From the NCBI GenBank assembly GCA_964638175.1, contig CAZWZY010000004.1:12926-76925 (forward strand): a stretch of 64,000 nucleotides of DNA. The letters are read 5' to 3'. Below are positions 1 to 64,000 of the stretch, in pieces. The notes beneath the pieces were generated by a model, which saw only the letters and a list, made by a program, of their open reading frames with translations, made no database searches and was not told the DNA's origin. The position numbers were made by a program, and so were the translations under genes. Numbering within the stretch: the first letter of the stretch is position 1; each line of letters begins with the position of its first letter. Origin of the DNA: an uncultured Thermoplasmatales archaeon (lineage in GTDB: Archaea; Thermoplasmatota; E2; DHVEG-1).

Positions 1-380
1 AAACCATCTGAAGGATGAATGGTGATTGAGTATGGTGCTAGCCAGCGAATGTTACCATCATGGTTTCCTGGGACAAGATGAATGGTGCTGTACTCTTGTA
101 TTGCGTAAAAAAACGCCTTCACATCTCTTCGCTCTTGAATGGTTGTGGAAGGAATATTATGCTTGATGTCTCCTAATAAAACCAGCTCTTTTGGCGTGTA
201 TGTTTCGCACAGCCTGATTACCCGTTTCGTCAACTTTTCTGTCTGCGATGCAGTATGGATGCCCTGTTCTTGTAGCGTTTGCTCAATGCCTATATGAAGA
301 TCAGCAATTACAAGAATGTTGTCGTCTGTAATCAGTAATGCAGGTTCGTTGGAAACTGGTTGGAGGGGAGCCTCATTCAT
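1..380 (-). CDS. Calcineurin-like metallophosphoesterase (partial; C-terminal part runs off the window start)
   Basis: Minus-strand translation from the ATG at about 378-380 reads MNEAPLQPVSNEPALLITDDNILVIADLHIGIEQ...LLGDIKHN...VPGNHDGNIRW, which carries the D-x-H, GD and GNHD metallophosphatase motifs. No stop codon occurs before position 1. The gene lies 14 nt downstream of nnr on the same strand. Confidence 0.55.
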   Translation of the reverse strand, partial: MNEAPLQPVSNEPALLITDDNILVIADLHIGIEQTLQEQGIHTASQTEKLTKRVIRLCETYTPKELVLLGDIKHNIPSTTIQERRDVKAFFYAIQEYSTIHLVPGNHDGNIRWLAPYSITIHPSDG

Positions 381-393
381 TGTACATCACTTT

Positions 394-1911
394 TTATAGA
401 GAGGTTTTAAGTATTGTAGGAATTTCTTGGATGATATCTGTTGCAATCAATCCATATGATCGTTTTGAAAAGGCCTTGTTTCCTGCGATACCGTTAATAA
501 AAGCCCCCATGCGAGCTGCATGAAACGGCTCTGCTCCTTTTGCCATCAGTGCGCCAACAATACCAGCAAGAACATCACCAGTACCACCGACAGTCATCGC
601 TTGATTATGAACATTGTTGAGTTTGATCGACTCTCCATCTGTAATAACGTCAATCGCACCTTTTAATAAGATGGTAGCATCCAGCTTCTGTGCCCACGTA
701 GCAACAATATTTTTTTTCTGATTAAGTGATTTTGGTAAATGTACTCCAGTCAGTTTGGTAAACTCTCCTGCATGTGGGGTGATCACGGTTGGCATCCCAT
801 GAATATCTTTAGGATGGTTTCCTACCACTGCTATTGCATCGGCATCGATTACTAGAGAACTTTTGTGTTGTTTACATTGCTTTAGTATCGATGCCACAGC
901 ATCGTTTGTTTGTCGCTCTGTGCCCAATCCTGGTCCAATAACGACTGTATGTGCTTTTGATATCAATGGTATAAGAGTAGTAACATCGTCTGGTACAAGC
1001 AGGTGTTTATGAGTAAGTTCTGTTACAATGAGATTAGGAGCAATTGCTGCCAACGTTTTTGTGAGCCGCATTGGTCTGAGAGCATGTGGAGCAAAGGAGG
1101 TGATGGCAGTTGCCGCACGCTTAGGCGTCGCGATATAGACAAGATCGGCACCAGTGCGTAATGCTGCAAATCCTGTTAATGCAGGGGCACCGATATAGGG
1201 TCCGCCACCAATTACCAACACAATGCCATTGTCTCCTTTATGAGATTCTTTGCGTGGTCGTGGGTAGTACGCCTGTACATCCCCAGGGCCAACATAGTCA
1301 ACTGCCTTTTGCGGAATACCAATGTCAACAATAGTAATAGTACCACAATTTGTTTTGTTCATCCCTACTTTGGCGTCATGGAACGTTATGGTCTCTGTTG
1401 GTGTAAGGGCTATGTTCATCCCCACTCCAGTGGGAACGTCAACGGCGATCACTGGTTTTTTTACGATGGAATTTATCTTTGTGACAATTGTCCTGTATGG
1501 CTCCCGTAATTCACCAGAGAGCCCAATACCTAACATGGCATCAACAATAATATCATGACTGTTGAGTAGTTTATCAAGAGAAGGAAGCGCATCACGTTCA
1601 TAGATAGTGATTGCCTCTTTGTCTAATCTCTGAAAATTCTTTTGTGCAACATCGGTGCGAATATCTGCTTTTTTTCCAATCAAGAACACAGTTACCTGAA
1701 ACTGTTTTGCAAGGTACCGTGCAGCAACAAATCCATCACCGCCATTGTTGCCCGTCCCACAGAAAAGAAGAACGCTTTTTTTCGTCTTTCCAAAGCGATG
1801 AAGAATGTAGTCAGCAACGCCTTTTCCTGCATGTTCCATCAGTTGCATAGCGGGAACACCAAAGTATGCTGCGTTGCCATCTAACACATGGATTTCTCTA
1901 CTTTGAATCAT
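394..1911 (-). CDS. nnr: Bifunctional NAD(P)H-hydrate repair enzyme (YjeF-N epimerase plus ADP-dependent dehydratase)
   Basis: The 505-aa product has an N-terminal YjeF-N signature (LLFCGTGNNGGDGFVAARYL). The C-terminal carbohydrate-kinase-like half has VVIGPGLG and GGTGDVLAGIVGAL motifs. Confidence 0.85.
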   Translation of the reverse strand: MIQSREIHVLDGNAAYFGVPAMQLMEHAGKGVADYILHRFGKTKKSVLLFCGTGNNGGDGFVAARYLAKQFQVTVFLIGKKADIRTDVAQKNFQRLDKEAITIYERDALPSLDKLLNSHDIIVDAMLGIGLSGELREPYRTIVTKINSIVKKPVIAVDVPTGVGMNIALTPTETITFHDAKVGMNKTNCGTITIVDIGIPQKAVDYVGPGDVQAYYPRPRKESHKGDNGIVLVIGGGPYIGAPALTGFAALRTGADLVYIATPKRAATAITSFAPHALRPMRLTKTLAAIAPNLIVTELTHKHLLVPDDVTTLIPLISKAHTVVIGPGLGTERQTNDAVASILKQCKQHKSSLVIDADAIAVVGNHPKDIHGMPTVITPHAGEFTKLTGVHLPKSLNQKKNIVATWAQKLDATILLKGAIDVITDGESIKLNNVHNQAMTVGGTGDVLAGIVGALMAKGAEPFHAARMGAFINGIAGNKAFSKRSYGLIATDIIQEIPTILKTSL

Positions 1912-1973
1912 ACCAAAATGTTAAACAAGTCGTATGCTATATATGCTTCGACGTTGCGGGAGGTAGACGACTA

Positions 1974-2321
1974 ATGATGCCCGGCATGCCTGGAAGAATG
2001 AATCCTCGACAAATGAATCAAATGATGAAGCGACTCGGTATCAACATCAAAGAAATTGAAAATGTAGAACAAATCATCATCCGAACTGATAAAAAAGAAT
2101 ACATTTTTGATAGTGCCGAGGTAACAATTATGGAGGCGCAAGGGCAAAAGACCTATCAAATTTCTGGCAGTCCTCGCATCGTCGAACGAAAAGAAGGCAT
2201 TCCAGAAGATGATATTAAACTGGTGATGGAACAAACCGGAAAGTCGGAAGCAGAAGCAAAAAAAGCATTAGAGCAAACAAAAGGAGATATTGCAGAAGCA
2301 ATCCTCAAGTTGACAGCATAG
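1974..2321 (+). CDS. nac: Nascent polypeptide-associated complex alpha subunit (NAC plus UBA domain)
   Basis: The internal Met at 1974 is preceded by GGGAGGT about 10 nt upstream. The product reads MMPGMPGRMNPRQMNQMMKRLGINIKEIENVEQIIIRTDKKEYIF... and ends in a UBA-like tail (KKALEQTKGDIAEAILKLT), as expected for archaeal NAC of about 115 aa. Confidence 0.85.
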   Translation: MMPGMPGRMNPRQMNQMMKRLGINIKEIENVEQIIIRTDKKEYIFDSAEVTIMEAQGQKTYQISGSPRIVERKEGIPEDDIKLVMEQTGKSEAEAKKALEQTKGDIAEAILKLTA

Positions 2322-2324
2322 TCG

Positions 2325-3503
2325 CTATTGTTGGTAGAAGTATAATTTTTTCGAGCTATTATCTAATCGTGTCCCTTCGCCAATTTTATAGATGAAATTT
2401 GATGCTGTTTTTGCTTGAAAAGTAGTTCTGTTTTCTGCTTGTTCCACTGTATTGATTTCATGCAGACAAAAACTAAGCGCTCGAATCTTCCACCGTAGGT
2501 AGTATTGGTCAATCATTGTCGGATCATATTTTTTGACAAACCAATAAAGGAGTTCTACCCAATTGTTAATGTTTATCTGTTGTGATAGTTTGTAAAAAGT
2601 GTTGAAGTCAGTAACATCTCTCATTTTATAATAGATATCATCATGGGGAAGATACATCTTTTTCATCAGTTTAAAGCTTGAAAAACTCCGTTCAATTTCC
2701 TTTTTGATATCCATGTACCCTTCGTCAAAGACAGTATCCATTTCGAAAGGGGAAGCAATGCGCAGTACAGGCTTGATTTTCTTTCGTGCTGGAAGTTGAT
2801 AAAAGTATTGAATCATGCGCACTGCTTCTTCAAAGCACTGCACAAACATTTTTTTCAAATGCGTTAAGGTCTTTTTGTTATGCATTTTTTGTCCAAGATA
2901 GACTTCACCCATCTGATAGCCATAGATGAGTGATTTGATGGTAATAAAGGTATCAATTCCCCACCCGTAGGGAGGATTAATTCCTGTTGAAAATAAGTCC
3001 TTCAGTACTTCTGCTTTTAATGACAATTCGCCACCCAATGGCTGATCGATTTCCCAGGCGTTTGGGAAAAACATGGCAATCAAGGGTTTAGTGACGTGTC
3101 TGGTTATTTGTCCGTCAGTAGGATTTCGCGAAAAGGCGACTTTGACAATGTCTACATCTCGTTCAAGTGGTTCAAATAAAAAGGGGAACCACTTATTGAT
3201 ATTAGGACAAAAAATATCGCCATCCATATAAGCAATTCTCTCAAATCCTTGCTTGAGTGCGGCAAGGCCACCGTTAACCATACCAAGACCTTTCCCCATC
3301 TCGGTGGTATTCACATAGGTGTTTTCATGAATAACCTCGATAGTTTTTGTTTCCTTTGCTTTCAGTCGTTTAAACGTTTCTTCGTTTGACCCATCGGAAA
3401 TGATGATTTTGTCAATCACACCTGATTGCAGCGCTTCTTCTGCAAGAGAGAAGGGGTTGATTCCCTCATTTTTTGAGATGATGAGTAGACAATTCCCTGG
3501 CAT
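2325..3503 (-). CDS. GT-A fold glycosyltransferase (GT2/GT81-like, possibly a glycosyl-phosphoglycerate synthase type)
   Basis: The 392-aa product has an N-terminal nucleotide-sugar binding region (LLIISKNEGIN...IIISDGSNEE) and a DGD (DxD-like) motif at YMDGDIF. No TM segment was seen. Subfamily assignment is uncertain. Confidence 0.55.
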   Translation of the reverse strand: MPGNCLLIISKNEGINPFSLAEEALQSGVIDKIIISDGSNEETFKRLKAKETKTIEVIHENTYVNTTEMGKGLGMVNGGLAALKQGFERIAYMDGDIFCPNINKWFPFLFEPLERDVDIVKVAFSRNPTDGQITRHVTKPLIAMFFPNAWEIDQPLGGELSLKAEVLKDLFSTGINPPYGWGIDTFITIKSLIYGYQMGEVYLGQKMHNKKTLTHLKKMFVQCFEEAVRMIQYFYQLPARKKIKPVLRIASPFEMDTVFDEGYMDIKKEIERSFSSFKLMKKMYLPHDDIYYKMRDVTDFNTFYKLSQQININNWVELLYWFVKKYDPTMIDQYYLRWKIRALSFCLHEINTVEQAENRTTFQAKTASNFIYKIGEGTRLDNSSKKLYFYQQ

Positions 3504-3759
3504 GACGGCTATCTCACATAATGAATTCTTATTCTATCCTTCAGGAAAATAGCATAAAGAAAAAGATGAAGACTCTCCCATCATCTTTTTACTCCATCTC
3601 CCATCCTCAAGGGCATTAGAAACGTAATGCTAGTTATTGTATAAATATTCATCTATCTATTCATTCTTAAAAATACGTGTATATTCCTACATCCCTATAG
3701 CAAAACATTCTTATCAATTTATGGTATATCATAATAAGAACCATGCAGGAGTCAAGTAA

Positions 3760-4635
3760 ATGAAACAATCCTCTCATTCTACTGATCAGGCCGTACAAAA
3801 ACTACTCCAAGATCTGCAAAACGATAATTGGAATGTACGGGCAAATGCTGTGTTTGCATTAAAAAATTATGACATTCCTCAAGTAACCGATGCCTTGCTT
3901 CAAACCTTGAATGACGTGAATGAAAATGTCTGGCTTTCTGCTGTGAATGTATTAAAGGAAAAAAAAGACCCGCGGTTAGTTAAGCCCTTAGTAAAGACAT
4001 TACTTGAAGATAAACGAGACGAATTGCGATGGCACGCAGCATATGTACTGGGTGAGGTGGGGGATAAAACCGTTCTTGATCACATAGTGAAAGCCGTACA
4101 CGATCCCTGTGAGGAGGTTCGGGTTGACATTGCTCGTGCATTAGGAAAACTCGGAAATATCAAAGCTGTCGATTATCTCACACAAATGCTTGATGATGGA
4201 AGCCCGCGGGTGAGAAAAGAAGCCATTTCATCATTAAATGCACTGTCACCAACTACATCAAGTGATGCTCTTCTTAAATCGTTACAAGATACTGATAAAC
4301 GTGTGCGGTCGCTTGCCGCAATACTTGTTGGAAAAACAGGTAAAAAAGATGGAACTGTCCATCTGGTAAAAATGCTCAACGACCCCGATCCCGTAGTGCG
4401 GGTCTCTGCGATCTATGCATTAGATAAGCTTGGTGATCCGAATGCCGTTGAACCCTTGATTCATTGCTTGCAAGATTCATATTGGGAAGTTCGGAGTGAT
4501 GCCGCAACGGTGTTGGGAAAACTTGGTAACAGCAGAGCGATTGTCCCACTGCTTGATACTCTTCAAGATGAGAGTGGGTTCGTTCGCCATAGCGTGATAA
4601 AAGCATTGGAGAAATTTAATATCTTTAAAAAGTAA
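3760..4635 (+). CDS. HEAT-repeat (PBS-lyase type) protein
   Basis: The 291-aa product contains about 8 tandem repeats of roughly 31 aa following the pattern ...VR..A..ALGKLGD..AV.PL...L.D. This is the classic PBS lyase HEAT-like repeat. Confidence 0.75.
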   Translation: MKQSSHSTDQAVQKLLQDLQNDNWNVRANAVFALKNYDIPQVTDALLQTLNDVNENVWLSAVNVLKEKKDPRLVKPLVKTLLEDKRDELRWHAAYVLGEVGDKTVLDHIVKAVHDPCEEVRVDIARALGKLGNIKAVDYLTQMLDDGSPRVRKEAISSLNALSPTTSSDALLKSLQDTDKRVRSLAAILVGKTGKKDGTVHLVKMLNDPDPVVRVSAIYALDKLGDPNAVEPLIHCLQDSYWEVRSDAATVLGKLGNSRAIVPLLDTLQDESGFVRHSVIKALEKFNIFKK

Positions 4636-4776
4636 TGTTTCATATCTTTTCATATATCTTTTTATATGTCTTTTATGTGGCACTACATTGAGTTATACAA
4701 AACTGTGTTCCAATATCTATTTATATGATAGATGGTAATAATTGAAACCAGGACCAGTCCAAAGAGGACGTATATT

Positions 4777-5994
4777 ATGACTGTACATACCTCATTCGCC
4801 TTCCGCTCAGCTGTTCTGTTATGTATCATTAGTGTTCTTCTTCTTATCAGTTGGGCAGACCCACTGTTGGCAGCAGATGAAGCTGACATACGTGATAACC
4901 TCCTAGATACTAGTGGAATCCCTCCTTATGATTCCCCATTTACTACTTCCCAAAACGCAAACGCTACCCCTCTTTTTGTGAAGGGGGGTGTCGAGATTTC
5001 TGCTACCGAGGATACCGTTGTCACTCATATTTCAAACACTACCATTGATATCGCAAATGTCGATGGAACCACAAAAACAATAGATGTTACCCAAACAGTT
5101 GATTATTTATCCAATGCAACCCTTCACAAATCGATTAAAGGGTTGGATAATTACAAGGTGTCTGTTAATTTCGACTCATATGCTCCCGACTCTTTTACGT
5201 CTCTTGTAAATTACACTGTTGATTGGGGAAACGGTCAAGTTGAGGTAGGAAATGCAACAGTACTAACGACGCTTTCATATGTATATAGCAAGGAGGGAGA
5301 ATATCCTATCACTATTACATTAACCGACAGTAATGGGATTACGTATTCTTGTGTGAAAACCCAGTCTATTTCACTTTCAGCCGGTCAATACGTGCAACTC
5401 TGGATCGGAGACAACAAAGAAGTGGTTGCAGTAACCTCTGCAGCAGGATTTGGTAGTGTAGCCTTACTCGGCTTTGCCGCTACAGAAACAGGAAAATACA
5501 AACTCCTTGCCCTTCTCCCTTTGCTTATTCCCTTATACACTCGCATTCAAAAAGAAGATGTCCTGGATCAATTCGTTCGTGGAGAAATTTATGGATTCAT
5601 TAAGACACACCCAGGTGTCCATTATAACCAAATTATGAGAGAACTTGATGTCAAAAATGGCACGCTTTCCTATCATTTACACATGCTTGAAAAAACAGGC
5701 ATGGTCAAATCCCGAAAGGAGGGTCTTCGCTTTCGTGCCTTTTATCCCACTGGCATGAAGTTTCCCCAGGAAGAACGATACCGGCTGACCGAGCTACAGA
5801 CAAAGATCTTGAACTCTATTAAACAAAATGAAGGCATTAACCAAAAAGAAATTGCCCACGTGCTTGATGAGAAACATCAAACCATCAATTATAACATCAA
5901 AGTACTGCAACAAGCAGGACTTATCCATCTTCGAAAGAAAGGAAGAATGACCAATTGTTATATTTTTGAAGATGCCTATAGTCATGTTGCCTAA
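4777..5994 (+). CDS. Membrane-tethered transcription regulator: signal peptide, extracytoplasmic PKD-like domain, TM helix and two cytoplasmic winged-helix HTH domains
   Basis: The internal Met at 4777 gives a signal-like N-terminus (MTVHTSFAFRSAVLLCIISVLLLISWADPLLAA). An extracellular PKD-like segment follows (YTVDWGNGQVEVGNATV...YPITITLTDSNG). After a hydrophobic TM stretch (VALLGFAATE...LLALLPLLIPLY) come two ArsR/MarR-like wHTH units (IMRELDVKNGTLSYHLHMLEKTGMV and IAHVLDEKHQTINYNIKVLQQAGLI). Confidence 0.55.
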   Translation: MTVHTSFAFRSAVLLCIISVLLLISWADPLLAADEADIRDNLLDTSGIPPYDSPFTTSQNANATPLFVKGGVEISATEDTVVTHISNTTIDIANVDGTTKTIDVTQTVDYLSNATLHKSIKGLDNYKVSVNFDSYAPDSFTSLVNYTVDWGNGQVEVGNATVLTTLSYVYSKEGEYPITITLTDSNGITYSCVKTQSISLSAGQYVQLWIGDNKEVVAVTSAAGFGSVALLGFAATETGKYKLLALLPLLIPLYTRIQKEDVLDQFVRGEIYGFIKTHPGVHYNQIMRELDVKNGTLSYHLHMLEKTGMVKSRKEGLRFRAFYPTGMKFPQEERYRLTELQTKILNSIKQNEGINQKEIAHVLDEKHQTINYNIKVLQQAGLIHLRKKGRMTNCYIFEDAYSHVA

Positions 5995-6109
5995 TGCTAA
6001 TTTGTGACCTGTTTTTCTCCTTACATACAAAATTGATCACCGTAACGTTTAAGTAACACGCAAAAACCCGCTCCAAAGATGGTATATAAACCGCACAAGA
6101 TAATATCTG

Positions 6110-7321
6110 TTGTCCACAATAAAAACGGTGGACAGGATGTTGAATAGTATGAACGATAAAATCCACAACACGCTACGAAGCTGGAGATATGCTCGTCTTT
6201 GGAAACCTGTTACCGTCTGTATGATCGTATTTATTGCTCTTGCAGGATCCATACAGGCAGCACATACAGATTATTCTCAAGAAGCAAAACAAGTATCATC
6301 TGTTGTTCAGCCGATTGCTGCTGAACCCCAACCCTCATACGAATGGGTTCATTCGGGAAGAACTCTTTTTATTATAACCACGAACTCTGGAGAAACCATC
6401 TTTGCTGGCATTCAAGCAGTAATGCGTGTGCCACTCAACATGAAAACAGGACGGTTGTATTCCATCCCGGTATATTTCACACGGTTTACGCCACAACTTT
6501 GTGCCGCGTCAGAACTCAAGACCATTCCTACAGATAGTAATCAAGACATCTGCTGGAATCAAGATCACGCAGTAAGTATCCAGGCACAAAAACGTATCCC
6601 TCTAGATGTATTCATCGGTGTTGGTGCTGGTTCTCATTCATCGTGGAGTTGGTCCTCATCTCGGAGTGCTGCTGAGTCTAGACGACATGGGGTCACCATC
6701 GATATTGCGATCAATGGTGGCAGACCATGGAATTATCACATCCCATTGCGTGTTATATCAACGTATGCCCAAGATACAAATGTTCAACCAGTGGTATGTG
6801 GACTTACTCAACAGGTATGGATGTCTACACCATCCTATCACTATCTTTCCGATATTCCGACAAATACCTGGGATGGCCCGTATATTATCAAGGTGAAAAT
6901 TGACCCAGTATATACCTATCCTGCTGATGCAGAATATCTTGAGATCGACCAAGAGACACCTCCCGAACCACCTGTTGTAGAAGAAGAACAGGAAGATATC
7001 GATGATACAACTGAGTCCCTTCCAATAGAGGAACAATTGGTAGAGTCTCCCCCCGATTGTTCTGCCCCCTTTGTTTCAGCTGAAGAGACACCATCATCTA
7101 CTGACGTGTCACCCTCTCTTATGCAGGCTGGATTAAAATCAGTAAAATCTGTAGACATAACAACGGTAGACAACAAACCCATCTATAAGGTTAAAGGAGT
7201 AAAAAACGCAAAACTTCTGGGGATTATCAGCGTTGATATGGATGTTACACTTCAAATTGATATTGATACGGGTGAAATCCAAGCGATCCAAGAGCCATGG
7301 TGGGGATTCTTAGTCTCATAA
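6110..7321 (+). CDS. Membrane-anchored secreted protein with an acidic Pro/Glu-rich linker and a C-terminal PepSY-like domain (hypothetical)
   Basis: The 403-aa ORF may instead start at 6137. It has an N-terminal TM segment (VTVCMIVFIALAGSIQAA) and an acidic linker (EIDQETPPEPPVVEEEQEDIDDTTESLPIEEQLVESPP). The C-terminal module (KPIYKVKGVKNAKLLGIISVDMDVTLQIDIDTGEI) resembles PepSY. Confidence 0.45.
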   Translation: MSTIKTVDRMLNSMNDKIHNTLRSWRYARLWKPVTVCMIVFIALAGSIQAAHTDYSQEAKQVSSVVQPIAAEPQPSYEWVHSGRTLFIITTNSGETIFAGIQAVMRVPLNMKTGRLYSIPVYFTRFTPQLCAASELKTIPTDSNQDICWNQDHAVSIQAQKRIPLDVFIGVGAGSHSSWSWSSSRSAAESRRHGVTIDIAINGGRPWNYHIPLRVISTYAQDTNVQPVVCGLTQQVWMSTPSYHYLSDIPTNTWDGPYIIKVKIDPVYTYPADAEYLEIDQETPPEPPVVEEEQEDIDDTTESLPIEEQLVESPPDCSAPFVSAEETPSSTDVSPSLMQAGLKSVKSVDITTVDNKPIYKVKGVKNAKLLGIISVDMDVTLQIDIDTGEIQAIQEPWWGFLVS

Positions 7322-7350
7322 GAGTCCCCTTTCTCTTCCCTCTCATCTCC

Positions 7351-7361
7351 TTTTTTTTTTT
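7351..7361. terminator. Oligo-T tract (archaeal intrinsic-terminator-like) between convergent genes
   Basis: A run of 11 T residues sits about 30 nt after the stop of the 6110-7321 CDS, inside a C/T-rich stretch. Archaeal RNA polymerase terminates at oligo-dT tracts. Confidence 0.4.
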
Positions 7362-7450
7362 GACTTATAGTGATTCTACCAAGTTATATCGAAATACTGA
7401 CATGATTTTTTTGTCTATCTGAGAATTAATGATGGCAATTGCTTGGCTGC

Positions 7451-8137
7451 TCAATTCTTTTTCCATTGTTCTCCAAGATAATAGTGCTGATAATATGAAA
7501 AATCCTTTTCTTTTTCTTTTGTTGAAGCCTCTATGTTTCTCACCGTTTTTGATTTCTTTGGAAGATTAAATCGTTCAGCGACATCCTCGACGATTTTTAC
7601 AGGATTTGAAAGCACATCCTCATATCTAACATTAAGCGTAGGTGCAACATCTGCTAATGAAATGTATGAACCGTTCTTGCGATTCCACATTTCGATAGGA
7701 TTGTCAAATTGTGTTGTACCATGTTCACGTCCTATTGCTCTCCATGGTTCTGTGAGAAACTCCTCAAACGTTTCATATATGTTTTGAGCATGGTAGGGAT
7801 TGTTATATAACGAGAGCGACCAAGAGTACGGGTTTTTTGTCATGGTTATAAAACATACAGGTTTTGGATATGTAGCAATGACTTGCAAAAGGGTTGATGA
7901 TAGCAATGCATGTTTCCATCCAAGATTTTTTTGATAGGTCCGTTTGAAATAATAATCTATCAACGTTTCATCAAGATGCCTCCAAGGAACGAGCAGCCGT
8001 ATTGCGTCTGATAAGATGCTAACGTGACCAGGAACCACACCAGGCATTACAGAGACATCGAGATTTAATTGAAGTAATTGTGAAAGATAATTGGTGCCAG
8101 TGTTGCGCTCTCCATATATCTTGATTTTTTTACTCAC
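7451..8137 (-). CDS. Sulfotransferase-like P-loop protein (putative)
   Basis: The 228-aa product has an N-terminal IKIYGERNTGTNYL segment resembling the 5'-PSB motif (PKSGTTW-like). A later TKNPYSW segment resembles the 3'-PB region. Size matches small cytosolic sulfotransferases. Assignment is by motif only. Confidence 0.4.
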   Translation of the reverse strand: MSKKIKIYGERNTGTNYLSQLLQLNLDVSVMPGVVPGHVSILSDAIRLLVPWRHLDETLIDYYFKRTYQKNLGWKHALLSSTLLQVIATYPKPVCFITMTKNPYSWSLSLYNNPYHAQNIYETFEEFLTEPWRAIGREHGTTQFDNPIEMWNRKNGSYISLADVAPTLNVRYEDVLSNPVKIVEDVAERFNLPKKSKTVRNIEASTKEKEKDFSYYQHYYLGEQWKKN

Positions 8138-8549
8138 AACGTTAACATAACTATCCGACTTTTATAGTGTTGCCTGCTCTAAATTAAATAGACATCGGTA
8201 ACATTTCTTGAGAAATATAAATTCACTGGAATGTCATGAATGCTAGAGTTATATCGTTCAGTATTGGACCGTTCCTGATAATTCTCCGATAAAAGTTAAG
8301 ATTCCTTCAAACACGTTATCCAACTGGACACAATCCTCGTTAAAGTTTCTGGTGCATTGTTTAATTTTTCCTGCGCATCAAGGATAAAATGGCGGCGTAT
8401 GAACTACATCAATCCTTCTTTTCGATTTTGTATACTATTTTTCAAATACATCTCTCTTTAAGCAGATAAAAAGGTTTGTGAAAAACCCTGTTGCGAACAT
8501 TTTTATAACCTAAAGCTATTCATCTCTCCATGCGGGGAGTGAAACAAAT

Positions 8550-9245
8550 ATGGTTTTAGACGTAATAGCAGACGCGGTTAGTAGTGGGTTAAATGCCGCT
8601 GTACAATCGATGATGGCCTTTCTGCCAAATATAATAGCAGCAATTATCATTCTTATAATTGGCTATATCATTGGCAAACTTATTGGCGGAGGTGTCAGAA
8701 AACTTTTAGAGCGAGCAAAAATTGGTGATAAACTATCAAAAAATCTATTAATAAATCGAATGTTGACAATCCTTAATATAACATTTGAAAAATTAATTGG
8801 AATGATTATCTCCATATTCTTCTATGTCATATTCATACTTATTGCAATAAATATTCTTGGAGTAACCATGCTAAGTAACTTCGTCAACCTAGTGCTTTTA
8901 TACCTACCAAATCTCATAGCAGGCATCCTTGTTTTAATCGTAGGGCTTGTTGTTGTTGAATGGATTGTCACATTCATTAAAAATACCACTAAAGAATACA
9001 AAATCGCAGGCGCCAACATCATAGCGATGTTTTTTAGAGCAGTTCTTATGCTAGTGATAATTGTCATAACTCTCGACCAATGGAAAATTGACACCTCTAT
9101 CATCTACACGTTTTTACAGCCGCTTGCCTGGGGAGTTGCTGCTGCTATTGCCATAGCATTTGGATGGGGATTGAAAGATATTGTTGGTGAATCAGGCAAA
9201 AAGATAGTATCAGAATTGAGCAAAGAAGAAAAATCTAAAAAGTGA
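8550..9245 (+). CDS. Membrane protein with three 'conserved TM helix' repeats
   Basis: The 231-aa product has three repeats of LPN(I/L)IAxIxILIxGxxxG followed by a charged segment (LPNIIAAIIILIIGYIIGKLIGG, LPNLIAGILVLIVGLVVVEW, LQPLAWGVAAAIAIAFGWGL). The arrangement is MscS-N-terminal-like. Confidence 0.5.
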   Translation: MVLDVIADAVSSGLNAAVQSMMAFLPNIIAAIIILIIGYIIGKLIGGGVRKLLERAKIGDKLSKNLLINRMLTILNITFEKLIGMIISIFFYVIFILIAINILGVTMLSNFVNLVLLYLPNLIAGILVLIVGLVVVEWIVTFIKNTTKEYKIAGANIIAMFFRAVLMLVIIVITLDQWKIDTSIIYTFLQPLAWGVAAAIAIAFGWGLKDIVGESGKKIVSELSKEEKSKK

Positions 9246-9369
9246 TGATGTTACTTATCTAAACATCACACTACCTCTCTTTTTTTCTTTTCATTCTACT
9301 GTGTTTCATTTTTTGCGAGGTATGTTTATAAAAAGAAATTTACATTCCTACTTTTTCTTATGGATGCGA

Positions 9370-9444
9370 TGCTCCCGTCGGGATTCGAACCCGAGTGGCC
9401 GGCTCGAAAGGCCGGAATGATTGGCCGGACTACACCACGGGAGC
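9370..9444 (-). tRNA. tRNA-Glu (anticodon UUC)
   Basis: The minus-strand reading GCTCCCGTGGTGTAGTCCGGCCAATCATTCCGGCCTTTCGAGCCGGCCACTCGGGTTCGAATCCCGACGGGAGCA folds as a cloverleaf. It has a 7-bp acceptor stem, a GGTTCGAATCC T-arm, and an anticodon stem CCGGC/GCCGG with loop CTTTCGA (anticodon TTC). No CCA is encoded. Coordinates are within a few nt. Confidence 0.85.
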
Positions 9445-9519
9445 AAATAGCCAAGGTAAGTGCCAAGAATACCAAATACTTATTAAAAGTTTGTTGGTAA
9501 AAGTTACCCAGGCTTTTTT

Positions 9520-10383
9520 ATGATCATGTTAGACTTCAAGGGATATATGATTAAAATAATAAGAAAAATATTTAAATCATATATCTCCTTATGTTTTTCA
9601 ATCAATGGGGGAACAAACCAATTGAAACATTATTATTCGACATATCATTCTTCCGTTAGAGCAAAGATTGTTGGAGCAATACTAATAGCAATGGGTATAG
9701 TGTTCTTTATCAATCCTACCTCACTTAATGTCAAGATTGGCTTTGCATCAACACTCATTGGAATCTTTGCGATTCTTATGATAACAAAAAATAGCGTCCC
9801 CGAGACAATCAGCGATGATCAGATTAAAGGGAATATACATGCAGTAAAACAAATACTCGAAAAACTACACCTCGAAGGAAATGCTGTTTTTTTACCAAAA
9901 ACAGCAATACTTTCAGAAGAACGAATTCTAATTCCTCCAAACAACACGGACCTCATACAGATTCCTGATATAACTGCTGATGATGTTTTTTTAACGAGGG
10001 CGAGCGGGAAGAATATGGGGATATCAATGCCTCCCTCTGGTCTAAAATTATTGAAGGAAATTGAAAAAGAGGCTAATTTTGAGAACACAGAAGCAAAAGA
10101 TATCGAAGACAAATTACAGAAATTTGTAGGAATTGATCTAATCACCTCACTGTCATTTACAAAACATAACAATGGCTGGATATTGGAATTTAAAAAACCC
10201 TACTATTGCCCCAATGATGAAAATCTTTGTAAACGATATCCCTGTCCAACCTGTAGTGCCATTCTTACTGCAATCACTCGAACGTCAGATGGATCACAGA
10301 GTAAATTGTGGATAAAAGATATCAAAAACAATGGAGAAAAAATGACATTTTATCTCCATTTTATCAAAAAAAGAACTAAATAG
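9520..10383 (+). CDS. Hypothetical membrane protein
   Basis: The 287-aa ORF has an N-terminal TM pair (IVGAILIAMGIVFFINPTS..LIGIFAILMI) followed by a soluble domain with paired Cys (CPNDENLCKRYPCPTC). No recognisable family. Confidence 0.4.
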   Translation: MIMLDFKGYMIKIIRKIFKSYISLCFSINGGTNQLKHYYSTYHSSVRAKIVGAILIAMGIVFFINPTSLNVKIGFASTLIGIFAILMITKNSVPETISDDQIKGNIHAVKQILEKLHLEGNAVFLPKTAILSEERILIPPNNTDLIQIPDITADDVFLTRASGKNMGISMPPSGLKLLKEIEKEANFENTEAKDIEDKLQKFVGIDLITSLSFTKHNNGWILEFKKPYYCPNDENLCKRYPCPTCSAILTAITRTSDGSQSKLWIKDIKNNGEKMTFYLHFIKKRTK

Positions 10384-10394
10384 GGGGATATTAC

Positions 10395-10646
10395 TTGTTG
10401 ATGGCTGAAAAAATAACGTGGTTTATTGCAGCATGGATTGTAGCTATGATCTTCATTGCAGGAGATGCAGATATCGAGGTACTTATTATACTGACATTTA
10501 TTGGTCTACTCATCGCAAAAGAGTTTACGGATCGCTTTACTACTGTCCAGCTTAAGCATCGGATAAATATATTTGTTGGTGTGTTTTTTATCATTTTTGT
10601 TGTTGCTGTTGTAAAAAAAACGCTCACTTTTGTTAACTTGAGTTGA
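10395..10646 (+). CDS. Small hypothetical membrane protein (83 aa)
   Basis: The ORF predicts three hydrophobic helices. It sits 11 nt after the preceding gene and 4 nt before the next. Confidence 0.3.
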   Translation: MLMAEKITWFIAAWIVAMIFIAGDADIEVLIILTFIGLLIAKEFTDRFTTVQLKHRINIFVGVFFIIFVVAVVKKTLTFVNLS

Positions 10647-10650
10647 GGCT

Positions 10651-11622
10651 ATGAAACTTTCCTTCCCACGATACCCAGCTGATATCATTTTGTGTGTCTT
10701 GTTGAGTTTCTTATTAATCCCCTTGTCATTCATAGATGTGGGGGAGCTACTGCACGTCATTCTAGGACTGCCCTTTGTGATATTCATACCAGGATATGTG
10801 CTTGTTTTTGCGCTTTTCCCCACTAGAAAGTCAGAAAAGGGGATCGATACTGTAGAACGAATTGCATTAAGCATCGGTCTCTCATTAGTAATCGTAGCTC
10901 TTATTGGAGTGGGACTTAATTACACGCCCTTTGATATACAACAATCCTCAAGTGGTTTTTGCCTTTTTTTCTTTATAATTAGTGTTGGAGCCGTTGCAAT
11001 CTATAGATGGATAAAGGCAGCCTCAGACGAGAGATTTTTCCTGTCTATTCACTTGTCATTGACAACACCTAAACATAATGTTGATAAGGTACTTCTTATT
11101 ATGTTAGTTATAGTAATAGCGCTTACCATCGTTACTTTTGCATATGTTGCAATTACTCCAAAGTCGGCTGAAACCTATACTGAATTTTATTTACTGGGCT
11201 CAGATGGTACTTTATCAGACTATCCCCAAAACTTATATGCTGGTGAAAATGCGACGGTGACTGTTGGAATTACCAATCATGAACATCGGCCTGTTGATTA
11301 CACTATTGAAATCTGGATCCTTAACCAAACAATCTCTTACGAGGGGTTAAAAAATACAACGATATATCATAATGCATGGTTCTTACGCAAAATCAATATC
11401 ACTTTGCCCTATGAATCCAAAGACACAGAAATGCCATGGACTCCGCAGTGGCTGTATAACTATACGTTTAATATCACAAAAAAAGGAGAGTTTAAAGTGC
11501 TGTTTCTTCTTTTTACTGCACCAACTCAAATGTATGTGCGTTATGAAGATTACACAAGCATAATTGAACAAAACATTAACAATGCGTATGAAGAATTGCA
11601 CCTAAACGTGGGCATTCTCTAA
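10651..11622 (+). CDS. Hypothetical membrane protein (N-terminal polytopic region plus extracellular N-glycosylation-sequon-rich domain; possibly DUF1616-like)
   Basis: The 323-aa product has about 5 TM helices followed by a soluble region with many N-x-S/T sequons (NATVTV, NQTIS, NTTIY, NITLP, NYTFNITK). Confidence 0.45.
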   Translation: MKLSFPRYPADIILCVLLSFLLIPLSFIDVGELLHVILGLPFVIFIPGYVLVFALFPTRKSEKGIDTVERIALSIGLSLVIVALIGVGLNYTPFDIQQSSSGFCLFFFIISVGAVAIYRWIKAASDERFFLSIHLSLTTPKHNVDKVLLIMLVIVIALTIVTFAYVAITPKSAETYTEFYLLGSDGTLSDYPQNLYAGENATVTVGITNHEHRPVDYTIEIWILNQTISYEGLKNTTIYHNAWFLRKINITLPYESKDTEMPWTPQWLYNYTFNITKKGEFKVLFLLFTAPTQMYVRYEDYTSIIEQNINNAYEELHLNVGIL

Positions 11623-11638
11623 TTTTTCTTGATATGTT

Positions 11639-12025
11639 GTGAAAGCAATGCCTGGATTTATCCCTCATTTGATGGCCGGATGTGCCATGTTTATCATTGG
11701 TAGATATTACTTTAGAGACTATTTTGATGGCAGTGACAAAATAAAAGAACGTCTGTTTCTTGCAGTTGTATGCATACTATTTAGTTTCATCCCCGATATC
11801 TTTTTAATAGTATATTATTCAACCCACCTTGTTTCGTTTGAAACTGTTCTGCCCTGTCATGAACTTTCCCATGTGCTATGGGGGCCAATTGCTATTGCTT
11901 CCCTCCTTATTATTAAATATGGAATACAAACAAAGAGGGAACCAATATGGCTTATGGGTTTTTGGTCAATTGTTATTCATATGATAATGGATGTGCTAGT
12001 GCAGGAAAGTGGCATATGGTTCTAA
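11639..12025 (+). CDS. Hypothetical small polytopic membrane protein
   Basis: The 128-aa product predicts four hydrophobic helices and lies co-directional with the upstream membrane genes. Confidence 0.4.
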   Translation: MKAMPGFIPHLMAGCAMFIIGRYYFRDYFDGSDKIKERLFLAVVCILFSFIPDIFLIVYYSTHLVSFETVLPCHELSHVLWGPIAIASLLIIKYGIQTKREPIWLMGFWSIVIHMIMDVLVQESGIWF

Positions 12026-12099
12026 GGAGAATTACGCCCCGTATTATATAATATAAAGCTATAAATATAATAAACATATATTTACTTAGAGCGATTACG

Positions 12100-13077
12100 T
12101 TGAAAAAAAATGTCATATCTCTTGTTAAATTGCCCGATTCAATACTTTCCAAAGTATATTTGAAATTATTTCAGGAGAAGAGTTCTCTTAGCACCTTTCT
12201 TTTCCATGGATTATTTCGTGATGAAAAAGAGCGTTCGCCGAATCTTGTTGATCCGCAACCATGGATTACAGTAGAACAATTCCACCAGTTTGTAGAATAT
12301 TACATAGATCATGGCTACATATTCGTATCACCAGACGACGTTTTATCAGGTTTAAAAGATCATAATAGCTATATTATGATAACATTTGACGATGGCTATT
12401 ATAACAACGTTCATGCGTTGCCAGTTTTACAAAAATATGATATCCCTGCCATCTTTTTTATTTCTACCAATCACGTGATATATAACAAAGGATTCTGGTG
12501 GGACGTTTTGTACAGAGAACGAAAAAAAGCAGGAGGATCAACAAAAGAAATTGTCCGTGAGCAAAACGAATTAAAAACAAAGACTGCCGAAGCCATTGAA
12601 GCATATCTTCAGTTAACATTTGGAGAACGATCCCTGGAACCTCATGGAGATATTGATCGACCTTTTACACCTCACGAACTTCAAGAATTTTCTAGAGAGA
12701 ACAACGTCTTTCTTGGCAATCACACCAGCGATCATGCCATTCTTACCAACTATTGTTCTGATGCTATAAAAGCACAAATATGTAGTGCTCAGGATACTCT
12801 TAGTTCAATTACTGGAAGGACTCCTCTGGCTATTTCGTATCCAAACGGAAATTATTCCGATAGGATTATTAAGATATCGCGAGAGGCGGGAATTGAACTA
12901 GGGATCGCTATAGGATGCAGAAAAAATTACCTGCCATTTACCGATAAAAATGTAGATAATATGCGTCTTAATAGATTTGATATAACGGGATGTGATAATA
13001 TCCTTGCACAATGTGAGTTATTCAGATCAGATGTTCTGCTATATCCTTTGATTTTGAATGCATTAAAAAGAGTATAG
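12100..13077 (+). CDS. Polysaccharide deacetylase (NodB-homology, carbohydrate esterase family 4)
   Basis: The product carries the NodB motifs ITFDDGYYNN (Asp-Asp metal/catalytic pair), HAILT and NGNY. Translation starts at a TTG codon. Length is 325 aa. Confidence 0.8.
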   Translation: MKKNVISLVKLPDSILSKVYLKLFQEKSSLSTFLFHGLFRDEKERSPNLVDPQPWITVEQFHQFVEYYIDHGYIFVSPDDVLSGLKDHNSYIMITFDDGYYNNVHALPVLQKYDIPAIFFISTNHVIYNKGFWWDVLYRERKKAGGSTKEIVREQNELKTKTAEAIEAYLQLTFGERSLEPHGDIDRPFTPHELQEFSRENNVFLGNHTSDHAILTNYCSDAIKAQICSAQDTLSSITGRTPLAISYPNGNYSDRIIKISREAGIELGIAIGCRKNYLPFTDKNVDNMRLNRFDITGCDNILAQCELFRSDVLLYPLILNALKRV

Positions 13078-13117
13078 TATTTTGTGTCGATTGTATACCT
13101 AAGAATGACGGATTCAG

Positions 13118-13468
13118 TTATTCTGATTTGTTGACAATAAGAGCAATGGCAACAGCGGTATCTTCAGAGTGAGACAAGCTTATTTTTACATCGAAGTCGT
13201 CTGTGTTCACAATTGTAACAAAAGGAACTCCATTTTTGTTGTTTGCTATCTCGATCTGCTTTGGTAGTAGCTTGATACCGTAGCAAGAGAATGCTTTGAT
13301 AACTGCTTCTTTTCCAGCAAATCGGACTGCATAATGTTGGTAGGAATGTGCCTTGCTTTCGCAATAAGTGATTTCACGTTCTGTGAATATCTTGCTTAGA
13401 ATAGCTTTTTTTGAAGCGATATCCCTCTGGAATCGAGAGAGCGCCACACAGTCTATGCCGACTTCCAT
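13118..13468 (-). CDS. acpS: Holo-ACP synthase (AcpS-type 4'-phosphopantetheinyl transferase)
   Basis: The 116-aa product begins MEVGIDCVALSRFQ (a GIDxVxxxR start) and contains FAGKEAVIKA. Size and motifs are typical of AcpS. Confidence 0.75.
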   Translation of the reverse strand: MEVGIDCVALSRFQRDIASKKAILSKIFTEREITYCESKAHSYQHYAVRFAGKEAVIKAFSCYGIKLLPKQIEIANNKNGVPFVTIVNTDDFDVKISLSHSEDTAVAIALIVNKSE

Positions 13469-13506
13469 CTTATCTCCTCAGCAACAGTGGGTTGTGGTGC
13501 ATCTTT

Positions 13507-14556
13507 TTATACATCGCTATCTCCTGTGAAAAAATGCCAGTTGTTTTTATCTAAGAGATACGATTCTAATGAAAGATTTGTGTTATATAGCGCTACTATG
13601 GCATCATCCTCTTTTGTCATAAAGAAATTAAATTCTTTTAACTTCTTTTGAAATGATTCGTTTCCAAGATAACGAATAACAATGGCTCCCATTCCCTTTG
13701 CTTTGATATGTCGTATAAACTCTGTTAACAACACTGTCGGTACTTCCTCCGAGAATTTAAATAACATATCCACAATGTGACAGATATTTTCCTTTATATG
13801 ATAAACGACATATCCTGCAAGTTCTTTATTCTCGCCCATAAGACAAAAGATATCATACTCTTGTATAGATGGATACTTATATCTCCAGTTGAGAAACTGT
13901 GCAGTTCGCTCTCCAATGATAGTAAATTGTTTTGATGTTTCTTGCCAGAACGTATCAAATCTCTCGTCAAAATATTCTGGCATCTCTATGGTATATCTAT
14001 CATTTCTTTTAGAGTAGTGCTCTTTTGAGATGCTGTTGGCGACAACGTCTGCCATCGTTGAAACTATCCTGTTTTGAAGGATTGGAGGCAGATATTCTTT
14101 TGGCACCTTTTCTGTCTTTAATAACTTTATATATCGCTTAAATTTTCCAATTTCTACGTATCCTATTCGTAAAAAAAATGTTCGTGAAAGTTCATTTGGC
14201 ACTCCATAGATAAAGCTAAATCCAGCATCTCCTACTCTTGATAAAATTTCCTCTTGTAATCTGAGTGCTAGGCCAAATCCTCGATGTTTTTTATCTACAG
14301 CAAAATCTCCAGCTATTGCCGCATCCGTTGATTTACCATTCACAAACCATCTTCTTGGAAAAAGAGCTGCTGAACCAGTCACTGTATGAGAAGATTCATA
14401 TTTCGCCAACCAACAGGAAGCATTTCCGTAGGGACACTGTACATAGTTCCAGTCATATCTTTGTGACGATGCTACGTCTAGATTTCTCTGCAGTATGGGA
14501 AGAATATCTTTTTTGTCACGTTGTACATCAGCTTTAATGATGGTATAACTATTCAT
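13507..14556 (-). CDS. FemAB-like / GNAT-fold acyltransferase
   Basis: The 349-aa product has a GNAT acyl-CoA/ACP binding signature (HRGFGLALRL) in a roughly 340-aa two-lobed architecture. That arrangement is typical of FemAB-related proteins found in exopolysaccharide loci. Confidence 0.55.
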   Translation of the reverse strand: MNSYTIIKADVQRDKKDILPILQRNLDVASSQRYDWNYVQCPYGNASCWLAKYESSHTVTGSAALFPRRWFVNGKSTDAAIAGDFAVDKKHRGFGLALRLQEEILSRVGDAGFSFIYGVPNELSRTFFLRIGYVEIGKFKRYIKLLKTEKVPKEYLPPILQNRIVSTMADVVANSISKEHYSKRNDRYTIEMPEYFDERFDTFWQETSKQFTIIGERTAQFLNWRYKYPSIQEYDIFCLMGENKELAGYVVYHIKENICHIVDMLFKFSEEVPTVLLTEFIRHIKAKGMGAIVIRYLGNESFQKKLKEFNFFMTKEDDAIVALYNTNLSLESYLLDKNNWHFFTGDSDV

Positions 14557-15548
14557 TTTATTCCTAACTTCTGTTGCACAAAGGCAACTGTTTTTTGGTC
14601 TTCGATTTTGTTAATTCTCTCTAATGCTGATTCTCGGTCCAAGTGTCCCTCTCGAACCAAGTTTGCTAATTCAAATGCATAGGGATGAAAATGAAATTGT
14701 TTCTTATGTACGACGTTTGCAAATGAATTCAGCAGGCAATTGGTGGAGTTCGCATCCGTGTCTTGAGGTGCTTTCCACCCGTATTGACATATTTCTCGGT
14801 ATACTCTTTTTTCGTCGTACTCTAAAAACGCCAGGGGATGGATATTATATGGAAAGCGATACGAACCATCAAAATGCTTTTCCTCAAGGAAATAGGGGCT
14901 TATCTCATCTCCAACGATTTGATGCAGTGGTTGAAAGATTGCTTTTTGCATCATCTTTATCAGTTGAGCGTTGTTTTTCATGATTGATGAAGTAATGGGT
15001 GCTTGGCCCGGCGACCAGCCAAATGCAATAAAGGGAATATCTTTTTCGAGCGCGGTACGAAGGGCGCTGAATTTTACGATTCCCATGCAAGATGTACAAA
15101 TCGTACTCGACCGTTCAATGGTTTTTACGGCATATGGATTGTTGGTTGAACATTCGTAAAAAATTTTTTTAAGGACATCAAAACGGGGTTTGAGAGTGAT
15201 ATGATCGATTCCCAAATTTTCCATCACCGTTCTGATATTCTTGAACGCCTGTTCTGAAAGAAATCCATTATCAAAAGTAATAGCAAGAATGTTTAAGCCA
15301 TATGTTTCCTTCAATTTGATGGTGGTGTAAGTACTATCTTTGCCACCACTATAACACATTAGAGCATCGTAACTACTTTTTCCTTTGTACTCTTTAATCA
15401 ACTCCTCAAATTTTTGTTTGCACACGGTCTTTTTATCTTTTAGATGATGTATGCCCTTAAATTCAAGACAGAAGTTACAGATCCCATTCTCATTAATTCT
15501 GATTCCTGGAAAGGTTTCAGGTAATATGCATTTAAGACAGCGTTTCAT
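14553..15548 (-). CDS. N-acetyl sugar amidotransferase (WbuX/PseA-like PP-loop ATP pyrophosphatase with N-terminal Cys4 zinc ribbon)
   Basis: The internal Met (MKRCLKCILPETFPGIRINENGICNFC) has a G-rich RBS directly upstream. The PP-loop CYSGGKDSTY is present. The longer ORF-track start would overlap the upstream gene by 44 nt. Confidence 0.7.
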   Translation of the reverse strand: MKRCLKCILPETFPGIRINENGICNFCLEFKGIHHLKDKKTVCKQKFEELIKEYKGKSSYDALMCYSGGKDSTYTTIKLKETYGLNILAITFDNGFLSEQAFKNIRTVMENLGIDHITLKPRFDVLKKIFYECSTNNPYAVKTIERSSTICTSCMGIVKFSALRTALEKDIPFIAFGWSPGQAPITSSIMKNNAQLIKMMQKAIFQPLHQIVGDEISPYFLEEKHFDGSYRFPYNIHPLAFLEYDEKRVYREICQYGWKAPQDTDANSTNCLLNSFANVVHKKQFHFHPYAFELANLVREGHLDRESALERINKIEDQKTVAFVQQKLGIK

Positions 15549-16536
15549 TTCCCCCCTCCGTATTTTCCTGATCAAGTGTTGGAGGTAGTTTTCTTAAGTG
15601 TTTTGTAGCAGTATATTTGCTTGCGAAATCCCTGAATGCCCGTTGTACTTGTTGCTCCTCTAAATTCATTGCTTTGCACACTTCAGACACTTCGATATTG
15701 TTTTCCCACGCGTACAACAAAGGGTCAAGGAGATCATAGGGGATACGAAAATAGAATTCCTCATCACTTACCTGAAAACTAAAAGTGTCTGGACTTGGTG
15801 ATCTTTCTATGATCTCTGGGATCACGCCCGTATAATTCGAGAGCTGGTACACCTGTGTTTTATACAGGTGAGATAGAGGCTCGATATCAACTCCGCCATC
15901 TCCATACTTAACAAAAAAGCCCTGTAATAATTCAGTTTTGTTGGTTGTACCGCATACAAGATAATTTTTCATTTCTGCGTAATAATATAAATACATCATC
16001 CGTGTTCGCTGTTTGGTATCCGTAGCAGCGACAATACCGTTAAGTGCTTTTTTATTAAGTCGAAATGACCTTACGTTACCTTTGTTATCCTCTATTATTA
16101 ATGTGAAAACGTTGTATGCACCCTTGGATAACAAATCAGAAGGCAAGGTAATTTTTACTCTATGTTTGATTGAGTAATCTGGATAAATTTTTTTAATAAA
16201 CTCATCTCTTTTCTTATATGTTCCAACTTTCTCAAGAACCGTAGTTATGTCAACGATCTCTATTTCGATTCCTAATTTTTCTGCTTGTTTTTTGGCATAC
16301 ATAATACTTACTGGGTTAGATTCTTTTTCTGGAAGTAGTACACCAAATACCCTATCCTTTCCAAGTGCCCGCACACATAACTCAGCGGCAAGAGCAGAGT
16401 CGATGCCACCACTCAACCCTATTACTATGCCATCTCGCTTCATTGAGTCTGTTTGTTGTTTGATGAATGAACAAACCTGATCAATCTCCTTTTTGCAATC
16501 AAGTTTTAGAATCTCTTTTTGAAACGTCATTATCAT
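15532..16536 (-). CDS. NAD+ synthetase-like PP-loop amidotransferase (NadE family)
   Basis: The product has GIVIGLSGGIDSALAAEL near its N-terminus, the SGGxDS PP-loop. NadE-like motifs follow (KTELLQGFFVKYGDGGVDIEPL). Length is 334 aa. Confidence 0.6.
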   Translation of the reverse strand: MIMTFQKEILKLDCKKEIDQVCSFIKQQTDSMKRDGIVIGLSGGIDSALAAELCVRALGKDRVFGVLLPEKESNPVSIMYAKKQAEKLGIEIEIVDITTVLEKVGTYKKRDEFIKKIYPDYSIKHRVKITLPSDLLSKGAYNVFTLIIEDNKGNVRSFRLNKKALNGIVAATDTKQRTRMMYLYYYAEMKNYLVCGTTNKTELLQGFFVKYGDGGVDIEPLSHLYKTQVYQLSNYTGVIPEIIERSPSPDTFSFQVSDEEFYFRIPYDLLDPLLYAWENNIEVSEVCKAMNLEEQQVQRAFRDFASKYTATKHLRKLPPTLDQENTEGGNETLS

Positions 16537-16562
16537 ATTACTCCTATACTAAAGTTGTAAGT

Positions 16563-18110
16563 TCATACTCCAGTTGTCTCAGCTAAATACTTTAAATGTA
16601 TCTTTCCACTCGGTGTCTTTGGTAGCTGTTGATGAATTTCTACATATTTGGGGATCATGAATTGTTCTAGGTGTTTAGAGCATTGTAGAAGAATGCCCTT
16701 TTTAGATATGGATGAGCCTTCCCTCAACGAGACGACAGCTTTTATTGCTTGTCCAACTATTTTATCTGGTACTCCGACCACGCCCGCCTCAAGAACGTCA
16801 TCTATTTCATAAAGCACATTTTCTACTTCTTTTGGACTGACCAACCCTCCCGCCGTCTTAATCATGTCATCTTTCCGAGCAACGAAATAAAGGTAATTTT
16901 CATCATCCATTTTAAATAAATCTCCTGTAAACAAATTTTTTTCTCCAGGGTAATCTCCTTGCTTTAGTTTTTTTGCAGTCTCCTCAGGGCGATTCCAGTA
17001 CCCTTTCATCACGTTTGCACCTCTCACTACTAGCTCGCCAATCTCTCCCGGATTCGTGATCCTTTCTCCGACTTCGTTTACAAGATAGACCTCAGTATCA
17101 GGTATCGCCTTTCCGACAGAGGTTGGTCTTTTTGAGAGTTCCCCGGGTGGTAGGTAGGTCGCCCGCTTACATTCGGTAAGGCCATACATAGAATAGATTT
17201 TGGTTTTGGGGAATATTTCCTGAAGTCTGACTATATGTTTTACTGGTAATGTTTGAGCAGTGCTCGTGATATATCGTAATTTGGAAAAGTCGTAGGAATC
17301 TAAATTTTTCAATTTCAAAAGAATAGCAGCAATTGCAGGTACAAGAGGAAAACCCGTAATCTTCTCTTTAACAATCACGTCGATGATTTGGTAAGGATAC
17401 AGGAATGACTTCTCCAAGAATGCTGTTCCCCCAAATTTTATAGCCATTAGAATTTGATAGAGCCCATAGTCAAAAGAAAGAGGAAGACAATTAAGAATGA
17501 TGTCTTGGCTTGTGTTCTCTAAGTACGTAATAATAGAATTTGCGGCAGTTACCATATTCTGGTGTGTAAGCATGACGCCTTTGGGGTTACCTGTTGAACC
17601 AGAAGTATATATCAAACTTGCTAAATCAATGCTTATACAATTACTCCGAGGGCAGGATGTTGGATGCTGTAACGCCTCGTTGAAAGAAACCAACGTGGGG
17701 TTGTTGCGGGAATATTCATCGGTTACCAGTATCGTGGCTAACTCAGAGCAATGCAAAATAGTCTGGGAGACTTCCTCAAGGTGTCTTTCGTCTGTTATCA
17801 ATATTTTAGCTTGGCAATCATTTAGAATATATTGTAATTTTTTTGCTTTCACTTGAGGATGTATTATCACAAAAACGCCTGAAGCTTTTAATGCTCCAAA
17901 GAGAGATACGACTGATTCGACAGAATTTTCAAGGTATATTGCAACCCTATCTTGCTTTTGTAAACCATAAAATATTAATGCATTTGCTAGGGAGTTGGCG
18001 GCCTGTTCTAGTTCGAGAAAAGATGCCCTCTTGTTCTGACTAATCAATGCCATTTTGTTTGAGAATCTTTTTGCGCTTTGCTCCAAGAATTTATTTACCA
18101 ACATGTCCAA
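16563..18110 (-). CDS. AMP-dependent synthetase/ligase (acyl-CoA/acyl-ACP ligase)
   Basis: The 515-aa product carries the AMP-binding signature YTSGSTGNPKGV, a second core motif YGLTE, and GEIGELVVRG...GDL..D..GYL..R.KD.IK. Confidence 0.8.
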   Translation of the reverse strand: MDMLVNKFLEQSAKRFSNKMALISQNKRASFLELEQAANSLANALIFYGLQKQDRVAIYLENSVESVVSLFGALKASGVFVIIHPQVKAKKLQYILNDCQAKILITDERHLEEVSQTILHCSELATILVTDEYSRNNPTLVSFNEALQHPTSCPRSNCISIDLASLIYTSGSTGNPKGVMLTHQNMVTAANSIITYLENTSQDIILNCLPLSFDYGLYQILMAIKFGGTAFLEKSFLYPYQIIDVIVKEKITGFPLVPAIAAILLKLKNLDSYDFSKLRYITSTAQTLPVKHIVRLQEIFPKTKIYSMYGLTECKRATYLPPGELSKRPTSVGKAIPDTEVYLVNEVGERITNPGEIGELVVRGANVMKGYWNRPEETAKKLKQGDYPGEKNLFTGDLFKMDDENYLYFVARKDDMIKTAGGLVSPKEVENVLYEIDDVLEAGVVGVPDKIVGQAIKAVVSLREGSSISKKGILLQCSKHLEQFMIPKYVEIHQQLPKTPSGKIHLKYLAETTGV

Positions 18111-18390
18111 TCTTCTTTGTTATATAGGTAGTTATTTTATTCAAAGAATCCAAGTTATCGGGAACTAGTTCATCGTCTTCTACAGTAATATTAAACGTCT
18201 CCTCGATGTAACTTACCAGCTCCAATACTCCTGTCGAATCGATAATCCCTTTTTCCATGAACGAATCATTTTTATTAAGGACTGTTGAACCATTGCCTAG
18301 TCGAAAGTTATCGCGGATAAATAGTTGTAATTTTCCCCTAATTTCGTCTTCGTCTCTTTTGTGTACTTTTATCATTACGAATCCTCTCAC
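18091..18390 (-). CDS. Acyl carrier protein
   Basis: The 99-aa product has the IIDSTGVLELVSYIEETF segment, which contains the conserved DS(T/L) phosphopantetheine-attachment Ser. It overlaps the ligase gene by 20 nt. Confidence 0.7.
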   Translation of the reverse strand: MRGFVMIKVHKRDEDEIRGKLQLFIRDNFRLGNGSTVLNKNDSFMEKGIIDSTGVLELVSYIEETFNITVEDDELVPDNLDSLNKITTYITKKIGHVGK

Positions 18391-18794
18391 AACTAATATT
18401 TGATGAATTTGGAACCCTGTTTACGTATCTTCTAAGTACCTCTTCTAAATTATAAAAAAAGGTAATGTTCTGAATTTTTTTCGGGTACATTCCACTTTCT
18501 CCCTTATATTCTTCCGCTTCTGATTCAGATTGAATATTTCTAGTATTAAGCACTATGATTTTTTTTACGGTCAATAGTCATAAATCATCATCTTTATTAA
18601 TTATATAGTATATTATTTTTATCATAAAAATAGAAAAGATAATCTCACACAATTGTGCTCAATAAGAACAACTTTAATGAAAATATTTAAATATAAACTT
18701 TATTTTATTGATAATAATATTAATTTATGTTTGTGGGGGCTTGTCGTATAACGCGCATCTATCCATCGAGACTGTGTAATGGGAGGATAATCGA
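18391..18794. promoter_or_regulatory. Extremely AT-rich divergent intergenic region (putative bidirectional TATA/BRE promoters)
   Basis: About 400 nt of low-GC sequence with multiple TATA-like elements (ttaattatatagtatatta, aaatataaactttatttta). It separates the minus-strand ACP operon from the plus-strand glycosyltransferase operon. Confidence 0.4.
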
Positions 18795-19727
18795 GTGAAA
18801 GAGGCAACCCCTCTTCGTACTCTTGCTTTGATTCCATGCTACAACGAGGCGTCTACTATTGGTAGCATGGTAATCAAAAGTAGACGCTATGTAACTGAGG
18901 TGTTAGTTGTTGATGATGGTAGTGTCGACGATACTGCTAAAGTGGCCAGAGATGCAGGGGCAGTTGTCATTTCTCATAAAACAAATTGTGGAAAATGTCT
19001 CGCCATCAAAACAGGATTCAGATATGCATTACGGAAAAATTTTGATTATGTGGTTACCATCGATGGTGATGGACAACACAATCCTGACGAAATATCGATA
19101 GTTTTGGGAGACTTAATGAATAATGGCCATGACATAACTCTGGGCCTTAGATCAGGTGTTAACACTGAAATGCCAGCTTGGCGAAAAGTAGGAAAACGAG
19201 TCTTAGATTACGCGACTGGTTTTGGTAATGGCGGATACGTCACTGATAGTCAATGTGGTTTTCGTGCATTCAACAATAGAGCAATTAGAGCGATCACTCC
19301 AAAATTAAATGGTGAGGCATTTAGTGTCGAAAGTGAACAGTTGATTCGAGCTCATGAGTTGGGGTTGGAAGTAACTCATGCGAATATTACTTGTAAGTAC
19401 AAAGATTTAGATACATCCACAAAAAATCCTGCCTCACATGGTTTTTCTGTGCTACGTTATATCATTTGGCTTATCGCCGAGAGACGACCTTTGCTTTTCA
19501 TAGGTGTTCCTGGTTTTGTTCTATCGATAGTTGGTATTTTTTTAGGAATACTTACGTTACAAAGTTATAATCATACCGGTTTTTTTTCTATTCCTTACGC
19601 TCTTCTTTGTAGCGTTTTTTTGATTGTTGGTGCACTTGCAATGTTCATGGGAATGATGTTGAACGTTCTTCCCCACATAATTAAACAAGCGAGAGGACAG
19701 GAAGAATACAATGATGCCTTCAGATAA
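18795..19727 (+). CDS. GT2 dolichyl-phosphate hexose synthase-like glycosyltransferase (DPM1/GtrB/AglJ-like) with two C-terminal TM helices
   Basis: The product contains LIPCYNEASTIG and VVDDGSVDDT (DxD-containing GT-A motifs). Two hydrophobic helices occupy the final 80 aa or so. Length is 310 aa. Confidence 0.8.
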   Translation: MKEATPLRTLALIPCYNEASTIGSMVIKSRRYVTEVLVVDDGSVDDTAKVARDAGAVVISHKTNCGKCLAIKTGFRYALRKNFDYVVTIDGDGQHNPDEISIVLGDLMNNGHDITLGLRSGVNTEMPAWRKVGKRVLDYATGFGNGGYVTDSQCGFRAFNNRAIRAITPKLNGEAFSVESEQLIRAHELGLEVTHANITCKYKDLDTSTKNPASHGFSVLRYIIWLIAERRPLLFIGVPGFVLSIVGIFLGILTLQSYNHTGFFSIPYALLCSVFLIVGALAMFMGMMLNVLPHIIKQARGQEEYNDAFR

Positions 19728-19823
19728 GTATGACCATTTTTTGATACAGGATATAATCAGAACAACGGATTTGACGATAGACCAATGTAGAATACATGCT
19801 ACTGAGCCAACTGGGGAACCATC

Positions 19824-20981
19824 ATGAAGATTGCGATGGTAACCGAGTATTTGGCTCCTGAAGGACTGCCTCGCTTTGGAGGGGTTGATGCCAGAACTGT
19901 TAATCTAGCCAGACACTTGACAAGAAAGAATGACGTTCATATTATTACAACGTTTGTTGAAGGCGGAAATAGAGTAGAGCACTTTGATGGGGTTACCATA
20001 CATAGAGTTGGTAAAAAAAGAAAATTCACTCAGAGAGGTGATTTTTTTCAACGATTGCAATTTACTCACCAAGTACGTTCCGAGGTTATACGACTGCAAC
20101 CAGACATTGTGGATGGTAGTGGGTTTGTTTCATATGCGGGTAGTTACAGAGGAGCTGAAAACATAGGAGTTCCCTCTGTTGCGACAATTCATGAGGTTTG
20201 GCAGGGGGAATGGTTTCAAAACATGGGACTGATTAATGGTTTTGCTGGGCACATTTTGGAAAATCAATACCTCCGATACAATTTTAGCGGATATATTTCG
20301 GTGAGTAAGTTCACAAAAAAAAGATTGATGGAGAAGATTGGTATCGAAAAAGAGAGAATTGCGGTCGTATACAACGGAATCGATTTGGATTTATTCAACA
20401 AAACTATTGCTGATGGAAAATATCCTGAACCAACGATAGTAACTGCATGTCGGTTAGTTCCATATAAAAGAGTTGATGATCTACTTAGAGCAGTACAACT
20501 CTTGAGAATAGATCATCCAGATGTACATCTAAAAATTATCGGCGATGGTCCCCACAAAACGTATCTTAAAAACTTATCAAAACACTTGAAAATTGAAAAT
20601 AACATTGATTTTCTTGGTAGACTAAACGATATAACGGATGTGATTAAAGTCATGAAAAAATCACATGTGTTTGCATTGCCAAGTATAGTTGAAGGTTTTG
20701 GGATGGTTATTGTTGAGGCCATGGCTGCAGGCATTCCTTATGTCGCATCGGATATTCCACCGATTCATGAAGTGACTGACGGCGGTGTGGGTGGTGCACT
20801 ATGTCAACCAAAAAACTATGAGGATCTTGCAGCAAAACTACACTTCTTCTTGAATGACGACTTAGAACAGACTAATGCCATCCAAAAAGAAAGGATCAAT
20901 CATGTTAGGAGGTATGAATGGCAAAAGTTAGCGTCAGGCATTGAACAATGGTATGAGGCTCTCTGTGGGGGTAACGCTTAG
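19824..20981 (+). CDS. Glycosyltransferase family 4 (GT-B)
   Basis: The 385-aa product has the C-terminal GT1/GT4 signature FALPSIVEGFGMVIVEAMAAGIPYVASD. Confidence 0.8.
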   Translation: MKIAMVTEYLAPEGLPRFGGVDARTVNLARHLTRKNDVHIITTFVEGGNRVEHFDGVTIHRVGKKRKFTQRGDFFQRLQFTHQVRSEVIRLQPDIVDGSGFVSYAGSYRGAENIGVPSVATIHEVWQGEWFQNMGLINGFAGHILENQYLRYNFSGYISVSKFTKKRLMEKIGIEKERIAVVYNGIDLDLFNKTIADGKYPEPTIVTACRLVPYKRVDDLLRAVQLLRIDHPDVHLKIIGDGPHKTYLKNLSKHLKIENNIDFLGRLNDITDVIKVMKKSHVFALPSIVEGFGMVIVEAMAAGIPYVASDIPPIHEVTDGGVGGALCQPKNYEDLAAKLHFFLNDDLEQTNAIQKERINHVRRYEWQKLASGIEQWYEALCGGNA

Positions 20982-21434
20982 ATGAAAATTTGCCTAGCAT
21001 TTTCACCAGGCGGTCATTTCATAGAGATGAAAAGATTGATAGATGCATTCAAGGACCATGATGTTTTTTTTGCAACAATTAAAACAAGAACAACAAGCAA
21101 TCTAGCTCCTGCGTATTATCTTAGAGACAGCAGCGGATTAACAAAGATCCACATGATTCGTAATATGTTCATGGTGTCTCTTCAAAGCTTGCGGATCATT
21201 TTGCAGGAGCGACCTCGGGTAATCGCGAGTACAGGAGCAGACGTTACTATACCTCTCTGTTATCTTGGTAAATTGTTTGGTGCGAAAGTTATCTTTATCG
21301 AGAGCATATGCAGAATAAATGATCTTTCTTCATCCGGAAAACTAGTGTATCCGATTGCAAATCTCTTTTTAATTCAATGGAAAACGTTAACAAAAAAATA
21401 TCGTAGAGCCAAATATTGGGGGAATATTCTATGA
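20982..21434 (+). CDS. Alg14-like oligosaccharide biosynthesis protein (membrane-anchor/acceptor half of a split UDP-GlcNAc transferase)
   Basis: The 150-aa product has an N-terminus MKICLAFSPGGHFIEMKRL typical of Alg14/EpsF. Its ATG overlaps the stop of the upstream GT4 gene. Confidence 0.7.
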   Translation: MKICLAFSPGGHFIEMKRLIDAFKDHDVFFATIKTRTTSNLAPAYYLRDSSGLTKIHMIRNMFMVSLQSLRIILQERPRVIASTGADVTIPLCYLGKLFGAKVIFIESICRINDLSSSGKLVYPIANLFLIQWKTLTKKYRRAKYWGNIL

Positions 21435-21907
21435 TACTTGTTACAGTTGGCATGCATTCACAAGGATTTGATCGATTGATTAAAAAGATGGATGAACTTG
21501 CTGGAAAAACAAATGAAGAGGTAATAATGCAAATTGGTTCATCGTCTTATATGCCAAAAAATGCAAAATACTTTTTTTTTAAAGATTCACAAGACATGCA
21601 AGCATTGATTAAAAAAGCAAGGCTTGTGGTTTGTCACGGTGGTGCTGGAACAATACTTACAGTAATGGATGAGAATGTCCCTCTTGTTGCAGTTCCCCGG
21701 TTAAAGAAGTACCATGAGGCAATCGATGACCATCAAATCGAACTTGTTGAGTATCTGGCAAAAGATGGAACAATAACGGCAGTGTATGATTTTGAAGCAC
21801 TATCGAGCGTCCTAGATGAAACCTTCAATACTTCTTCTGTTACTATAAAAAAAGACAACACGTTAGCGGGAGCAATCAAGGTGTATCTTACTACACTGAC
21901 GGGATGA
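21431..21907 (+). CDS. Alg13-like glycosyltransferase (GT28 C-terminal domain; catalytic half of the split transferase)
   Basis: The internal Met begins MILVTVGMHSQGFDRLIKKMDEL. The product also has VVCHGGAGTIL, matching the Alg13/MurG C-terminal nucleotide-sugar domain. Confidence 0.7.
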   Translation: MILVTVGMHSQGFDRLIKKMDELAGKTNEEVIMQIGSSSYMPKNAKYFFFKDSQDMQALIKKARLVVCHGGAGTILTVMDENVPLVAVPRLKKYHEAIDDHQIELVEYLAKDGTITAVYDFEALSSVLDETFNTSSVTIKKDNTLAGAIKVYLTTLTG

Positions 21908-21923
21908 GTTCATTGGTGATGCT

Positions 21924-23063
21924 ATGCATGTATGTAATGTAATATCTACTCCTTATCCTCCTTGGGAAGGAATAGGACAGTATATTCGCGGGTACAGTAC
22001 TAAATTACTCGAAAAGGGTCATCAGGTTACTATCATCACTCGAGGCCCTTGGAAAAAAACACAACGAGAGACTATCGATGGCATTGAACTCATTAAAGTC
22101 CCATTTTTCCCTCTTTATCCTTTCTACATTCATTTGCACGGTCTTTTTGTTAATAACCTCTTTAAGTCTCTCGAGCCACAGGTAGACATCGTTCACATTC
22201 ATTCACCATTATCTCCTTTAGTAAAAACGTCTCTTCCTGTGATAGTGACTATTCATTCCCCACTGCTTTCAGACAGCGAACATGTCGAGGTGAGATCACT
22301 TTCTTCACTGTTAACAAAAATTTCTGCACGACTGGTGAGTTACCCATTGGAATTAAAATTAATCAACGCTTCAGATATGGTAACAACGGTATCTAACTCC
22401 GTTGCCCAAGAACTACAGAGCTATCAGTTGGATCCAAAGACAGTACGAATACTCTATAATGGTGTTGACGAGACGTTCTTTTCACCACAGCCTAATAAAC
22501 AATGTGGAGGAACTAAAAACATTTTGTATGTGGGCCGTATAACCCGCGAAAAAGGATTATTTGATCTTATCGAGGCGGGCAGGTACATTTGCGATAAACG
22601 ATCTGATGTACATTTTACTTGTGTAGGTAACGGAAAGGAACTTGGCATATTAAAACAAAACACAAGAACAAGGGGGCTTGAAGATAAATTTACGTTTACT
22701 GGACAAGTTGATAAAAAAAGACTTTTAAAACTATACCACGACGCAGATATCTTTGTTTTTCCTTCGTATCATGAAGGATTCCCAACGGTACTTCTGGAAG
22801 CCATGGCTTGTGGTTTACCTATTGTAGCAACAGATGTCAACGGAAATCGAGATGTGCTATCTGCTGGAAAAAATGGCGTTTTAGTGCCTCCAAAATCTCC
22901 GAAAGGAATGGCAGAAGCTATACTTACTCTTATCGAAAATGAACCGCTTGCAGATACGCTGGGTACACATGCAAGAAAAACAGTAGAGGAAAATTATACC
23001 TGGGATATAGTAACAAACAGGATTTTGGAATGTTACTATTTGCTTGATGGACGAAGATCGTGA
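21924..23063 (+). CDS. Glycosyltransferase family 4
   Basis: The 379-aa product has the GT-B signature FVFPSYHEGFPTVLLEAMACGLPIVATD. Confidence 0.8.
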   Translation: MHVCNVISTPYPPWEGIGQYIRGYSTKLLEKGHQVTIITRGPWKKTQRETIDGIELIKVPFFPLYPFYIHLHGLFVNNLFKSLEPQVDIVHIHSPLSPLVKTSLPVIVTIHSPLLSDSEHVEVRSLSSLLTKISARLVSYPLELKLINASDMVTTVSNSVAQELQSYQLDPKTVRILYNGVDETFFSPQPNKQCGGTKNILYVGRITREKGLFDLIEAGRYICDKRSDVHFTCVGNGKELGILKQNTRTRGLEDKFTFTGQVDKKRLLKLYHDADIFVFPSYHEGFPTVLLEAMACGLPIVATDVNGNRDVLSAGKNGVLVPPKSPKGMAEAILTLIENEPLADTLGTHARKTVEENYTWDIVTNRILECYYLLDGRRS

Positions 23064-23075
23064 AGGGGAAAGTGT

Positions 23076-24227
23076 ATGAATATTATGTGGATTAACAAGA
23101 TATCAAGCAAGGAATATTGGAGGACTACTCAGGTTGGTCTTTCTAATAGCTTGAGAAAAAGAAAACATCACGTAACCCTAGTGATGGCAAGAGAGATCGG
23201 AGAAAAAAAACCCGCAGATAAAGAAACCATCTATCTTCCGACAATACCGTATCCTGTTTTGTCTGGACTTTTTTTTGGTTTATTACTCTTCTTCTCCTTT
23301 CCCTTTTTCATTCGAAATCAGAAGCCAGACATAATTATCATCGATGGAACATCGGTATGGCTTCCCTTTACATTAACGCTAAAACTGTTCCATGTTCCCC
23401 TAGTAATGGATATCAGAACATTGCCGATAAAAAAGAAGAGCCCCCCACTCTTTGATATTTGCCTCTATTTTAGTAAATATGTAACAAATGCATTAACGAC
23501 TATCACTCCCGAGTTAGCAGCCGTACTGAGAACAAAATATGATCTTGATGGTCAAAAAATTGGCATTTGGTCATCGGGAGTTTCTCTCGAAGATTTTACG
23601 GTATCGTGCAGCAAGACCGCTGCCACTCCTTATCATCCAGATAAGTTTGTGATACTTCACCACGGATCCTATTCGTCTACACGAGGGGTAAAAAATTTAA
23701 TAATGTCAATAGGACAGATACAAGATGCTTTAAGAAAAAGAATTGAATTGATACTCATTGGAGTGCATGAAAAAGATCAAAAAGAATTTTTACAACTATG
23801 TAATGAAGAAGGCATTACAGAACAAGTCACAATCATGTCACGAGTTCCATATCGAGACATACCTTCATATATTCAATCGTCAGATATTGGTGTTATTCCT
23901 CTCCCCCCAGATAGGGACTACTGGAAAGTCAGCGTACCATTAAAAACTCTCGAATACATGGCAATGGAGAAACCAATAATAGCGACTGCCATTCCTTTTC
24001 ATCAAAGGATTTTTGAACAAGGGAACTGTGGCGTACTCCTTGATACTAATAATCCAAAAGCCTTGGTTCATGCAATTACGTATTTGTACCGACACCGAGA
24101 AGAGTTAACCAAAATGGGAAGAGTAGGCAGAGAACTTGTTTCTAATCATTATACGTGGGATTGCATTGCATCCGAATTCGAACAATTCATAAAAACCGTC
24201 TTGGTGGATTTTCAAGATGAATCGTAA
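23076..24227 (+). CDS. Glycosyltransferase family 4 (with N-terminal hydrophobic segment)
   Basis: The 383-aa product has a GT-B C-terminal region (VIPLPPD...TLEYMAMEKPIIATAIP). One TM helix is predicted near residue 60. Confidence 0.7.
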   Translation: MNIMWINKISSKEYWRTTQVGLSNSLRKRKHHVTLVMAREIGEKKPADKETIYLPTIPYPVLSGLFFGLLLFFSFPFFIRNQKPDIIIIDGTSVWLPFTLTLKLFHVPLVMDIRTLPIKKKSPPLFDICLYFSKYVTNALTTITPELAAVLRTKYDLDGQKIGIWSSGVSLEDFTVSCSKTAATPYHPDKFVILHHGSYSSTRGVKNLIMSIGQIQDALRKRIELILIGVHEKDQKEFLQLCNEEGITEQVTIMSRVPYRDIPSYIQSSDIGVIPLPPDRDYWKVSVPLKTLEYMAMEKPIIATAIPFHQRIFEQGNCGVLLDTNNPKALVHAITYLYRHREELTKMGRVGRELVSNHYTWDCIASEFEQFIKTVLVDFQDES

Positions 24228-25845
24228 ACAGATTAGCTACTGTGGCGGCATATGCTTTTTCGTTGGGTTACTCCTGATATTAATCTCCTGGCATTTTACA
24301 TATCCCATATCAATGGCAGAATCGGAGGAGGTTCTTTTCACTCAGTTTTTCCCTTCAATCTGGCCAGGAATTGTCATATCATTGATAGGTTTATTTTTAG
24401 CAGGATATTATTCTGAACGGAAGGGCATCAAGGCGATTTGCGCCTCGCTGTTTCCGCTCCTCCTCTATTCTTATGTGTATTATTTCTCTTATGTACCAAC
24501 GTCAGATGGTGGTGTTGCTAAAGCAATGTTTGAAATTTTTCATCAAACAGGCATCAATCCTACTATCGAGTCATACTTTCACTATCCCATTTATTTTACC
24601 TTGAATGAGATGGCAGGACAATTCCTTGGACTCGGTGCTGATGGTCTTGCAGCCATTTTTTTCACTATTTTTGGCAGTCTCATTGCAGTGTATCTCTATC
24701 TATTCTTCTCTAAGCATACACGACGTATTTCACATGGTGTTGCCTTTCTTGTTGTACCTCTTTATTTTCTCGCGATATTTACGTATCTTAATTACCAATG
24801 GGTTCCTCAAACACTAGCCCTTGTTTTATTTATACTTTTATTGATTCTCTTCGATCGAAAAGAAAATGTATACAAATCTTTGAGCATCGTTGTATTTACT
24901 GCTTTGGTTTTTACTCATGTGTTCATCCCTGTAATCTTTCTACTTTTTTTAGGATTGTCTTCATTTAAAAAGAAAGAATTTAGAAACAGTTTTCTTCTCA
25001 CGACCTCAATTTATGTTTTAGTTTTGATGTATTATGCAACCTTCTATCTCCCTGGGATTATAGATGCATTTAGACAAACGATTTATGGATTCGGAGAGGA
25101 ATATGCAATTAATTTATCGAGATCTTTTATGGAGCCAGAAGGATCAATAGATCAACTTATTAGTATGGTAAATAGAATGAGGATTCCCTTAATTTGGATC
25201 GTGTTATCCGTAGGTCTTTTCTTTTCATTCATTAAAAGAAAACTTGATTATCAAGTAATTCTTTTGGGGATGACAGGAGGATTCTATTTTGGCGTTGGTT
25301 TATTCTATTCTGTCCTTGGAACTCGTGCATTACAAGTGTTGTGCATCTCCTTGGTTGCGGGCGTAGGATTCTTTATCACTCGGTGGAAAAAACCAACGCT
25401 TGTGTTCATTTCCATTCTTCTCATCCTCTCCGTCTCTGGACCAATGAGGAGTGCCTACGATACGTATCTCTTTCAACAGGGGGAAGAAGAGGATGCTTGT
25501 AACTTTTTAGCCAGCACTCTACCCACAGAACAACCAACGAAATTGGGAATGGGCGGAATCAACTTTGGTTATTTCACTAAGAAGCACGAGTATCTATGTA
25601 GAGAGGTAAACACTAGTTCGGTCTGGGTTGTAGTCCCAGAAAATCCCGAATTTTATACTGTGTTCAATGTTTCAATGGGGGAACATATGGGCATACTGTA
25701 CAATCCTTCTCTGGAAAAAGAAATTGCTTCATTTGGGCTGGAGATGACCAGGATTGATGAAATTAAAGGTCAGATGTTGTTACATAATAAAATCTATGTC
25801 TGTGGCAAGACTTTTGTTGTTACATCACAACAAACATTAGATTAA
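24217..25845 (+). CDS. Polytopic membrane protein, candidate glycan polymerase/ligase (O-antigen polymerase-like) (hypothetical)
   Basis: The 542-aa product has at least 10 hydrophobic helices and a C-terminal soluble domain of about 120 aa. It overlaps the upstream GT4 gene by 11 nt inside the glycan locus. No motif-level identification. Confidence 0.45.
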   Translation: MNRKQISYCGGICFFVGLLLILISWHFTYPISMAESEEVLFTQFFPSIWPGIVISLIGLFLAGYYSERKGIKAICASLFPLLLYSYVYYFSYVPTSDGGVAKAMFEIFHQTGINPTIESYFHYPIYFTLNEMAGQFLGLGADGLAAIFFTIFGSLIAVYLYLFFSKHTRRISHGVAFLVVPLYFLAIFTYLNYQWVPQTLALVLFILLLILFDRKENVYKSLSIVVFTALVFTHVFIPVIFLLFLGLSSFKKKEFRNSFLLTTSIYVLVLMYYATFYLPGIIDAFRQTIYGFGEEYAINLSRSFMEPEGSIDQLISMVNRMRIPLIWIVLSVGLFFSFIKRKLDYQVILLGMTGGFYFGVGLFYSVLGTRALQVLCISLVAGVGFFITRWKKPTLVFISILLILSVSGPMRSAYDTYLFQQGEEEDACNFLASTLPTEQPTKLGMGGINFGYFTKKHEYLCREVNTSSVWVVVPENPEFYTVFNVSMGEHMGILYNPSLEKEIASFGLEMTRIDEIKGQMLLHNKIYVCGKTFVVTSQQTLD

Positions 25846-25946
25846 GAGGATAGTAAGCATATGAAAAAACGTGTCAAATTAATATTGCTTGGGGTGCGCT
25901 TTTATTATTGGGGGGTGTTCCCTTGTGGTGACTCGAGGCGATAGGG

Positions 25947-26705
25947 ATGATTGTTGACTATATCAAACGACGGTGGATAAAAAGAAGCTCGAATGCATAT
26001 ATTTCCCATCTGAGAAAAAAAGGCATAAGGATTGGAGAGAACGTTCATTTTTATGGGAATTTACAGTTAGTGTCAATTGATGTTACGCGCCCCTCGTTGG
26101 TTAAGATCAGCAATAATGTTGAGATTGTAGCTCCCTTTGATCTTAGCACTCATGGGTTTGAATGGGCAGTCTTTAGAGAAAAGTACCACGAAATTGTTGC
26201 TTCCTCTGGAAAAGTAACCATTGGTAATAACGTATATATCGGAGCGAATGTTGTCATTTTAAAAGGTTCTTGCATTGGAGATAATGTTATCATCGGTGCA
26301 AAATCTCTCGTTAACAAAGACATTCCCTCCAACTGTGTTGCGGCAGGAGTACCTGCTAAAAAAATCATGGACCTTGATGACTATTTCAAAAAACGGAAAA
26401 GAGAGTGTCTCGATGAGGCAAAAGAATATGCCTTGTCTATCTATGAGGTCTTTGGAAGGTTGCCCGTAGAAGAAGATTTCTTTGAATTTTTTCATCTCTT
26501 TCTTGAAAGGGATCAACAGTCCATTTCTGCCTTTAATGATAAATTGATATTGAAAATGAAACGAGAAAAAAGAACCGGTATGAGTGTACAGAGTCAGTTG
26601 AGTAGTGCATTCGAACAATTTTTAATGTCACAACCGCAATATGACTCCTTTGATGATTTTCTAGCAGATGCTGGAATTCCTCTCAAAAAAAGAAAACGTA
26701 AGTGA
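25947..26705 (+). CDS. Hexapeptide-repeat (left-handed beta-helix) acetyltransferase
   Basis: The product shows hexapeptide repeats in IGNNVYIGANVVILKGSCIGDNVIIGAKSLVNKDIPSNCVAAGVPAK. A C-terminal extension of about 90 aa follows. Confidence 0.75.
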   Translation: MIVDYIKRRWIKRSSNAYISHLRKKGIRIGENVHFYGNLQLVSIDVTRPSLVKISNNVEIVAPFDLSTHGFEWAVFREKYHEIVASSGKVTIGNNVYIGANVVILKGSCIGDNVIIGAKSLVNKDIPSNCVAAGVPAKKIMDLDDYFKKRKRECLDEAKEYALSIYEVFGRLPVEEDFFEFFHLFLERDQQSISAFNDKLILKMKREKRTGMSVQSQLSSAFEQFLMSQPQYDSFDDFLADAGIPLKKRKRK

Positions 26706-26749
26706 TACTGGAAAACAGGTGACCGTGTCTTCGTGAACAGATTGTTCTT

Positions 26750-28354
26750 CTATTTCTTTCTTATTAATTTGTTGATTAATGGTATTTTTATACCCGCTTT
26801 TTGTTCTATCAACTCAACGATTATGAGATCTTCTTCTCCAAAAAGTTTAAAGAGAACGAGAAAGACAAAGAACAATAGATACGAACATATGACGATCATG
26901 ATTTGACCAAACATGGTAAATGTGATGGGCAAATGGTGTATTACTACATAAGTTAGGACCATCATGATTACAAATATAGCAAGCATTTTAGCATACAATT
27001 GTTTGATTGGCTGCATCTTTGATATTGTATATAGATAGGTTAGTTCAACTACACTAAGAAGTATCAATGAGCCTCCTGTTGCCAGAGCAGCACCTGAAAT
27101 GCCATAGAGCGGTATCAAGGACAAATTTAATGTAATATTTACTATAGCGGCACTGGCAACGATATACATAAGTTGTCTTGTTTTTCCTAGCATCACTATT
27201 GATCCACTGATGGGGCCTAGACATATACGTATCGCATAGGCAATGAAAAGGAGGAACAGAGGAAACATCGCTTCCGCATAGTTATTGCCAAAAAGAAGAG
27301 AGACTACTACTGTTGGTTGAAGCAACACTAGCATAATAAGCGGAGATGTTATTAAAAAAATCCATTTAGTACTGGTTTGATAAAGCTCTTTTAATTCTAA
27401 CTTTTTATTTGCCCCATAGAGTTTCGTGCCGACTGGCTGATAGATAAACATGATGCTGATCAGGAAGATATTAAGATATGAGGAAATGGTGGCAGCAGCA
27501 TTGTATATCCCCACGTGGTACTCTCCCATGGAGAAACCAATCATGAATTTATCTGTGGCCTGAAGAATGAACCAAGACATACTACTAAATACCAGCGGGA
27601 TTGAAAAAAGTAGCAACTCTTTTTTAACAGAACCGCCTGATCGGTTAACTTTTATCTCTTGAGGAATTCTTTTCTTGAAATAAAGAACAGCTATGAAAAA
27701 CACAAAGAGGGTATTGGCGGTGATTGCCCAGAAGATATAATCAATTGTAAGTCCAAGTACAATTACAGGGACAATAAACAGCAGTTTCCCCCCATTCAAT
27801 AGGAGGTGAGAAAAAATCACATTTTCTTTCGCTCGATCAAATCCTCTAAAGATAATCACAATAATGCCAATAAGAATCCAAAAAGGTAAGCCAAAAGCAA
27901 GGATTTTCAACGCATGGCTTAGTTCATAATTATGGAACATATTTAAACTAATACAATCGGCGGATACAAAAAGAAAGATGCTAGCAAAAATGCCCGAAAT
28001 CAGTATACATTCTAATGAGGAGAGTATTGTTTCCTTCACTCGGCTATAGTCTTTTTTACTGCGATAAAATGCAATGTTTCTAGAGCAGCCGTCGTCTAAA
28101 CCTAGAAATGATATCTGCACTAAAAAAAGAAAAGTTGTCATTGCTAATGCATATATGCCAAATTCAGCAGGAGAATAGGATCGTGCGATGATAATAGGGA
28201 ATATTGCTGCTAAAATCGACCCTATGATTGTGCCAATGAGTATGATGCCTGTCCCCTTTGCAACAAGCTGTAGTGAATCATTAACAAGTTTTTTATCATA
28301 CGTCTGATCAGAGGTAGACGAATCTTTTCTCCTCTGTTTCATTTTCACGTTCAT
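26750..28354 (-). CDS. Wzx-type flippase (MOP/polysaccharide biosynthesis protein family)
   Basis: The 534-aa product has about 12-14 TM helices in the typical Wzx/PST layout. It sits next to the glycosyltransferases. Confidence 0.7.
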   Translation of the reverse strand: MNVKMKQRRKDSSTSDQTYDKKLVNDSLQLVAKGTGIILIGTIIGSILAAIFPIIIARSYSPAEFGIYALAMTTFLFLVQISFLGLDDGCSRNIAFYRSKKDYSRVKETILSSLECILISGIFASIFLFVSADCISLNMFHNYELSHALKILAFGLPFWILIGIIVIIFRGFDRAKENVIFSHLLLNGGKLLFIVPVIVLGLTIDYIFWAITANTLFVFFIAVLYFKKRIPQEIKVNRSGGSVKKELLLFSIPLVFSSMSWFILQATDKFMIGFSMGEYHVGIYNAAATISSYLNIFLISIMFIYQPVGTKLYGANKKLELKELYQTSTKWIFLITSPLIMLVLLQPTVVVSLLFGNNYAEAMFPLFLLFIAYAIRICLGPISGSIVMLGKTRQLMYIVASAAIVNITLNLSLIPLYGISGAALATGGSLILLSVVELTYLYTISKMQPIKQLYAKMLAIFVIMMVLTYVVIHHLPITFTMFGQIMIVICSYLLFFVFLVLFKLFGEEDLIIVELIEQKAGIKIPLINKLIRKK

Positions 28355-28382
28355 TGTTCTCCATACTGTTACGTTTACTTTT

Positions 28383-29357
28383 TTATTTAGTCACTCGTGA
28401 CTGTTGTAGCCAGGCCATTGTCTCAGCAAGTCCCTTACTAAGGTTGACCCTAGGTTTGAAGTGTAGTTTTTCTTGTACGAGAGAAATATCTGCTTGAGAT
28501 GATAGTATATCTTCCCGTTGCTTGTCCGTATACGCCAGCTTTGTCTGTGCATTACCTGTCTTCATGATTAAGTGGGCAAGATTTGCTATTGAAACCTGCT
28601 CTCCACTTCCTATATTAAAAACCCCACTTACGTTATGAGTTGCCGCTAAAATATTAGCATTGACCACATCTGAAACAAAGATAAAATCTCTTGTTTGTTC
28701 ACCAGTACCATAAATCACAAGAGGGCGATCCCGTAATAAGTTATGCATAAATTTTGGAATGACTGCAGCATAGTCACTGAATGGATTTTGGTAGGGACCG
28801 TATACATTGAAATATCGTAAACATGCTGTTTGTAGATCGTAAAGACTACTATACAACGAACAATATTGTTCTCCTATAAGTTTACTTGTAGCATATGGAG
28901 AAATTGGATGTACTGGCATGCTTTCTTTTAGGGGTAAGTTTTCTTCCGAAGGATTTCCATAGACTGCACAAGACGAACTGAATACGATCTTGTTAATTGC
29001 GTTTTCTTTTGATGCTTGTAGCACGTTTAGCGTTCCAGTGACATTTACTTCGTTGGTAGTCAATGGATCGCGTATGCTCTGTGGTACACTAGCAATTGCT
29101 GCTAAATGAAACACGACATCGATATCACTCAATACTTTTTGTAAAAGAGTGTAGTCGGTAACACATCCCTGTATAAACTCTATCTTTTTTGTTTCTACTA
29201 GATCCTTGATGTTATGATACTTCCCAGAGGAAAGATCATCAATAACAATGACTTGGTTGTCGTGTGCTGATAATGCTCTTGCAAGATTGGACCCGATGAA
29301 TCCTGCCCCTCCAGTAATAACAATCCGCTTTCCTTTCAGTTCATTCATATGTAGCAC
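28383..29357 (-). CDS. NAD-dependent nucleotide-sugar epimerase/dehydratase (SDR family, UDP-glucose 4-epimerase-like)
   Basis: The 324-aa product has ITGGAGFIGSNLARAL (a GxxGxxG Rossmann motif) and the YATSK catalytic motif (YxxxK). Confidence 0.85.
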   Translation of the reverse strand: MLHMNELKGKRIVITGGAGFIGSNLARALSAHDNQVIVIDDLSSGKYHNIKDLVETKKIEFIQGCVTDYTLLQKVLSDIDVVFHLAAIASVPQSIRDPLTTNEVNVTGTLNVLQASKENAINKIVFSSSCAVYGNPSEENLPLKESMPVHPISPYATSKLIGEQYCSLYSSLYDLQTACLRYFNVYGPYQNPFSDYAAVIPKFMHNLLRDRPLVIYGTGEQTRDFIFVSDVVNANILAATHNVSGVFNIGSGEQVSIANLAHLIMKTGNAQTKLAYTDKQREDILSSQADISLVQEKLHFKPRVNLSKGLAETMAWLQQSRVTK

Positions 29358-29496
29358 TTAATCTAAGCTATAGAGTATTTTATTATTAAACATATTAAAT
29401 ATTTTTCTATATATAATTTTTACTGCAAACTCTGTAATAAAAGTGTATATTATCTTTTGATTTTCGCCAAACAAGAACAGCAATATTATTTTAAAA

Positions 29497-29567
29497 TAGC
29501 CCCGTCCAGATTCGAACTGGAGTCGCTGGCTCCAAAGGCCAACATGATTGACCGCTACACTACGGGG
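29497..29567 (-). tRNA. tRNA-Gln (anticodon UUG)
   Basis: The minus-strand reading GCCCCGTAGTGTAGCGGTCAATCATGTTGGCCTTTGGAGCCAGCGACTCCAGTTCGAATCTGGACGGGGC(T) has a GC-rich acceptor stem, a GTTCGAATC T-loop and an anticodon loop CTTTGGA (anticodon TTG). Coordinates are within a few nt. Confidence 0.75.
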
Positions 29568-29673
29568 CTATAGGATGTTGATGTACGGTCTGGATTAGAG
29601 TTTTCCTATATAACTTTGCTGTCCTCAAAGCATTTATAAGACTGGCATCATGTCTGACTGTTGAGGTCCGAAT

Positions 29674-30162
29674 ATGGTTGATGATAAATTGCTCGATACC
29701 ATTTCACAGCTCTTGAAGACGCGTAACCTCTCTGTTGCGACCGCAGAGTCATGCACTGGCGGGCTTATTGCACATACCTTGACAAATATCTCAGGAAGTT
29801 CTGATTATTTTGATCGAGGCGTGGTGAGCTACAGCGATAATGCGAAGAGAGAATTATTAGAGGTCCCTCAAGAGCTATTGGACAAATACGGAGCAGTCAG
29901 TAAAGAAGTGGCACAGGCTATGGCCGAGGGCATTCGTGCCCGTTCAAACGCTACAATTGGTCTTTCAGCTACTGGCATTGCAGGGCCAACTGGCGGCACC
30001 AAGAAAAAGCCTGTTGGGTTAGTGTACATTGCGGTAGCAACCAAAGAAAAAACTGAGGTAAAACAATGTCATTTTTCAGGAAATCGTCTGGAAAACAAGG
30101 AAAGTACCTGTGCTGCTGCATTGGAATTGCTCTTACACGTTCTTGGCTCCCATTCACTATAG
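29674..30162 (+). CDS. CinA C-terminal domain protein (NMN amidohydrolase PncC-like)
   Basis: The 162-aa product contains SVATAESCTGGLIAHTLT and GLVYIAV, matching the CinA_C family. Confidence 0.8.
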   Translation: MVDDKLLDTISQLLKTRNLSVATAESCTGGLIAHTLTNISGSSDYFDRGVVSYSDNAKRELLEVPQELLDKYGAVSKEVAQAMAEGIRARSNATIGLSATGIAGPTGGTKKKPVGLVYIAVATKEKTEVKQCHFSGNRLENKESTCAAALELLLHVLGSHSL

Positions 30163-30217
30163 CCCCCCATACTTTCTAAAGATAAAACATTTAAATAGTT
30201 ATGATGTACCGCTACCT

Positions 30218-30979
30218 ATGAGAATTGCGCATATCTCTGATATTCATTGTAACTTTGGTACCGATTTTAACAAAGACATGTACGACAAAGCAGTGAAACA
30301 AGTCAATACATCAGATGCTGATTTGGTATTTATTTCTGGTGATCTGACAACGTGGGGACTGCTTTCCGAATATGAATTTGCCCAAGAACAACTAAAATCA
30401 ATTCTCCCTCGTGTAGCTATTGTTCCTGGCAATCATGATGAGCGCAATTTAGGATACAAATTATTTCCCGAATTTTTTGGTGAAACAGATTTTATTCATA
30501 CCTTTGATAAGCTCAATTTGGTTGGTCTTGCTTCAAGTGAGCCTGATAAAGATGATGGTCGTCTTGGCCGTGGTCGGCACAAACTCATTGAAAAAAGTGT
30601 CAAGAAAAATAAGCATACAATTATCGGCTTTCACCATCATGTGATCCCCATCCCTAATTCAGGAAGGGAAGCAAATATCATTGAGGATGCGGGCGAAACC
30701 TTAGATATTTTATTAAAAAATGAAATACCGCTGGTGTTAATGGGGCATCGACATGTTCCCTTCGCCGTCAAGATCCATAAAACACTTCTTGTTAATGCAG
30801 GAACCTTTTCCTGCACTCGCACTCGAGCACATTTTGGCAATACCTTCAATATCATTGACATTGACCACGACAAAATCGAAGTCACGGTCGTTGATATCGC
30901 AAAAGAAACGCAGAAAAAAATGATAGAATTTGATCTTGCTGGCGGGTGCTGTGAAAATAGATATTATGATACTCAATAA
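30218..30979 (+). CDS. Calcineurin-like metallophosphoesterase
   Basis: The internal Met begins MRIAHISDIHCNFG (the D-x-H-x-n-GD motif). Later motifs are GDLTTWG, GNHDE and GHRH. About 253 aa. Confidence 0.75.
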   Translation: MRIAHISDIHCNFGTDFNKDMYDKAVKQVNTSDADLVFISGDLTTWGLLSEYEFAQEQLKSILPRVAIVPGNHDERNLGYKLFPEFFGETDFIHTFDKLNLVGLASSEPDKDDGRLGRGRHKLIEKSVKKNKHTIIGFHHHVIPIPNSGREANIIEDAGETLDILLKNEIPLVLMGHRHVPFAVKIHKTLLVNAGTFSCTRTRAHFGNTFNIIDIDHDKIEVTVVDIAKETQKKMIEFDLAGGCCENRYYDTQ

Positions 30980-31078
30980 ACTATAGAGATTTTTTATGTT
31001 GAAATTTTCGTAATACTTTTCTATATAGTTTCTATACCACTCTATATTAACTAAATATTTATTACAGGGCGGAGGTCT

Positions 31079-32314
31079 TTGGTGGATCCTATTTGGTTGA
31101 TTATTGGTGGAGCTAGCGCCATTGCCTTTTATATGGCCTGGAGCATCGGCGCAAACGACGTAGCAAACTCTATGTCAACTGCCGTAGGAGCAAAGGCAAT
31201 CACCCATAAACAAGCAGTGGTAATCGCCGGGGTTCTCGTCTTTTTAGGTGCTGTGTTCGTTGGGCCACATGTTGCCCAAACCATAAAATCAGAAATAATA
31301 CATGTTGAGAGCATACCATCAAATCTTCTACTTCTAGGTTTTGTATCTTCTCTACTAGCTGCAGCAATATGGGCTACACTTTCAACATGGAAAGAAATGC
31401 CCATTTCAACTACTCATTCAATAATCGGTGCGCTCATGGGGTTCGGGATAGTTGTAGGCGGCGTAAGCTCGGTGAATTGGTTAAAAATTGGATCTGTCAT
31501 AGCAAGTTGGGTGTTGTCCCCAGTTGTTGGTTGCATCATTGCGTTCTTTGTTTTTAAAATAATTGTACGGCTTATTTTTGCCAAAGAAGAACCAGTTAGC
31601 GCTGCAAAGATTGTGGGTCCAATAATTATTGGATTGACGGGTTTTTTGGTTTCCACTTCATTATTATTTAAAACGTCTATATGTGACCAATATACTATTT
31701 CAGATACCCATGGCATAGTTATTTCAATACTAGTAGCAATAATCATTGGTATCGTCGGCATCATTCTATTAAGAAACGTACAAGCTAAAAAAGAAGAAGA
31801 TTATTTCACGGTAGAGAGTATTTTTAGGAAATTGCAAGTGGGAACTTCGTGTTACGTTGCATTTTCTATTGGTGCCAATGATGTGGCAAATGCCATTGGG
31901 CCTGTTGCGGGAATAATACCTTTAGCAGAAAATGGCGCGCTAAGCTCCGAAGCATCCATACCGTTTGGTCTGCTATTGCTTGGTGGAATCGGTATCGCTT
32001 TTGGTGCATTGACCTGGGGAAGACGTGTGATGAAAACGGTAGGGGAACGAATTACCAGTTTGACCAACACTCGAGGCTTTTCAGTAGATTTTGGCGCAGC
32101 AACAACGGTGTTAGTTGCATCACGGCTCGGTATGCCCATCTCTACATCACACACTGTTGTTGGTGCAGTTATTGGCGTGGGTCTTGCACGAGGCCTGGAG
32201 GCAGTTGATTTACGTGTGATTAAAAAAATAGTTGTATCTTGGTTGTTGACTCTGCCGATAGCGGCAGGTACTTCAATAGGAATATTCTTAGTCTTAAGAA
32301 CAATATTTGTATGA
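31079..32314 (+). CDS. pit: Inorganic phosphate transporter, PiT family
   Basis: The 411-aa product has two GANDVANS/A PiT signature motifs (residues about 24 and about 264) and roughly 10-12 TM helices. An alternative GTG start at 31082 has GGAGGT 5 nt upstream. Confidence 0.85.
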   Translation: MVDPIWLIIGGASAIAFYMAWSIGANDVANSMSTAVGAKAITHKQAVVIAGVLVFLGAVFVGPHVAQTIKSEIIHVESIPSNLLLLGFVSSLLAAAIWATLSTWKEMPISTTHSIIGALMGFGIVVGGVSSVNWLKIGSVIASWVLSPVVGCIIAFFVFKIIVRLIFAKEEPVSAAKIVGPIIIGLTGFLVSTSLLFKTSICDQYTISDTHGIVISILVAIIIGIVGIILLRNVQAKKEEDYFTVESIFRKLQVGTSCYVAFSIGANDVANAIGPVAGIIPLAENGALSSEASIPFGLLLLGGIGIAFGALTWGRRVMKTVGERITSLTNTRGFSVDFGAATTVLVASRLGMPISTSHTVVGAVIGVGLARGLEAVDLRVIKKIVVSWLLTLPIAAGTSIGIFLVLRTIFV

Positions 32315-32327
32315 GGTGGGTGAAAAA

Positions 32328-33026
32328 ATGACTGAAGAAGAGAATCACTTTCGAGCACCTTTAACTGACACCTTTAGAAGAAAATCTCCTTTTTCTCAGC
32401 TATTGGACCATATGTGTAAAGTTGAAGAGGGAATCTCGCTATTGGGCGAAGGGTTAATAAAATACTATAAAGGAGAATATGGCGGGTTTTCTGAACTAGC
32501 AAAAAAAGTTTCAAAAATTGAACACGAGGCAGATTTAATAAAAAGCAGCATACGAAGTCATTTGCCCTCTTCCCTGTTGATGCCTGTTGACAAAGGTAGG
32601 TTTTTGTGGACGCTTCGAGAACAAGATGCAATTCTCGATCATGCAGAAAATCTCTCTGAAATGCTTGATATGCGACATACAAAAATTCCAAAAGAACTCC
32701 AACAGCTTTTTATTGATCATACAAAACAAGTAATGAAAACCGTTTGTACAATGGAAGTTGCTGTTCAAAACATTAGAGATCTAGTTGAAACTGGTTTTGT
32801 TAAACGCGAACGAGAACAAACTAAACAATACATTAAAGATGTTCATGATTGTGAATGGAAAGCAGATCAATTAAGATACCAGATGACAAGAGGAATCTAT
32901 AAACTTGAAAAAAAACTGAGTTCAATGGACATGTATCATTTACTAAAGATAACTGACTGGGTTGATGAAATCGCTGATCATGCAGAAAATGTTGCTGATT
33001 GGTTACGGTCAATGATTGCCAAGTAG
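32328..33026 (+). CDS. Pit-accessory protein, DUF47 (PhoU-like helical-bundle regulator family)
   Basis: The product begins at the internal Met (MTEEENHF...). It is about 230 aa and helical, with a PhoU-like repeat character, and lies immediately downstream of pit in the conserved pit-DUF47 pairing. Confidence 0.65.
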   Translation: MTEEENHFRAPLTDTFRRKSPFSQLLDHMCKVEEGISLLGEGLIKYYKGEYGGFSELAKKVSKIEHEADLIKSSIRSHLPSSLLMPVDKGRFLWTLREQDAILDHAENLSEMLDMRHTKIPKELQQLFIDHTKQVMKTVCTMEVAVQNIRDLVETGFVKREREQTKQYIKDVHDCEWKADQLRYQMTRGIYKLEKKLSSMDMYHLLKITDWVDEIADHAENVADWLRSMIAK

Positions 33027-33028
33027 GC

Positions 33029-34036
33029 TTAGTTATTTTGCCCCACCAGATAGTTGATGACGGTTTCTGAGATATCTTCTGCGTATTCACCAATTCTTCT
33101 GATACTTTCGACGATATAACCAATTGAAAGGGCGATGTCTCCTTCTTGTTTTAAGGCAGTCTGATTGATTTTTTCACATTTTCTTTCTAGTGCTGCTACA
33201 CTATCGATATTTTGATTTGCGGCAACAATATCTTTTCTAAAAAACGACATTATACTTTTATTGAAAATATCTGCAGAGAGTGTACTTGCTTTCGTTAATT
33301 CTTCAATCATTCTTCTATCGATTTCTTTGTTGAGCATGTGAGTGGCTGTTGTTGCAATTCGTATGACGTGATCTCCAATACGCTCGATAATTCTGCTGAT
33401 AAGAAATGACGTGGTTGCGACTTCGGTAGTTGTTCCCATTTTTTCTGCAAAACTGACGTTTTGGAGAATGATGTTGTTTTGACGGGCAATCAACCAGTGT
33501 AACCGATCGACTTCGTTATCTCGATTCATTACGTCTTCTGCCAATTGTTTATCGCTCGTTTTCATCGCAGTCATGATATCCTCTTGCATACCTTTTACGA
33601 TGATATACATCCGTTTAATGGTTCTATCAAAAGGCATCTCTGAAGGATTGAGTAAATCTTTGATTACGATGTGAGAATCAGTCTCTTCGACGACTTCTTG
33701 GCCAATGGTCATCTGAGTAAAGTTACGAACGGTCAGTCTTGCTGCTGAAGGCAATCGGGCAGATGATTTCAACGTGATAGCATTAAACCCTGAGATATAG
33801 GCACCGATTAACCTTCTCAATAGATAGGTTTGGTTGGTAATTTTGTCAGTGTCAAATTCTTTCATTCTTTGGATGCTTTTTCGTTCCATCTTTGAGGTAA
33901 TAAGTAATGTACCATCAGATTGAACAAGCAAACCGACAGGATCATTTTTTTGTATATTAAGTGATCTAATCCAATCTTTTGGTAGGGTAATGATGTATGA
34001 TGACCCTCCAGTCATTTGCACACGTCTAATTTCCAT
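33029..34036 (-). CDS. Phosphate uptake regulator: N-terminal AbrB/SpoVT DNA-binding domain fused to tandem PhoU domains
   Basis: The product starts with MEIRRVQMTGGSSYIITLPKDWIRSLN (a SpoVT/AbrB swapped-hairpin motif). Two PhoU repeats follow, with D..E/ExxxD helices. Length is 335 aa. Confidence 0.8.
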   Translation of the reverse strand: MEIRRVQMTGGSSYIITLPKDWIRSLNIQKNDPVGLLVQSDGTLLITSKMERKSIQRMKEFDTDKITNQTYLLRRLIGAYISGFNAITLKSSARLPSAARLTVRNFTQMTIGQEVVEETDSHIVIKDLLNPSEMPFDRTIKRMYIIVKGMQEDIMTAMKTSDKQLAEDVMNRDNEVDRLHWLIARQNNIILQNVSFAEKMGTTTEVATTSFLISRIIERIGDHVIRIATTATHMLNKEIDRRMIEELTKASTLSADIFNKSIMSFFRKDIVAANQNIDSVAALERKCEKINQTALKQEGDIALSIGYIVESIRRIGEYAEDISETVINYLVGQNN

Positions 34037-34194
34037 ATTGCTCCTTCCAATAGTATAGATAGAATGATATCATATATTAATAACTTTTTATATATAACTA
34101 TATAGAATCATTTACCTAATATAGTAATCTATAGTATATGTAGAGAAAGTATATAATATGATATGAATTTGATGGGTTAAAAGGTGAAACTCCT
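34037..34194. promoter_or_regulatory. TATA-rich divergent control region between the AbrB-PhoU regulator gene and pstS
   Basis: 158 nt of nearly pure AT sequence with reiterated TATAG(T/A)A words (atagtatagatagaat, ctatatagaatcat, aatatagtaatctatagtatatgtag, agtatataatatgatatga). The genes on either side diverge from it. Confidence 0.4.
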
Positions 34195-35103
34195 ATGGGA
34201 GAGGACACACATAAAAAATTTAATAAAATGATGCTAGTAACGATCGCATGTATAGCACTACTTGGAACGATATTTAGTGGCTGCGTGCAGACGACGGAAA
34301 ACGGTGGTGGAGGAACAGCCACAGTAACAATTAAAGGATCTTCAACTGTGCTGCCTATTGCGGAGATTTGTGCAGAAGAATTCATGAAACTTTATGATAA
34401 TATCACCGTCACCGTAGCTGGTGGCGGCTCTTCAGTTGGAATCAAAGGAGTTGCCAATGGGGAATGTGACATTGGTGATGCCTCAAGAGGAGCAAAGGCA
34501 AGCGATGTTGAAGATATTGCCGGTGTTGAGTTCGACGACTTAGTCGATCATGTTATTGCCTATGATGGTATTGCTATTGTAGTTAGCCCAAATATCTATG
34601 AAACTGTAACTAGTTTGACCATGGAACAAGTTTACCTCATCTATACGGGCAATATATCCAACTGGAATCAAGTGGGCGGTCCAGATCTAGAGATTTATGT
34701 TAACGACCGTGCATCTACGAGTGGTACACGTGCATCTTTCTTTGAATTAGTTAAAAACAGTACTGGCTATGCACTTGAAAATTTCGAAGAAGATGGCGGC
34801 ACAGTTGTCTACGATGTCCAACATCAAGAAAACGCCAACGTAGTAACTGCGATATCTTTGAGTGAGAAAGCAATCGGCTATGTTGGTCTAGGATATGTGG
34901 ATGAAGAAACGTGTCCTGCAGTTGCCCTCAATGATGTCGTTCCATCAGTTGACACGGTTGTTGATGGTACCTATCCAATATCTCGAAGCCTCCATATGTA
35001 TACGCTTGGTGAGGCAACGGGTGCGGTTGCCATGTTCATTGACTATGTCATGAGTACGGCAGGACAGGAAATCGTAGAGGAAGAAGGATTCATCCCTCTC
35101 TAA
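34195..35103 (+). CDS. pstS: Phosphate ABC transporter substrate-binding protein PstS (probable lipobox-anchored)
   Basis: The product has an N-terminal signal with a GC(V) lipobox-like LLGTIFSGC segment, then TVTIKGSSTV and GGGSSVGI motifs, matching the PBP2 PstS family. Confidence 0.8.
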   Translation: MGEDTHKKFNKMMLVTIACIALLGTIFSGCVQTTENGGGGTATVTIKGSSTVLPIAEICAEEFMKLYDNITVTVAGGGSSVGIKGVANGECDIGDASRGAKASDVEDIAGVEFDDLVDHVIAYDGIAIVVSPNIYETVTSLTMEQVYLIYTGNISNWNQVGGPDLEIYVNDRASTSGTRASFFELVKNSTGYALENFEEDGGTVVYDVQHQENANVVTAISLSEKAIGYVGLGYVDEETCPAVALNDVVPSVDTVVDGTYPISRSLHMYTLGEATGAVAMFIDYVMSTAGQEIVEEEGFIPL

Positions 35104-35126
35104 TAAAAACAGAAACCGTGACCTGA

Positions 35127-36008
35127 ATGCATCTACAGTCTAGGATAAAGGAGACAATCATCAAAAATATATTCTTTATCCTGGCAGCTCTTTCTATTTT
35201 TGTTATCTCTTTTATCTTTTACTTTTTGTTTTTGAAGGCATATCCTTCCTTCGAGCTCTATGGTTTTGATATTTTTGGTACAGAATGGAGTGTCCCTCGA
35301 GAAGTCTATAAAATTGGCGCAGCGCTTTTTGGAACGGCCATTGTGACCATTGGTGCCATGATCATCGCCGTTCCTCTTGGTCTTGCTGGGGCCATCTTTC
35401 TGGCAGAACTTGCACCACATCATGTTCGAACTCTGTTAAAACCAATCATTGAACTGTTGGCAGGCATCCCATCTATTGTGTATGGTTTTTTAGGGGCGAC
35501 ATTGCTTGTCGGTTATCTTGGTCCAACATTTGATATGCTATCAGGCACCTCGTTTTTAGCAGGATCACTTATCCTTGGTATTATGGCCCTCCCCATCATC
35601 GTTAGCATTTCTGACGATGCCTTAAAATCTGTACCGCTAAGTCTTAAAGAAGCATCGTTGGCGGTGGGTGCCACAAAATGGGAAACCATTAAGAAGGTTA
35701 CCTTCCCCACCGCGATATCTGGTATCTCAGCAGCGGTAATCCTTGGTATGGGACGGGCGATTGGTGAAACCATGGCGGTTTCACTGGTGGTCGGTAATGT
35801 CATGCGTATCCCCATACCACCCTTTGATATCTTTGATCGTGGGGCAACGCTGACATCAATTATTGCCCTTGAAATGGGGGAAGCAACGGGCATTCAAACG
35901 AACTCATTATTTGCGTGCGGCGTTATTCTCTTTCTTATTGTCGGCATTATGAGCGTCATATCAAACATCCTTAAAGAACGGGTGGAAAGGAAGTTCAAGG
36001 GAGGCTAA
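35127..36008 (+). CDS. pstC: Phosphate ABC transporter permease PstC
   Basis: The 293-aa product has 6 TM helices and the EAA-like loop LKEASLAVGATKWETIKKVTFP. Confidence 0.85.
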   Translation: MHLQSRIKETIIKNIFFILAALSIFVISFIFYFLFLKAYPSFELYGFDIFGTEWSVPREVYKIGAALFGTAIVTIGAMIIAVPLGLAGAIFLAELAPHHVRTLLKPIIELLAGIPSIVYGFLGATLLVGYLGPTFDMLSGTSFLAGSLILGIMALPIIVSISDDALKSVPLSLKEASLAVGATKWETIKKVTFPTAISGISAAVILGMGRAIGETMAVSLVVGNVMRIPIPPFDIFDRGATLTSIIALEMGEATGIQTNSLFACGVILFLIVGIMSVISNILKERVERKFKGG

Positions 36009-36009
36009 T

Positions 36010-37293
36010 ATGAAAATACGAGATCTCTTGAATCATGGCAAACAATATGTTTCACTCTTTGCTGATAAGGACAATCATACCTTTAAGAATATTGCCTGTA
36101 GTATTGCCCTCATTTTTTCAATTATTGTTGTAGGTATTGGTTTTTCATCAGCGATTTTTTCGTATTATATTGGAGACACAAATCTAAGAATATTGCTTAT
36201 TATCCTTGGCACATTGATGTTGATTCTTACCTTTTATTCATTCCATTACTTGAAACAACGCAAAAAAATGATAGGACTGACCATTTTCACTATCCTCCTC
36301 CTTCTCTTTGCTTATTATCTTCCTTTATTCCCCCCGGCCTTTGAATTACGACAATTTGATATCGACGCATCTATTTTGAAATTCTTGTTCGTTTCAATAG
36401 CTCTCGTCATTATTGGCATTCTTGGCGCTTCGTATGCGATAAAACCTCTCTATAATTTTACCAGCCGATCAAGCCAGTATGCTGCATATCTTGTGTTGAC
36501 CTTTTCAATTATTATGATTATTTATCCATTGGCAATCATTGTTGGCAATATTTTTGCTAATGGTCTCGAAGGCATCACCTGGGAGTTTCTCACCCAAGAT
36601 GTTTCCCGCCATGGTACTCAAGGAGGCGTCTATGCTGCTCTCGTTGGCACCGTGTTTCTGATCATTGGAACGGCAATTATTGTACTCCCTCTTGGTATAG
36701 GAAGTGCCATTTATCTTACGGAATATGCGAAAGGGGGGCCTATTGTTCGTGTTATTCGTATTGCCGTCGATATTCTACAAGGAGTCCCCTCTATTGTCCA
36801 CGGTCTCTTTGGTCTAGCAGTTTTTGTTCCTCTTTTTGGTATTTCGCTGTTGACTGGCGTTTTGATTCTTTCATTTCTTACGCTACCAATTATCATCAGA
36901 ACTAGCGAAGAAGCAATTCGTGCCGTTCCCCAAAGTATACGGGAAGGCTCGTATGCGGTCGGTGCAACAAAATGGCAAACGATTCGACGAATTGTACTTC
37001 CACCAGCACTCCCTGGTATTATTACTGGTGGAGTACTTGGGTTAGGTCGAGCTGCAGGTGAGACTGCCCCCATCATGTTTACTGCCGTTTACTTTATGGG
37101 TGCGGGTGTTCCCAAAAATATTTTTGCACCCATTCAAGCATTACCAACTCATTTGTTACAATTAACCTATTATATGGGAGCATATCCTGTTGAGATTAAT
37201 GCATGGGCAACGGCCTTTTTGCTGATTGCCATTGTCTTAGGTATGAATGCCGTATCCATTGTTATTCGGGAGCGATTTAGAGTAGAATTTTAG
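36010..37293 (+). CDS. pstA: Phosphate ABC transporter permease PstA (with extended N-terminal TM region)
   Basis: The 427-aa product has an EAA loop [22 protein letters not shown] and about 8-10 TM helices. It starts 2 nt after pstC. Confidence 0.85.
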
Positions 37294-37301
37294 GTGATCG
37301 T

Positions 37302-38057
37302 ATGAAAACAAAGATGAATATTGAAAACTTGAATCTCTGGTATGATAAAAACCAAGCATTAATCGATGTCTCTATGCCAGTCTATGAAAAGAAGGTAACC
37401 GCCATTATTGGCCCTTCTGGCTGCGGAAAATCAACACTTATCCGTTGTTTGAACAGAATGAATGACATTATCGATAAGTGTAGAGTAGAAGGAAAAATTT
37501 TGCTTGATGGCAAAGATATCTATAATAAAAAAACTGATGTGGTCGAAGTTCGAAAAAAGGTTGGTATGGTCTTTCAGAAACCAAACCCCTTCCCAAAATC
37601 TAATTACGAAAACATTGCCTATGGCTGTCGGATAGCAGGCACTCGCAATAAAAAAAAGCTTGACGAAATCGTTGAAAATAGTTTAAAAGGCGCGTTTCTC
37701 TGGGAGGAAGTCAAGGATCGATTGCAAGATTCAGCCATGGGTCTTTCAGGAGGACAGCAACAACGATTGTGTATTGCCCGTGCACTTGCTATCAATCCTG
37801 ATGTCATTCTCATGGATGAACCGTGCTCAGCACTAGATCCCATTGCCACGGCAAAGATAGAAGATCTCATCCGCATTCTTATAAAGAAGTATACGGTTGT
37901 GATTGTCACCCATAATATGCAACAAGCAGCACGAGTCAGCGATTATACCGCGTATATGTATTTAGGAAAACTGATTGAATTTGGGGAAACAACCCAAATC
38001 TTTGAAAATCCAAGAGAGGAAAGTACAGAAAACTATATTACTGGACGGTTTGGATAG
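37302..38057 (+). CDS. pstB: Phosphate ABC transporter ATP-binding protein PstB
   Basis: The product has Walker [10 protein letters not shown], the signature LSGGQQQRL, Walker B ILMDEP and the PstB-specific C-terminus. Confidence 0.9.
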
Positions 38058-38765
38058 GTGAATGCAATGGTTGAGAAATTTCATAAAGAGTTAAAAAGCG
38101 TAAAAAAAGACGTAATGAAGATGGGAACATTGGCAACAGATATGCTTCAACAGTCCGTCGAGGCCCTCAAAGATATCGATGTCAAGAAAGCACAAGCAGT
38201 GGTCTCACAAAAGACAAAGCTTGCAGACATGGATGATCAGATCGAAGAGGAAACGTTACGGTTAATTACTCTCTATCAGCCCATGGCAAAAGATATGAGA
38301 GAAATTGCCTGTATTTTAAAGATGATTACCTATCTCACGAGAATTGGACGATATGGCAAAGATATTGCTAATCTGGTGAGTGAGTTTGAAAACAAAAAGC
38401 ATGCGAAGAAACTCATTAGTCTTTCCTATATGGCAAAAACAGCTACTACGATGATTGATGATGCCTTGTATGCGTTTGATACCGAAGATATTTCCAAGTT
38501 TAACGATTTTATCGATCGTGAAGAAACCGTTGACGAGCTTCGGTACTCCATTTTTAGAGAATGTTTGAGCTATATGATAGAAGATCCCAAAGTGATAACC
38601 CGCTGTACCTACTACATCATGATTGCTCGCTATCTTGAGCGTTGTGCTGACCATGCCTGTAAAATGGCAGAAAAAATTGTCTATATGACTACGGGCGACC
38701 GAGTAGAGATTGATTGCCGCGATAAAACAGGAAAGACGTGTTTTACCGGTGTGAAACCCACATGA
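38058..38765 (+). CDS. phoU: Phosphate signaling complex protein PhoU
   Basis: The 235-aa product has two PhoU repeats. It follows pstB with a 0-nt gap. A GTG start at 38058 or an ATG at 38067 are both possible. Confidence 0.85.
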   Translation: MNAMVEKFHKELKSVKKDVMKMGTLATDMLQQSVEALKDIDVKKAQAVVSQKTKLADMDDQIEEETLRLITLYQPMAKDMREIACILKMITYLTRIGRYGKDIANLVSEFENKKHAKKLISLSYMAKTATTMIDDALYAFDTEDISKFNDFIDREETVDELRYSIFRECLSYMIEDPKVITRCTYYIMIARYLERCADHACKMAEKIVYMTTGDRVEIDCRDKTGKTCFTGVKPT

Positions 38766-39169
38766 CGAAGAAAACGGTGCTTTTTCTGTGCACCCATAAT
38801 TCTTGCCGCTCTCAGATGGCAGAAGGATTGTTGAACACGTTGTACGGTGATACCTATCAAGCGTTTAGTGCAGGTATTGAAAAAACAAGTGTAAATCCCT
38901 ACGCCGTTGAAGTTATGAAAGAGATCGGTATCGATTTGTCGAAACACTATTCTAAGTCAATTGAAGAGTATAAGGACATGAAATTTGATGTCGTGGTAAC
39001 AGTATGTGACCATGCAAAGGAGACGTGTCCCTTTTTCCCGGGCAAACAGATACTGCACAAAAACTTTCGCGACCCATCAACATTCGAAGGAAGTATCGAA
39101 GAGACACTTGTTGGGTTTCGTAAGGTTCGTGATGATATGGCCCAATGGGTTAGAGAGATGTTTGAATAA
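38762..39169 (+). CDS. Low-molecular-weight phosphotyrosine phosphatase / ArsC-type arsenate reductase family protein
   Basis: The internal Met begins MTKKTVLFLCTHNSCRSQMAEG, which carries the CX5R P-loop CTHNSCRS. A later DP motif sits in ...FRDPSTFEG. The ATG overlaps the phoU stop (ATGA). Confidence 0.8.
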   Translation: MTKKTVLFLCTHNSCRSQMAEGLLNTLYGDTYQAFSAGIEKTSVNPYAVEVMKEIGIDLSKHYSKSIEEYKDMKFDVVVTVCDHAKETCPFFPGKQILHKNFRDPSTFEGSIEETLVGFRKVRDDMAQWVREMFE

Positions 39170-39273
39170 CGATAGAAGTTCATACGAAAAATATACAATG
39201 CCACCAACAAAGGCAAACAAACACTCGAACAGTTAAAACGATTTATTGCAGAATTGTCAGAGGAGGTTATGTG

Positions 39274-39384
39274 ATGTCGTATATCTCAATTGTTGGTGGA
39301 GGCATTATTACGGCGTTGTGTGCCTCGTTTCTCTCAAGAAAACGATTGTTTACTGAAGCTGAACAACTTGCTGGTTGGGTATAG
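39274..39384 (+). CDS. Small hydrophobic ORF (36 aa; hypothetical)
   Basis: The ATG lies 7 nt downstream of a perfect AGGAGGT. The product reads MSYISIVGGGIITALCASFLSRKRLFTEAEQLAGWV, one TM-like helix with a Gly-zipper. The ORF is absent from the ORF track because of its size. Confidence 0.25.
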   Translation: MSYISIVGGGIITALCASFLSRKRLFTEAEQLAGWV

Positions 39385-39404
39385 TATATATTGAACATTA
39401 TCAA

Positions 39405-40283
39405 TTAGGCGTAGAGCTTTACTATATTTTTGTTAAGGGAAAGATTCATTGATCGGGCAATCGCCGTACACTTTGTTCGCATAAGATAAGCAATAGGGCG
39501 ATAGGCTGTTTCAGAAAAGGATTCGTAGTTTGCCATTCCTTTGCACAGGATGATATCCGCTCGATCCAATGCAATATTCAATGGTTTGGGTAGCTTTGAA
39601 AAATCCACACCAATGGCAAAACACCCTGTTGTTAATACCTCATCAACAACATCGTTAAACTGTAACTCTTCTACATCATCCATGGTTGCATCACTGATGA
39701 TGGGCTCACCTCTTACCACAAGCGTCAGAAAGAGATCAGGATTAAATGATTTCAGTTCCCGACACAATATCTTATCAAAGACAATTTCTCCACAGTTATC
39801 GGTAAACAGCACCACTCGTGTGGCATCGTGTAGGAGGTGTTTTACCTGCTCAGTATCATCGTGTCCCAGTCCCTCGTCAACAAGATGATCAAACGTCTCC
39901 TTGAGTGCATTGGGATGGTCGCTTCCACCTTCGATGCCAAAATCCATGGTATTGCCAATAATGGCACAGAGCATACTCATCTTGATCGGGTCATCAGCTT
40001 GCGCAATCAACTTCTCAACACGAGGCACTAGAGAGTGGGCAATCTGGTTACTTTGTTGCTTCAACTCTTTGTACGGGTCTTCATCACCAAGCGTGTCATA
40101 AACCAGTTTATGTACTTTGGTGGCAATAGATGCACTGCACTCGTTTGGGTCGTACAGCTGCGAAAGCAATTGACAGGCATTTTTAATGGCCTCTGTTTTT
40201 ACGGTTGTATCAGTCGTACTCAGATTTGCTTCGTAGATAATTCGTTTGAGTAAGCAGGGTACACATTCGGTTTGAATCTTCAT
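39405..40283 (-). CDS. DUF89 (ARMT1-like) family protein, putative damage-control phosphatase
   Basis: The 292-aa product begins MKIQTECVPCLLKR and is an acidic protein with DxxG and GD motifs, matching archaeal DUF89/At2g17340-like proteins. The call rests on the motifs alone. Confidence 0.5.
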   Translation of the reverse strand: MKIQTECVPCLLKRIIYEANLSTTDTTVKTEAIKNACQLLSQLYDPNECSASIATKVHKLVYDTLGDEDPYKELKQQSNQIAHSLVPRVEKLIAQADDPIKMSMLCAIIGNTMDFGIEGGSDHPNALKETFDHLVDEGLGHDDTEQVKHLLHDATRVVLFTDNCGEIVFDKILCRELKSFNPDLFLTLVVRGEPIISDATMDDVEELQFNDVVDEVLTTGCFAIGVDFSKLPKPLNIALDRADIILCKGMANYESFSETAYRPIAYLMRTKCTAIARSMNLSLNKNIVKLYA

Positions 40284-40412
40284 ACAAGCACCAGGAATAA
40301 ATAAGCTATATTATACTTTTACGAATCAAAATTTAATAAAATTTTGAATAGTTTAAATGACCTCCTAATTATCTTTATAATTTATTAAAAATATTCTTAT
40401 AAAAAAAGTATT

Positions 40413-41555
40413 ATGATGGTTATGAAAAAGAAATTTGGAAAGTACATACATGTCTGGAAAATAGAAGGTTTTGTCAATATCGAAAAAAAATTTAAAGAGA
40501 GTATTAAAAATCAACTATTATTAAAATATGGTAGTTACCAAAAAACATCCAGCATTATTGGTAAAATTACTGGAATGCATTTATCTTATTTTTTAAGAAA
40601 AGAGAATTCATTTATAAGTATTAATAAACTTTTTAGATTAACAAATGCATTAAAAATTCCAAATAATGTTGTTGAAAGGAAAATAATTAAGTATCGTGAT
40701 CATGGCGCCCAACAATCCTTTTTAATAAGATTTCCCTTTAAAATAAATCCTCTAATTATTAGAGTCATAGCACACATTCCAGGCGATGGAAATATTAGAA
40801 AAGATGGTTTTGCAAGATGGATTCAAAAAGATACTAGACCTATGAAAATTCTCTTAAAAAAATTAGGATTCCCAATTAAAATATCAAAAAGTCGATTTGT
40901 TTGCATACCAAGATTTTTGGTAAAAGTAATTTGCGTGTCATTAGATTTGCAACCTGTAGATTTGAATTCCTCAAAACTTATCGAAACGGTGATGAAATTA
41001 CCGCGTCGTTATCAAGTTCAAACTATTCTTGCTTTAATCGAGGATGAGGCAACAATAGATGTTAGAGGTTATGGAGTAATAAATATAAGATTAGCAAATA
41101 AAGATCTTATAATGGCTTATGCCAAGCTTTGCGATTCACTTGGTTATAAACGAAGTGATGTTATAAAGAAAGCAAACTCAGGTTTTGGGAAAGGTACAAT
41201 CATATATCAATTTGGAGTTCTTGCTGATGGCATTAGAAAATTAGGCATTGATTATAATAAAACAGTTAAAAAATACAGTAAACCTGGAGGATTGTGGAAA
41301 AAGGACAATGCATTTAAACAAAGATATAGAAAAGCTCTTAGCCCTAGAGCTTTAAAGTGTAACGAATGGAGGAAAATAACCAAAAAAGTTTTAAAATTAT
41401 TCGAGAAGCACGAGGAATTAAGCGTTAAGAAAATATGTGATTTAATGAACACAGATGACTATAGCAGAGTTTATGAGAAAGTTAAATATCTATATAAAAC
41501 AGCAAGAATCAAAAGAGTAGGTTATGGGAAATATGCCCTAATTTATTATTTTTGA
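40413..41555 (+). CDS. Orphan lysine-rich hypothetical protein inside an AT-rich islet (weak LAGLIDADG-like motifs)
   Basis: The 380-aa product is very basic and Lys/Ile-rich, and the locus is visibly lower in GC than its flanks. A VIAHIPGDGNIRKDG segment resembles the LAGLIDADG (hhGhhDGDG) box. ALIEDEATIDVRGYG is a possible degenerate second box. Confidence 0.4.
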   Translation: MMVMKKKFGKYIHVWKIEGFVNIEKKFKESIKNQLLLKYGSYQKTSSIIGKITGMHLSYFLRKENSFISINKLFRLTNALKIPNNVVERKIIKYRDHGAQQSFLIRFPFKINPLIIRVIAHIPGDGNIRKDGFARWIQKDTRPMKILLKKLGFPIKISKSRFVCIPRFLVKVICVSLDLQPVDLNSSKLIETVMKLPRRYQVQTILALIEDEATIDVRGYGVINIRLANKDLIMAYAKLCDSLGYKRSDVIKKANSGFGKGTIIYQFGVLADGIRKLGIDYNKTVKKYSKPGGLWKKDNAFKQRYRKALSPRALKCNEWRKITKKVLKLFEKHEELSVKKICDLMNTDDYSRVYEKVKYLYKTARIKRVGYGKYALIYYF

Positions 41556-43121
41556 AACATATGGTCCATCTCTTGAATAACCTTGCTTGATGTAATATTT
41601 CTTGACTCCTACTCCTGAAATCACAACAATCTTCTTTGCATCATATTCCTCTTTGGCAATTTTTTCTGCGTTTTGAAGTAATAGTTTTCCATAACCCCTA
41701 TGTTGCCAACCGTTTTTAATACTGGCATCTAATGGCTTCATCGGACCATAAACATGAAGTTCACGTACAATCATACATTTTTTTCCAGTAATTTCAGATC
41801 TATGTGATTTTTCCGAAGGGCATCTCAACCTTAGAAATGCAATCAATATATCCTGTTTTACATCCTCATAAGAGAGAAATATTTCTTCCCCCTCAGAAGC
41901 CGTATACCTCTCGTTCAATAATTTTATATCTCTAGCTCTAGGTTCCATTCCTTCATTTAACTTTATATGTCCAACTTCTCTACATCGAATACATCTACAT
42001 TTAAAACTTTGATCTTGAACTATTTGTCTTAAATTACTCTTTTTCACACCAGATACAACCAGGTTTGATGGAATATCTCTTTGAATACGTTGAACTCTAA
42101 TCCATCTTGGTATTGATTTTTTAACTTCACGAATTAATTTAATCACTTTCTCTTCAGAATATGGTTTGTAATCACCTTTTTCCAACATTTTATATAATTT
42201 AGTTCCTTCAGTAACCAGTGTTGGATAAATCTTTAAACTATCGGGTTTAAAACAATTATCTTTAAAGAGCGTTCTGAAAGCGGTAATGTCTAGATTATAA
42301 TTTGAGTCTATTAAATTTGGCATCACATGATATGTTACTTTTAACCCAGCATCTTTTGCAATTCTTGTTGCCATGATTGAATCGCTAACTGTATGACCAC
42401 GATTCATCATTGTTAAAATATCATCATAAATTGTTTGAATTCCGAGTTCTACCCTTGTTGCACCCCAGGAAAGGCTTAAATCACAATGTCTAAGTCTAAA
42501 CCAATCCGGGCGAGTTTCTACAGTAAGGCCAATGCATCGAGATTTTGCTGTTTCATTAATCTTTTTTGCTTCTGATAGATTTTTAGAATCTATTTTATTT
42601 AAAGCATCATAACATCGCTTAACGAACCAATCTTGATAATAAGGAGTTCTTGCTGTAAATGTACCACCCATAATTATAAAATCGATTTTATCGGTAGGAT
42701 GTCCAATTGCGCGTAATTGCTCCAGACGATTCTTGGTCTGTAAGTACGGATCAAAATCATTCAATGTTGCGCGCATCGCTGCCGGTTCAAATCCCGTGTA
42801 GCTTTGTGGCGTCTGGTAGTCAGGACCTCCGGGGCAGGGTGTACACTTCCCATGGGGGCATGCTTCAGGCGAGGTCATCACCGCAATGATAGCAACACCA
42901 GAAATCGTACGCATCGGTTTTTTACGGAGAACAGACGTTGCCCACTCACGATCATCTTCAGAACAGTCGGAAGGCAATTGGGCAAGAATCTCACTATCGG
43001 GTGGAACCGTATCTAAGTGGTATTTTTTACAGAGCTTTATTTTTGTTTTATGAAGTTCTTCCTTTGATTGTATCTGTTTGGTAAGGATGAGATTGGTAAT
43101 CTCGGTGTAAAACGACATCAC
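41538..43121 (-). CDS. elp3: Elp3-type tRNA uridine(34) acetyltransferase (radical SAM plus GNAT)
   Basis: The 527-aa product has a radical-SAM Cys cluster region (ACPHGKCTPCPGGP) and a C-terminal GNAT (HRGYGKLLLQNAEKIAKEEY). Confidence 0.85.
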   Translation of the reverse strand: MMSFYTEITNLILTKQIQSKEELHKTKIKLCKKYHLDTVPPDSEILAQLPSDCSEDDREWATSVLRKKPMRTISGVAIIAVMTSPEACPHGKCTPCPGGPDYQTPQSYTGFEPAAMRATLNDFDPYLQTKNRLEQLRAIGHPTDKIDFIIMGGTFTARTPYYQDWFVKRCYDALNKIDSKNLSEAKKINETAKSRCIGLTVETRPDWFRLRHCDLSLSWGATRVELGIQTIYDDILTMMNRGHTVSDSIMATRIAKDAGLKVTYHVMPNLIDSNYNLDITAFRTLFKDNCFKPDSLKIYPTLVTEGTKLYKMLEKGDYKPYSEEKVIKLIREVKKSIPRWIRVQRIQRDIPSNLVVSGVKKSNLRQIVQDQSFKCRCIRCREVGHIKLNEGMEPRARDIKLLNERYTASEGEEIFLSYEDVKQDILIAFLRLRCPSEKSHRSEITGKKCMIVRELHVYGPMKPLDASIKNGWQHRGYGKLLLQNAEKIAKEEYDAKKIVVISGVGVKKYYIKQGYSRDGPYVSKIIN

Positions 43122-43233
43122 CTTCTCAATGCTATGACAGATAAAAATCTTTGTCCTTTATAGATCAGGAAAATGAAAGATATGTTTATTAAGGATGTTT
43201 TGATGATAAGCAAACACTGAGGAGAGACCCCTG

Positions 43234-44226
43234 GTGCATATCATAACAACAGTTGGACTAACCAAGAAGTTCAATAAACTGGTTGCGGTTGATGATATTT
43301 CATTTACGGTTGATAGGGGAGAGATATTTGGATTTTTGGGACCGAACGGTGCAGGAAAAACGACCACCATAAAAATGTTAACTACGCTTCTTACTCCAAC
43401 TGAAGGATCTGCCAGTATTGCTGGTGCAGATATCATCGCCGAGAGGGCCGAAGTACGAAAAACTATTGGCGTTGTCTTTCAGGAGCCAGCACTTGATACT
43501 GAGCTTACAGGGTATGAAAACCTGGATTATCACGCACGGATGTATGGGCTTTCACGGGCGCAGCGACAACAGCGGATTGATGAAGTACTCGACCTGGTCG
43601 ATCTTCAAGACAAAAAGAAAGTGTTCGTAAAACACTATTCGGGAGGCATGAAGCGGCGACTGGAAATTGCCCGAGGATTGATGCATTCCCCCAAAGTCCT
43701 ATTTCTTGATGAGCCAACCCTGGGTCTTGATGCGCAAACGAGAAGGGCCATTTGGCAGTATGTTAAAAAGATGAACAAAGAGGAAGGAACGACCATCTTT
43801 TTGACCACCCATTACATGGATGAAGCTGACTATTTATGTGATCGTATCGGTATCATTGATCACGGAAAAATTCTCATCATCGACAAAACAACGAACTTAA
43901 AGAAGAGTATTGGTAATGATATCATCACCCTTGAGTGTTCAGACGTAGAAACACTCAAAGAGCATGTACAAAAGCAACCATGGATTAATAGCATCAAGCA
44001 CCATGATTCTTGCTTAACACTTGGTGTTGAAAAGGCTGAAGAAAAAATTCCTGCATTATTTGAGCTGGCGAATTCTCTTGGTATAACGATCACCTCAATC
44101 TATAGTAGAACGCCAACGCTGGATGATGTATTTCTTACGTACACGGGTCGCACTATGCGTGATACGAATGCCGACCGAACCATAGAAAAAACACCACGCT
44201 CTCGCTGGAGGCACCGGCAACGATGA
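43234..44226 (+). CDS. ABC transporter ATP-binding protein (ABC-2/DrrA-like exporter)
   Basis: The product has Walker A GPNGAGKTT, signature YSGGMKRRLEIA and Walker B LFLDEPT. A C-terminal domain of about 100 aa follows. Confidence 0.85.
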   Translation: MHIITTVGLTKKFNKLVAVDDISFTVDRGEIFGFLGPNGAGKTTTIKMLTTLLTPTEGSASIAGADIIAERAEVRKTIGVVFQEPALDTELTGYENLDYHARMYGLSRAQRQQRIDEVLDLVDLQDKKKVFVKHYSGGMKRRLEIARGLMHSPKVLFLDEPTLGLDAQTRRAIWQYVKKMNKEEGTTIFLTTHYMDEADYLCDRIGIIDHGKILIIDKTTNLKKSIGNDIITLECSDVETLKEHVQKQPWINSIKHHDSCLTLGVEKAEEKIPALFELANSLGITITSIYSRTPTLDDVFLTYTGRTMRDTNADRTIEKTPRSRWRHRQR

Positions 44227-44990
44227 ACGCAGGCAGAGAACTCCAGGCGATTTACATCATGTGGCTCCGCCAATTGAAACGATTTTTCCGCTCAAAAAGT
44301 CGACTTGTTGCTACTATTGTTCAACCACTCTTTTTTCTGTTCATCCTCGGTTCAGGTTTTCGCAATGCGATGATCCCTGGTATGGAAGGCAATGACTTTA
44401 TGCATTTTCTTGTCCCAGGGATTATCACCATGGCCATTTTATTTTCCTCGATGTTTACTGGTCTTTCAGTACTGTGGGACAGGCAATTTGGATTTTTACA
44501 AGAAGTACTGGTTGCACCCATTAGTCGGTTTTCCATTATCATAGGGAGAACATTGGGAGGTGCGACGACCGCGCTTCTTCAGGGATTTATTATCTTATTT
44601 ATTGCGATCGGTCTTGGCATTTCTATTGTAAGTGTGCCTGGTCTACTGTTTACCATTCTGTTTATGATTTTTATTGCGTTTACTGCAGTAGGATTTGGCC
44701 TCTTAGTTGCATCAAAGATGGAAAGTATGGAAGGATTTGGCCTTATCATGAACCTTCTCATTTTTCCGTTACTGTTTCTTTCGTCAGCATTTTTCCCAGT
44801 GGCTTCAAATCCTATCCTCCAATCCATCGCCATGGTAAATCCCCTGTTTTATATGGTTGATGGTCTTCGGGGGAGTCTCTTAGGAATAGATAACCTCTAT
44901 CCGCCTCTTCTTGATCTTGGCATTGTGGTGTTGATATCTATAGTGATGATGGGCATTGGGACCTATCTATTTAATAAAAGTGAGGCGTAG
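44223..44990 (+). CDS. ABC-2 family transporter permease
   Basis: The 255-aa product has 6 TM helices. It overlaps the ATPase gene by 4 nt, which suggests translational coupling. Confidence 0.8.
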   Translation: MNAGRELQAIYIMWLRQLKRFFRSKSRLVATIVQPLFFLFILGSGFRNAMIPGMEGNDFMHFLVPGIITMAILFSSMFTGLSVLWDRQFGFLQEVLVAPISRFSIIIGRTLGGATTALLQGFIILFIAIGLGISIVSVPGLLFTILFMIFIAFTAVGFGLLVASKMESMEGFGLIMNLLIFPLLFLSSAFFPVASNPILQSIAMVNPLFYMVDGLRGSLLGIDNLYPPLLDLGIVVLISIVMMGIGTYLFNKSEA

Positions 44991-44992
44991 TC

Positions 44993-45379
44993 TTACAGGG
45001 ACAGTAAGAATACACCTGCTGCTACAATCAGAACAAGCGCAAGCACCATCATAGCAAGGGCAATTTTCCAATTGGATCCAAAAATGATGGGGAGGGGACC
45101 GATGAAGACCACGCCTCCTGTTTTTATTGACGAGTTCTGTTTCTCATGAGTGAGCAGGGCGTTGGTTCTTGTGTGCGTCGACTGCATCATGCCAAGAAAA
45201 AAGCATACAAAGAAACCAGCAAGACACAAAAACGCAGCACCAGCGAAAATCCCGGACCCAATCATAAAGGGAATAATCACGGCGATACCCAGCTCAACTT
45301 CCCCTCGAATAATTCCCAAAACAAGAAACACTACTCCTCCTGTAAGTAAAACCAAGGAAAGAAGATACCATTTGTTCAT
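44993..45379 (-). CDS. DUF131/TIGR00304-like small membrane protein
   Basis: The internal Met begins MNKWYLL.... The product has about 3 TM helices and a GGVVFIGPLPIIFGS segment. Its ATG overlaps the folD stop (ATGA). Confidence 0.5.
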   Translation of the reverse strand: MNKWYLLSLVLLTGGVVFLVLGIIRGEVELGIAVIIPFMIGSGIFAGAAFLCLAGFFVCFFLGMMQSTHTRTNALLTHEKQNSSIKTGGVVFIGPLPIIFGSNWKIALAMMVLALVLIVAAGVFLLSL

Positions 45380-46245
45380 GAGGTAGTGTCCTCGAGACAA
45401 TTTTTGTAGGTGGTAACCATATTTTGTAATGAACAAGCAATGGTGACTGGACCCACGCCCCCAGGAACCGGCGTGAGTGCACGTGCTTTATTGGTAACTG
45501 ATGCGACATCGACATCACCGCATACTCCTTGTTTGGTTGACACAATACCTACATCGATGACGATCGCATGCCGTTTGATATGGTCTGCGGTAATTAACCT
45601 GGGAAGGCCTGTTGCCGTTATCAGAATGTCTGCTTGTGTAGTATAGGGTTTGATGTCTTTGGTATACACATGGCACACCGAAACGGTCGCGTTTCTGTTC
45701 AATAATAATGCCGTCAGTGGTTTTCCTACCACATTACTATGATTTACAACGGTAACGGCGGCGCTCCGTAAGTTAATATGCTCATGATCAAGGATTGTTA
45801 TTACCGCAAGCGGTGTACAGGGAACAAGATGCTCATTTCCTAATATCGTTTCTCCCATATTGTATGGTGTTAATCCTTCAACATCCTTTTGGGAAGAGAT
45901 GGCAGCAATAAGTTTCTCAGCAGAAAGATGGGCGGGAAGTGGAAATTGCAGCAAGATACCATGGACAGCAGAATCTTCGTTAAGAGAGTGAATGGTTTGT
46001 AGTAGTTTTTTTTCGGAAACATCCTGGGAGAAACTGAGATGGGATGAAGAAATACCAACATCATCACAGGCCCTTTCTCGCAATTTTAAATAGAGAGCTG
46101 AGGCGGCGTTCTCCCCAACGGTCAGTGTGGTAACGGTCGGCTTGACACCAGACTGTTTAACGAGGAGAGCAATATCTTGCGCAATCGTTTTCTTCATCGC
46201 TTGTGCGATTGCTCTCCCATCAATGTGTGTTGCAACCATATGCAA
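45376..46245 (-). CDS. folD: Bifunctional methylenetetrahydrofolate dehydrogenase / methenyltetrahydrofolate cyclohydrolase
   Basis: The 289-aa product has the FolD signatures GILLQFPLP and TPVPGGVGP. Confidence 0.85.
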   Translation of the reverse strand: MHMVATHIDGRAIAQAMKKTIAQDIALLVKQSGVKPTVTTLTVGENAASALYLKLRERACDDVGISSSHLSFSQDVSEKKLLQTIHSLNEDSAVHGILLQFPLPAHLSAEKLIAAISSQKDVEGLTPYNMGETILGNEHLVPCTPLAVITILDHEHINLRSAAVTVVNHSNVVGKPLTALLLNRNATVSVCHVYTKDIKPYTTQADILITATGLPRLITADHIKRHAIVIDVGIVSTKQGVCGDVDVASVTNKARALTPVPGGVGPVTIACSLQNMVTTYKNCLEDTTS

Positions 46246-46278
46246 GTCACCAGGTACATTTGCATCAGGATATAAAGG

Positions 46279-47094
46279 CTATGGTTTTCTCCCAATGGCA
46301 TAAAATTGAGGGAAGAAGTTAAGCTGTACCCCCTCATCGAGAGATTTCAGATATTCGTACTCCCACGAGTCAATCTCTTCTTGCGTCAGTCCTGCATCTT
46401 TCAATGCTTTCACATAGAAATCCCGGGCATGCAGATAGTATGCTTTATCTTCCTCGCAACTCCAGATACGGGTGTTGCCAATACCCACTTTGGTATTTAA
46501 TCCTGCACGAACAAAGAGACATCGCAATTTTCTGCCGATGTGTGGATCTCCTCCCTTTTCTCTGATTGCGTTTCCTGCAAAGATTCTGTCAACCTTAGGA
46601 TTTTCAGGATAATGTAACTTACTGCCATAATCGGGTTCCAAGGAGGCTAGTACCACTCCTCCTTTTTTGGTAACCCGAGCCATTTCACAGACAACTTGTT
46701 GCGGATTATCTGCCCACATCAAGAGGAGATTGCAGGTCACGATGTCAAATGTGTTATCATCAAAAGGCAACGCTTCTGCACTCCCTACATGCAACTCGAT
46801 GTTGCTCTCTTTTTCAAGGATATTTTTGGCAACCGCGATCATATCTGCTGATCCATCGATTGCAACTACCTGTCCTTTGGTCAATCGGGCGATATCGCGA
46901 GTGACCATCCCTGAACCACAACCGACATCTAAAATCATCTTCGCTTCTTTTAATCCAACTTCTAGATACAGGGGAATGCGCTCCTCTGCGGTTTCCAGTG
47001 ATTGCAGTTCTAATTTTTTAATGAAATCATTGAGTTCTTCTTTGGTCCGCTTATGGAACTTGCTACCGTGCTTTGTATTCATATGTTCGAACAC
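46279..47094 (-). CDS. Class I SAM-dependent methyltransferase
   Basis: The 271-aa product has the motif I ILDVGCGSGMVT and a post-I acidic residue (AIDGS). Confidence 0.75.
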   Translation of the reverse strand: MFEHMNTKHGSKFHKRTKEELNDFIKKLELQSLETAEERIPLYLEVGLKEAKMILDVGCGSGMVTRDIARLTKGQVVAIDGSADMIAVAKNILEKESNIELHVGSAEALPFDDNTFDIVTCNLLLMWADNPQQVVCEMARVTKKGGVVLASLEPDYGSKLHYPENPKVDRIFAGNAIREKGGDPHIGRKLRCLFVRAGLNTKVGIGNTRIWSCEEDKAYYLHARDFYVKALKDAGLTQEEIDSWEYEYLKSLDEGVQLNFFPQFYAIGRKP

Positions 47095-47163
47095 TACATG
47101 TGATTCTGTTTAGTATACTTTTCTTTCATCACCCCGTAGTTTTTTAAAGAGGATGCGTTATTC

Positions 47164-48468
47164 ATGGTCATCATGACGGGAGTTATTTTACAAGTTGCCC
47201 TTGATTTACTGAACGCTCATCGTGCGATTGATATTGCACATGATGCAGTAAAAGGAGATCCTGACTGTTGGTTGGAAGTTGGAACGCCTCTCATTAAAAG
47301 CGAAGGTATGAATATCATCCGGACACTGAGAGAACAGTTCCCAGATAAAACGATTGTCGCTGATATGAAAACCATGGATGTGGGTGCGATTGAAACAGAA
47401 ATGGCAGCCAATGCAGGCGCAACAGTGGTTTGTCTACTCGCTGCTGCAGATGATAGTACTATTACGGATGCCGTAAAATCAGCGCGTAAATATGGTGTGA
47501 AAGTGATGCTCGATCTCATCGGAGTAGCTGATGCCGTTTCACGGGCCAAAGAGATAGAGCGTCTTGGTGTCGATTATTTGTGTATTCATGTGGGTATCGA
47601 CCAACAAATGCACGGAAAAACACCCACCACTCTTTTGAAATCAGTGATACAGGCAACCTCGATTCCGGTTGCAGTTGCTGGTGGTCTGAATACAGAGACT
47701 GTTGCAGCGGTCGTCAAGGCAGGTGCACAGATTATCATTGTTGGGGGAGCGATTACCAAAGCACATGATGTCACCAAGGCGACCAAACAGATAAAGCAAG
47801 CCATCGTCAAAAAACAAGCACGGAGTACCACCTTGTTTAAAAAATATGACACGACTGAACTTAAAAAAGCATTCTCGTTAGTATCTACTCCCAACATTTC
47901 TGATGCGATGCATAAGCAGGGTGCAATGGAAGGCATTCGTCCCATTAAACTCGGCTTTCATATGGTTGGCCAGGCCCTCACGGTAAGAACCATGGATGGG
48001 GATTGGGCAAAACCGATTGAAGCCATCGAGCAAGCAAATGGCAAAGTCATTGTTGTCGATGTGCATGGCGGTACAACCGCTATCTGGGGAGAACTTGCTA
48101 CCTGGAGCGCAAAGCAGCGAGGAGTTGCAGGAGTGGTCATTGATGGTGCTGTACGGGATTTAGATGATTTGGTAACGATGGATGTGCCTATTTTCGCTCG
48201 TCACATTAGCGCTCATGCAGGAGAGCCAAAAGGACTGGGGGAAATTGGCGCTGAAATTCGCTGTGGTAATCAACCAGTACGCGCCGATGATTGGATTATT
48301 GGTGATGACTCGGGAGTTGTGGTGGTTCCTCAAGAAATCGCCCAAGAAATTGTCAATCGTGCGCTTGATGTAAAGGAACATGAAAATCGTATTCGCGAGG
48401 AAATTAAAAGCGGAGGCTCACTCGGTTCTGTTCTCGACGTAAAAAAATGGGAGAAGAAGATAGGGTGA
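47164..48468 (+). CDS. Fusion protein: 3-hexulose-6-phosphate synthase-like (OMPDC/KGPDC fold) N-terminal domain plus RraA-like (ribonuclease-regulator / 4-hydroxy-2-oxoglutarate aldolase family) C-terminal domain
   Basis: The N-terminal half (ILQVALDLLNAHRAIDIAHDAV...VADMKTMD...GVDYLCIHVGIDQQ) matches HPS-like orotidine 5'-phosphate decarboxylase-fold enzymes. The C-terminal half (VVDVHGGTTAIWGELATWSAKQRGVAGVVIDGAVRDLDD) matches the RraA/MenG-like fold. The same fusion occurs in Methanosarcinales genomes. Confidence 0.7.
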   Translation: MVIMTGVILQVALDLLNAHRAIDIAHDAVKGDPDCWLEVGTPLIKSEGMNIIRTLREQFPDKTIVADMKTMDVGAIETEMAANAGATVVCLLAAADDSTITDAVKSARKYGVKVMLDLIGVADAVSRAKEIERLGVDYLCIHVGIDQQMHGKTPTTLLKSVIQATSIPVAVAGGLNTETVAAVVKAGAQIIIVGGAITKAHDVTKATKQIKQAIVKKQARSTTLFKKYDTTELKKAFSLVSTPNISDAMHKQGAMEGIRPIKLGFHMVGQALTVRTMDGDWAKPIEAIEQANGKVIVVDVHGGTTAIWGELATWSAKQRGVAGVVIDGAVRDLDDLVTMDVPIFARHISAHAGEPKGLGEIGAEIRCGNQPVRADDWIIGDDSGVVVVPQEIAQEIVNRALDVKEHENRIREEIKSGGSLGSVLDVKKWEKKIG

Positions 48469-49445
48469 AGAAAGTCGTTCATATTACTGATCTTTCTCGG
48501 CTCGATGATGCCTTCGGATTTTTTAATCTCCAGAGTTTTGTGGGAAAAGAGGTGTTGTTCAAATTACACATGGGGGAAATGGGAAACAAATACTATCCAA
48601 AACCTTCTCTCGTGAAGCCAGTTGTTGATCATCTCAAGTCTATGGGTGTGTCTCCTTTTTTCTATGATACAACTGTTGCCTATCCCGCTCTCCGTCATAC
48701 AAAAAGAGGATATGAAAAGGTGGCAAAATTGCACGGGTACACCAAATTAGGGTATAAGGTTGTCATCGATGATGCTGGCGTGGGGGTGACAGTAGAAGGA
48801 CGGACCTATGACGTCGGTACAACATTACATGCCACATCGCATATCGTTGCCTTTTCTCATGTGAAAGGTCATGTGGCGACAGGCATGGGAGGTGCTATTA
48901 AAAATTTTGGTATGGGCGGTGTTACCAAAGAGACAAAAAAAGGTATGCATCATGCAAGCCGTCCACTGCATCAACCAGATGCTTGCACCTTTTGCGGCGT
49001 ATGTGCTGAAGTCTGTCCATTTGATGCCATTACTGTCAATAAAAAGAAGTGGAAACTGAGCAAACGCAAATGTTTTGGCTGTGGCGTTTGTGTCGACAAC
49101 TGTGCACACCAATCACTCGTCAACGAAGAGAAAAATCTGCAGTATCTCTTAGCCTGTGCCGCGAAGGCTTGTGTGCACCAGAAAAACGTACTCTACATTA
49201 ATGATGTCAATCGAATTTCAAAAAGCTGTGACTGTGACCCCATGGCTGGACCTCTCGTCTGTCCTGATGTCGGTTTTCTCGTTGCCGATGATATGGTTGC
49301 TATTGATAAGGCATCCCTTGATCTTATCCATAGTGTAAAGCCCAATGTCTTTGAAAACATCAATAATGTCGATCCTGAAAAACAAATAAAATATGGAGAG
49401 GAGATCGGATTAGGATCTGCCTCTTATACGTTGATTGAGCTGTAG
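48447..49445 (+). CDS. DUF362-domain protein with two 4Fe-4S ferredoxin-type clusters
   Basis: The 332-aa product has CTFCGVCAEVCP and CFGCGVCVDNCA (two CxxCxxCxxxCP boxes) embedded in a DUF362-like scaffold. It overlaps the upstream fusion gene by 22 nt. Confidence 0.6.
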   Translation: MGEEDRVKKVVHITDLSRLDDAFGFFNLQSFVGKEVLFKLHMGEMGNKYYPKPSLVKPVVDHLKSMGVSPFFYDTTVAYPALRHTKRGYEKVAKLHGYTKLGYKVVIDDAGVGVTVEGRTYDVGTTLHATSHIVAFSHVKGHVATGMGGAIKNFGMGGVTKETKKGMHHASRPLHQPDACTFCGVCAEVCPFDAITVNKKKWKLSKRKCFGCGVCVDNCAHQSLVNEEKNLQYLLACAAKACVHQKNVLYINDVNRISKSCDCDPMAGPLVCPDVGFLVADDMVAIDKASLDLIHSVKPNVFENINNVDPEKQIKYGEEIGLGSASYTLIEL

Positions 49446-49449
49446 ACTC

Positions 49450-50061
49450 TTATTTTATGGTCGGTTTGCCAATAGGTAGAACAACTTTTCCATAGGTTTC
49501 ATTGATGACTTCAGCCATTGCTAAATAGATGGCGCTGAGACCACAGATAATTCCCTCGTAACCAGCAATCGTGGTAATGGTTGGATTGTTGGTAAAGTCA
49601 CCTAACGCAAGCAGCCAGAACAAAATTGTCAACGACAGGAAGACAAATTGTAGTGCTTTGTTTTTCTTTAACGTGGAGATAAACATCATAAAGGTGAACA
49701 GTCCCCACATAAACAAATAGGCACCCTTTGCTTGCAATCCTGGCGTAGTTATTCCTGGAATGAGGTTGGGCAATACAACTAAACCAACAAAACTTAGCCA
49801 AAATAACCCATAGGAGCAAAAGGCGGTGACTCCAAAAGTGTTTCCTTTTCGATATTCAAGAATTCCTGCAATGATTTGTGCCAAGCCGCCGTAAAAGATC
49901 CCCATGGCAAGAATCATCGATCCTAGTGCAAAAAACCCAGCGTTATGAATATTCAACAGCACCGTTGTCATACCGAAACCCATAAGACCAAGCGGTGCTG
50001 GATTTGCTAATAGTTCTTTTTCAGCCATAACCTTATCACGAGGGGGCTGAATAAACATCAT
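49450..50061 (-). CDS. GPR1/FUN34/YaaH-family acetate (succinate) channel
   Basis: The 203-aa product has the [18 protein letters not shown] signature (N-P-[AV]-P-[LF]-G-L-x-[GSA]-F) and 6 TM helices. Confidence 0.75.
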
Positions 50062-50198
50062 CTTTAAAAATCTATCGAGAAAATCAACATTCTACTGTGA
50101 AAACATAACCACAAATCCGGTGAGAAGCATGGCGACAACGATGAAAATCACCAGTAGTTTTACCAGCCACTGTTTGAGCGTCGATTTCTTTATCTTTT

Positions 50199-52934
50199 TC
50201 ATGTTTTTCTCTCCAAGGAAACGTAGATGCCATCGAAGTGCAACATCGTAGTATTTTTTTCTCCTTTAATGCCCGTAGTTTTGGTCACTTGAAGATATCC
50301 CTTGGTAATGAGTTGCTCCTTGTGGTCTAAGGAACTTTTTGCAGGAGGAATATCAGCCCAAGTAATATCGCCCTGTTTCTGAACTTTTGCAATTAACGCT
50401 TCTTGGTTCTTTGCTATCCATGAGGTAATTGCTTTACTGTCTTTCTTAAATAAGGGACCAATTTTTGCGTGTACTGGACGTACTTCCTGAATGGTTACTT
50501 CGATGGTTGGTTTTCCTGCAATAAAGGCATGATCGTCAGGATACTTTAAGGTGGATTTGATGATGTCTGCACTGGGCTGTAACTGCTTAATAATAGCAGC
50601 AGGCGCATAGGTCGCAGAGGAAGATAGTGGTGCATTGAGGGCGATGCCTTGTTCGCTTTTCCAGGATCGAACCTGTGCAATGTAGGTTTTCACGAGTTCT
50701 CCTGCGCGTTCCTTTTTCTCATCAATCATTACAAGCTCTGGCCACGAGGAAATATGGATACTTTCATCGTGTTCAGCGTTCTTGTAATGAAGGTGATACA
50801 ATTCTTCAGCAATATGGGGGAAAAACGGTGCAAACAACTTGAGGATGCCCAGCCCAATAGTGTAAAGTGTATAGGAAATACTTTCCACGTTTTTGTGTTG
50901 TTTCAACGGTTCTTTCACCATCTCCAGATAATGATCAGCTAGTTCATGCCAAAGAAAATATTCGATATCCTTCATGGTTTGCGAATAATCAAATCGATCC
51001 ATTTGTTCAGTGCATTTCTTTACGAGTTTGCTATATTTTGAGATAATCCAGAGGTCGATGTCTTGTAACACTGGTTTTGACAGTTTTTTTTCCTTGAGAA
51101 TCATACTGATGAACTGTTCGACATTCCACAATTTTCTCAGCAGACGTATACCACGAATCACATCTTTTGTTCGGAAGGGGTTGTCCTCGCCAAGTGCACA
51201 GCTTGCCGCGTAGCAACGGAATGCATCAGAACCGTACTCGTGAATGACTTCTAAGGGGTCAATGACATTTCCCAAACTGGCATGCATAGGGGTGCCATCT
51301 TCTGAGAGGATGAAACCGCCCATCATGATATTTTCAAAGGGCTTTTCATCAGTAAGAAGCGTACATCGTAAGATAGTATAGAACGCCCAGGTACGAATGA
51401 TGTCATGCGCCTGTGGACGCAGCGACATGGGATATAACTGTTTGAATTGTTTCTCATCTCGATGCCAGAATGTATTGTACAGCGGAGAAATAGAGGAATC
51501 CATCCAGGTATCAAACACATCTTCGCATCCTTTGAGGTTCCCGCCGCATTTCGGACAGGAATCAACGGGTGGCTTGTCGATGGTAGGATCGATATAGCAA
51601 TCCTCTGGTCGGGCAATCACTACTTCATGACATTGTTCACATTCCCAAAGAGGAATGGGGGTGGCAAAGTATCGTTGTCGTGAAATAACCCAATCCCACT
51701 CCAGACTATTGACCCAGTCTTCCAGTCTGATCTTCATAAACTCTGGATACCAGTTCATCTCATTGCTTGTCTTGAGTACGAGGTCTTTAAACTCAGTTGT
51801 TTTCAAAAACCACTGTTCTGCATTGACAAATTCAACCGGCGTTTTGCACCGCCAACAGACTCCTACATTTTGCTCAAGCGGTTCTTGCTTGATGAGCAGG
51901 CCTTCTGCTTGCATATCTTTGATTATTTCCTTACGTGCCTCACCAAGGGGCTTTCCTTGATATTTTCCACAGATGGCAGTCATATGCCCTTCTTCGTCAA
52001 TACTCATTTCAATGGGAAGTTTGTATTTGAATACCCAGTTCAAGTCTTCTTTGTCACCAACGGTGCAAATCATGACAATACCAGAGCCAAACTCAGGATC
52101 GACAGCGTCATCTTCAACAATCTTTACTTCTTTGTCAAATACAGGGACCAGTAATACGCTATCAATCAGCCATGGTGCGCGTTCGTCAGTGGGGTGAACC
52201 GCAACAATTTGGCATGAGGGTAGCATCTCCGGCCTCGTGGTGGCAATTTCCACATAGGTGCCCTTGTCGTCTTTGCCGATACCATGGTACTTCAACAGTT
52301 GTTTTGACGGTTCTTTTTTAAAATAAAATTTAATGGTGTTGAGTTTTGTTGTCCGATCGGTATACGTTACCTCAGCATCAGCCATAGCAGTCATACAGCG
52401 CGGGCACCAATTGACGGGAAATTCCCCTTTATAGATCAATCCTTTATTGAATAATTCAATAAACGAGATTTGGGTGAGACGACGATAATATTCGGCATTG
52501 GTTTGGTAGTAGATGCTGGGATCCATACTTTCCCCAAGAATAATGAATTGCTCCGTCATGGTCTTGATATTTTTTTCTGCAAACTCCGAGCACAGTTTGG
52601 TAAATTTATGACGGTCGATATCCTTGCGGGTGATGCCTAACTGTCGTTCGACTCGTTCTTCAATGGGAATGCCGTTGACATCAAAACACAGAGGAAAAAA
52701 GACATTGTATCCTTGCATCCGCTTATAGCGGGCAGCAAAATCAATGTGGGTATAATGCACCGCGTGTCCAGCATGCAACGGGCCTGATGCATATCGTGGA
52801 GGAACATCAATGCTATAGGATTCTTTTTTACTTTTTTGGTCAAAATGGTAAATTTTTGATTGTTGCCATTGTTGTTGCCATTTTTTCTCTAGTGCTTGCT
52901 GATCATATGAAACCATAGATTGTTTCTCCACCAA
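50199..52934 (-). CDS. valS: Class I aminoacyl-tRNA synthetase, most likely valine--tRNA ligase
   Basis: The 911-aa product has PPRYASGPLHAGHA (HIGH region), a CP1 editing-domain-sized insertion, C4 zinc-like Cys pairs and a KMSKS-like region. Size and arrangement fit archaeal ValRS better than IleRS or LeuRS. Confidence 0.65.
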   Translation of the reverse strand: MVEKQSMVSYDQQALEKKWQQQWQQSKIYHFDQKSKKESYSIDVPPRYASGPLHAGHAVHYTHIDFAARYKRMQGYNVFFPLCFDVNGIPIEERVERQLGITRKDIDRHKFTKLCSEFAEKNIKTMTEQFIILGESMDPSIYYQTNAEYYRRLTQISFIELFNKGLIYKGEFPVNWCPRCMTAMADAEVTYTDRTTKLNTIKFYFKKEPSKQLLKYHGIGKDDKGTYVEIATTRPEMLPSCQIVAVHPTDERAPWLIDSVLLVPVFDKEVKIVEDDAVDPEFGSGIVMICTVGDKEDLNWVFKYKLPIEMSIDEEGHMTAICGKYQGKPLGEARKEIIKDMQAEGLLIKQEPLEQNVGVCWRCKTPVEFVNAEQWFLKTTEFKDLVLKTSNEMNWYPEFMKIRLEDWVNSLEWDWVISRQRYFATPIPLWECEQCHEVVIARPEDCYIDPTIDKPPVDSCPKCGGNLKGCEDVFDTWMDSSISPLYNTFWHRDEKQFKQLYPMSLRPQAHDIIRTWAFYTILRCTLLTDEKPFENIMMGGFILSEDGTPMHASLGNVIDPLEVIHEYGSDAFRCYAASCALGEDNPFRTKDVIRGIRLLRKLWNVEQFISMILKEKKLSKPVLQDIDLWIISKYSKLVKKCTEQMDRFDYSQTMKDIEYFLWHELADHYLEMVKEPLKQHKNVESISYTLYTIGLGILKLFAPFFPHIAEELYHLHYKNAEHDESIHISSWPELVMIDEKKERAGELVKTYIAQVRSWKSEQGIALNAPLSSSATYAPAAIIKQLQPSADIIKSTLKYPDDHAFIAGKPTIEVTIQEVRPVHAKIGPLFKKDSKAITSWIAKNQEALIAKVQKQGDITWADIPPAKSSLDHKEQLITKGYLQVTKTTGIKGEKNTTMLHFDGIYVSLERKT

Positions 52935-53019
52935 GGTTCAATGTAATCCTGTAGTGGTCAAAGAATTTTTCCTTATAAAGATTGAGGTTCTCTCAATTAC
53001 AACTACCAACATGTGATAT

Positions 53020-54096
53020 TTATGAACGGAACGGAAAACGTATCGTTCTTGTTTTCTCCCATTTCAACCATGTTGCAGATTTGTTAATCTCAATATCTTC
53101 TGGCGAAGGGGTTATCTCGTGCCAATGATGATAGTTCCACCCCAGATATTCAGACGAGCCGCCGCCGACAGAAAAGATAAAGAGGTTGTTGTTATCAGAT
53201 CCAAAGTTTGTATATTTAAACAGTTTTGTATAGTCATCATAGGTCACATCAATAGGTACCCACCCATAGGAGGGAAGATAAATCTCGGCAATTCTATGAT
53301 AGACCCGATCCACATATGGGGGCTCTGTTTTACAAATGGTCCCTCCTTTATATCTGGCAGGGATGTCAGCAGCACGGCACAGGGCAATGTATGCAGAACA
53401 ATATTCTGAACACGATCCATTGCCTCGTTTGAGTACGGTTGGAGCATCATCCCAAACATCATCTAACACATACTCTAAGTGACTAATGACATAATTGTGT
53501 AGCTTTTTTGCCTGACGTAACAGATTACGTTCTTTTCCAATAACTTCCTGAACAATATTTTGAATATACGGGTCGTTGATTTTATAGAATTCGTCATCAG
53601 CCGTATATTGTTCAATAATTTCTTGAGGTATTTCCCCCCGTACCCTCCAAGGAAGAAGGATATATTGCACGGCATAGAGCGTAGCATTGAGATTCCAAGA
53701 TAATGTTATGGTTTCATTGGGAGCTAATGTGTGATTATAATATGCAGCAACTTGTCCCCACCTGTCTGTTTTGAACCCTTGAGGTGCTGGGGAATAGTCA
53801 ATTTCGCCATGAATCTCTTGATTATACAGGGTCGGTGGTTGAGCAAGATAGGTAGTGACATTTTTGGTGGCTGTTCCGTTATTGGTAATGTGTTCTGTAA
53901 ATTGAATGGTAACTTCTCGAGCATCCCATCGAAAACATAAGGGAATCTTCTCTCTGCTGAAAAGACGATGGCTGTTGCATTGCTCTGTTAGTGACGATTG
54001 AGAAGATACAGAGGGAATCATGCTGACAATAAGTAACAAGATGATTCCAACGACCACTATTTTAGCAATAATTGTCTTTTTTTCCATCTGAATCAC
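53020..54096 (-). CDS. Secreted transglutaminase-like cysteine protease-fold protein
   Basis: The 358-aa product has an N-terminal signal/TM (IVVVGIILLLIVSMIPSVSSQ). A transglutaminase-core motif follows (NGSCSEYCSAYIALCRAADIPARY), with downstream His and Asp residues. Confidence 0.7.
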   Translation of the reverse strand: MIQMEKKTIIAKIVVVGIILLLIVSMIPSVSSQSSLTEQCNSHRLFSREKIPLCFRWDAREVTIQFTEHITNNGTATKNVTTYLAQPPTLYNQEIHGEIDYSPAPQGFKTDRWGQVAAYYNHTLAPNETITLSWNLNATLYAVQYILLPWRVRGEIPQEIIEQYTADDEFYKINDPYIQNIVQEVIGKERNLLRQAKKLHNYVISHLEYVLDDVWDDAPTVLKRGNGSCSEYCSAYIALCRAADIPARYKGGTICKTEPPYVDRVYHRIAEIYLPSYGWVPIDVTYDDYTKLFKYTNFGSDNNNLFIFSVGGGSSEYLGWNYHHWHEITPSPEDIEINKSATWLKWEKTRTIRFPFRS

Positions 54097-54193
54097 TACT
54101 AAATATTACGGTTCCATGTATATAATTATTTTTATCTATCCTCATTTATTTGGAAACAAATGATAAAAAACCCCTGTTCAAACAGGATTTTTA

Positions 54194-54586
54194 TTAATCT
54201 TCAATTAGTGATTTTAAGGAGGTGAGGTCTTTTTTAATGGCATCAACTTCTTTTAACTTCTCCTGTTCGAAGCTTTTGATAATCTTGGGGAGTGGTGCTT
54301 TTAGTGAATAGAGGTGAACGGGACGGCCTTTCCCCTTCTTTTTTAAGTCCCGTTTTTCAACCCATCCTTTATCCTGAAGATGTTGCATCGCAATACTTAC
54401 TTCAGGCTGCCGTAAATTGGCACCTCGCTCAATTTCAGCAGAACGACACTCATCAACATGAGAGATATACAGGAGGGTTTTCGCTAAGTTCTTGGGCATT
54501 CCTAAGTCTGTAAACACATGAACGATTCGCTCATCTTGAGATTGTAATTTGTAGGATGCTTTTTTTGTCATATTTTCATCCTTCAA
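54194..54586 (-). CDS. Winged-helix transcription regulator (TrmB/MarR-like)
   Basis: The 130-aa product has an HTH in TLLYISHVDECRSAEIERGANLRQPEVSIAMQHLQDKGWV and a K/G-rich wing. Confidence 0.5.
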   Translation of the reverse strand: MKDENMTKKASYKLQSQDERIVHVFTDLGMPKNLAKTLLYISHVDECRSAEIERGANLRQPEVSIAMQHLQDKGWVEKRDLKKKGKGRPVHLYSLKAPLPKIIKSFEQEKLKEVDAIKKDLTSLKSLIED

Positions 54587-54640
54587 TATTATAATTATAA
54601 AAGTATAATATATGGGCAGTTTATAAATTTTTTGCGCCTT

Positions 54641-55306
54641 TCATCCCAAAAATCCTAATGCTTCTTCTATTCTCCCCATTTCAATACCCGTGGTACGATT
54701 GCCAATAATGGCCCCTTTGGTATTTGCTACGAGCCCACTTCCGATAAGTGGCGCTCCATGATTGACGGTACCAATCATAACATTTACTTGAAATACATCG
54801 CTCAATAGTCTTTTTTCTTCGTCAGTGACCTTGGGATGACACAAACATCCTTTATTGGTGACGACGGCTGCCATGCCAACGGTTTTGAGGGTGCCAATGG
54901 TTCCTTTATAGACAGGCACATCACAAGTCTGTTTGATATCATCGAGTGTTTTTTTGCTCAGATCAGGATGTGCAAGTGCTCCATAGTCATTCATCAACAC
55001 ATCGTTACCAGCAGCATTGTAGATGTCTTCAACCACGCATACCTTTAATCCTTGGTCTTTGATCATCTGTAAACTGTTGTCATCGATAAAATCGGTTACG
55101 ATTGCCCCCCTTGAATTAACACTTAGTAGTGATCCAATAATACTTGCATCTGCAATGCTGAGCTCAACTAGTTCGACACCCAATGCAGCAACAATTTTCT
55201 TCTTAATCTTTTTTAAAAGCTGAGTCCGTACAAACGCAAGGTCGTCATTTGCACGACAAAATACGCCAACATTTGGATTTTCATTGAAATCCAACAGCTC
55301 AAGCAT
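54641..55306 (-). CDS. eif6: Translation initiation factor 6 (aIF6)
   Basis: The 221-aa product begins MLELLDFNENPNVGVFCRANDDLAFV and shows the pentameric repeat structure typical of eIF6. Confidence 0.85.
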   Translation of the reverse strand: MLELLDFNENPNVGVFCRANDDLAFVRTQLLKKIKKKIVAALGVELVELSIADASIIGSLLSVNSRGAIVTDFIDDNSLQMIKDQGLKVCVVEDIYNAAGNDVLMNDYGALAHPDLSKKTLDDIKQTCDVPVYKGTIGTLKTVGMAAVVTNKGCLCHPKVTDEEKRLLSDVFQVNVMIGTVNHGAPLIGSGLVANTKGAIIGNRTTGIEMGRIEEALGFLG

Positions 55307-55309
55307 AGA

Positions 55310-55960
55310 CTAGTCACTTTTCTTTTTGGTGGCTGTTTTCTTTTTCCTACTTGATGTCTTTTTTGTTGTTTTCTTCGCTGGTTTTTTCTTTTTCGTTTTT
55401 GTAGATGTAGTCTTTTTTTCTGGTTTTTTCTTTGCCCCAGTCTTTTTTGTAGGAGGTTTCGGTTGTTTTTCTTCTTTCTCTTTTGTCGGTTTTTCTGCAG
55501 GCTCTTCTTTTTTCTCTTTTGGTGCTTTCTTTTTCTTGATTTTTACGTCACCATCTGCAGTAGGCGCAATTTCGTAGTCTCCGGTACCTGCTTCCTCACC
55601 CGACCCTGCTGGTTCTTCCTCTTCTTCTCTGCGGAGAATGGGTGCTTTCTTCCCCTTTTCTTCCTTCAACAGTTCCCGTCGAGATTTGGTAAATCCCGTT
55701 TCAGGTAGATATGCTTCGACGACACCATCATCGAATTTCACTGCTTTTATCCTTATTTTGCTCGGAATGTGGTATTTTCCTTTTGACCACAATGCGTTAT
55801 TGAGTGAGTCATCAATCCAAATATCCTTTTCTACAACCTTCATGTGTCTTGTTAAGTACTGCTTAACACGTTTCACTGCGGTTGGTGCTGCTGTCGAGGA
55901 TTTCACCCCGATCTTCTTTAACGGAACGATATAAATACGTTCGATTTCTTCTGCCATAGT
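55310..55960 (-). CDS. rpl31e: 50S ribosomal protein L31e with a ~120-aa C-terminal Lys/Pro/Glu/Thr-rich low-complexity tail
   Basis: The L31e core (ERIYIVPLKKIGVKSSTAAPTAVKRVKQYLTRHMKVVEKDIWIDDSLNNALWSKGKYHIPSKIRIKAVKFDDG) is followed by KKKKAPKEKKEEPAEKPTKEKEEKQPKPPTKKTGAKKKPEKKTTSTKTKKKKPAKK.... The ORF track starts at a TTG at 55966. An ATG start (MTMAEE) lies about 6 nt downstream. Confidence 0.8.
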   Translation of the reverse strand, partial: TMAEEIERIYIVPLKKIGVKSSTAAPTAVKRVKQYLTRHMKVVEKDIWIDDSLNNALWSKGKYHIPSKIRIKAVKFDDGVVEAYLPETGFTKSRRELLKEEKGKKAPILRREEEEEPAGSGEEAGTGDYEIAPTADGDVKIKKKKAPKEKKEEPAEKPTKEKEEKQPKPPTKKTGAKKKPEKKTTSTKTKKKKPAKKTTKKTSSRKKKTATKKKSD

Positions 55961-55962
55961 CA

Positions 55963-56121
55963 TCAAGCTTTCTTCAGATTATTTCTTCGCCAGTGGCGGG
56001 TTTTTGGATGACGAGTAAACCGTCTATTGGTTCGAATCATAATCCAGGCGGGAACTCGTCGGTTGCTCTTCGTTGCTTTGTTTAGTCGAATTTTTTTACC
56101 AAGTGATTTATGGGTTGACAT
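55963..56121 (-). CDS. rpl39e: 50S ribosomal protein L39e (not in the ORF track because under 60 aa)
   Basis: Minus-strand translation gives [52 protein letters not shown] (52 aa). This matches the L39e consensus (KKxRLxKAxKQNRxVPxWxxxKTxRxxxxxxxRRHWRR). Its stop overlaps the L31e start region. Coordinates are within a few nt. Confidence 0.8.
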
Positions 56122-56126
56122 AGGAT

Positions 56127-56480
56127 CTACCTTCTTTTTATCGAGATATCTCGTTTTTTTGGCATAATCTTTTTGAGCAGCATCCGTAACTGCTCATCAT
56201 TTATTTTACTTTGCAATTGACCCTGCTGAGCGGCAAGGATGAGTTGATGTTCAATATTTTCCGCGATCTCTGGTCGGGCAACCTTAATGCGCCCTAATCG
56301 TTCCCGTGCATCGTTGGTAAGGATGGCCCGCAAGATTTGTTTTTTTTGTTCTTCAAAGGCCTGTTGTTGTTTTTCCTGTTCTTCGAGCATCGATTCTTGG
56401 AATGCTTGCTGTTGTTGTAGCTCTTGGGCACGTTTTTTCCGTATCTTCTCTAACTCTTTATCCATAACTCTGAGAACCAT
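56127..56480 (-). CDS. PDCD5-like double-stranded DNA-binding protein (archaeal DNA-binding protein family)
   Basis: The 117-aa product is helical and Q/E/K-rich. It has a C-terminal [24 protein letters not shown] segment matching the dsDNA_bind/PDCD5 fold. The position next to S19e is conserved in archaea. Confidence 0.6.
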
Positions 56481-56483
56481 ACA

Positions 56484-56936
56484 TTAATATTTTTTTAATT
56501 CAGGATGATATGATACTACCTCTTTGAGAACTTCATATGAGGCATTATCTAAAAAGGATCGACCTTTTGGAGTAAGTATTCTTCCTCGTCCTTTGACTTT
56601 GGTCACTAAACCTGCTTGTTCTAGTTGTTGGACGGCATGTCGAGTAATGGCACCACTGCCACTCCGTGCTTTATACGGCTTTGACCCGCGGTCACGTTTA
56701 CCACCATATTCTGCACGTAAACGTTCGATACCGATGCCGCTATTCATGTAAATCTTTCGTAGAATGGATGCGCAGCGCGTATGCCACCAGTGTTTATCTT
56801 CTGGTGGTTGCTCCTTTGTCACACCCGTTCTCAAATAACTTGCACCCTCTGGGGAAACAATGGTTTTATCTTGTTGCAGCTTTTTTGCAACGTTGTCGAT
56901 TAATTCTTTTGCGGGAACGTCATAGACTGTTGTCAT
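56484..56936 (-). CDS. rps19e: 30S ribosomal protein S19e
   Basis: The 150-aa product begins MTTVYDVPAKELIDNVAKKLQ and contains WWHTRCASILRKIY and GGKRDRGSKP segments. Confidence 0.85.
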   Translation of the reverse strand: MTTVYDVPAKELIDNVAKKLQQDKTIVSPEGASYLRTGVTKEQPPEDKHWWHTRCASILRKIYMNSGIGIERLRAEYGGKRDRGSKPYKARSGSGAITRHAVQQLEQAGLVTKVKGRGRILTPKGRSFLDNASYEVLKEVVSYHPELKKY

Positions 56937-56990
56937 AGCTTTATTGCTCCTGAGATAGCCCTAATGTGGGTAACGGTAATAACCGATAAG

Positions 56991-57335
56991 TTATTTAAGC
57001 CTAGCGGAGAGCGTTTCTTTCTGTTTTAGGGGAATACGAGTATATTTTTGGCAGCTGCAACAGTAGATAATCAGCCTCCCTCGATGAATTCGTATACGGG
57101 AGGACGTGTGAGGAAGAAGATAACAATAGCAATGCTTGCAAAATCTTCGTTTGTATTCTGCAGGAATGGGTACAAGATGGCGCATGGAAAGTTTTCGGGC
57201 TAGGGCAACATATCGATTTGCCAATGAGAGATTATGTGCTAGTGCATGATGTTCTGCTAATGAAAAGAGATGTGCAATACGTCTCCGAGCAATGGCCTGT
57301 TGTTGTTTCTTACTTTTTGACGGTTTGTTTCCCAT
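56991..57335 (-). CDS. rnp4: RNase P protein component 4 (Rpp21/Rnp4)
   Basis: The 114-aa product has the basic N-terminal helix IARRRIAHLFSLAE and a zinc ribbon (CKHCYCYL...CCSCQKYT). Confidence 0.75.
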   Translation of the reverse strand: MGNKPSKSKKQQQAIARRRIAHLFSLAEHHALAHNLSLANRYVALARKLSMRHLVPIPAEYKRRFCKHCYCYLLPHTSSRIRIHRGRLIIYCCSCQKYTRIPLKQKETLSARLK

Positions 57336-57424
57336 TTTTTATCAAATGCCTGTTAAATGCTTTGTTTCAACTTTATGCTTATATCATTTATATATGTTTT
57401 ATAAAATGAGAAAGAAAAGAACTC

Positions 57425-59260
57425 TTAGATAAATACATGTACTGATATCAATCCATTCTCGTAGTATGGCGGCCACAATTCGCCAAATGCCCCACCTTCA
57501 ACAGCCTCAGGCTTGTGATAAATCAACACTTCTCTACTGATCGACTCGATAGTATTTGCATTCTCGCGAGAGGGTCCAAAGGAAGTAATGATCCCCTCGT
57601 CGTTGCTAATGGTAATATTAAGATTATAGACTATAGTTTTTGATACATCAAGGTCAAAAAGAGCGGCTGCGTTTTCCGTATTAATTTTTTGTAAATTTTT
57701 TACTTTATAGTAGTCAAGAATGATGCTCTTGGATGTTTTGTACTTCACTTCAAAGAGATAGCTTTTTTCCGCAAGTTGAGTATAATTAACATAATAATTT
57801 GATCCAACTGATGACATGGTTTCATTGCTAATGTCGGGGAAGATGTCCTTACTTACTGCCACCCATGGTTTCGCATCGTCGTCTGGCAGAGTCAACGTAT
57901 TTGCTTTAACCATATGGATGCTCGTGTCATTTGCTATAGTATTGTTTACTCTAAGCATTACATAGTAGGTACCATTATTTCCATAGTCATAAGTGGGATT
58001 TGCCCCTGTTGCATTCGGTGCTCCGGGAGGATTGGTTGTATCCCAGCTGGTATCCCATTCCCACCACCACTCGAACGTTGCATCATCGGCGTTTAGTACC
58101 GACTCTGATGCATCAAATCGTATCTCAGTCCCTGGACCAAGTCCATCACTGTCAAAAAAGGAAAAGTGAGCGACTGGCGCATGGCCGACCGTTGCAGTTG
58201 TCGTCGCATCTGGAAACATCCAACCTACCAATGAACGATCTCCCCGAGAATCTTCTACCCAGAGTGTTACTTCATACTCTCCTGCTTCGTCATATGTCCA
58301 TGTCGGTGCTACTCCTATATCTTCTTGGAGAGGTTGACCCTCATAAAATCTCCAATCATATTGTACGATAGGATCATGCTCCCAAGGGTCTTCTGTACTG
58401 CCAGATCCATCGAATGTGATGGGTTCGCCAGGTTTTCCGTAGTATGGTCCATCTGCATCAGCTATAGGTGGAAAGAGATTGTGAACCAGGGCATCGTTGT
58501 TACCGACTGTTATAAAATAACAATGATCGGTGTCGATTCCTAAATCATATGTTGGCACTTGTTCATATCTTTGTTCCAGTGAGTTGATCACTATGGTCGT
58601 TGAGGAGAACGACAACGTGTCACCAATATGTAAATCTCCTGCATCAATCCATGACCCCTCAGAATAGACACGATGATTAGGTGTGAGCTTTAGACAATCA
58701 TTGATTACTAGATAATAGTCTCCCATTTCTTCAGCAGCATGGTGATAGATATTTTTTACTTCCCTGTTGGTAATCGTATTTGTTTTTTCATTATATGATT
58801 TTACCATATCGCCGACGACGATATCTTCGATATGTTTGTACGAGCCATCTGCCATCACCACTTGTGTACCAGCAAGAAAACAACTTTCGGCAATGCCTAT
58901 GCGACTATCTTTTACTCGCTCTCGTGAAAGAACGGTGATTTCTCCTTCATCACTGATATTGAATATCCCATATTCCACTGTTGGGTATGTTGCTAGACCA
59001 ACCATACTCACATTTTGTATATCAGTTTCCCATCCTGAAGTATGGCCAACTCCTTGCCCTGGTGAATTAACCAGCAATTCCATGATATCGATACTTTTCG
59101 CTTCCAAGTCAACATTCGGTCGGTCATGGGTGCTATAAATGCTGTTTGCGGCAACAAAGAATACAATAAGTAGAGAAATTGAGATGCCAATGGCTACAAG
59201 AGACTCCAGCACAGGAGATATCCCATCCTGATTCCGACCAAAGATTCTTCTGCTTTTCAT
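57425..59260 (-). CDS. Cell-surface protein: class III (pilin-like) signal/TM, then a Hint (intein-like, BIL-type) autoprocessing domain, two PKD-like domains and a beta-rich C-terminus
   Basis: The N-terminus is MKSRRIFGRNQDGISPVLESLVAIGISISLLIVFF. The Hint domain spans about aa 127-261, from CFLAGTQVVMADGS through the T-x-x-H block (LTPNHRVYS) to ...ALVHN followed by Leu (nt approximately 58478-58882). PKD-like segments follow (PITFDGSGSTED...YEVTLWVEDSRG and EIRFDASESV...YYVMLRVNNT). Sub-coordinates were computed from the ORF-track frame. Confidence 0.7.
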   Translation of the reverse strand: MKSRRIFGRNQDGISPVLESLVAIGISISLLIVFFVAANSIYSTHDRPNVDLEAKSIDIMELLVNSPGQGVGHTSGWETDIQNVSMVGLATYPTVEYGIFNISDEGEITVLSRERVKDSRIGIAESCFLAGTQVVMADGSYKHIEDIVVGDMVKSYNEKTNTITNREVKNIYHHAAEEMGDYYLVINDCLKLTPNHRVYSEGSWIDAGDLHIGDTLSFSSTTIVINSLEQRYEQVPTYDLGIDTDHCYFITVGNNDALVHNLFPPIADADGPYYGKPGEPITFDGSGSTEDPWEHDPIVQYDWRFYEGQPLQEDIGVAPTWTYDEAGEYEVTLWVEDSRGDRSLVGWMFPDATTTATVGHAPVAHFSFFDSDGLGPGTEIRFDASESVLNADDATFEWWWEWDTSWDTTNPPGAPNATGANPTYDYGNNGTYYVMLRVNNTIANDTSIHMVKANTLTLPDDDAKPWVAVSKDIFPDISNETMSSVGSNYYVNYTQLAEKSYLFEVKYKTSKSIILDYYKVKNLQKINTENAAALFDLDVSKTIVYNLNITISNDEGIITSFGPSRENANTIESISREVLIYHKPEAVEGGAFGELWPPYYENGLISVHVFI

Positions 59261-59302
59261 ATCTGATCACTTTTATATTTCTCTTTTATTCGTTTACATC
59301 CA

Positions 59303-59791
59303 TTATTCTGGCTGGCAGATGAGTGAATACGTAACATTTTCAGAGATCGTAGTTTTTCCGTCATCAAAGGTTAATGAGACATCAGCATAGTACACGTGAC
59401 TTTCATTTTCAAGATGAGAATACCAGTAGCTGTTGAGTGTGGCATCCAGGAGGTTTCCATAGGTAAGTTCCAACAACCTAAGCTGATCTCTGGTTTGAGC
59501 AAACGCGTCAAAGATGACATTGATATCTCCCTTGAAGGTTAATACCTCCCCGTTGTTTGAGATGTCGGTGAGGAGGTTGTAATTAAAGGCAGTCCCAAAT
59601 GCTTCTTTCACATAATTGAATTCTGATACTGTTGAGGTTGCTCGTTCGTTTGAAATAGCAACATCGAGATTGATAATATCTACTGCAAGCGATGAAATGA
59701 CAAAGATAGACAATGCAAGTAGTATTCCCATGAGAATGATCATTTGGCTTGCATTTCTCCTTGAATGATGTTTTCTCTTCATACGTAGCAC
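59303..59791 (-). CDS. Small pilin-like (class III signal peptide-like) secreted protein
   Basis: The 162-aa product has a basic N-terminus followed by a hydrophobic helix (MLRMKRKHHSRRNASQMIILMGILLALSIFVISSLAV). The remainder is beta-rich. It overlaps the upstream gene by 13 nt. Confidence 0.45.
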   Translation of the reverse strand: MLRMKRKHHSRRNASQMIILMGILLALSIFVISSLAVDIINLDVAISNERATSTVSEFNYVKEAFGTAFNYNLLTDISNNGEVLTFKGDINVIFDAFAQTRDQLRLLELTYGNLLDATLNSYWYSHLENESHVYYADVSLTFDDGKTTISENVTYSLICQPE

Positions 59792-60321
59792 ATCTCCAAT
59801 CTTACATCATATAGCGAGCCGCTATAATCTTGGAAATTACTTGAGCTTCTCAGATCACTTGCCACAATCGTTGGGAATTTTGTTGCATCTAAAAGATCAG
59901 GGTGAATGGTAACAGTGATATGGGAAACGGTCACAGGCTCTATCAGTTTGACTGGCTCGGTGTCATCAAGCAGTGAATTGCGCCAAAAGATGGTTTTTGT
60001 GCCATTGCTGATATAAATATTATACATTGTGCTTGGCGGAAGCATGTTTTGTAGATTTGATAAAATAAGTGCTTTGTAATTGTCAGTTATCAAATAAAAG
60101 ATAAGTTTACTTTTTGGAAAGCCTTCTGGTAGCACGTCACTTACTTCATCATTATACAAGGTTTGTAGCGCGTCGTCCCCTTTTACTTTTAAGTAATCAG
60201 TATGGGTATTACTGACTGTTGATGTTGGCGAAAGTTGATAGAGAAACACCAGCGCAACGAGTATGGTAATGGCAAAGATTACTGATTCCAACACCATCAT
60301 TTGCGCCTTATCATCCATCAT
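59779..60321 (-). CDS. Small pilin-like (class III signal peptide-like) secreted protein
   Basis: The 180-aa product begins MMDDKAQMMVLESVIFAITILVALVFLY, a K-A|Q prepilin-peptidase-like site with a VLES motif shared with the Hint/PKD protein. Its start lies 3 nt after the stop of the beta-helix gene. Confidence 0.45.
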   Translation of the reverse strand: MMDDKAQMMVLESVIFAITILVALVFLYQLSPTSTVSNTHTDYLKVKGDDALQTLYNDEVSDVLPEGFPKSKLIFYLITDNYKALILSNLQNMLPPSTMYNIYISNGTKTIFWRNSLLDDTEPVKLIEPVTVSHITVTIHPDLLDATKFPTIVASDLRSSSNFQDYSGSLYDVRLEMCYV

Positions 60322-60323
60322 GG

Positions 60324-63300
60324 TTAATCTAGCCCCACTCTAATGCCTTTTCCCCCTCGTTCTACGGTGAGTGCATTTATGATCCAGGTCTTTCCTGGTT
60401 CTCCTTCAAAGGCGATATCCAGGTCCCCTCCATTGTGATGTACGGGGAACCATTTTGTTTCATACTTGCCTTTTTCTGTTTCCGGAAACTGCAGCGTTCC
60501 TCCAGGGTAGGAAATAGTTGTCGCGTTGCAGGTTCCACTGTAATTTCCCCTAGTGATGGTAATGACATAGTCATCAGCAGACAAGTTTATCCTAAACACC
60601 GCACGCTCTATTCCATAGTTACAATCTCGGAGCACTGGCCCTGGCGTGAATGGATTAAAAGTAAGAATATTCTTCGCTTGAATTTTTTCTGTTTCTTCCC
60701 ATCCATACTGTGCCGATTCTGGTGATCCAATAGTAATTGCTGGCGAAATAGCAGGATTTTTTAACACTCGAATCCAATCAACAAGGAGGTGCCCTTCCTC
60801 TGGTGACATGAGACTACAGCCAAGGCCGACTTTCCCCTCCATATACGGCACACCCACAGCATTTTCTATGGGCTCTCCATCATCTCCTGTTTCGTACCAG
60901 TGGGTATCAATGCCGGAAATGTTTCCTATATCTGCAAAATTAGAATGGTGATATAAATATGAACGTATTCGAGCAATATGGTCTTTGTGCGGGTCTCCTG
61001 TATCTGGCTTGTACCAGAACTTTCCTGTATACAGGAATGTTTTCATTCGTAGCCAGTCAGAAATAGCTAGTGTTGTGGTTTCTTTCAAATGATAGATATT
61101 TTCTGTTACGCCGGGAGGAAACGTACCGGGATCATAATAGTAATATTTATACATCGATAGATTGGTATTGGGCGTCTCGTTAAGGGCAAGAATATAGTAC
61201 GATTTAGTTAGACTCAACATGCCACTTTCATAGATTCCAAATCCCATCATGTTTCCCTGCCCTTCATTTACTTTCATCAGTGCTTCAACAGTATATGAAG
61301 ACTCATTTGCTGTTATGGACGGCGGCTGCCCTTCGCTTGGATCGGCAATAGATGGGATAGAAAAATCTTTTGTCATGATAAATTCCTTTGTGGTTAGATT
61401 GAGGCAACCGTCAGTGATATTGTCATTTATATCGCCACTTGTTGGTGACAGATCCCAGTTAGTTGCTATGTTGTATGGAATTGAAGGCCCTGGTGGATTT
61501 TCGAAATCGTCAAAAAACACAGACACCTCATCCATCGTGTGATTGTGGATATCGGTCAATGGTTGATCATAGCCATAGTAGAGATACAGGTGGTGTTCTC
61601 TCTGGCTTTTCAAGTTCATTTTTACCAAAATGATCGATTCACCATACGGGTTCCAATAATCAATATAGTATGGTCGCACGTTATACCGTCCCCCTCCAAG
61701 AGGCCATCGGTCTTTATTTTCGGGAGTAGCACCAGAGATGTTGCGAGGCGTATCCACCTTACCGTCGCTTCCAAGAATATCCTGATCAAATCCTGTATAA
61801 AAGTCATAGGCACCTTCCCATCCTTCGTCATAATCGTCCCAATGGTTTCCTCCTTCCGAACCATTGTCCCATTGATTTGTTCCTTCATCCCATGCTGATC
61901 CATTGCGGAAGATATTGCCATAGATGGTATTAGATCCACAGTTGGAGGTATTGACGTTAATACAATAAACGTTATCAACTATCTCACAGTCAATAACGTC
62001 ATTTTGGTCGGAATCGAGATCAAGAAAAATACCAATATCGTTTTTTGAAATGGTGTTCGATTCAATCGTGTTTGAGTCGGATCGATCACTGATATAAATG
62101 CCCTTATCTCCAGTATCTGTATGCGAATAAATTGAACAATCTTCAATAATGTTGTCGATTGAATCGGTAGTGAGATAGATGCCGGAATCATCATTTTCAT
62201 AAATCTCACAGTTTATTATGCGGTTTTCTACTGATGAATCAATTTTTATGCCGTTGGTGTTTTGGTATATAGTACAATCCTGTATTTCACACCCCTCTGA
62301 TGAATCATAGATGTATATGCCATCCCCACCATTGCCTTCAATAGTACATGTGTGAATCAACTCCTCTTCGTCGGTATCAATATACACACCATGTCTACCA
62401 TTTGATGAAACACGAGAGTTATTAAGACTGATGTAGGGCGGGAAATGTGGAACATGTCCACAGGAAAAGATACGAACGCCATCTCGGGTATTATCATGGA
62501 TATAGCAGTTTTCCTTAACCATGCTGTTTTCTGAAGATTTCATATAAATGCCATCCTCATTATTCTCAACAATACAACCCGTAATTATTGTACTGTCTGC
62601 ATCGTCTAAATAGATGCCTTCATCAGTATTATCGTGAATTACACAGTTGGTTATACGATTAGAGATGCCATCAGTAATGTATACCCCTCTTTGGGCATGG
62701 CCATATATCTCACAATCTATAATCTGAATGTCATGAGCTCCATTGTAAATTTTTACACCATAATCCGTGTTGCCATTGCTGTAAATGGTACAATTTGTGA
62801 TAACGATGTTTTCCGCATTTGATCCACCAATATTAATACAGGGCTGTGGATCATCACTTCGTTCGGTATAGATGGTACAATCCCTGATATTGATGGTGCC
62901 GTCGTTGTATATATAAATCCCGCTTGTTTTGCCATTATAGATGGTTAGCGAACTGATATTTACTTCGCTTCGATCTATGTTGATTAAATGATTGCTTAAT
63001 CCAGTACCGTCTATAATGACACCGTCTCTGCTCTCTCCAAAGATGGTTACACCAGTCTTAGCTATGGTAAACTTTTCATTATATATACCGTTATAAATAT
63101 AGATGGTTCCCCTGTTTGTTACATGATCTAATGCTTCTGTTATAGTCTCAACATGATAATAGTCATACCAATCAGGATCTGGGTTATTGTCATCAACTTG
63201 AATAAACATACGCTGCCACTCTCCTGTAATGCGCTCTCCTGTCTGAAACGGATTAGCTCCATCGCCATCATAGTTTACTGGTTTTCTATCTATCATCATC

Positions 63301-64000
63301 GGGGTAGAGCCTCTCTCTTCAACTAAATATACATCATCGTACCGCACGAAATCAATCCAGACTTGCTCTCGGTAACCATCTGAAAAGTCACCCCACCAGT
63401 TGCCAATGGAATAGGGAGTCCCTCCATCCCACATATATGTTGCCGGATGATGTCCATTATCAAATTGGAAGGTAGACAACAGAGTAATCATATCTGCCCA
63501 TCCTTGGTATGCCCCTGGTTCAGGTTCATTTTTTGAATTAAATTCTATGTTGTTATAGTAGAAGGCATTGAGCTTTGTAGCTGGCCCCCCACTTATATAG
63601 ACGCCGAATCTATTGCCAAAAATGTTACTATGGCCAACGAGGTTCTCAACAACGGGTTTAGGAGTGATTCCTTCAAAGCCAATCATGTCTACGCCGTCGT
63701 CACCATTATCAAAGAAATTACAGTAATTAAACCAGTTGAAGCTTGCTTCTATAGTGATTGTTGCGCCATCCTCGCCGTTAAAGTAGAAATCACAGTTTTG
63801 AAAAGAGTTTGTGTTGGAGCCGTATTCTAGATATGCTCCGTCATTGGTATTGTCATAAAATTGACACCATTTGAATTGATTATTTAATCCTGAGACAAAG
63901 ATACATACGCCCCAATCATTATTGTAGAAATTACAATGGAGAATAGTATTCCAGACGGAACCAACAAATCCGATGCCATCTGCTCCTCTTCCACTAGCCT
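60324..64000 (-). CDS. Large cell-surface protein with parallel beta-helix (PbH1) repeats (N-terminus lies beyond the window end; disaggregatase/NosD-like)
   Basis: The minus-strand frame stays open from 60324 to the window end, giving more than 1,224 codons. PbH1-type repeats recur (NCVIHDNTDEGIYLDDADSTIITGCIVENNEDGIYM..., CTIYQNTNGIKIDSS, CEIYENDDSGIYL, CNFYNNDWGVCIFVS). The C-terminal third has no repeats and contains many N-x-S/T sequons. Confidence 0.7.
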   Translation of the reverse strand, partial: ASGRGADGIGFVGSVWNTILHCNFYNNDWGVCIFVSGLNNQFKWCQFYDNTNDGAYLEYGSNTNSFQNCDFYFNGEDGATITIEASFNWFNYCNFFDNGDDGVDMIGFEGITPKPVVENLVGHSNIFGNRFGVYISGGPATKLNAFYYNNIEFNSKNEPEPGAYQGWADMITLLSTFQFDNGHHPATYMWDGGTPYSIGNWWGDFSDGYREQVWIDFVRYDDVYLVEERGSTPMMIDRKPVNYDGDGANPFQTGERITGEWQRMFIQVDDNNPDPDWYDYYHVETITEALDHVTNRGTIYIYNGIYNEKFTIAKTGVTIFGESRDGVIIDGTGLSNHLINIDRSEVNISSLTIYNGKTSGIYIYNDGTINIRDCTIYTERSDDPQPCINIGGSNAENIVITNCTIYSNGNTDYGVKIYNGAHDIQIIDCEIYGHAQRGVYITDGISNRITNCVIHDNTDEGIYLDDADSTIITGCIVENNEDGIYMKSSENSMVKENCYIHDNTRDGVRIFSCGHVPHFPPYISLNNSRVSSNGRHGVYIDTDEEELIHTCTIEGNGGDGIYIYDSSEGCEIQDCTIYQNTNGIKIDSSVENRIINCEIYENDDSGIYLTTDSIDNIIEDCSIYSHTDTGDKGIYISDRSDSNTIESNTISKNDIGIFLDLDSDQNDVIDCEIVDNVYCINVNTSNCGSNTIYGNIFRNGSAWDEGTNQWDNGSEGGNHWDDYDEGWEGAYDFYTGFDQDILGSDGKVDTPRNISGATPENKDRWPLGGGRYNVRPYYIDYWNPYGESIILVKMNLKSQREHHLYLYYGYDQPLTDIHNHTMDEVSVFFDDFENPPGPSIPYNIATNWDLSPTSGDINDNITDGCLNLTTKEFIMTKDFSIPSIADPSEGQPPSITANESSYTVEALMKVNEGQGNMMGFGIYESGMLSLTKSYYILALNETPNTNLSMYKYYYYDPGTFPPGVTENIYHLKETTTLAISDWLRMKTFLYTGKFWYKPDTGDPHKDHIARIRSYLYHHSNFADIGNISGIDTHWYETGDDGEPIENAVGVPYMEGKVGLGCSLMSPEEGHLLVDWIRVLKNPAISPAITIGSPESAQYGWEETEKIQAKNILTFNPFTPGPVLRDCNYGIERAVFRINLSADDYVITITRGNYSGTCNATTISYPGGTLQFPETEKGKYETKWFPVHHNGGDLDIAFEGEPGKTWIINALTVERGGKGIRVGLD

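What the first reader, a model, noticed from the sequence alone, without database searches (positions are those of the whole stretch)
4777..7321. One-component transmembrane regulator with extracellular PKD-like sensor and twin winged helices, paired with a PepSY-like membrane protein
The 406-aa protein has a signal peptide, a PKD/Ig-like ectodomain, one TM helix and two cytoplasmic wHTH domains. A DNA-binding domain tethered to the membrane with an extracytoplasmic sensor resembles bacterial ToxR/CadC-type regulators. Such regulators are barely characterised in archaea. The next gene, on the same strand, encodes a membrane-anchored acidic protein ending in a PepSY-like module. PepSY domains often regulate or sense at the cell surface. 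The two may form a sensing pair.
Basis: inference. Interest (0 to 1): 0.55.

Follow-up and report, generated by a model that had tools for sequence, protein, structure and literature searches.

The report
Membrane-tethered regulator and its cargo gene
An uncultured archaeon (Thermoplasmatota) encodes a DNA-binding protein anchored in the cell membrane with a sensor-like part outside; the next gene encodes an exported protein, and its promoter carries a signature found beside this regulator family in many genomes, which points to a compact, untested outside-to-gene signalling unit.

Summary
Gene A (4777-5994) encodes a 405-aa protein with a signal peptide, an acidic ectodomain with a PKD fold, one transmembrane helix and two almost invariant cytoplasmic winged helices. 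It belongs to a family of at least 309 proteins, essentially all from Thermoplasmatota. Gene B (6137/6149-7321) encodes an exported acidic protein that ends in a divergent PepSY-like module.

A is not a ToxR/CadC member. Its topology is reversed and its DNA-binding domains are ArsR/MarR-like, so the likeness is only an analogy. Transmembrane regulators are already catalogued in archaea.

The new result is a 38-nt promoter element: two TCAAAA-like boxes next to the TATA box. It is conserved in front of A genes across the family. A related version lies just 3' of A in 25 of 52 loci, against 0.7% of background windows. In those loci the next gene varies but nearly always encodes an exported protein. 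In a separate metagenome scan, 15 of 24 exact matches lay directly behind an A gene. In this window the two best matches are the A and B promoters.

The likely model is that A autoregulates and controls its neighbour. A surface "sensing pair" with B is untested, and B occurs only in one sub-clade.

The parts
4692..4729 (+). Promoter element of gene A (A-type box): CAAAA at 4698-4702, TCCAAT at 4709-4714, TATA-like TTTATAT at 4720-4726
   Evidence: This is the top hit in the whole window, both strands (24.2 bits; next best 11.5), for a weight matrix trained only on A-gene promoters of distant loci. It is conserved in orthologous loci. A regex version is found upstream of A genes in 25 of 50 loci, against 3.5% of background windows.
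4777..5994 (+). Gene A: 405-aa type-I membrane protein of the family with a PKD ectodomain, one TM helix and tandem winged helices
   Evidence: ORF; Pfam; at least 309 homologues, all Thermoplasmatota-type MAGs; AlphaFold2 model; Foldseek.
4777..4875 (+). Signal peptide or N-terminal hydrophobic segment (aa 1-33; possible cleavage after SWA27 or LLA32)
   Evidence: Kyte-Doolittle peak of 2.41 and Hessa-scale sum of -0.6. Homologues have n-h-c type N-termini that end in Ala-x-Ala-like motifs. Cleavage is inferred, not predicted by a dedicated tool.
4876..5418 (+). Ectodomain (aa 34-214): disordered acidic stretch, a small beta domain, then a PKD domain at about aa 112-198 (nt 5110-5370) with a VDWGNG motif
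   Evidence: PKD_4 E = 1e-5. Foldseek matches PKD1 of PrtV and Epp with TM-score 0.71-0.73. pI is 4.2 and there are 5 N-x-S/T sequons. This is the variable part of the family alignment.
5419..5550 (+). Transmembrane helix (aa 215-236) and the nearly invariant juxtamembrane segment TETGKYKLLALLPLLIPLYTRIQKEDV (aa 237-258)
   Evidence: Hydropathy. After the TM segment there are on average 3.8 Lys/Arg, against 1.7 before it, across 66 homologues. The segment is conserved.
5551..5964 (+). Two cytoplasmic winged helices: wHTH1 (aa 259-335; ArsR/HTH_20/HVO_0163_N type) and wHTH2 (aa 336-396; MarR/HTH_24 type)
   Evidence: Pfam hits above the curated cut-offs. wHTH1 matches PDB 5duk at E = 2.7e-9. 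pLDDT is about 90. The recognition helices NGTLSYHL..LEK and QTINYNIKVL are invariant or nearly so. The cytoplasmic part has pI 9.5.
6011..6018 (+). T-run (TGTTTTTCT) after the stop codon of A; a possible archaeal terminator, so A and B are probably separate transcripts
   Evidence: Read directly from the sequence. Inference only.
6028..6056 (+). Upstream module of the B promoter: CAAAA at 6028-6032, CACCGTAA at 6038-6045, TTTAAGTAA at 6048-6056
   Evidence: Conserved across B-bearing loci even though B proteins fall to 35% identity. Tandem modules 33 nt apart are seen in many downstream promoters of other clades.
6055..6092 (+). Promoter element of gene B (downstream-type box): CAAAA(A) at 6061-6066, TCCAAA at 6072-6077, TATATAAA at 6083-6090
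   Evidence: This is the top hit in the whole window (34.3 bits; next best 12.6) for a matrix trained on sites 3' of A genes in other clades, with no B-family promoter in the training set. It ranks 6th with the A-type matrix (7.2 bits).
6111..6134 (+). Perfect inverted repeat TGTCCAC-N10-GTGGACA between the TATA box and the B start codon: a candidate operator or 5'-leader hairpin
   Evidence: It is unique in the window, with 0 expected by chance. The stem is kept with compensatory changes in L001, L007 and L061 and is shorter in L008.
6137..7321 (+). Gene B: exported acidic protein. Alternative start at 6149, as in homologues; the ORF opens at TTG 6110. Basic N-terminus plus hydrophobic segment at nt 6176-6265; beta-rich domain of unknown family at nt 6329-6922; Pro/Glu-rich acidic linker at nt 6923-7126
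   Evidence: ORF. No Pfam or NCBIfam hit. Only three other full-length clusters among 1.84 billion representatives. Always directly 3' of an A gene. The AlphaFold2 model is poor, with pLDDT 43.
7127..7318 (+). C-terminal PepSY-like module of B (aa 331-394), ending in PWWGFL
   Evidence: The representatives search gave 424 proteins at E <= 1e-3; apart from four B-family entries, the 150 listed match only this module, nearly always at their extreme C-terminus. PepSY PF03413 is hit by 34 of 49 such modules at E <= 0.1; B's own module scores E = 0.069.

Best explanation
Gene A encodes a type-I, single-pass transmembrane transcription regulator of a large family restricted to Thermoplasmatota. Its layout is a signal peptide, a variable, acidic, probably N-glycosylated ectodomain with a PKD fold outside the cell, one membrane helix, and an almost invariant juxtamembrane segment with two winged helices inside the cell.

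The proposed mechanism is as follows. The tandem winged helices bind a bipartite box that abuts the TATA box. The box consists of two TCAAAA/TCCAAA-like elements whose starts lie 12-13 nt apart. It occurs in A's own promoter and, in a related form, in the promoter of the gene immediately downstream. The state of the ectodomain would thus be coupled to expression of the regulator and of a neighbouring gene for an exported protein. That neighbour is interchangeable between clades. In this window it is gene B, a clade-specific exported protein with an unknown beta-rich domain, an acidic linker and a divergent PepSY-like C-terminal module.

Shown here: the domain architecture, family membership, conservation pattern, the box and its tight association with A genes.

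Inferred: the topology (hydropathy, charge and sequon bias only), that A is the protein that binds the box, the direction of regulation, and the signal.
For: Architecture.

Topology.

Family: at least 309 homologues with the same layout. The ectodomain is variable. The cytoplasmic part is nearly invariant, including both recognition helices.

A-type box. A matrix trained on 20 unique A-gene promoters of distant loci picks the window's A promoter as its top hit (24.2 bits against 11.5 for the next).

The same matrix across loci. It scores >= 7 bits in the 490 nt just 3' of A in 25 of 52 non-redundant loci, against 0.72% of 1,666 background windows. Across 1.18 Mb there are 44 hits at A promoters, 37 just 3' of A and 18 elsewhere.

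Downstream gene. The ORF that follows has an N-terminal hydrophobic segment in 20 of 22 cases. These ORFs belong to unrelated families: the B family, transglutaminase-like proteins, surface proteins of 765-1256 aa, and small secreted proteins.

Downstream-type box. A matrix trained on these downstream sites, without any B promoter, picks the window's B promoter as top hit (34.3 bits against 12.6).

Independent reverse test. The exact downstream-type pattern has 26 matches in the metagenome collection. Of 24 testable matches, 15 lie directly behind an A-family gene.

B adjacency. B is adjacent to A in 7 of 7 lineages. This includes L061, where the upstream HEAT gene is absent.

Concerted change. 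In the distant L052/L053 clade, box 2 reads ACAAAT in both promoters and both recognition helices differ.
Against: No experiment or binding model links A to the box. The box could be read by another factor.

The A-type and downstream-type boxes are related but distinct. Cross-scores are only 7.2 and 6.5 bits, ranks 6 and 8 in the window.

About half of the loci lack a downstream box. In most of these a cytoplasmic SLOG-family gene follows A closely.

Nine of 24 metagenome matches have no A gene nearby.

The TM segment is only moderately hydrophobic (+2.0 on the Hessa scale), and no dedicated topology predictor was available.

Tandem winged helices also serve in protein-protein contacts; Foldseek hits include ScpB and ESCRT-II.

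The concerted box and helix change rests on a single clade.
Confidence: 0.55

Rival explanations
1. A and its neighbour are co-regulated, but not by A. The box is read by a different factor, such as a specialised TFB/TBP paralogue or another transcription factor. A then binds other targets or an unknown sequence.
For: The element abuts and includes the TATA box, where TFB/TBP bind. Matches also occur at exported-protein genes with no A gene in the locus. No binding data exist.
Against: The box is tied very tightly to A genes, in two independent collections. The near-invariant recognition helices parallel the family-wide conservation of the box. Both boxes and both helices change together in L052/L053.
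Confidence: 0.2
2. A and B form a ToxR/ToxS-like sensing pair at the cell surface. B, through its PepSY-like module or its unknown domain, contacts A's PKD ectodomain and modulates it. This could hold in addition to B being a target of A.
For: Strict adjacency of B to A in 7 of 7 lineages. Both proteins are predicted to be extracytoplasmic. PepSY-type modules are weakly detected.
Against: No co-variation or complex model was obtained, because the B model is unusable (pLDDT 43). B exists only in one sub-clade, while the A family is far wider. In other clades unrelated exported proteins occupy the same slot. The PepSY-like module is a promiscuous C-terminal module found on many unrelated proteins.
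Confidence: 0.2
3. A is not a transcription factor. Its tandem winged helices instead tether DNA non-specifically, or recruit a protein partner, at the membrane, giving it a structural or segregation role.
For: Foldseek finds ScpB, ESCRT-II and TFIIIC tandem winged-helix proteins among the hits.
Against: Those matches have low TM-scores (0.2-0.36) and large rmsd values, whereas the ArsR/MarR matches are tighter (TM-score 0.64-0.70, rmsd 2-3 A). Both domains pass the Pfam cut-offs for DNA-binding HTH families. The cytoplasmic part is basic. A conserved cis element accompanies the gene.
Confidence: 0.07
4. The A-B adjacency is only inherited gene order in close relatives and has no functional meaning.
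For: The whole neighbourhood (Lhr helicase, YjeF, NAC, MGS-like glycosyltransferase, HEAT protein, A) is syntenic in the sub-clade.
Against: Flanks on both sides change while A-B stays together (L007, L008, L061). The B promoter is the window's best instance of a box that follows A genes in unrelated contexts.
Confidence: 0.05

Closest known systems
ToxR (with ToxS) and CadC, bacterial single-pass transmembrane transcription regulators
   Same: One polypeptide joins an extracytoplasmic domain, a single membrane helix and a winged-helix DNA-binding part. They act on nearby genes. ToxR has an adjacent gene for a surface partner.
   Different: The topology is opposite: in ToxR and CadC the DNA-binding domain is N-terminal and the sensor C-terminal. 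Their DNA-binding domain is OmpR/PhoB-type, not ArsR/MarR-like. They have one winged helix, not two. There is no homology and no signal peptide.
ArnR/ArnR1 of Sulfolobus acidocaldarius, membrane-bound archaeal one-component regulators of archaellum and pili genes (PMC6396743; listed)
   Same: They are archaeal, membrane-bound and helix-turn-helix based, and they control genes for cell-surface structures.
   Different: From my own knowledge, ArnR has an N-terminal cytoplasmic HTH and C-terminal membrane helices with no sizeable ectodomain. It belongs to a different family and a different phylum.
Transmembrane transcription regulators as a class (Demey et al. 2023, PMC10269533)
   Same: A meets the class definition: a DNA-binding domain plus at least one transmembrane region. 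The survey counted 1,384 archaeal members, and single-pass proteins are the commonest type.
   Different: The main text of the paper does not mention PKD, Thermoplasmatota or this architecture (0 occurrences). No cis element or neighbour-gene rule is described there.
Soluble archaeal ArsR-type winged-helix proteins (Pfam HVO_0163_N; PDB 5duk)
   Same: wHTH1 matches PF24266 above its cut-off and matches 5duk at E = 2.7e-9.
   Different: As far as seen here, those are small soluble proteins. A adds a signal peptide, a PKD ectodomain, a membrane helix and a second winged helix.
PepSY domain (PF03413; M4 protease propeptides, YpeB)
   Same: B's C-terminal module and its relatives share the PepSY-like pattern Y-x-V ... 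D-x-x-T-G-x-I, and many of them hit PF03413 weakly.
   Different: B's own score is below the Pfam cut-off. The module is always at the extreme C-terminus and carries an extra, nearly invariant PWW(S/G)FL tail that is not part of PepSY.

Membership tests
Transmembrane transcription regulators (class defined by Demey et al. 2023) | Contains a recognised DNA-binding domain | tested here: met
   HTH_20 scores 53.5 bits (cut-off 27), HTH_24 scores 50.0 (21.9) and HTH_HVO_0163_N scores 45.1 (31). ArsR/MarR structural matches.
Transmembrane transcription regulators (class defined by Demey et al. 2023) | Contains at least one transmembrane region | tested here: met
   aa 215-236 give a Kyte-Doolittle value of 1.87 and a Hessa-scale sum of +2.0. 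The hydrophobic stretch is conserved in 66 homologues. No dedicated predictor was available.
Transmembrane transcription regulators (class defined by Demey et al. 2023) | Actually binds DNA and regulates transcription from the membrane | not testable with these tools
   There is only indirect support from the conserved promoter box linked to the gene.
ToxR/CadC family | N-terminal cytoplasmic OmpR/PhoB-type winged helix (Trans_reg_C) | tested here: not met
   No Trans_reg_C is among the 25 best of 29 Pfam families listed at E <= 0.1. The DNA-binding domains are C-terminal and ArsR/MarR-like.
ToxR/CadC family | C-terminal periplasmic sensor domain after the single TM helix | tested here: not met
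   The ectodomain is N-terminal, behind a signal peptide. The C-terminus is cytoplasmic.
PKD domain (PF00801/PF18911) | Sequence match at the curated Pfam threshold | tested here: inconclusive
   PKD_4 scores 25.9 bits against a cut-off of 27, and PKD scores 18.4 against 23.5. A WDxGDG-like motif, VDWGNG, is present.
PKD domain (PF00801/PF18911) | PKD beta-sandwich fold | tested here: met
   Foldseek matches 4l9d, 6aem and 2y72 with probability 1.0, TM-score 0.70-0.73 and rmsd 3.4-3.9 A over 87-88 columns. Model pLDDT in this region is 80-93.
ArsR/SmtB metalloregulators | Family-level match plus metal- or ligand-sensing sites | tested here: not met
   NCBIfam HTH_metalloreg scores 48.3 bits against a cut-off of 55, and all equivalog models score far below their cut-offs. 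Only the HTH fold is shared. Sensing sites were not examined.
PepSY (PF03413), for gene B | Sequence match at the curated Pfam threshold | tested here: not met
   B's module scores 13.9 bits against a cut-off of 24 (E = 0.069). Of 49 related modules, 34 hit at E <= 0.1, with the best at 2.4e-6.
PepSY (PF03413), for gene B | PepSY fold | tested here: inconclusive
   The AlphaFold2 model of B has pLDDT 43, and under 40 in the module. The profile search against PDB found only a PepSY propeptide, at E = 0.27.

The most novel reading that the evidence does not exclude
Across Thermoplasmatota there is a conserved three-part cassette. It consists of a type-I membrane-tethered tandem winged-helix regulator, a bipartite box on its own promoter and on the next promoter, and an interchangeable 'cargo' gene for an exported protein (the B family, transglutaminase-like proteins, giant surface proteins). 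The regulator reads the outside through its fast-evolving PKD ectodomain. It holds its own locus at the membrane, where the cargo is made and exported. The cargo may in turn act back on the ectodomain. This would be a general archaeal way of wiring surface-protein expression to surface state. It would come with a defined operator and hundreds of natural variants for study.
Probability: 0.3. Interest if true: 0.7.

Novelty: new variant of a known kind. Interest (0 to 1): 0.5.

Why it matters
Little is known about how archaea pass information across the membrane to genes. Thermoplasmatota are abundant in sediments and oceans but are mostly uncultured.

This family offers a simple, single-protein route. 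It comes with a concrete candidate operator, a predicted autoregulatory loop and a predicted target next door. All of these can be tested with a soluble 169-aa fragment and short DNA probes.

The pattern of a conserved regulator and promoter with swappable exported cargo also suggests a way to predict which surface proteins are conditionally expressed in uncultured archaea.

Separately, the C-terminal PepSY-like module with a PWW(S/G)FL tail is shared by hundreds of otherwise unrelated secreted proteins. It may be a surface-attachment or sorting module that current domain libraries do not describe.

Tried and rejected
(1) ToxR/CadC membership. Rejected because of the reversed topology and the different DNA-binding domain type.

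(2) Start codon at 4732. Rejected because the conserved TATA-like sequence lies at 4720-4726, a Shine-Dalgarno precedes 4777, and the closest homologue (90% identity) is also 405 aa.

(3) A second transmembrane helix at aa 238-256, which would put the winged helices outside. Rejected because only 12 residues are hydrophobic and the Hessa-scale sum is +11.3.

(4) Structure of B. The five-sequence alignment gave pLDDT 43, so no fold search was run on it.

(5) Word-index homologue searches for B and for its C-terminal module gave only 2 hits each. The exhaustive representatives search was needed.

(6) PDB profile searches for B and for its module found nothing significant.

(7) HEAT-repeat gene (3760-4635) as a third member of the unit. 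It is conserved upstream in the sub-clade, and its promoter has a CAAAA...TATCAA layout by eye. However, it is not among the top matrix hits and is absent from L061 and L012. It is left out.

(8) Simple regex counts of CAAAA-N4-8-TCCAAW in the window are not above chance (2 found, 1.4 expected). The claim therefore rests on matrices trained elsewhere and on the reverse scan.

(9) Naming the organisms that carry the PepSY-like module. Cluster look-ups and two contig look-ups gave no organism names.

(10) Literature. No paper was found on this family. HVO_0163 is mentioned once, as an ArsR-type protein more abundant after hypochlorite exposure.
Full report
**What is there**

Gene A runs from 4777 to 5994 and encodes 405 aa. 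A longer reading from the ATG at 4732 is unlikely. A conserved TATA-like TTTATAT lies at 4720-4726, a GAGG precedes 4777, and the closest homologue is also 405 aa. Gene B opens at TTG 6110. Its likely start is ATG 6137 or, as in homologues, ATG 6149, and it ends at 7321. A T-run follows the stop codon of A, and B has its own TATA box. The two genes are therefore probably separate transcripts, although this is inferred.

**Gene A, anatomy**

- Pfam finds two winged helices above the curated cut-offs: HTH_20 and HVO_0163_N at aa 267-335, and HTH_24/MarR at 337-388. It finds a PKD domain at 129-195 just below the cut-off.
- An AlphaFold2 model built on 66 homologues has mean pLDDT 76. It shows an N-terminal helix, a disordered acidic stretch, beta-sandwiches at 66-198, a low-confidence helical membrane region, and two winged helices with pLDDT about 90.
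- Foldseek against the PDB returns the PKD1 domains of PrtV and Epp (TM-score 0.71-0.73). It also returns ArsR/MarR repressors (0.64-0.70) and, more loosely, tandem winged-helix proteins.
- wHTH1 matches PDB 5duk by sequence at E = 2.7e-9.

**Gene A, topology**

No dedicated predictor was available, so the topology rests on indirect evidence.

- There is a strongly hydrophobic N-terminal segment, followed by Ala-x-Ala-like sites throughout the family.
- There is one moderately hydrophobic segment at aa 215-236.
- More Lys/Arg follow that segment than precede it (3.8 against 1.7).
- The ectodomain has pI 4.2 and 2.3 N-glycosylation sequons per 100 aa. The cytoplasmic part has pI 9.5 and 0.66 sequons per 100 aa.
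- The short hydrophobic stretch after the TM helix (LLALLPLLIPLY) is too short and too polar at its edges to cross the membrane.

**The A family**

- At least 309 proteins of 400-460 aa share the layout. The named ones are 'helix-turn-helix domain-containing protein' from Thermoplasmatota MAGs.
- A scan of one genome per species returned 49 loci. Nearly all are Thermoplasmatota-type MAGs; one weak partial hit is from a Nitrosocosmicus MAG.
- The ectodomain varies, and some members have ectodomains of 600-800 aa.
- The juxtamembrane segment and both recognition helices are invariant or nearly so.

**Gene B**

- B has a basic N-terminus and one hydrophobic segment. Whether this is a signal peptide or an anchor is undecided.
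- It then has a beta-rich domain of about 200 aa with no family match, a Pro/Glu-rich linker with 21 acidic and no basic residues, and a 64-aa C-terminal module.
- An exhaustive search of 1.84 billion representatives found only three other full-length clusters.
- The same search returned 424 proteins at E <= 1e-3. Apart from four B-family entries, the 150 listed match only the C-terminal module.
- In those proteins the module nearly always sits at the extreme C-terminus and ends in PWW(S/G)FL. It is attached to unrelated N-terminal parts, including transglutaminase, reprolysin-like peptidase and Ig-like domains.
- PepSY is hit by 34 of 49 such modules at E <= 0.1 (best 2.4e-6). B's own module stays below the Pfam cut-off.
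- The structure model of B was unusable.

**Is the pair conserved?**

- B-family genes sit directly 3' of an A gene on the same strand in all seven lineages where the context can be seen.
- Across these lineages A falls to about 57-59% identity and B to 31-37%.
- The flanks change around the pair. In L061 the HEAT-repeat and glycosyltransferase genes that precede A in the window are missing, yet A-B remains.
- The reverse does not hold. L010, L012 and all other clades have an A gene without B.
- In those clades the same-strand downstream gene is one of several types:
  - a transglutaminase-like membrane protein;
  - a giant surface protein;
  - a small secreted protein;
  - a cytoplasmic SLOG cluster4 protein, in a large clade.

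**A conserved promoter box**

Aligning the intergenic regions showed that DNA upstream of B is better conserved than B itself, and that A's promoter is conserved too. Both promoters contain CAAAA, then TCCAA(A/T) about 12 nt later, then the TATA box.

This was noticed after the fact, and a simple regex is not above chance in the window. I therefore used tests that do not depend on the window.

1. A relaxed regex matched upstream of A genes in 25 of 50 loci, against 3.5% of background 320-nt windows. Most of the remaining loci show visible variants.
2. I trained a 38-nt weight matrix only on A promoters of distant loci (20 unique sites). It picks the window's A promoter as the best of 128,000 positions, at 24.2 bits against 11.5 for the next.
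3. Scanned over all loci, this matrix gives 44 hits at A promoters, 37 in the 490 nt just 3' of A, and 18 elsewhere in 1.18 Mb.
4. On non-redundant loci, 25 of 52 have a hit 3' of A, against 0.72% of 1,666 background windows. The ORF that follows has an N-terminal hydrophobic segment in 20 of 22 cases.
5. A second matrix was trained on these downstream sites from other clades, with no B promoter included. It picks the window's B promoter as its top hit, at 34.3 bits against 12.6.
6. As a reverse test in an independent collection, the exact downstream-type pattern has 26 matches in JGI metagenomes. Of 24 testable matches, 15 lie directly behind an A-family gene. Most of the rest precede other exported proteins.

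Many downstream promoters carry two modules 33 nt apart, and the window has this too (6028-6056 and 6055-6092). In the distant L052/L053 clade, the second box reads ACAAAT in both promoters and both recognition helices differ. This is a single case of concerted change.

A separate feature lies between the TATA box and the start codon of B. It is a perfect 7-bp inverted repeat at 6111-6134, unique in the window. Its stem is kept by compensatory changes in other lineages. It could be an operator or a leader hairpin next to the ribosome-binding site.

**How it most likely works**

A is a membrane-tethered one-component regulator. Its two different winged helices in one chain fit a bipartite, non-palindromic site with boxes about one helical turn apart. 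The position against the TATA box would let it help or hinder TBP/TFB binding.

The box is on A's own promoter, which suggests autoregulation. It is also on the next promoter, which suggests control of the neighbouring exported protein, here B. A target next door, whose product is itself inserted into the membrane, would keep the DNA within reach of a membrane-bound factor. This last point is inference from what is discussed for such regulators in general.

The signal is unknown. The fast-evolving PKD ectodomain suggests a protein or glycan ligand at the cell surface. Release of the cytoplasmic part by proteolysis is possible but untested. Another factor might read the box instead of A, and I give that about one chance in five.

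**Comparison with known systems and novelty**

A meets the definition of a transmembrane transcription regulator, a class already surveyed in archaea (PMC10269533). It is not a ToxR/CadC member. Its orientation and DNA-binding type also differ from ArnR. The architecture is new within the class: type-I topology, PKD ectodomain and tandem ArsR/MarR-like winged helices. So is the rule of a regulator, a shared box and a variable exported neighbour. I found nothing on either in the held literature. I rate it a new variant of a known kind.

**Verdict**

The ToxR/CadC label and the 'sensing pair' are not established. A regulator-target relation between A and B is reasonably supported by comparative evidence. 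Interest is 0.5. The class is known and the function is untested, but the finding yields a defined, family-wide operator hypothesis that can be tested directly.

Noticed in passing
window 7127-7318 (C-terminus of gene B); proteins P0125-P0271: A C-terminal module of about 65 aa, PepSY-like and ending in a nearly invariant PWW(S/G)FL. It sits at the extreme C-terminus of hundreds of otherwise unrelated secreted proteins, including transglutaminase, reprolysin-like and Ig-like proteins. Pfam PepSY detects it only weakly. It may be an undescribed surface-attachment or sorting module.
   Followed up: partly
window 6111-6134: A perfect inverted repeat, TGTCCAC-N10-GTGGACA, lies between the TATA box and the start codon of B. 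Its stem is kept with compensatory changes in related loci. It could be an operator or a leader hairpin next to the ribosome-binding site.
   Followed up: partly
L025 7232-7738, L033 7168-7680, L018 7896-8405 and about 13 further loci: In a large clade of the A family the gene after A encodes a 168-176-aa SLOG cluster4 protein (PF18306, E = 1e-41). SLOG domains are thought to bind nucleotide-derived ligands. In clades with a cargo gene, the cargo seems to lie between A and this gene.
   Followed up: no
window 3760-4635 (+): A 291-aa HEAT/PBS-lyase-like repeat protein is conserved directly upstream of A in the window's sub-clade. By eye its promoter has a similar GCAAAA...TATCAA...TATA layout, but it does not score with the weight matrices. 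It is absent from L061 and L012.
   Followed up: partly
L022 4286-4323 (- strand): A strong A-type box (21.1 bits) also faces the divergently transcribed upstream gene, a 363-aa protein with an N-terminal membrane segment. The box may therefore serve both neighbours in some genomes.
   Followed up: no
L074, L077, L079, L065, L076 (metagenome loci): Exact downstream-type boxes precede exported proteins (182 to 1422 aa) with no A gene in the fetched DNA. These may be distal members of the same regulon.
   Followed up: no
L080, L082, L090 (metagenome loci): Three near-identical matches to the box pattern (CATCATACAAAACTATGCTCCAAAT...) have neither an A gene nor a sizeable ORF after them. They remain unexplained.
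   Followed up: no
L054 4003-6495, L055 4420-6933, L029 2801-4780, L044 884-5453: Some family members appear to have much larger ectodomains: ORFs of 659 aa (L029; my ORF call here runs upstream of the promoter box, so it is overlong) and 830-837 aa. In L044 the ectodomain may be fused to, or split from, a 1351-aa ORF. The extracellular part therefore looks modular.
   Followed up: no
window 43171-43208 (-) upstream of 41538-43118 (-): The promoter region of an ELP3-like radical-SAM/GNAT gene scores 8.4 bits with the A-type matrix, ranking third in the window. This is probably a chance resemblance.
   Followed up: no
window 9368-9445 (-) and 29496-29570 (-): tRNA-Glu(TTC) and tRNA-Gln(TTG) genes. 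These are the only Rfam or ARAGORN hits in the window.
   Followed up: yes
window 2325-3503 (-), 7451-8137 (-), 10651-11622 (+): The surrounding genes point to cell-envelope functions: a mannosylglycerate-synthase-like glycosyltransferase, a weak sulfotransferase-like protein and a DUF1616 membrane protein.
   Followed up: no

What the first reader, a model, noticed from the sequence alone, without database searches (positions are those of the whole stretch)
9370..29567. Twenty-kilobase cell-envelope glycan island bracketed by tRNA-Glu and tRNA-Gln genes
Two same-strand tRNA genes flank about 20 kb that contains only membrane proteins, the ACP/amidotransferase module, seven glycosyltransferases, a flippase, a polymerase-like membrane protein, an acetyltransferase and an epimerase. 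tRNA genes are classical integration and hypervariability boundaries. Glycan loci of this kind are typically strain-variable. I saw no integrase, but I could not do a repeat search.
Basis: inference. Interest (0 to 1): 0.55.

Follow-up and report, generated by a model that had tools for sequence, protein, structure and literature searches.

The report
Archaeal glycan cluster splitting tRNA pair
A 20-kb set of cell-surface sugar-building genes in an uncultured archaeon sits between two tRNA genes that are direct neighbours in more distant relatives, so it is probably an old insertion at a tRNA hotspot, now inherited stably and not a currently mobile island.

Summary
tRNA-Glu(UUC) (9368-9445, -) and tRNA-Gln(UUG) (29496-29570, -) exactly bracket 21 ORFs, nearly all of them glycan or envelope genes. 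The island reading is partly right.

For it:
- In five more distant relatives the two tRNAs form a tandem pair (10-340 bp apart) just upstream of cinA.
- The homologous cluster sits at tRNA-free sites in other lineages.
- One relative has an integrase reading into the orthologous tRNA-Glu.
- GC is slightly low (37.5% against 40-41%).

Against it:
- There is no integrase, no att-like repeat and no tRNA fragment.
- Genus-level relatives carry the same collinear cluster at the same site, differing only by single genes: a FemAB-like gene and an extra GT4.

The best reading is an old insertion or translocation between a tRNA pair, inherited vertically since, with module-level turnover.

- The "polymerase-like" membrane protein has a GT-C fold (PglB/STT3/ArnT-like). 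It belongs to a rare family with no Pfam or solved-structure sequence match.
- The "ACP/amidotransferase module" is a self-contained NRPS-like carrier-protein cassette, shared with bacteria at 44-70% identity.

Verdict: a new member of a known kind, of moderate interest.

The parts
9368..9445 (-). tRNA-Glu(UUC), the left boundary. Its 5' end faces the cluster, and a TATA-like CTTTTAATAAG lies about 36 nt upstream, conserved in L167.
9520..10383 (+). DUF7982-family membrane protein with a C-terminal Cys-rich motif. It is the first gene of the conserved left-end quartet.
   Evidence: Homologues carry a precomputed PF25939 hit. It is syntenic in L167, L175 and L176.
10395..10646 (+). Small two-TM protein, DUF8044-like.
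   Evidence: Orthologues in L165, L167, L175 and L176 are marked PF26161.
10651..11622 (+). DUF1616 archaeal membrane protein.
   Evidence: E = 1e-67
11639..12025 (+). YdjM-like small membrane protein (weak match).
12100..13077 (+). NodB-type (CE4) polysaccharide deacetylase with no obvious signal peptide. Proposed to de-N-acylate a lipid-linked amino sugar, as ArnD does.
   Evidence: the function is inferred
13118..13468 (-). AcpS-type 4'-phosphopantetheinyl transferase.
13507..14556 (-). 349-aa two-lobed GNAT acyltransferase. Proposed to transfer the carrier-bound acyl or aminoacyl group.
   Evidence: it is conserved in the cassette in L179 and L180
14553..15575 (-). PP-loop ATP pyrophosphatase, WbuX/QueC-like, scoring below the WbuX cut-off.
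15532..16536 (-). NadE-like PP-loop enzyme (NCBIfam PRK00876 subfamily) with an insertion relative to canonical NadE.
   Evidence: it is fused to the adenylating enzyme in P0076
16563..18110 (-). Stand-alone adenylating enzyme. Its closest solved relatives are NRPS A domains (LgrA, 288 bits). TIGR03098 scores 507 bits, below its 592-bit cut-off.
18091..18390 (-). 99-aa carrier protein (ACP/PCP) with a DS phosphopantetheine attachment motif.
18391..18794 (.). AT-rich divergent intergenic region. L167 and L164 carry a FemAB-like gene here; the window and L176 do not, and no remnant is left.
18795..19727 (+). GT2 with two C-terminal TM helices, a polyprenyl-phosphate sugar synthase type. It aligns over its full length with ArnC and over its N-terminal GT domain (residues 8-184) with Pyrococcus DPMS.
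19824..20981 (+). GT4 glycosyltransferase.
20982..21907 (+). Split Alg14-like (20982-21434) and Alg13-like (21416-21907) glycosyltransferase.
21924..23063 (+). GT4 glycosyltransferase.
23076..24227 (+). GT4 glycosyltransferase.
24217..25845 (+). 542-aa membrane protein with a GT-C fold (PglB/STT3/AftA/ArnT-like) and a C-terminal alpha/beta domain. It has no Pfam hit and no WWD motif. The family is rare.
25947..26705 (+). Hexapeptide-repeat (LbH) sugar O-acetyltransferase.
26750..28354 (-). Wzx/MOP-type lipid-linked oligosaccharide flippase.
28383..29357 (-). NAD-dependent nucleotide-sugar epimerase/dehydratase.
29496..29570 (-). tRNA-Gln(UUG), the right boundary. Its 3' end faces the cluster. 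The tRNA-Gln/cinA linkage is conserved in all informative relatives.

Best explanation
The interval is a roughly 20-kb surface-glycan biosynthesis and decoration gene cluster of an uncultured archaeon, probably a member of Thermoplasmatota.

**How it got there.** It lies between tRNA-Gln and tRNA-Glu, which ancestrally formed a tightly spaced, probably co-transcribed pair upstream of cinA. The cluster was inserted or translocated between them in the ancestor of a genus-level clade. It has been inherited vertically since. Turnover has been at the level of single modules: a FemAB-like gene and an extra GT4 are gained or lost. The GT and flippase genes have diverged faster than the flanks. Today it is not an integrase-type mobile element.

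**How it works (inferred).**
- Arm 1: the epimerase supplies a nucleotide sugar. Three GT4s and Alg13/14 build an oligosaccharide on a dolichol carrier at the cytoplasmic face. The LbH enzyme O-acetylates it, and Wzx flips it.
- Arm 2 follows the logic of Arn, Gtr and AglD/R/S. The ArnC/DPMS-like GT2 makes a Dol-P-(N-acyl)amino sugar. The NodB deacetylase frees its amine. The carrier-protein cassette re-acylates it: AcpS primes the carrier, the NRPS-A-like enzyme loads an amino or carboxylic acid, the two PP-loop enzymes amidate or otherwise modify a carboxyl or carbonyl, and the GNAT transfers the product. The GT-C-fold enzyme then moves the sugar to its acceptor on the outer face.

The priming transferase and AglB are encoded elsewhere.
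For: **Shown**
- The two tRNAs and their gene content are confirmed.
- The tRNAs form a tandem pair without the cluster in L003, L005, L084, L090 and L108, with spacers of 340, 20, 10, 13 and 16 bp. tRNA-Glu orthology is 74/75 to L084.
- The right flank (cinA, metallophosphoesterase, PHO4, PhoU) is syntenic in these relatives.
- The same cluster sits at the same tRNAs in L167 and L083. Window against L167: flank 83.0% and island-left 85.0% nucleotide identity. Window against L083: 67% across the GT genes (20688-25562); the segment from the acetyltransferase into the right flank (25947-34155) aligns at 77%. L083 has an extra GT4 and L167 an extra FemAB-like gene.
- The homologous cluster has different, tRNA-free left flanks in L175 and L176. 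In L175, FemAB and Acetyltransf_6 genes replace the carrier cassette.
- The five-gene cassette occurs in the same order in a Latescibacterota bacterium at 44-70% amino-acid identity (L179). In L180 it lies between transposase genes.
- The adenylating enzyme is fused to the NadE-like domain in P0076.
- The AF2 model of the 542-aa protein has pLDDT 93.5, and its top 25 Foldseek hits are all GT-C enzymes.
- The GT2 aligns over its full length with ArnC.
- The adenylating enzyme's best solved match is the NRPS LgrA A domain, at 288 bits against about 190 for CoA ligases.
- The tRNA-Glu is used as an integration site in a relative: the L084 integrase reads into it.
- Island GC is modestly low.

**Inferred**
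- The direction of the event (insertion rather than loss).
- All substrate and acceptor assignments.
Against: - Polarity is not proven. If the five tandem-pair lineages form one clade, a single deletion explains the data as well as a single insertion, and I could not build a species tree.
- The left flank of the tRNA pair is not syntenic between the window clade and the distant relatives. A larger rearrangement with a breakpoint at the pair therefore cannot be excluded.
- No mobility signature remains: no integrase, att repeat or IS element.
- The compositional shift is small. It starts left of tRNA-Glu, and GT and membrane genes often run AT-rich anyway.
- Every biochemical step is untested.
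- The WbuX and TIGR03098 matches are below their curated cut-offs.
- In L179 and L180 the cassette is not next to glycan genes, so its product need not be a glycan substituent.
- GT-C TM-scores are only 0.42-0.49.
Confidence: 0.6

Rival explanations
1. It is a classical integrase-mediated integrative element (provirus, integrated plasmid or ICE-like island) that entered the 3' end of tRNA-Gln and is still a discrete mobile unit.
For: - The cluster abuts the 3' end of tRNA-Gln.
- A relative has a tyrosine recombinase reading into the neighbouring tRNA-Glu.
- GC is slightly low.
- The cluster sits at different sites in other lineages.
Against: - No integrase or recombinase ORF or remnant exists in the interval.
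- There is no partial tRNA copy or direct repeat at the far end.
- No replication, conjugation or virion genes are present.
- The cluster is stably collinear in relatives of only about 77-84% DNA identity.
- No viral contig carries the adenylating enzyme.
Confidence: 0.05
2. The locus is ancestral. The cluster always lay between the two tRNAs, and the tandem arrangement in other lineages results from its deletion. The bracket then says nothing about acquisition.
For: - The cluster is syntenic in all genus-level relatives.
- L167 shows equal divergence of the flank and the island's left half.
- No mobility signature is present.
Against: - Five loci show spacers of only 10-20 bp (340 bp in one), typical of a tRNA operon rather than a deletion scar.
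- The homologous cluster occupies unrelated, tRNA-free sites in L175 and L176.
- The carrier cassette is independently mobile.
- GC is lower than in the flanks.
Confidence: 0.15
3. The bracket results from a genome rearrangement (inversion or translocation) with a breakpoint inside the tRNA pair. That rearrangement would have brought a pre-existing chromosomal glycan region, possibly together with tRNA-Glu and the left flank, next to tRNA-Gln. It would not be a discrete 20-kb insertion.
For: - Everything left of the tRNA pair is non-syntenic between the window clade and the distant relatives, while the right side is conserved.
- Glycan-type genes (MGS_GT-like, sulfotransferase-like) and low GC continue left of tRNA-Glu.
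Against: - tRNA-Glu is orthologous to the tandem copy, 74/75 identical to L084.
- The left-flank genes (YjeF, NAC, HEAT, HTH) are housekeeping-like and 76-96% conserved with L167.
- The tools cannot separate this from a simple insertion.
Confidence: 0.2

Closest known systems
tRNA-associated genomic islands and variable surface-glycan loci (bacterial O-antigen and capsule loci; archaeal agl clusters, which vary between Haloferax species, PMC5867893)
   Same: - A compact cluster of GTs, a flippase and sugar-modifying enzymes.
- It is bounded by conserved landmarks, here tRNAs.
- GC is slightly low.
- It is absent from that site in more distant relatives.
- Whole modules are swapped between lineages.
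   Different: - There is no integrase, att repeat or IS element.
- The content is not replaced among the closest relatives.
- The insert splits a tandem tRNA pair rather than duplicating a tRNA 3' end.
- No aglB or priming transferase lies in the cluster.
Three-component polyprenyl-phosphate sugar decoration systems: ArnC/ArnD/ArnE-F/ArnT (lipid A Ara4N), GtrA/B/C, and Haloferax AglD/AglR/AglS (own knowledge of these pathways)
   Same: - A GT2 with C-terminal TM helices that aligns over its full length with ArnC.
- A NodB-family deacylase, as ArnD is.
- A flippase.
- A GT-C-fold transferase that matches ArnT and PglB structurally.
   Different: - Sequence identity is negligible (10-15% to GT-C structures).
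- The flippase is Wzx-type, not ArnE/F or GtrA.
- An extra carrier-protein acylation cassette is present.
- The acceptor is unknown.
DltA/DltC D-alanylation and stand-alone NRPS A-T pairs; the exosortase-A-associated ligase family TIGR03098
   Same: An adenylating enzyme, a small carrier protein and a dedicated PPTase lie in an envelope-polymer locus. The best NCBIfam hit is TIGR03098, and the best solved-structure hit is an NRPS A domain.
   Different: - No DltB (MBOAT) or DltD is present.
- There is no PLP decarboxylase or exosortase context.
- The TIGR03098 score is below its cut-off.
- Two PP-loop ATPases and a 349-aa GNAT accompany it.
WbuX / AglX N-acetyl-sugar amidotransferases (acetamidino sugar formation)
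   Same: A PP-loop fold with an N-terminal Cys-rich segment. TIGR03573 is the best NCBIfam hit, and a weak solved-structure hit goes to 8wex.
   Different: - The score of 147 is below the cut-off of 203.
- There are no HisH/HisF-like partner genes.
- Homologues occur inside ACP/KS/NRPS clusters and as NRPS domains.

Membership tests
Integrase-type tRNA-targeted integrative element or genomic island | It lies adjacent to a tRNA gene. | tested here: met
   tRNA-Glu and tRNA-Gln flank it.
Integrase-type tRNA-targeted integrative element or genomic island | An integrase or recombinase gene, or its remnant, lies at one end. | tested here: not met
   No Phage_integrase, rve or DDE hit occurs in any interval ORF. 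tblastn with the L084 integrase finds only the antisense tRNA.
Integrase-type tRNA-targeted integrative element or genomic island | Direct att repeats, meaning a partial tRNA 3' copy at the distal end. | tested here: not met
   Local alignment, k-mer search and the repeat finder recover only generic tRNA-Glu/tRNA-Gln similarity.
Integrase-type tRNA-targeted integrative element or genomic island | Presence/absence polymorphism at the site among relatives. | tested here: inconclusive
   The cluster is absent, leaving a tandem tRNA pair, in five relatives with cinA 63-69% identical. It is present and collinear in all genus-level relatives seen.
Integrase-type tRNA-targeted integrative element or genomic island | Deviant base composition with sharp boundaries. 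| tested here: inconclusive
   GC is 37.5% against 40-41%, and gene-wise p = 4e-6. The shift starts at about 7.4 kb, and tetranucleotide distance is unremarkable.
Wzx/Wzy-dependent surface-polysaccharide locus | Cytoplasmic glycosyltransferases plus a Wzx flippase. | tested here: met
   GT2, three GT4s, Alg13/14 and Polysacc_synt/MatE are present.
Wzx/Wzy-dependent surface-polysaccharide locus | A Wzy-type polymerase. | tested here: not met
   The 542-aa protein has no Wzy or O-antigen-ligase Pfam hit. Only 4 of 64 family members give faint EpsG hits, and the fold is GT-C.
Wzx/Wzy-dependent surface-polysaccharide locus | A priming phosphoglycosyltransferase in the locus. | tested here: not met
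   No Glycos_transf_4 (PF00953) or Bac_transf hit occurs in any ORF of the window.
Archaeal AglB-dependent N-glycosylation (agl) cluster | AglB/STT3 oligosaccharyltransferase with a WWDYG motif. | tested here: not met
   No STT3 Pfam hit occurs in the window. The GT-C protein has no WWD motif (sequence) and no sequence match in the PDB. AglB may lie elsewhere in the genome.
GT-C superfamily glycosyltransferase (the 542-aa protein) | A multi-TM GT-C fold with an extracytoplasmic domain. | tested here: met
   AF2 gives pLDDT 93.5 and pTM 0.93. The top 25 Foldseek PDB hits are all GT-C enzymes (PglB, STT3, AftA, ArnT, AglB, DPY19), with E down to 8e-6 and TM 0.42-0.49.
GT-C superfamily glycosyltransferase (the 542-aa protein) | A catalytic acidic residue in the first external loop. 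| tested here: inconclusive
   D97 is invariant in 64 homologues and lies in the loop before helix 98-111. No residue-level superposition was done.
Exosortase-A-associated acyl-CoA ligase (TIGR03098) | A score above the curated cut-off, and an adjacent PLP decarboxylase (TIGR03099). | tested here: not met
   The score is 507 bits, below 592. No decarboxylase is in the cluster.
WbuX/AglX N-acetyl sugar amidotransferase (TIGR03573) | A score above the cut-off, and HisH/HisF-like partner genes. | tested here: not met
   The score is 147 bits, below 203. No glutamine amidotransferase or cyclase genes are in the cluster.
Dlt-type D-alanylation system | DltB (MBOAT) and DltD alongside the ligase and carrier protein. 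| tested here: not met
   No MBOAT or DltD hit occurs. The carrier protein hits DltC only weakly, at 26 bits against a cut-off of 68.

The most novel reading that the evidence does not exclude
The left half of the cluster may encode an undescribed archaeal pathway. In it a lipid-linked amino sugar would pass through four steps:
- it is made by an ArnC-like GT2;
- it is de-N-acetylated by a NodB enzyme;
- it is re-acylated with an amino-acid-derived, amidated group, built on a free-standing NRPS-like A-T pair by two PP-loop enzymes and a GNAT;
- it is delivered outside the cell by a new GT-C family.

The carrier-protein cassette would be a cross-domain mobile unit, found in bacteria and archaea and flanked by transposases. 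It would be functionally interchangeable with the aa-tRNA-dependent FemAB-type modules that occupy the same slot in sister clusters.
Probability: 0.2. Interest if true: 0.7.

Novelty: new member of a known kind. Interest (0 to 1): 0.4.

Why it matters
Surface glycans set virus susceptibility, mating and environmental tolerance in archaea, and how their gene clusters move is poorly documented outside haloarchaea.

This locus gives a clean example in an uncultured, Thermoplasmatota-like lineage of a whole glycan cluster lodged inside a tRNA pair. A relative shows that the same pair is an integrase target. The example shows that such a cluster can lose every mobility mark and become a stable, modularly evolving chromosomal locus.

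Two by-products could be tested:
- A rare GT-C family with a confident model and no Pfam or solved-structure sequence match.
- A phosphopantetheine carrier-protein cassette in archaea, where ACP systems are uncommon (own knowledge). It is shared with bacteria at up to 70% identity.

Tried and rejected
- **att or partial-tRNA repeats.** I searched by local alignment of the two boundaries, by 11-mer search of both tRNA regions across the window, and with the repeat finder. Only the generic tRNA-Glu/tRNA-Gln similarity and chance AT-rich matches came out.
- **Integrase remnants.** tblastn with the L084 integrase found nothing but the antisense tRNA.
- **Viral origin.** No IMG/VR contig carries the adenylating enzyme or a relative of the L084 integrase.
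- **A remnant of the FemAB-like gene in the 18391-18794 gap.** None was found.
- **The Wzy-polymerase reading of the 542-aa protein.** I rejected it. There is no Pfam hit and only 4 of 64 relatives give faint EpsG hits. The single-sequence AF2 model was useless at pLDDT 44. The alignment-based model is GT-C.
- **Sequence search of that family against the PDB.** No match.
- **MS-channel homologues at 73-76% identity (L169-L174).** These lie in unrelated contexts and were uninformative about the boundary.
- **Literature searches for the cassette.** Two searches returned nothing, and DUF1616 appears only as an N-glycosylated Haloferax protein.
- **Naming the source organism.** Cluster look-up gave no names.
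- **The full contig of L083.** I could not retrieve it beyond 10-kb flanks, so no single relative was seen across the whole cluster.

Full report
**Observation**

ARAGORN finds only two tRNA genes in the window: tRNA-Glu(UUC) at 9368-9445 and tRNA-Gln(UUG) at 29496-29570, both on the minus strand. Rfam confirms both and finds no other RNA family.

Twenty-one ORFs lie between them. Pfam, NCBIfam and precomputed homologue annotations give, from left to right:
- a quartet of membrane proteins: DUF7982, DUF8044-like, DUF1616 and YdjM-like;
- a NodB-type deacetylase;
- a minus-strand block of AcpS, a 349-aa GNAT, a WbuX/QueC-like PP-loop enzyme, a NadE-like PP-loop enzyme, an AMP-binding adenylating enzyme and a 99-aa carrier protein;
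- a plus-strand block of GT2, GT4, Alg14, Alg13, GT4, GT4, a 542-aa multi-TM protein and an LbH acetyltransferase;
- on the minus strand, a Wzx flippase and an NAD-dependent epimerase.

The flanks are mostly housekeeping genes. On the left are YjeF, NAC, a HEAT-repeat protein, an HTH regulator and an MS-channel-like protein. On the right are cinA, a metallophosphoesterase, PHO4, PhoU, Pst, ELP3, FolD, ValRS and ribosomal proteins.

**Who it is**

The best named relatives are Thermoplasmatota MAGs. Flank proteins are 64-69% identical to "Thermoplasmatota archaeon" MAGs, and the adenylating enzyme is 66-68% identical to Methanomassiliicoccales and Thermoplasmatales MAG proteins. The window's own proteins occur on a 91.7-kb NCBI contig and in Logan assemblies of SRR15425350/51.

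**Is it an island?**

The decisive comparison is the cinA-anchored set of loci.
- In L003, L005, L084, L090 and L108 (cinA 63-69% identical), tRNA-Glu and tRNA-Gln lie next to each other on the same strand directly upstream of cinA. The spacers are 340, 20, 10, 13 and 16 bp.
- The right flank is syntenic where the contigs reach it (L003, L004, L084 and L089).
- The L084 tRNA-Glu is 74/75 identical to the window's.

So the 20 kb separates a pair that is otherwise a tight tRNA tandem.

The homologous cluster exists in other lineages with unrelated left flanks and no tRNA. L176 has an M28 peptidase and an ACT-domain protein there, and L175 has a KaiC-like ATPase and an HTH protein.

In L084 a 481-aa tyrosine recombinase ORF ends inside the antisense of tRNA-Glu. 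This tRNA pair is therefore an integration target in the lineage.

Island genes have lower GC (0.376 against 0.412, p = 4e-6) and lower GC3 (0.334 against 0.375) than the rest of the window.

**Against a classical island**

- No integrase, transposase or other mobility gene lies in the interval.
- There is no partial tRNA copy or att-like direct repeat.
- The low-GC zone already begins near 7.4 kb.
- Most importantly, the closest relatives keep the cluster in place.

L167 aligns to the window at 83.0% over the left flank and 85.0% over the island's left half. It has tRNA-Glu in the same position. L083 (cinA 94%) has tRNA-Gln followed by the same epimerase, Wzx, acetyltransferase, GT-C, GT4, GT4, Alg13, Alg14 and GT4 order.

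The differences are single genes:
- an extra GT4 in L083 (5123-6274);
- a FemAB-like gene between the carrier protein and the GT2 in L167 and L164. It is absent without trace from the window and from L176.

In L083 the GT, flippase and GT-C proteins are 54-69% identical, against about 66-94% for most flank proteins. That means faster divergence, not replacement.

I conclude that this was an old insertion or translocation into the tRNA pair, inherited vertically since.

**What the genes do**

The 542-aa "polymerase-like" protein has no Pfam hit. It has only 168 representatives among 1.84 billion clusters and no PDB sequence match. With a 64-sequence alignment, AF2 gives pLDDT 93.5 and pTM 0.93. 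The top 25 Foldseek PDB hits are all GT-C enzymes: PglB, STT3, AftA, ArnT, AglB and DPY19. It lacks a WWD motif, so it is not an AglB orthologue. D97, H234 and R370 are invariant in the family.

The GT2 has two C-terminal TM helices. It aligns over its full length with ArnC and over its N-terminal GT domain (residues 8-184) with Pyrococcus DPMS.

Together with the NodB deacetylase and a flippase, this reproduces the logic of Arn (ArnC, ArnD, ArnT), Gtr and AglD/R/S systems. I infer a Dol-P-amino-sugar decoration arm running beside a GT4 and Alg13/14 oligosaccharide arm.

**The carrier-protein cassette**

- The adenylating enzyme is closest to NRPS A domains (LgrA at 288 bits; CoA ligases at about 190).
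- It scores below the TIGR03098 cut-off.
- It is fused to the NadE-like protein in P0076.
- The five genes (carrier, adenylating enzyme, NadE-like, PP-loop, GNAT) recur in the same order in a Latescibacterota genome at 44-70% identity (L179).
- In L180 the same five genes lie between transposase genes, away from glycan genes.
- A three-gene core (carrier protein, adenylating enzyme and NadE-like enzyme) lies beside an epimerase and a deacetylase fragment in a Thermoplasmatales chromosome (L178).
- The PP-loop protein's plasmid homologues sit in ACP/KS clusters or inside NRPSs, which argues against a WbuX-type nucleotide-sugar role.
- In L175 the cassette's slot is occupied by FemAB and Acetyltransf_6 genes.

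I therefore propose, by inference, that the slot encodes interchangeable amine-acylating modules acting on the deacetylated sugar.

**Verdict**

It is a new member of a known kind: a surface-glycan cluster at a tRNA hotspot. It has two side-findings worth testing, a rare GT-C family and a cross-domain carrier-protein cassette. The function of the DUF7982, DUF8044, DUF1616 and YdjM quartet remains unexplained.

Noticed in passing
window 40413-41555 (+): A 380-aa ORF with GC 29% and GC3 0.21, and no Pfam hit, lies between an ARMT1-like gene and ELP3. It is the strongest compositional outlier in the window, more deviant than the glycan cluster.
   Followed up: no
L084:1167-2612 (+), overlapping tRNA-Glu at L084:2561-2637 (-): A 481-aa Phage_integrase-family ORF has its last ~17 codons encoded antisense to the 3' part of the orthologous tRNA-Glu. 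This is an archaeal-style integrase and tRNA att arrangement in a relative. No related viral contig was found.
   Followed up: partly
L179:9688-14624 (Latescibacterota CP070677.1) and L180:9730-14612: The same five-gene cassette (carrier protein, adenylating enzyme, NadE-like, PP-loop, GNAT) occurs in a bacterium at 44-70% amino-acid identity. In L180 it lies between Transposase_mut, IS1595 and DDE_Tnp_1 genes, away from glycan genes. It is a cross-domain mobile unit of unknown product.
   Followed up: partly
P0076 (846 aa, JGI metagenome): A natural fusion of the adenylating enzyme with the NadE-like PP-loop domain implies that the two act on the same substrate.
   Followed up: partly
L181 (Bacillus thuringiensis HD1002 plasmid NZ_CP009349.1, 320-340 kb): A 38%-identical homologue of the WbuX/QueC-like protein, annotated as 7-cyano-7-deazaguanine synthase, sits in a cluster with ACPs, two adenylate-forming enzymes, KS, FabZ, FabG, a thioesterase and AsnB. 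Roseovarius and Streptomyces plasmids carry the domain under features annotated as NRPS or condensation-domain proteins.
   Followed up: partly
window 57425-59260 (-) and 60324-63686 (-): A Hint/PT-HINT plus PKD protein and a 1120-aa right-handed beta-helix/NosD surface protein are present. They are possible secreted glycoprotein substrates, and a similar beta-helix/PKD protein lies next to the cassette core in L178.
   Followed up: no
window 2325-3503 (-) and 7451-8137 (-): An MGS_GT-like glycosyltransferase and a weak sulfotransferase-like ORF lie left of tRNA-Glu, with GC about 0.38. Glycan-type genes and low GC thus extend beyond the tRNA bracket.
   Followed up: no
L005:8181-9866 (-): A class I Glu/Gln-type aminoacyl-tRNA synthetase lies between the tRNA-Glu/tRNA-Gln/tRNA-Gln array and cinA in one relative.
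   Followed up: no
window 9520-12025 (+): The DUF7982, DUF8044-like, DUF1616 and YdjM-like quartet always travels with the NodB deacetylase in six loci, and its function is unknown. The only literature hit for DUF1616 is an N-glycosylated Haloferax membrane protein.
   Followed up: partly

What the first reader, a model, noticed from the sequence alone, without database searches (positions are those of the whole stretch)
12100..18390. ACP-dependent sugar acylation/amidation module in an archaeal glycan locus (counterpart of bacterial exosortase/PEP-CTERM EPS accessory genes)
Seven consecutive genes form a module. They encode a NodB-type polysaccharide deacetylase, an AcpS-type phosphopantetheinyl transferase, a FemAB/GNAT-fold transferase, a WbuX-type N-acetyl-sugar amidotransferase, a NadE-like PP-loop amidotransferase, an AMP-dependent ligase and a dedicated acyl carrier protein. 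The last four overlap or abut on one strand. The set is self-contained. The ligase can load an acyl or aminoacyl group onto the ACP, AcpS activates the ACP, the FemAB/GNAT-like enzyme can transfer the group to an amino sugar, the deacetylase can free the amine, and the amidotransferases can make amidino or amido sugars. The same gene set is known from bacterial exosortase-associated exopolysaccharide loci. Its presence next to an archaeal glycosyltransferase/Wzx cluster predicts an N-acylated or amidated surface glycan, either an S-layer N-glycan or an exopolysaccharide. I do not know of this chemistry being described in methanogens.
Basis: partly seen in the sequence, partly recalled or inferred. 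Interest (0 to 1): 0.8.

Follow-up and report, generated by a model that had tools for sequence, protein, structure and literature searches.

The report
Carrier-protein aminoacylation cassette in archaeal glycan locus
An uncultured archaeon's surface-sugar gene cluster holds a portable enzyme set, acquired across domains, that probably loads an aspartate-like amino acid onto a small carrier protein and attaches it to a sugar; in bacteria the same set sits beside a protein-anchoring enzyme whose attachment point is still unknown.

Summary
Four corrections are needed.

1. The organism is a Thermoplasmatota MAG, not Methanosarcinales.
2. The 349-aa transferase is a tandem GNAT of the Eis/N-myristoyltransferase type, not FemAB.
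3. The ligase is not a fatty-acyl ligase. It carries all five hallmark residues of VinN, the enzyme that loads an aspartate-type β-amino acid onto a stand-alone ACP.
4. Amidino, amidated and N-acylated sugars are already known in methanogen N-glycans.

The core (ACP, ligase, NadE-like or AsnB, WbuX-like, GNAT) is a conserved portable cassette in archaea and many bacterial phyla. In nine bacterial loci it abuts an exosortase (XrtW type). AcpS travels with it only in archaea, which normally lack ACP systems. Three natural fusions tie the parts together: KS-AT-ACP-GNAT, ligase-NadE, and hydrolase-GNAT.

Best reading (about 0.5): an ACP-dependent analogue of the Wbp/Vim linking-sugar pathway. The steps would be deacetylate an amino sugar, load an Asp-type amino acid on the ACP, amidate, then transfer. 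Which molecule the two PP-loop enzymes act on, and what the acceptor is, remain inferred. I rate it a new variant of a known kind.

The parts
12100..13077 (+). CE4 (NodB-type) polysaccharide deacetylase, cytoplasmic. Proposed to remove an N-acetyl group and expose a sugar amine (VimE analogue).
   Evidence: PF01522 E=1e-24. TFDDG and HTSDH motifs in the sequence. No TM segment or signal peptide. Orthologs sit beside the cassette in L002, L008 and L042, and as a fusion in L041. No TIGR03006 hit.
13118..13468 (-). AcpS-type phosphopantetheinyl transferase dedicated to the cassette's carrier protein.
   Evidence: PF01648 E=3e-16; TIGR00556 70.2 bits, above the cutoff of 45.35. Present with the cassette in 8 loci, all in the archaeal clade, and in none of the bacterial loci. 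ACP and ACP synthase are missing from most archaea (PMC3533463).
13507..14556 (-). Tandem-GNAT N-acyltransferase of an uncurated family. Proposed to move the carrier-bound aminoacyl group onto an amine acceptor.
14553..15575 (-). WbuX-like (NASAT-like) PP-loop ATP pyrophosphatase with a zinc-type four-cysteine motif. The true start is probably the ATG at 15548 (MKRCLKC...).
   Evidence: TIGR03573 147 bits, below the cutoff of 203, but aligned over full length. CLKC...GICNFC and SGGKDS are conserved in every full-length ortholog. 54% identical to the Nitrospirota ortholog that lies next to an exosortase. No WbuY/WbuZ partner in any locus.
15532..16536 (-). NadE-like NH3-dependent PP-loop amidotransferase (carboxylate to carboxamide chemistry). 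In many bacterial versions its place is taken, or shared, by AsnB.
   Evidence: NF002048 395 bits, above the cutoff of 313; PF02540 E=2.6e-59. SGGIDS PP-loop. About 70 extra residues relative to P. horikoshii NadE 2e18. Sits inside the cassette in 15 loci. Natural ligase-NadE fusion P0458.
16563..18110 (-). VinN-like adenylation enzyme. Predicted to activate an aspartate-type amino acid through its side-chain carboxyl and load it on the adjacent carrier protein.
   Evidence: Best PDB relatives are NRPS A domains: LgrA 287 bits, VinN 3wvn 206 bits. For the specificity-loop segment VinN is the top PDB hit at 52 bits, with 'MYGLTECKR' against 'MYGQTECKR' aligned without gaps. 'SFDYGLYQ' aligns with VinN 'SWDFGLYK', and 'ITSTAQ' with 'FTNSAA'. 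The hallmark residues are defined in PMC11253843. 110 of 120 homologs keep SFDYG[LI]Y[QN] and 118 of 120 keep YGLTECKR.
18091..18390 (-). Dedicated carrier protein (ACP/PCP type), translationally coupled to the ligase. The phosphopantetheine site is the Ser in GIIDSTG.
   Evidence: PF00550 22.6 bits, above the cutoff of 20.8. Sub-cutoff matches to OlsHI ACP, AmcB and DltC. Overlaps the ligase gene by 20 nt. Orthologs lie directly upstream of the ligase in 25 loci.
18391..18794 (.). AT-rich divergent intergenic region between the cassette operon (-) and the glycosyltransferase operon (+). Probably holds promoters for both.
   Evidence: Sequence read. No Rfam match. No remnant of the FemAB-like gene that occupies this position in L002.
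18795..29357 (.). Glycan assembly genes next to the cassette: GT2, GT4, Alg14-like, Alg13-like, two GT4, a 542-aa protein with about 10 TM segments and no Pfam hit, a hexapeptide acyltransferase, a Wzx-type flippase and an NAD-dependent epimerase/dehydratase.
   Evidence: Pfam scans and TM prediction. The same GT2-GT4-Alg14-Alg13-GT4 block flanks the cassette in L002 and L042.
10651..12025 (+). DUF1616 membrane protein and a YdjM-like membrane protein on the other side of the module, syntenic in relatives.
   Evidence: PF07760 E=9.6e-68; PF04307 weak. Same order in L002.

Best explanation
The module is a carrier-protein-dependent N-aminoacylation system for a cell-surface glycan. It is an ACP-dependent analogue of the bacterial Wbp/Vim 'linking sugar' pathway.

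Proposed steps:
1. AcpS converts the apo carrier protein to its holo form. The dedicated AcpS is needed because archaea normally lack this machinery.
2. The VinN-like ligase adenylates an aspartate-type (acidic, β-amino) acid and thioesters it to the carrier. This leaves a free carboxylate, held by the Lys-Arg loop.
3. The NadE-like enzyme (AsnB in many bacterial versions) amidates a carboxylate. The WbuX-like enzyme then performs a second ATP-dependent amidation or amidination. The substrate is either the tethered amino acid or the sugar itself (uronamide and acetamidino groups, as made by WbpS and WbpG).
4. The cytoplasmic CE4 deacetylase removes an N-acetyl group from a lipid- or nucleotide-linked GlcNAc-type sugar made by the adjacent Alg13/14 and GT genes.
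5. The tandem GNAT transfers the aminoacyl group from the carrier to the freed sugar amine, and Wzx flips the product.

Result: a glycan carrying an amide-linked amino acid with a free, cationic amine.

Shown here: the gene set, its conservation, the fusions, the folds and the ligase pocket signature. Inferred: the identity of the amino acid, the order of steps, the substrates of the two PP-loop enzymes, and the acceptor.
For: - Domain assignments.
- Operon structure.
- All seven proteins are predicted cytoplasmic.
- The cassette is conserved across archaea and at least 8 bacterial phyla.
- Every ligase locus with complete flanks carries NadE-like, AsnB, or both.
- The ligase carries the VinN hallmarks D/Y/T/K/R with the same loop length (definitions in PMC11253843). 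The motifs are near-invariant in 120 homologs.
- VinN-type enzymes load stand-alone ACPs, and the tethered acid is then modified at its free carboxylate (PMC10662134).
- The GNAT is a tandem-GNAT N-acyltransferase fold with a pantetheine-binding motif. A family member is fused behind KS-AT-ACP.
- A ligase-NadE fusion exists.
- GNAT and CE4 deacetylase remain neighbours even in loci that lack ACP and ligase: L006, L026, L027.
- AcpS is present only in archaeal versions, which fits the general absence of ACP systems in archaea (PMC3533463).
- Experimental precedent for the logic 'CE4 deacetylase, then aminoacyl transfer, plus an AsnB amidation' comes from Wbp/Vim (PMC7468200).
- Adjacent Alg13/14, GT and Wzx genes.
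Against: - No biochemical data exist for any member, and all carriers are uncultured MAGs.
- The five-gene cassette also occurs alone, far from glycan genes (L044 Latescibacterota). It occurs with only an epimerase nearby in Methanomassiliicoccales. So a sugar acceptor is not certain.
- The window locus has no Wbp-type dehydrogenase or aminotransferase genes that would make a uronic or diamino sugar.
- The WbuX-like protein is below its family cutoff and lacks the otherwise constant HisH/HisF partners, so its reaction may differ from acetamidino formation.
- The NadE-like protein passes an NCBIfam NAD(+) synthase model.
- The A4-A5 segment of the ligase matches 4-coumarate ligases about as well as VinN. 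Specificity prediction from five residues is not proof.
Confidence: 0.5

Rival explanations
1. The cassette makes a diffusible small molecule: an N-aminoacyl or N-acyl amide natural product made by a minimal NRPS-like A-T pair, tailoring amidotransferases and a GNAT that acts as the off-loading condensing enzyme. Its position next to glycan genes in this archaeon would then be incidental, or related to export.
For: - The ligase is closest to NRPS adenylation domains and to VinN, a natural-product enzyme.
- There is a dedicated carrier protein and PPTase.
- One GNAT family member is fused to a PKS module.
- The stand-alone cassette in Latescibacterota has no glycan genes within 10 kb.
[quoted passage not shown] 2011, cited in PMC11631085).
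Against: - Seven-gene synteny with a CE4 deacetylase and a GT/Wzx block recurs in several archaeal lineages.
- GNAT and deacetylase pair up even without ACP and ligase.
- No thioesterase, condensation domain or dedicated exporter is present.
- The bacterial copies are embedded in EPS/exosortase loci.
Confidence: 0.15
2. Lipid-type N-acylation, the reader's 'acyl' option. The ligase would load a fatty or hydroxy acid on the ACP, and the GNAT would N-acylate a deacetylated sugar, as NodB/NodA/NodF do for Nod factors or LpxC/LpxD for lipid A. The product would be a lipidated glycan.
For: - High-ranking NCBIfam hits after TIGR03098 are long-chain fatty-acid CoA ligase models.
- The GNAT resembles N-myristoyltransferase.
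- The ACP's best sub-cutoff hit is an ornithine-lipid ACP.
- The deacetylase-plus-ACP logic matches Nod factor and lipid A biosynthesis (my own knowledge of those pathways).
Against: - The ligase has Asp where acyl-CoA ligases have other residues. In the printed 4CL alignment, 'PLFHIY' lines up with 'PLSFDY'.
- It carries the Lys-Arg loop that recognises the substrate in VinN.
- The two amidotransferase-type enzymes have no role in a fatty-acyl route.
Confidence: 0.1
3. Protein acylation. The Eis/NMT-like tandem GNAT would aminoacylate or acylate a secreted or S-layer protein (an N-terminus or a Lys) rather than a sugar. In bacteria the targets would be the PEP-CTERM substrates of the neighbouring exosortase.
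For: - The closest folds, Eis and N-myristoyltransferase, act on proteins, peptides or aminoglycosides.
- The GNAT gene abuts the exosortase and a PEP-CTERM protein gene in Nitrospirota.
Against: - All cassette proteins are cytoplasmic.
- GNAT associates persistently with CE4 deacetylases.
- A glucosamine N-acetyltransferase is also among the top structural neighbours (5kf1).
- None of the window proteins checked has a C-terminal hydrophobic sorting signal.
Confidence: 0.08
4. Coincidental neighbours. The NadE-like gene would be the housekeeping NAD synthetase, the WbuX-like gene an ordinary acetamidino-sugar enzyme, and neither would work with the ligase and ACP.
For: The NadE-like protein passes NF002048 'NAD(+) synthase'. 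The WbuX-like protein carries the family's two defining motifs.
Against: - Gene order and translational coupling are conserved across domains.
- A natural ligase-NadE fusion exists.
- AsnB appears in place of NadE-like at the cassette in several bacterial loci.
- HisH/HisF partners are absent.
Confidence: 0.03

Closest known systems
Wbp/Vim linking-sugar pathway of Porphyromonas gingivalis and Tannerella forsythia: VimE, VimA, WbpS (PMC7468200)
   Same: The logic is the same. A CE4 deacetylase exposes a sugar amine, a GNAT-superfamily transferase adds an amino acid, and an ATP-dependent amidotransferase makes an amide. The product's free amine anchors proteins through a sortase-like enzyme. 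The authors already proposed that exosortase loci use the same idea.
   Different: - The transferase here is an Eis/NMT-like tandem GNAT, not the VimA/FemAB family (no TIGR03019 hit).
- The donor comes from a dedicated ligase, ACP and AcpS, which Wbp/Vim does not include.
- The amidotransferase is NadE-like, not AsnB, in the archaeal version.
- There is an extra WbuX-like enzyme.
- No Wbp sugar genes and no sortase-type gene lie in the window.
VinN/VinL/VinO β-amino-acid starter-unit system of macrolactam polyketides (PMC11253843, PMC10662134)
   Same: It has a stand-alone adenylation enzyme with the same pocket hallmarks (D, aromatic, S/T, and Lys-Arg in a loop of the same length). It also has a stand-alone ACP, and the free carboxylate of the tethered acid is modified afterwards.
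   Different: Overall identity to VinN is modest (206 bits). The carboxylate-modifying partners are PP-loop amidotransferases, not a PLP decarboxylase. Off-loading is by a tandem GNAT, not a VinK acyltransferase feeding a PKS. The context is glycan or exosortase loci, not a polyketide cluster.
Exosortase A / PEP-CTERM accessory genes: TIGR03098 ligase, TIGR03108 AsnB amidotransferase, TIGR03019 FemAB, TIGR03006 deacetylase. TIGR03099 decarboxylase is included from my memory of the TIGRFAM descriptions.
   Same: TIGR03098 is the ligase's best family. Orthologs of ACP, ligase, WbuX-like and GNAT lie directly beside exosortase and EpsI genes. An AsnB with a sub-cutoff TIGR03108 match is in the bacterial loci.
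   Different: The window ligase (507 bits) and the XrtW-linked ligases (479-493 bits) are all below the 592-bit cutoff. The neighbouring exosortase is XrtW, not XrtA. The GNAT and deacetylase are not the curated PEP-CTERM families. The archaeal loci have no exosortase or archaeosortase within 10 kb.
NASAT/WbuX family: WbuX, WbpG, PseA, M. maripaludis acetamidino enzyme, LpNASAT 8WEX (PMC10607449)
   Same: It has the SGGKDS PP-loop, the CxxC...GxCxxC four-cysteine motif, and a full-length alignment to TIGR03573.
   Different: The score is below the family cutoff. It matches 8WEX at only 24.6 bits. No WbuY/WbuZ (HisH/HisF) ammonia-supplying partner is present. It is always paired instead with ligase, ACP, GNAT and NadE-like or AsnB.
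Nod-factor (NodB/NodA/NodF) and lipid A (LpxC/LpxD) N-acyl exchange; DltA/DltC D-alanylation (my own knowledge of these pathways)
   Same: All deacetylate a GlcNAc-type sugar and then re-acylate it from an acyl carrier protein. Dlt uses an adenylation enzyme with a small dedicated carrier protein to decorate a cell-surface polymer.
   Different: Those acyltransferase families are different. The donor here is predicted to be an amino acid rather than a fatty acid. Dlt esterifies outside the cell through DltB and DltD, whereas this transfer is predicted to be cytoplasmic and to form an amide.

Membership tests
TIGR03098 (acyl-CoA ligase, exosortase A system-associated) | Score at or above the curated cutoff (592.35 bits) | tested here: not met
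   506.9 bits. Ligases beside exosortase XrtW score 479-493 bits and also fall below the cutoff.
TIGR03098 (acyl-CoA ligase, exosortase A system-associated) | Genomic association with an exosortase / PEP-CTERM system | tested here: not met
   No exosortase-like ORF in the window or in archaeal loci (custom HMM, E<=10). Bacterial orthologs do abut exosortases in 9 loci.
VinN-type β-amino-acid adenylation enzymes | Asp230 (GrsA D235), bulky residue at 231, Ser299, and Lys330-Arg331 in a β13β14 loop one residue shorter than in α-amino-acid A domains (PMC11253843) | tested here: met
   The window has D, Y, T, K and R at these positions. The loop aligns with VinN without gaps, and VinN is the top PDB hit for that segment (52 bits against 34).
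VinN-type β-amino-acid adenylation enzymes | Loads a stand-alone ACP | tested here: met
   An ACP gene lies directly upstream and overlaps the ligase by 20 nt. This arrangement is conserved in 25 loci. Actual loading has not been assayed.
VinN-type β-amino-acid adenylation enzymes | Biochemical specificity for 3-methylaspartate or aspartate | not testable with these tools
   Requires ATP-PPi exchange assays or ACP-loading mass spectrometry.
NASAT / WbuX (TIGR03573) | PP-loop SGGxDS and four-cysteine motif CxxC-Xn-[GN]xCxxC (PMC10607449) | tested here: met
   SGGKDS and CLKC...GICNFC in the window, and both motifs in all 22 full-length orthologs.
NASAT / WbuX (TIGR03573) | Score at or above the curated cutoff (203.2 bits) | tested here: not met
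   147.4 bits. The Nitrospirota ortholog scores 151.8 bits.
NASAT / WbuX (TIGR03573) | Constant association with the HisH/HisF homologs WbuY and WbuZ (recalled from the TIGRFAM description; seen in the Sphingomonas cluster) | tested here: not met
   phmmer with HisH and HisF found no homolog in the window or in 41 other loci. The only hits belong to a complete his operon in L042.
NAD(+) synthase (NF002048 / PF02540) | HMM score above cutoff and an intact PP-loop | tested here: met
   395.2 bits, above the cutoff of 313; SGGIDS.
NAD(+) synthase (NF002048 / PF02540) | Acts on NaAD in NAD biosynthesis | not testable with these tools
   Context argues against this: position inside the cassette in 15 loci, a ligase-NadE fusion, and AsnB taking its place in several bacterial loci.
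FemAB family (PF02388 / TIGR03019, includes VimA) | Sequence match to the family models | tested here: not met
   No hit at E<=0.01 for the 349-aa protein. It also has no similarity to the FemAB-like protein of L002.
FemAB family (PF02388 / TIGR03019, includes VimA) | FemX/FemA among the nearest structural neighbours | tested here: not met
GNAT superfamily (tandem-GNAT, Eis/NMT-like) | GNAT fold repeated twice and an R/Q-x-x-G-x-G/A cofactor-binding motif | tested here: met
CE4 / NodB polysaccharide deacetylase | PF01522 match with the TFDD and H-x-x-x-H metal and catalytic motifs | tested here: met
   E=1e-24. TFDDG and HTSDH are in the sequence. It is not the PEP-CTERM subfamily, since there is no TIGR03006 hit.
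Wbp/Vim linking-sugar pathway | Wbp enzymes that make a 2,3-diacetamido uronic acid (WbpA, WbpB, WbpE, WbpD) | tested here: not met
   Pfam scans of the locus genes from 9.5 to 29.4 kb show no UDP-sugar dehydrogenase or aminotransferase. Only a hexapeptide acyltransferase and an epimerase are present.
Wbp/Vim linking-sugar pathway | A partner sortase-like transpeptidase and cargo proteins with a C-terminal signal | tested here: not met
   None found in the 64-kb window. The rest of the genome could not be searched.

The most novel reading that the evidence does not exclude
The cassette would build the long-sought acceptor for exosortase-type (and perhaps archaeosortase-type) protein anchoring. 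That acceptor would be an amino sugar carrying an amide-linked, amidated aspartate-type residue, whose free amine is the nucleophile that receives the cleaved C-terminus of sorted proteins. This would parallel Fem-built cross-bridges for sortase A and the seryl/glycyl linking sugar for PorU. It would also be the first carrier-protein-dependent step in archaeal surface-glycan synthesis, acquired together with its own AcpS by inter-domain transfer.
Probability: 0.2. Interest if true: 0.85.

Novelty: new variant of a known kind. Interest (0 to 1): 0.6.

Why it matters
1. ACP and phosphopantetheinyl transferase systems are missing from most archaea. A glycan-locus cassette that brings its own AcpS shows how such chemistry can be imported across domains.
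2. The analysis re-reads the uncharacterised 'exosortase-associated acyl-CoA ligase' type as a VinN-like amino-acid-to-ACP ligase. That gives a concrete, testable chemistry for exosortase loci, where the nucleophile that receives sorted proteins is still unidentified.
3. It defines a large uncurated tandem-GNAT family (more than 2,000 clusters at 50% identity) with a likely ACP-dependent donor.
4. The five genes are small and soluble, so they can be expressed in E. coli even though their hosts are uncultured.

Tried and rejected
- **Exact-match look-ups:** The taxon was inferred from ValRS homologs instead.
- **First genome scan:** the scan with the 29-sequence alignment failed for lack of a conserved stretch. 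It was repeated with 13 closer sequences.
- **'Rare family' idea:** 119 clusters suggested rarity, but this was rejected after the exhaustive profile search found 2,345 clusters at E<=1e-30.
- **FemAB-like remnant:** a search of window 18391-18794 found none.
- **Hidden sortase gene:** a custom exosortase HMM found nothing in the window or the archaeal loci.
- **WbuY/WbuZ partners:** none found.
- **C-terminal sorting signals:** none seen in the window proteins checked.
- **RNA elements:** Rfam found only the two tRNAs.
- **Literature gaps:** Craig et al. 2011 (PMC3187218) is not held. Nothing is published on XrtW.
- **Specificity code:** my first extraction used a GrsA fragment recalled from memory. 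Tool-made alignments to VinN replaced it.
- **A4-A5 segment:** this part of the ligase does not by itself separate VinN from 4-coumarate ligases.
- **Second structure prediction:** not run, because only single sequences of the PP-loop proteins were eligible for submission.

Full report
**Observation.** Pfam and NCBIfam give the following:
- 12100-13077(+): CE4 polysaccharide deacetylase (PF01522, E=1e-24), with TFDD and HTSDH motifs in the sequence.
- 13118-13468(-): AcpS (TIGR00556, 70 bits, above the cutoff of 45).
- 13507-14556(-): a 349-aa GNAT with only weak Acetyltransf_1/9 hits.
- 14553-15575(-): a WbuX-like PP-loop protein (TIGR03573, 147 bits over full length, below the cutoff of 203).
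- 15532-16536(-): a NadE-like PP-loop protein (NF002048, 395 bits, above the cutoff of 313).
- 16563-18110(-): an AMP-forming ligase whose best family is TIGR03098, 'exosortase A system-associated' (507 bits, below the cutoff of 592).
- 18091-18390(-): a carrier protein (PF00550, 22.6 bits, above the cutoff of 20.8).

Six of the genes form one co-oriented block with overlaps of 4-44 nt or gaps of 26-38 nt. The deacetylase converges on the block. The block is transcribed divergently from a cluster of GT2, GT4, Alg14, Alg13, two GT4, a 10-TM protein, a hexapeptide acyltransferase, Wzx and an epimerase. tRNA-Glu and tRNA-Gln genes flank the whole glycan locus.

**Organism.** The window is not from Methanosarcinales. 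Its valyl-tRNA synthetase is 74-77% identical to proteins named Thermoplasmatales archaeon SG8-52-1 and Thermoplasmatales/Thermoplasmatota MAGs. The closest genomic GNAT relatives are Thermoplasmatota MAGs. The cassette does occur in methanogen MAGs (Methanomassiliicoccales, Methanoregula), so methanogens are not excluded as carriers.

**Conservation.** The full seven-gene set, next to the same GT2-GT4-Alg14-Alg13-GT4 block, recurs in L002 (77% GNAT identity) and L042 (53%). I searched the ORFs of 39 non-redundant loci with the window proteins by phmmer. The results were:
- ACP in 25 loci.
- The window-type ligase in 17 loci.
- WbuX-like in 20 loci.
- NadE-like in 15 loci.
- AsnB in 11 loci.
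- CE4 deacetylase in 13 loci.

Every ligase locus with complete flanks has NadE-like, AsnB, or both. The 330-aa 'no Pfam' protein of the bacterial loci is a 54%-identical ortholog of the WbuX-like protein. A 4.3-Mb Latescibacterota contig carries the five-gene core alone. A 1.9-Mb Thermoplasmatales contig carries a decayed copy.

**Link to exosortases.** In nine bacterial loci the cassette directly abuts an exosortase. Five have separate EpsH and EpsI genes and four have a roughly 520-aa form. NCBIfam identifies the long form in L018 as XrtW (553 bits, above the cutoff of 425), with both an exosortase domain and an EpsI domain. The split form has XrtW as its best match. No exosortase-like or archaeosortase-like ORF was found in the window or within 10 kb in archaeal loci. 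In a neighbour-joining tree of the GNAT, the archaeal sequences form one clade nested among bacteria and sister to the XrtW-linked Nitrospirota clade. The tree has no support values, so this is indicative only.

**AcpS.** AcpS accompanies the cassette in eight loci, all in the archaeal clade, and in none of the bacterial loci. This fits the published finding that ACP and ACP synthase are missing from most archaea and were acquired by transfer where present (PMC3533463). It also argues that the carrier protein really is phosphopantetheinylated.

- MAB_4324.

No FemX or FemA structure appears in the lists. The protein has no PF02388 or TIGR03019 match. The N-terminal domain keeps the R-x-x-G-x-A cofactor motif. 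The family is large, with 2,345 clusters at 50% identity scoring E<=1e-30, but it has no dedicated curated model. One member is fused behind a complete KS-AT-ACP module, and another behind an α/β-hydrolase. The PKS fusion is independent evidence that the family takes its acyl donor from a phosphopantetheinyl carrier.

**The ligase.** Its best solved relatives are NRPS adenylation domains (LgrA module 2 at 287 bits, then 3wvn at 206 bits), ahead of malonyl-, oxalyl- and fatty-acyl-CoA ligases. 3WV4, 3WV5 and 3WVN are VinN, which binds 3-methylaspartate as a β-amino acid. According to the review (PMC11253843), its hallmarks are:
- Asp230, which binds the amino group.
- Bulkier residues Phe231 and Ser299.
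- A β13β14 loop one residue shorter than in α-amino-acid domains, carrying Lys330-Arg331.

Tool-made alignments show the window enzyme has D, Y, T, K and R at these positions, and the loop aligns without gaps. The aligned stretches are 'MYGLTECKR' against 'MYGQTECKR', 'SFDYGLYQ' against 'SWDFGLYK', and 'ITSTAQ' against 'FTNSAA'. For the loop segment, VinN is the best hit in the whole PDB (52 bits against 34 for the next). The next hits are TycA chains (5n81, 5n82). Among 120 homologs (59-100% identity), drawn from Thermoplasmatales, Methanomassiliicoccales, an Asgard MAG and many bacterial phyla, 110 keep SFDYG[LI]Y[QN] and 118 keep YGLTECKR. The family therefore probably activates one conserved, aspartate-type amino acid. 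VinN-type enzymes load stand-alone ACPs, and a decarboxylase then acts on the tethered acid (PMC10662134). From my memory of the TIGRFAM descriptions, the XrtA-associated TIGR03098 ligase is paired with a PLP decarboxylase (TIGR03099), which would be the same logic.

**The PP-loop enzymes.** The WbuX-like protein has both defining NASAT motifs (PMC10607449). However, it is below the family cutoff, matches 8WEX only weakly, and never has HisH/HisF partners. The NadE-like protein has an intact PP-loop and about 70 extra residues relative to archaeal NadE 2e18. A natural ligase-NadE fusion (P0458) ties it to the ligase's pathway. NadE and AsnB both convert a carboxylate to a carboxamide, and AsnB stands where NadE-like would be in several bacterial cassettes. 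This makes such a step a conserved part of the pathway.

Two placements remain open:
- **Option A:** the enzymes act on the sugar, making a uronamide and an acetamidino group, as WbpS and WbpG do.
- **Option B:** they act on the free carboxylate of the ACP-tethered amino acid.

Option B fits the fusion, the portable five-gene cassette and the Lys-Arg pocket. Option A has direct precedent, but the window lacks the genes needed to make uronic or diamino sugars.

**Closest experimental precedent.** In the Wbp/Vim pathway (PMC7468200), the CE4 enzyme VimE removes an N-acetyl group. VimA (FemAB family) then adds Ser or Gly to the freed amine, and the AsnB-type WbpS makes the uronamide. The sortase-like PorU joins secreted proteins to that amino acid's amine. 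The authors proposed that exosortase loci, which carry vimA-like, deacetylase and AsnB genes, make a similar acceptor. The module here repeats that logic with a different transferase family and a carrier-protein donor. Distant FemAB-like genes, whose best but far sub-cutoff match is TIGR03019, occur beside the cassette in three archaeal relatives but not in the window.

**Known chemistry in archaea.** Acetamidino and threonine-amide sugars (M. maripaludis, M. voltae), and a glyceroyl-N-acylated, C-6-amidated diaminoglucuronic acid (Methanoculleus marisnigri), are already described (PMC11407970). The predicted class of modification is therefore not new for methanogens. A carrier-protein route to it is not described in the papers I could search.

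**Verdict.** The best-supported mechanism is carrier-protein-dependent N-aminoacylation of a de-N-acetylated surface sugar with an amidated aspartate-type residue (confidence about 0.5). The main rivals are a small-molecule product (0.15), fatty N-acylation (0.10) and protein acylation (0.08). The most novel reading not excluded is that the product is the amine acceptor used by exosortase-type enzymes (0.2). I rate it a new variant of a known kind, with interest 0.6.

Noticed in passing
window 9368-9445 and 29496-29570; GC profile 8-34 kb: The glycan locus is bracketed by tRNA-Glu and tRNA-Gln genes. Its GC content (0.36-0.39) is lower than the 0.41-0.45 seen at 44-54 kb, which could mark an exchangeable island. 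Synteny with L002 extends beyond the tRNA-Glu side.
   Followed up: partly
L002 5360-6169 (also L009 15527-16279 and L041 18592-19674); window 18391-18794: Close relatives carry a FemAB-like gene next to the cassette, between GT2 and the ACP in L002. Its best but far sub-cutoff match is TIGR03019/FemX. The window has only a 404-nt AT-rich spacer at that position and no remnant of the gene.
   Followed up: yes
P0249 (1370 aa), P0311 (645 aa), P0458 (846 aa): Three natural fusions involve cassette families: KS-AT-ACP-tandem GNAT, α/β-hydrolase-tandem GNAT, and ligase-NadE-like.
   Followed up: partly
L041 387-3089 and 7402-8961: One archaeal-clade variant has a B12-binding radical SAM gene inserted between the NadE-like and WbuX-like genes. 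It also has a 900-aa deacetylase-methyltransferase fusion. This suggests extra tailoring, possibly methylation (3-methyl-Asp type chemistry?).
   Followed up: no
L018 2820-4397 and L019 2813-4357; also L021, L011, L014: A second ligase type has Ser or Cys in place of the amino-binding Asp (PFHYSYG motif). It co-occurs with, or replaces, the VinN-like ligase. Two adenylating enzymes in one locus recalls the VinN/VinM pair.
   Followed up: no
L043 8191-12567 (Thermoplasmatales CP070798): A decayed copy: a 119-aa deacetylase fragment, an epimerase, and ACP-ligase-NadE-like, with no WbuX-like or GNAT gene nearby.
   Followed up: partly
window 24217-25845: A 542-aa protein with about 10 predicted TM segments and no Pfam match sits between the GT4 genes and the hexapeptide acyltransferase. 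It could be a Wzy-like polymerase or another glycan-handling membrane protein.
   Followed up: partly
L042 12762-19089: A complete histidine biosynthesis operon is inserted between the deacetylase and the DUF1616 gene in one relative. Its HisH and HisF are the only such homologs near any cassette.
   Followed up: partly
window 60324-63686 and 57425-59260: A 1,120-aa NosD/β-helix repeat protein and a 611-aa protein with an N-terminal hydrophobic segment, probably surface proteins. Neither has a C-terminal hydrophobic sorting helix.
   Followed up: partly
window 6110-7321, 7451-8137, 9520-10383, 40413-41555: Four ORFs of 228-403 aa have no Pfam match at the thresholds used. The homolog of 9520-10383 in L002 carries a weak DUF7982 hit.
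   Followed up: no
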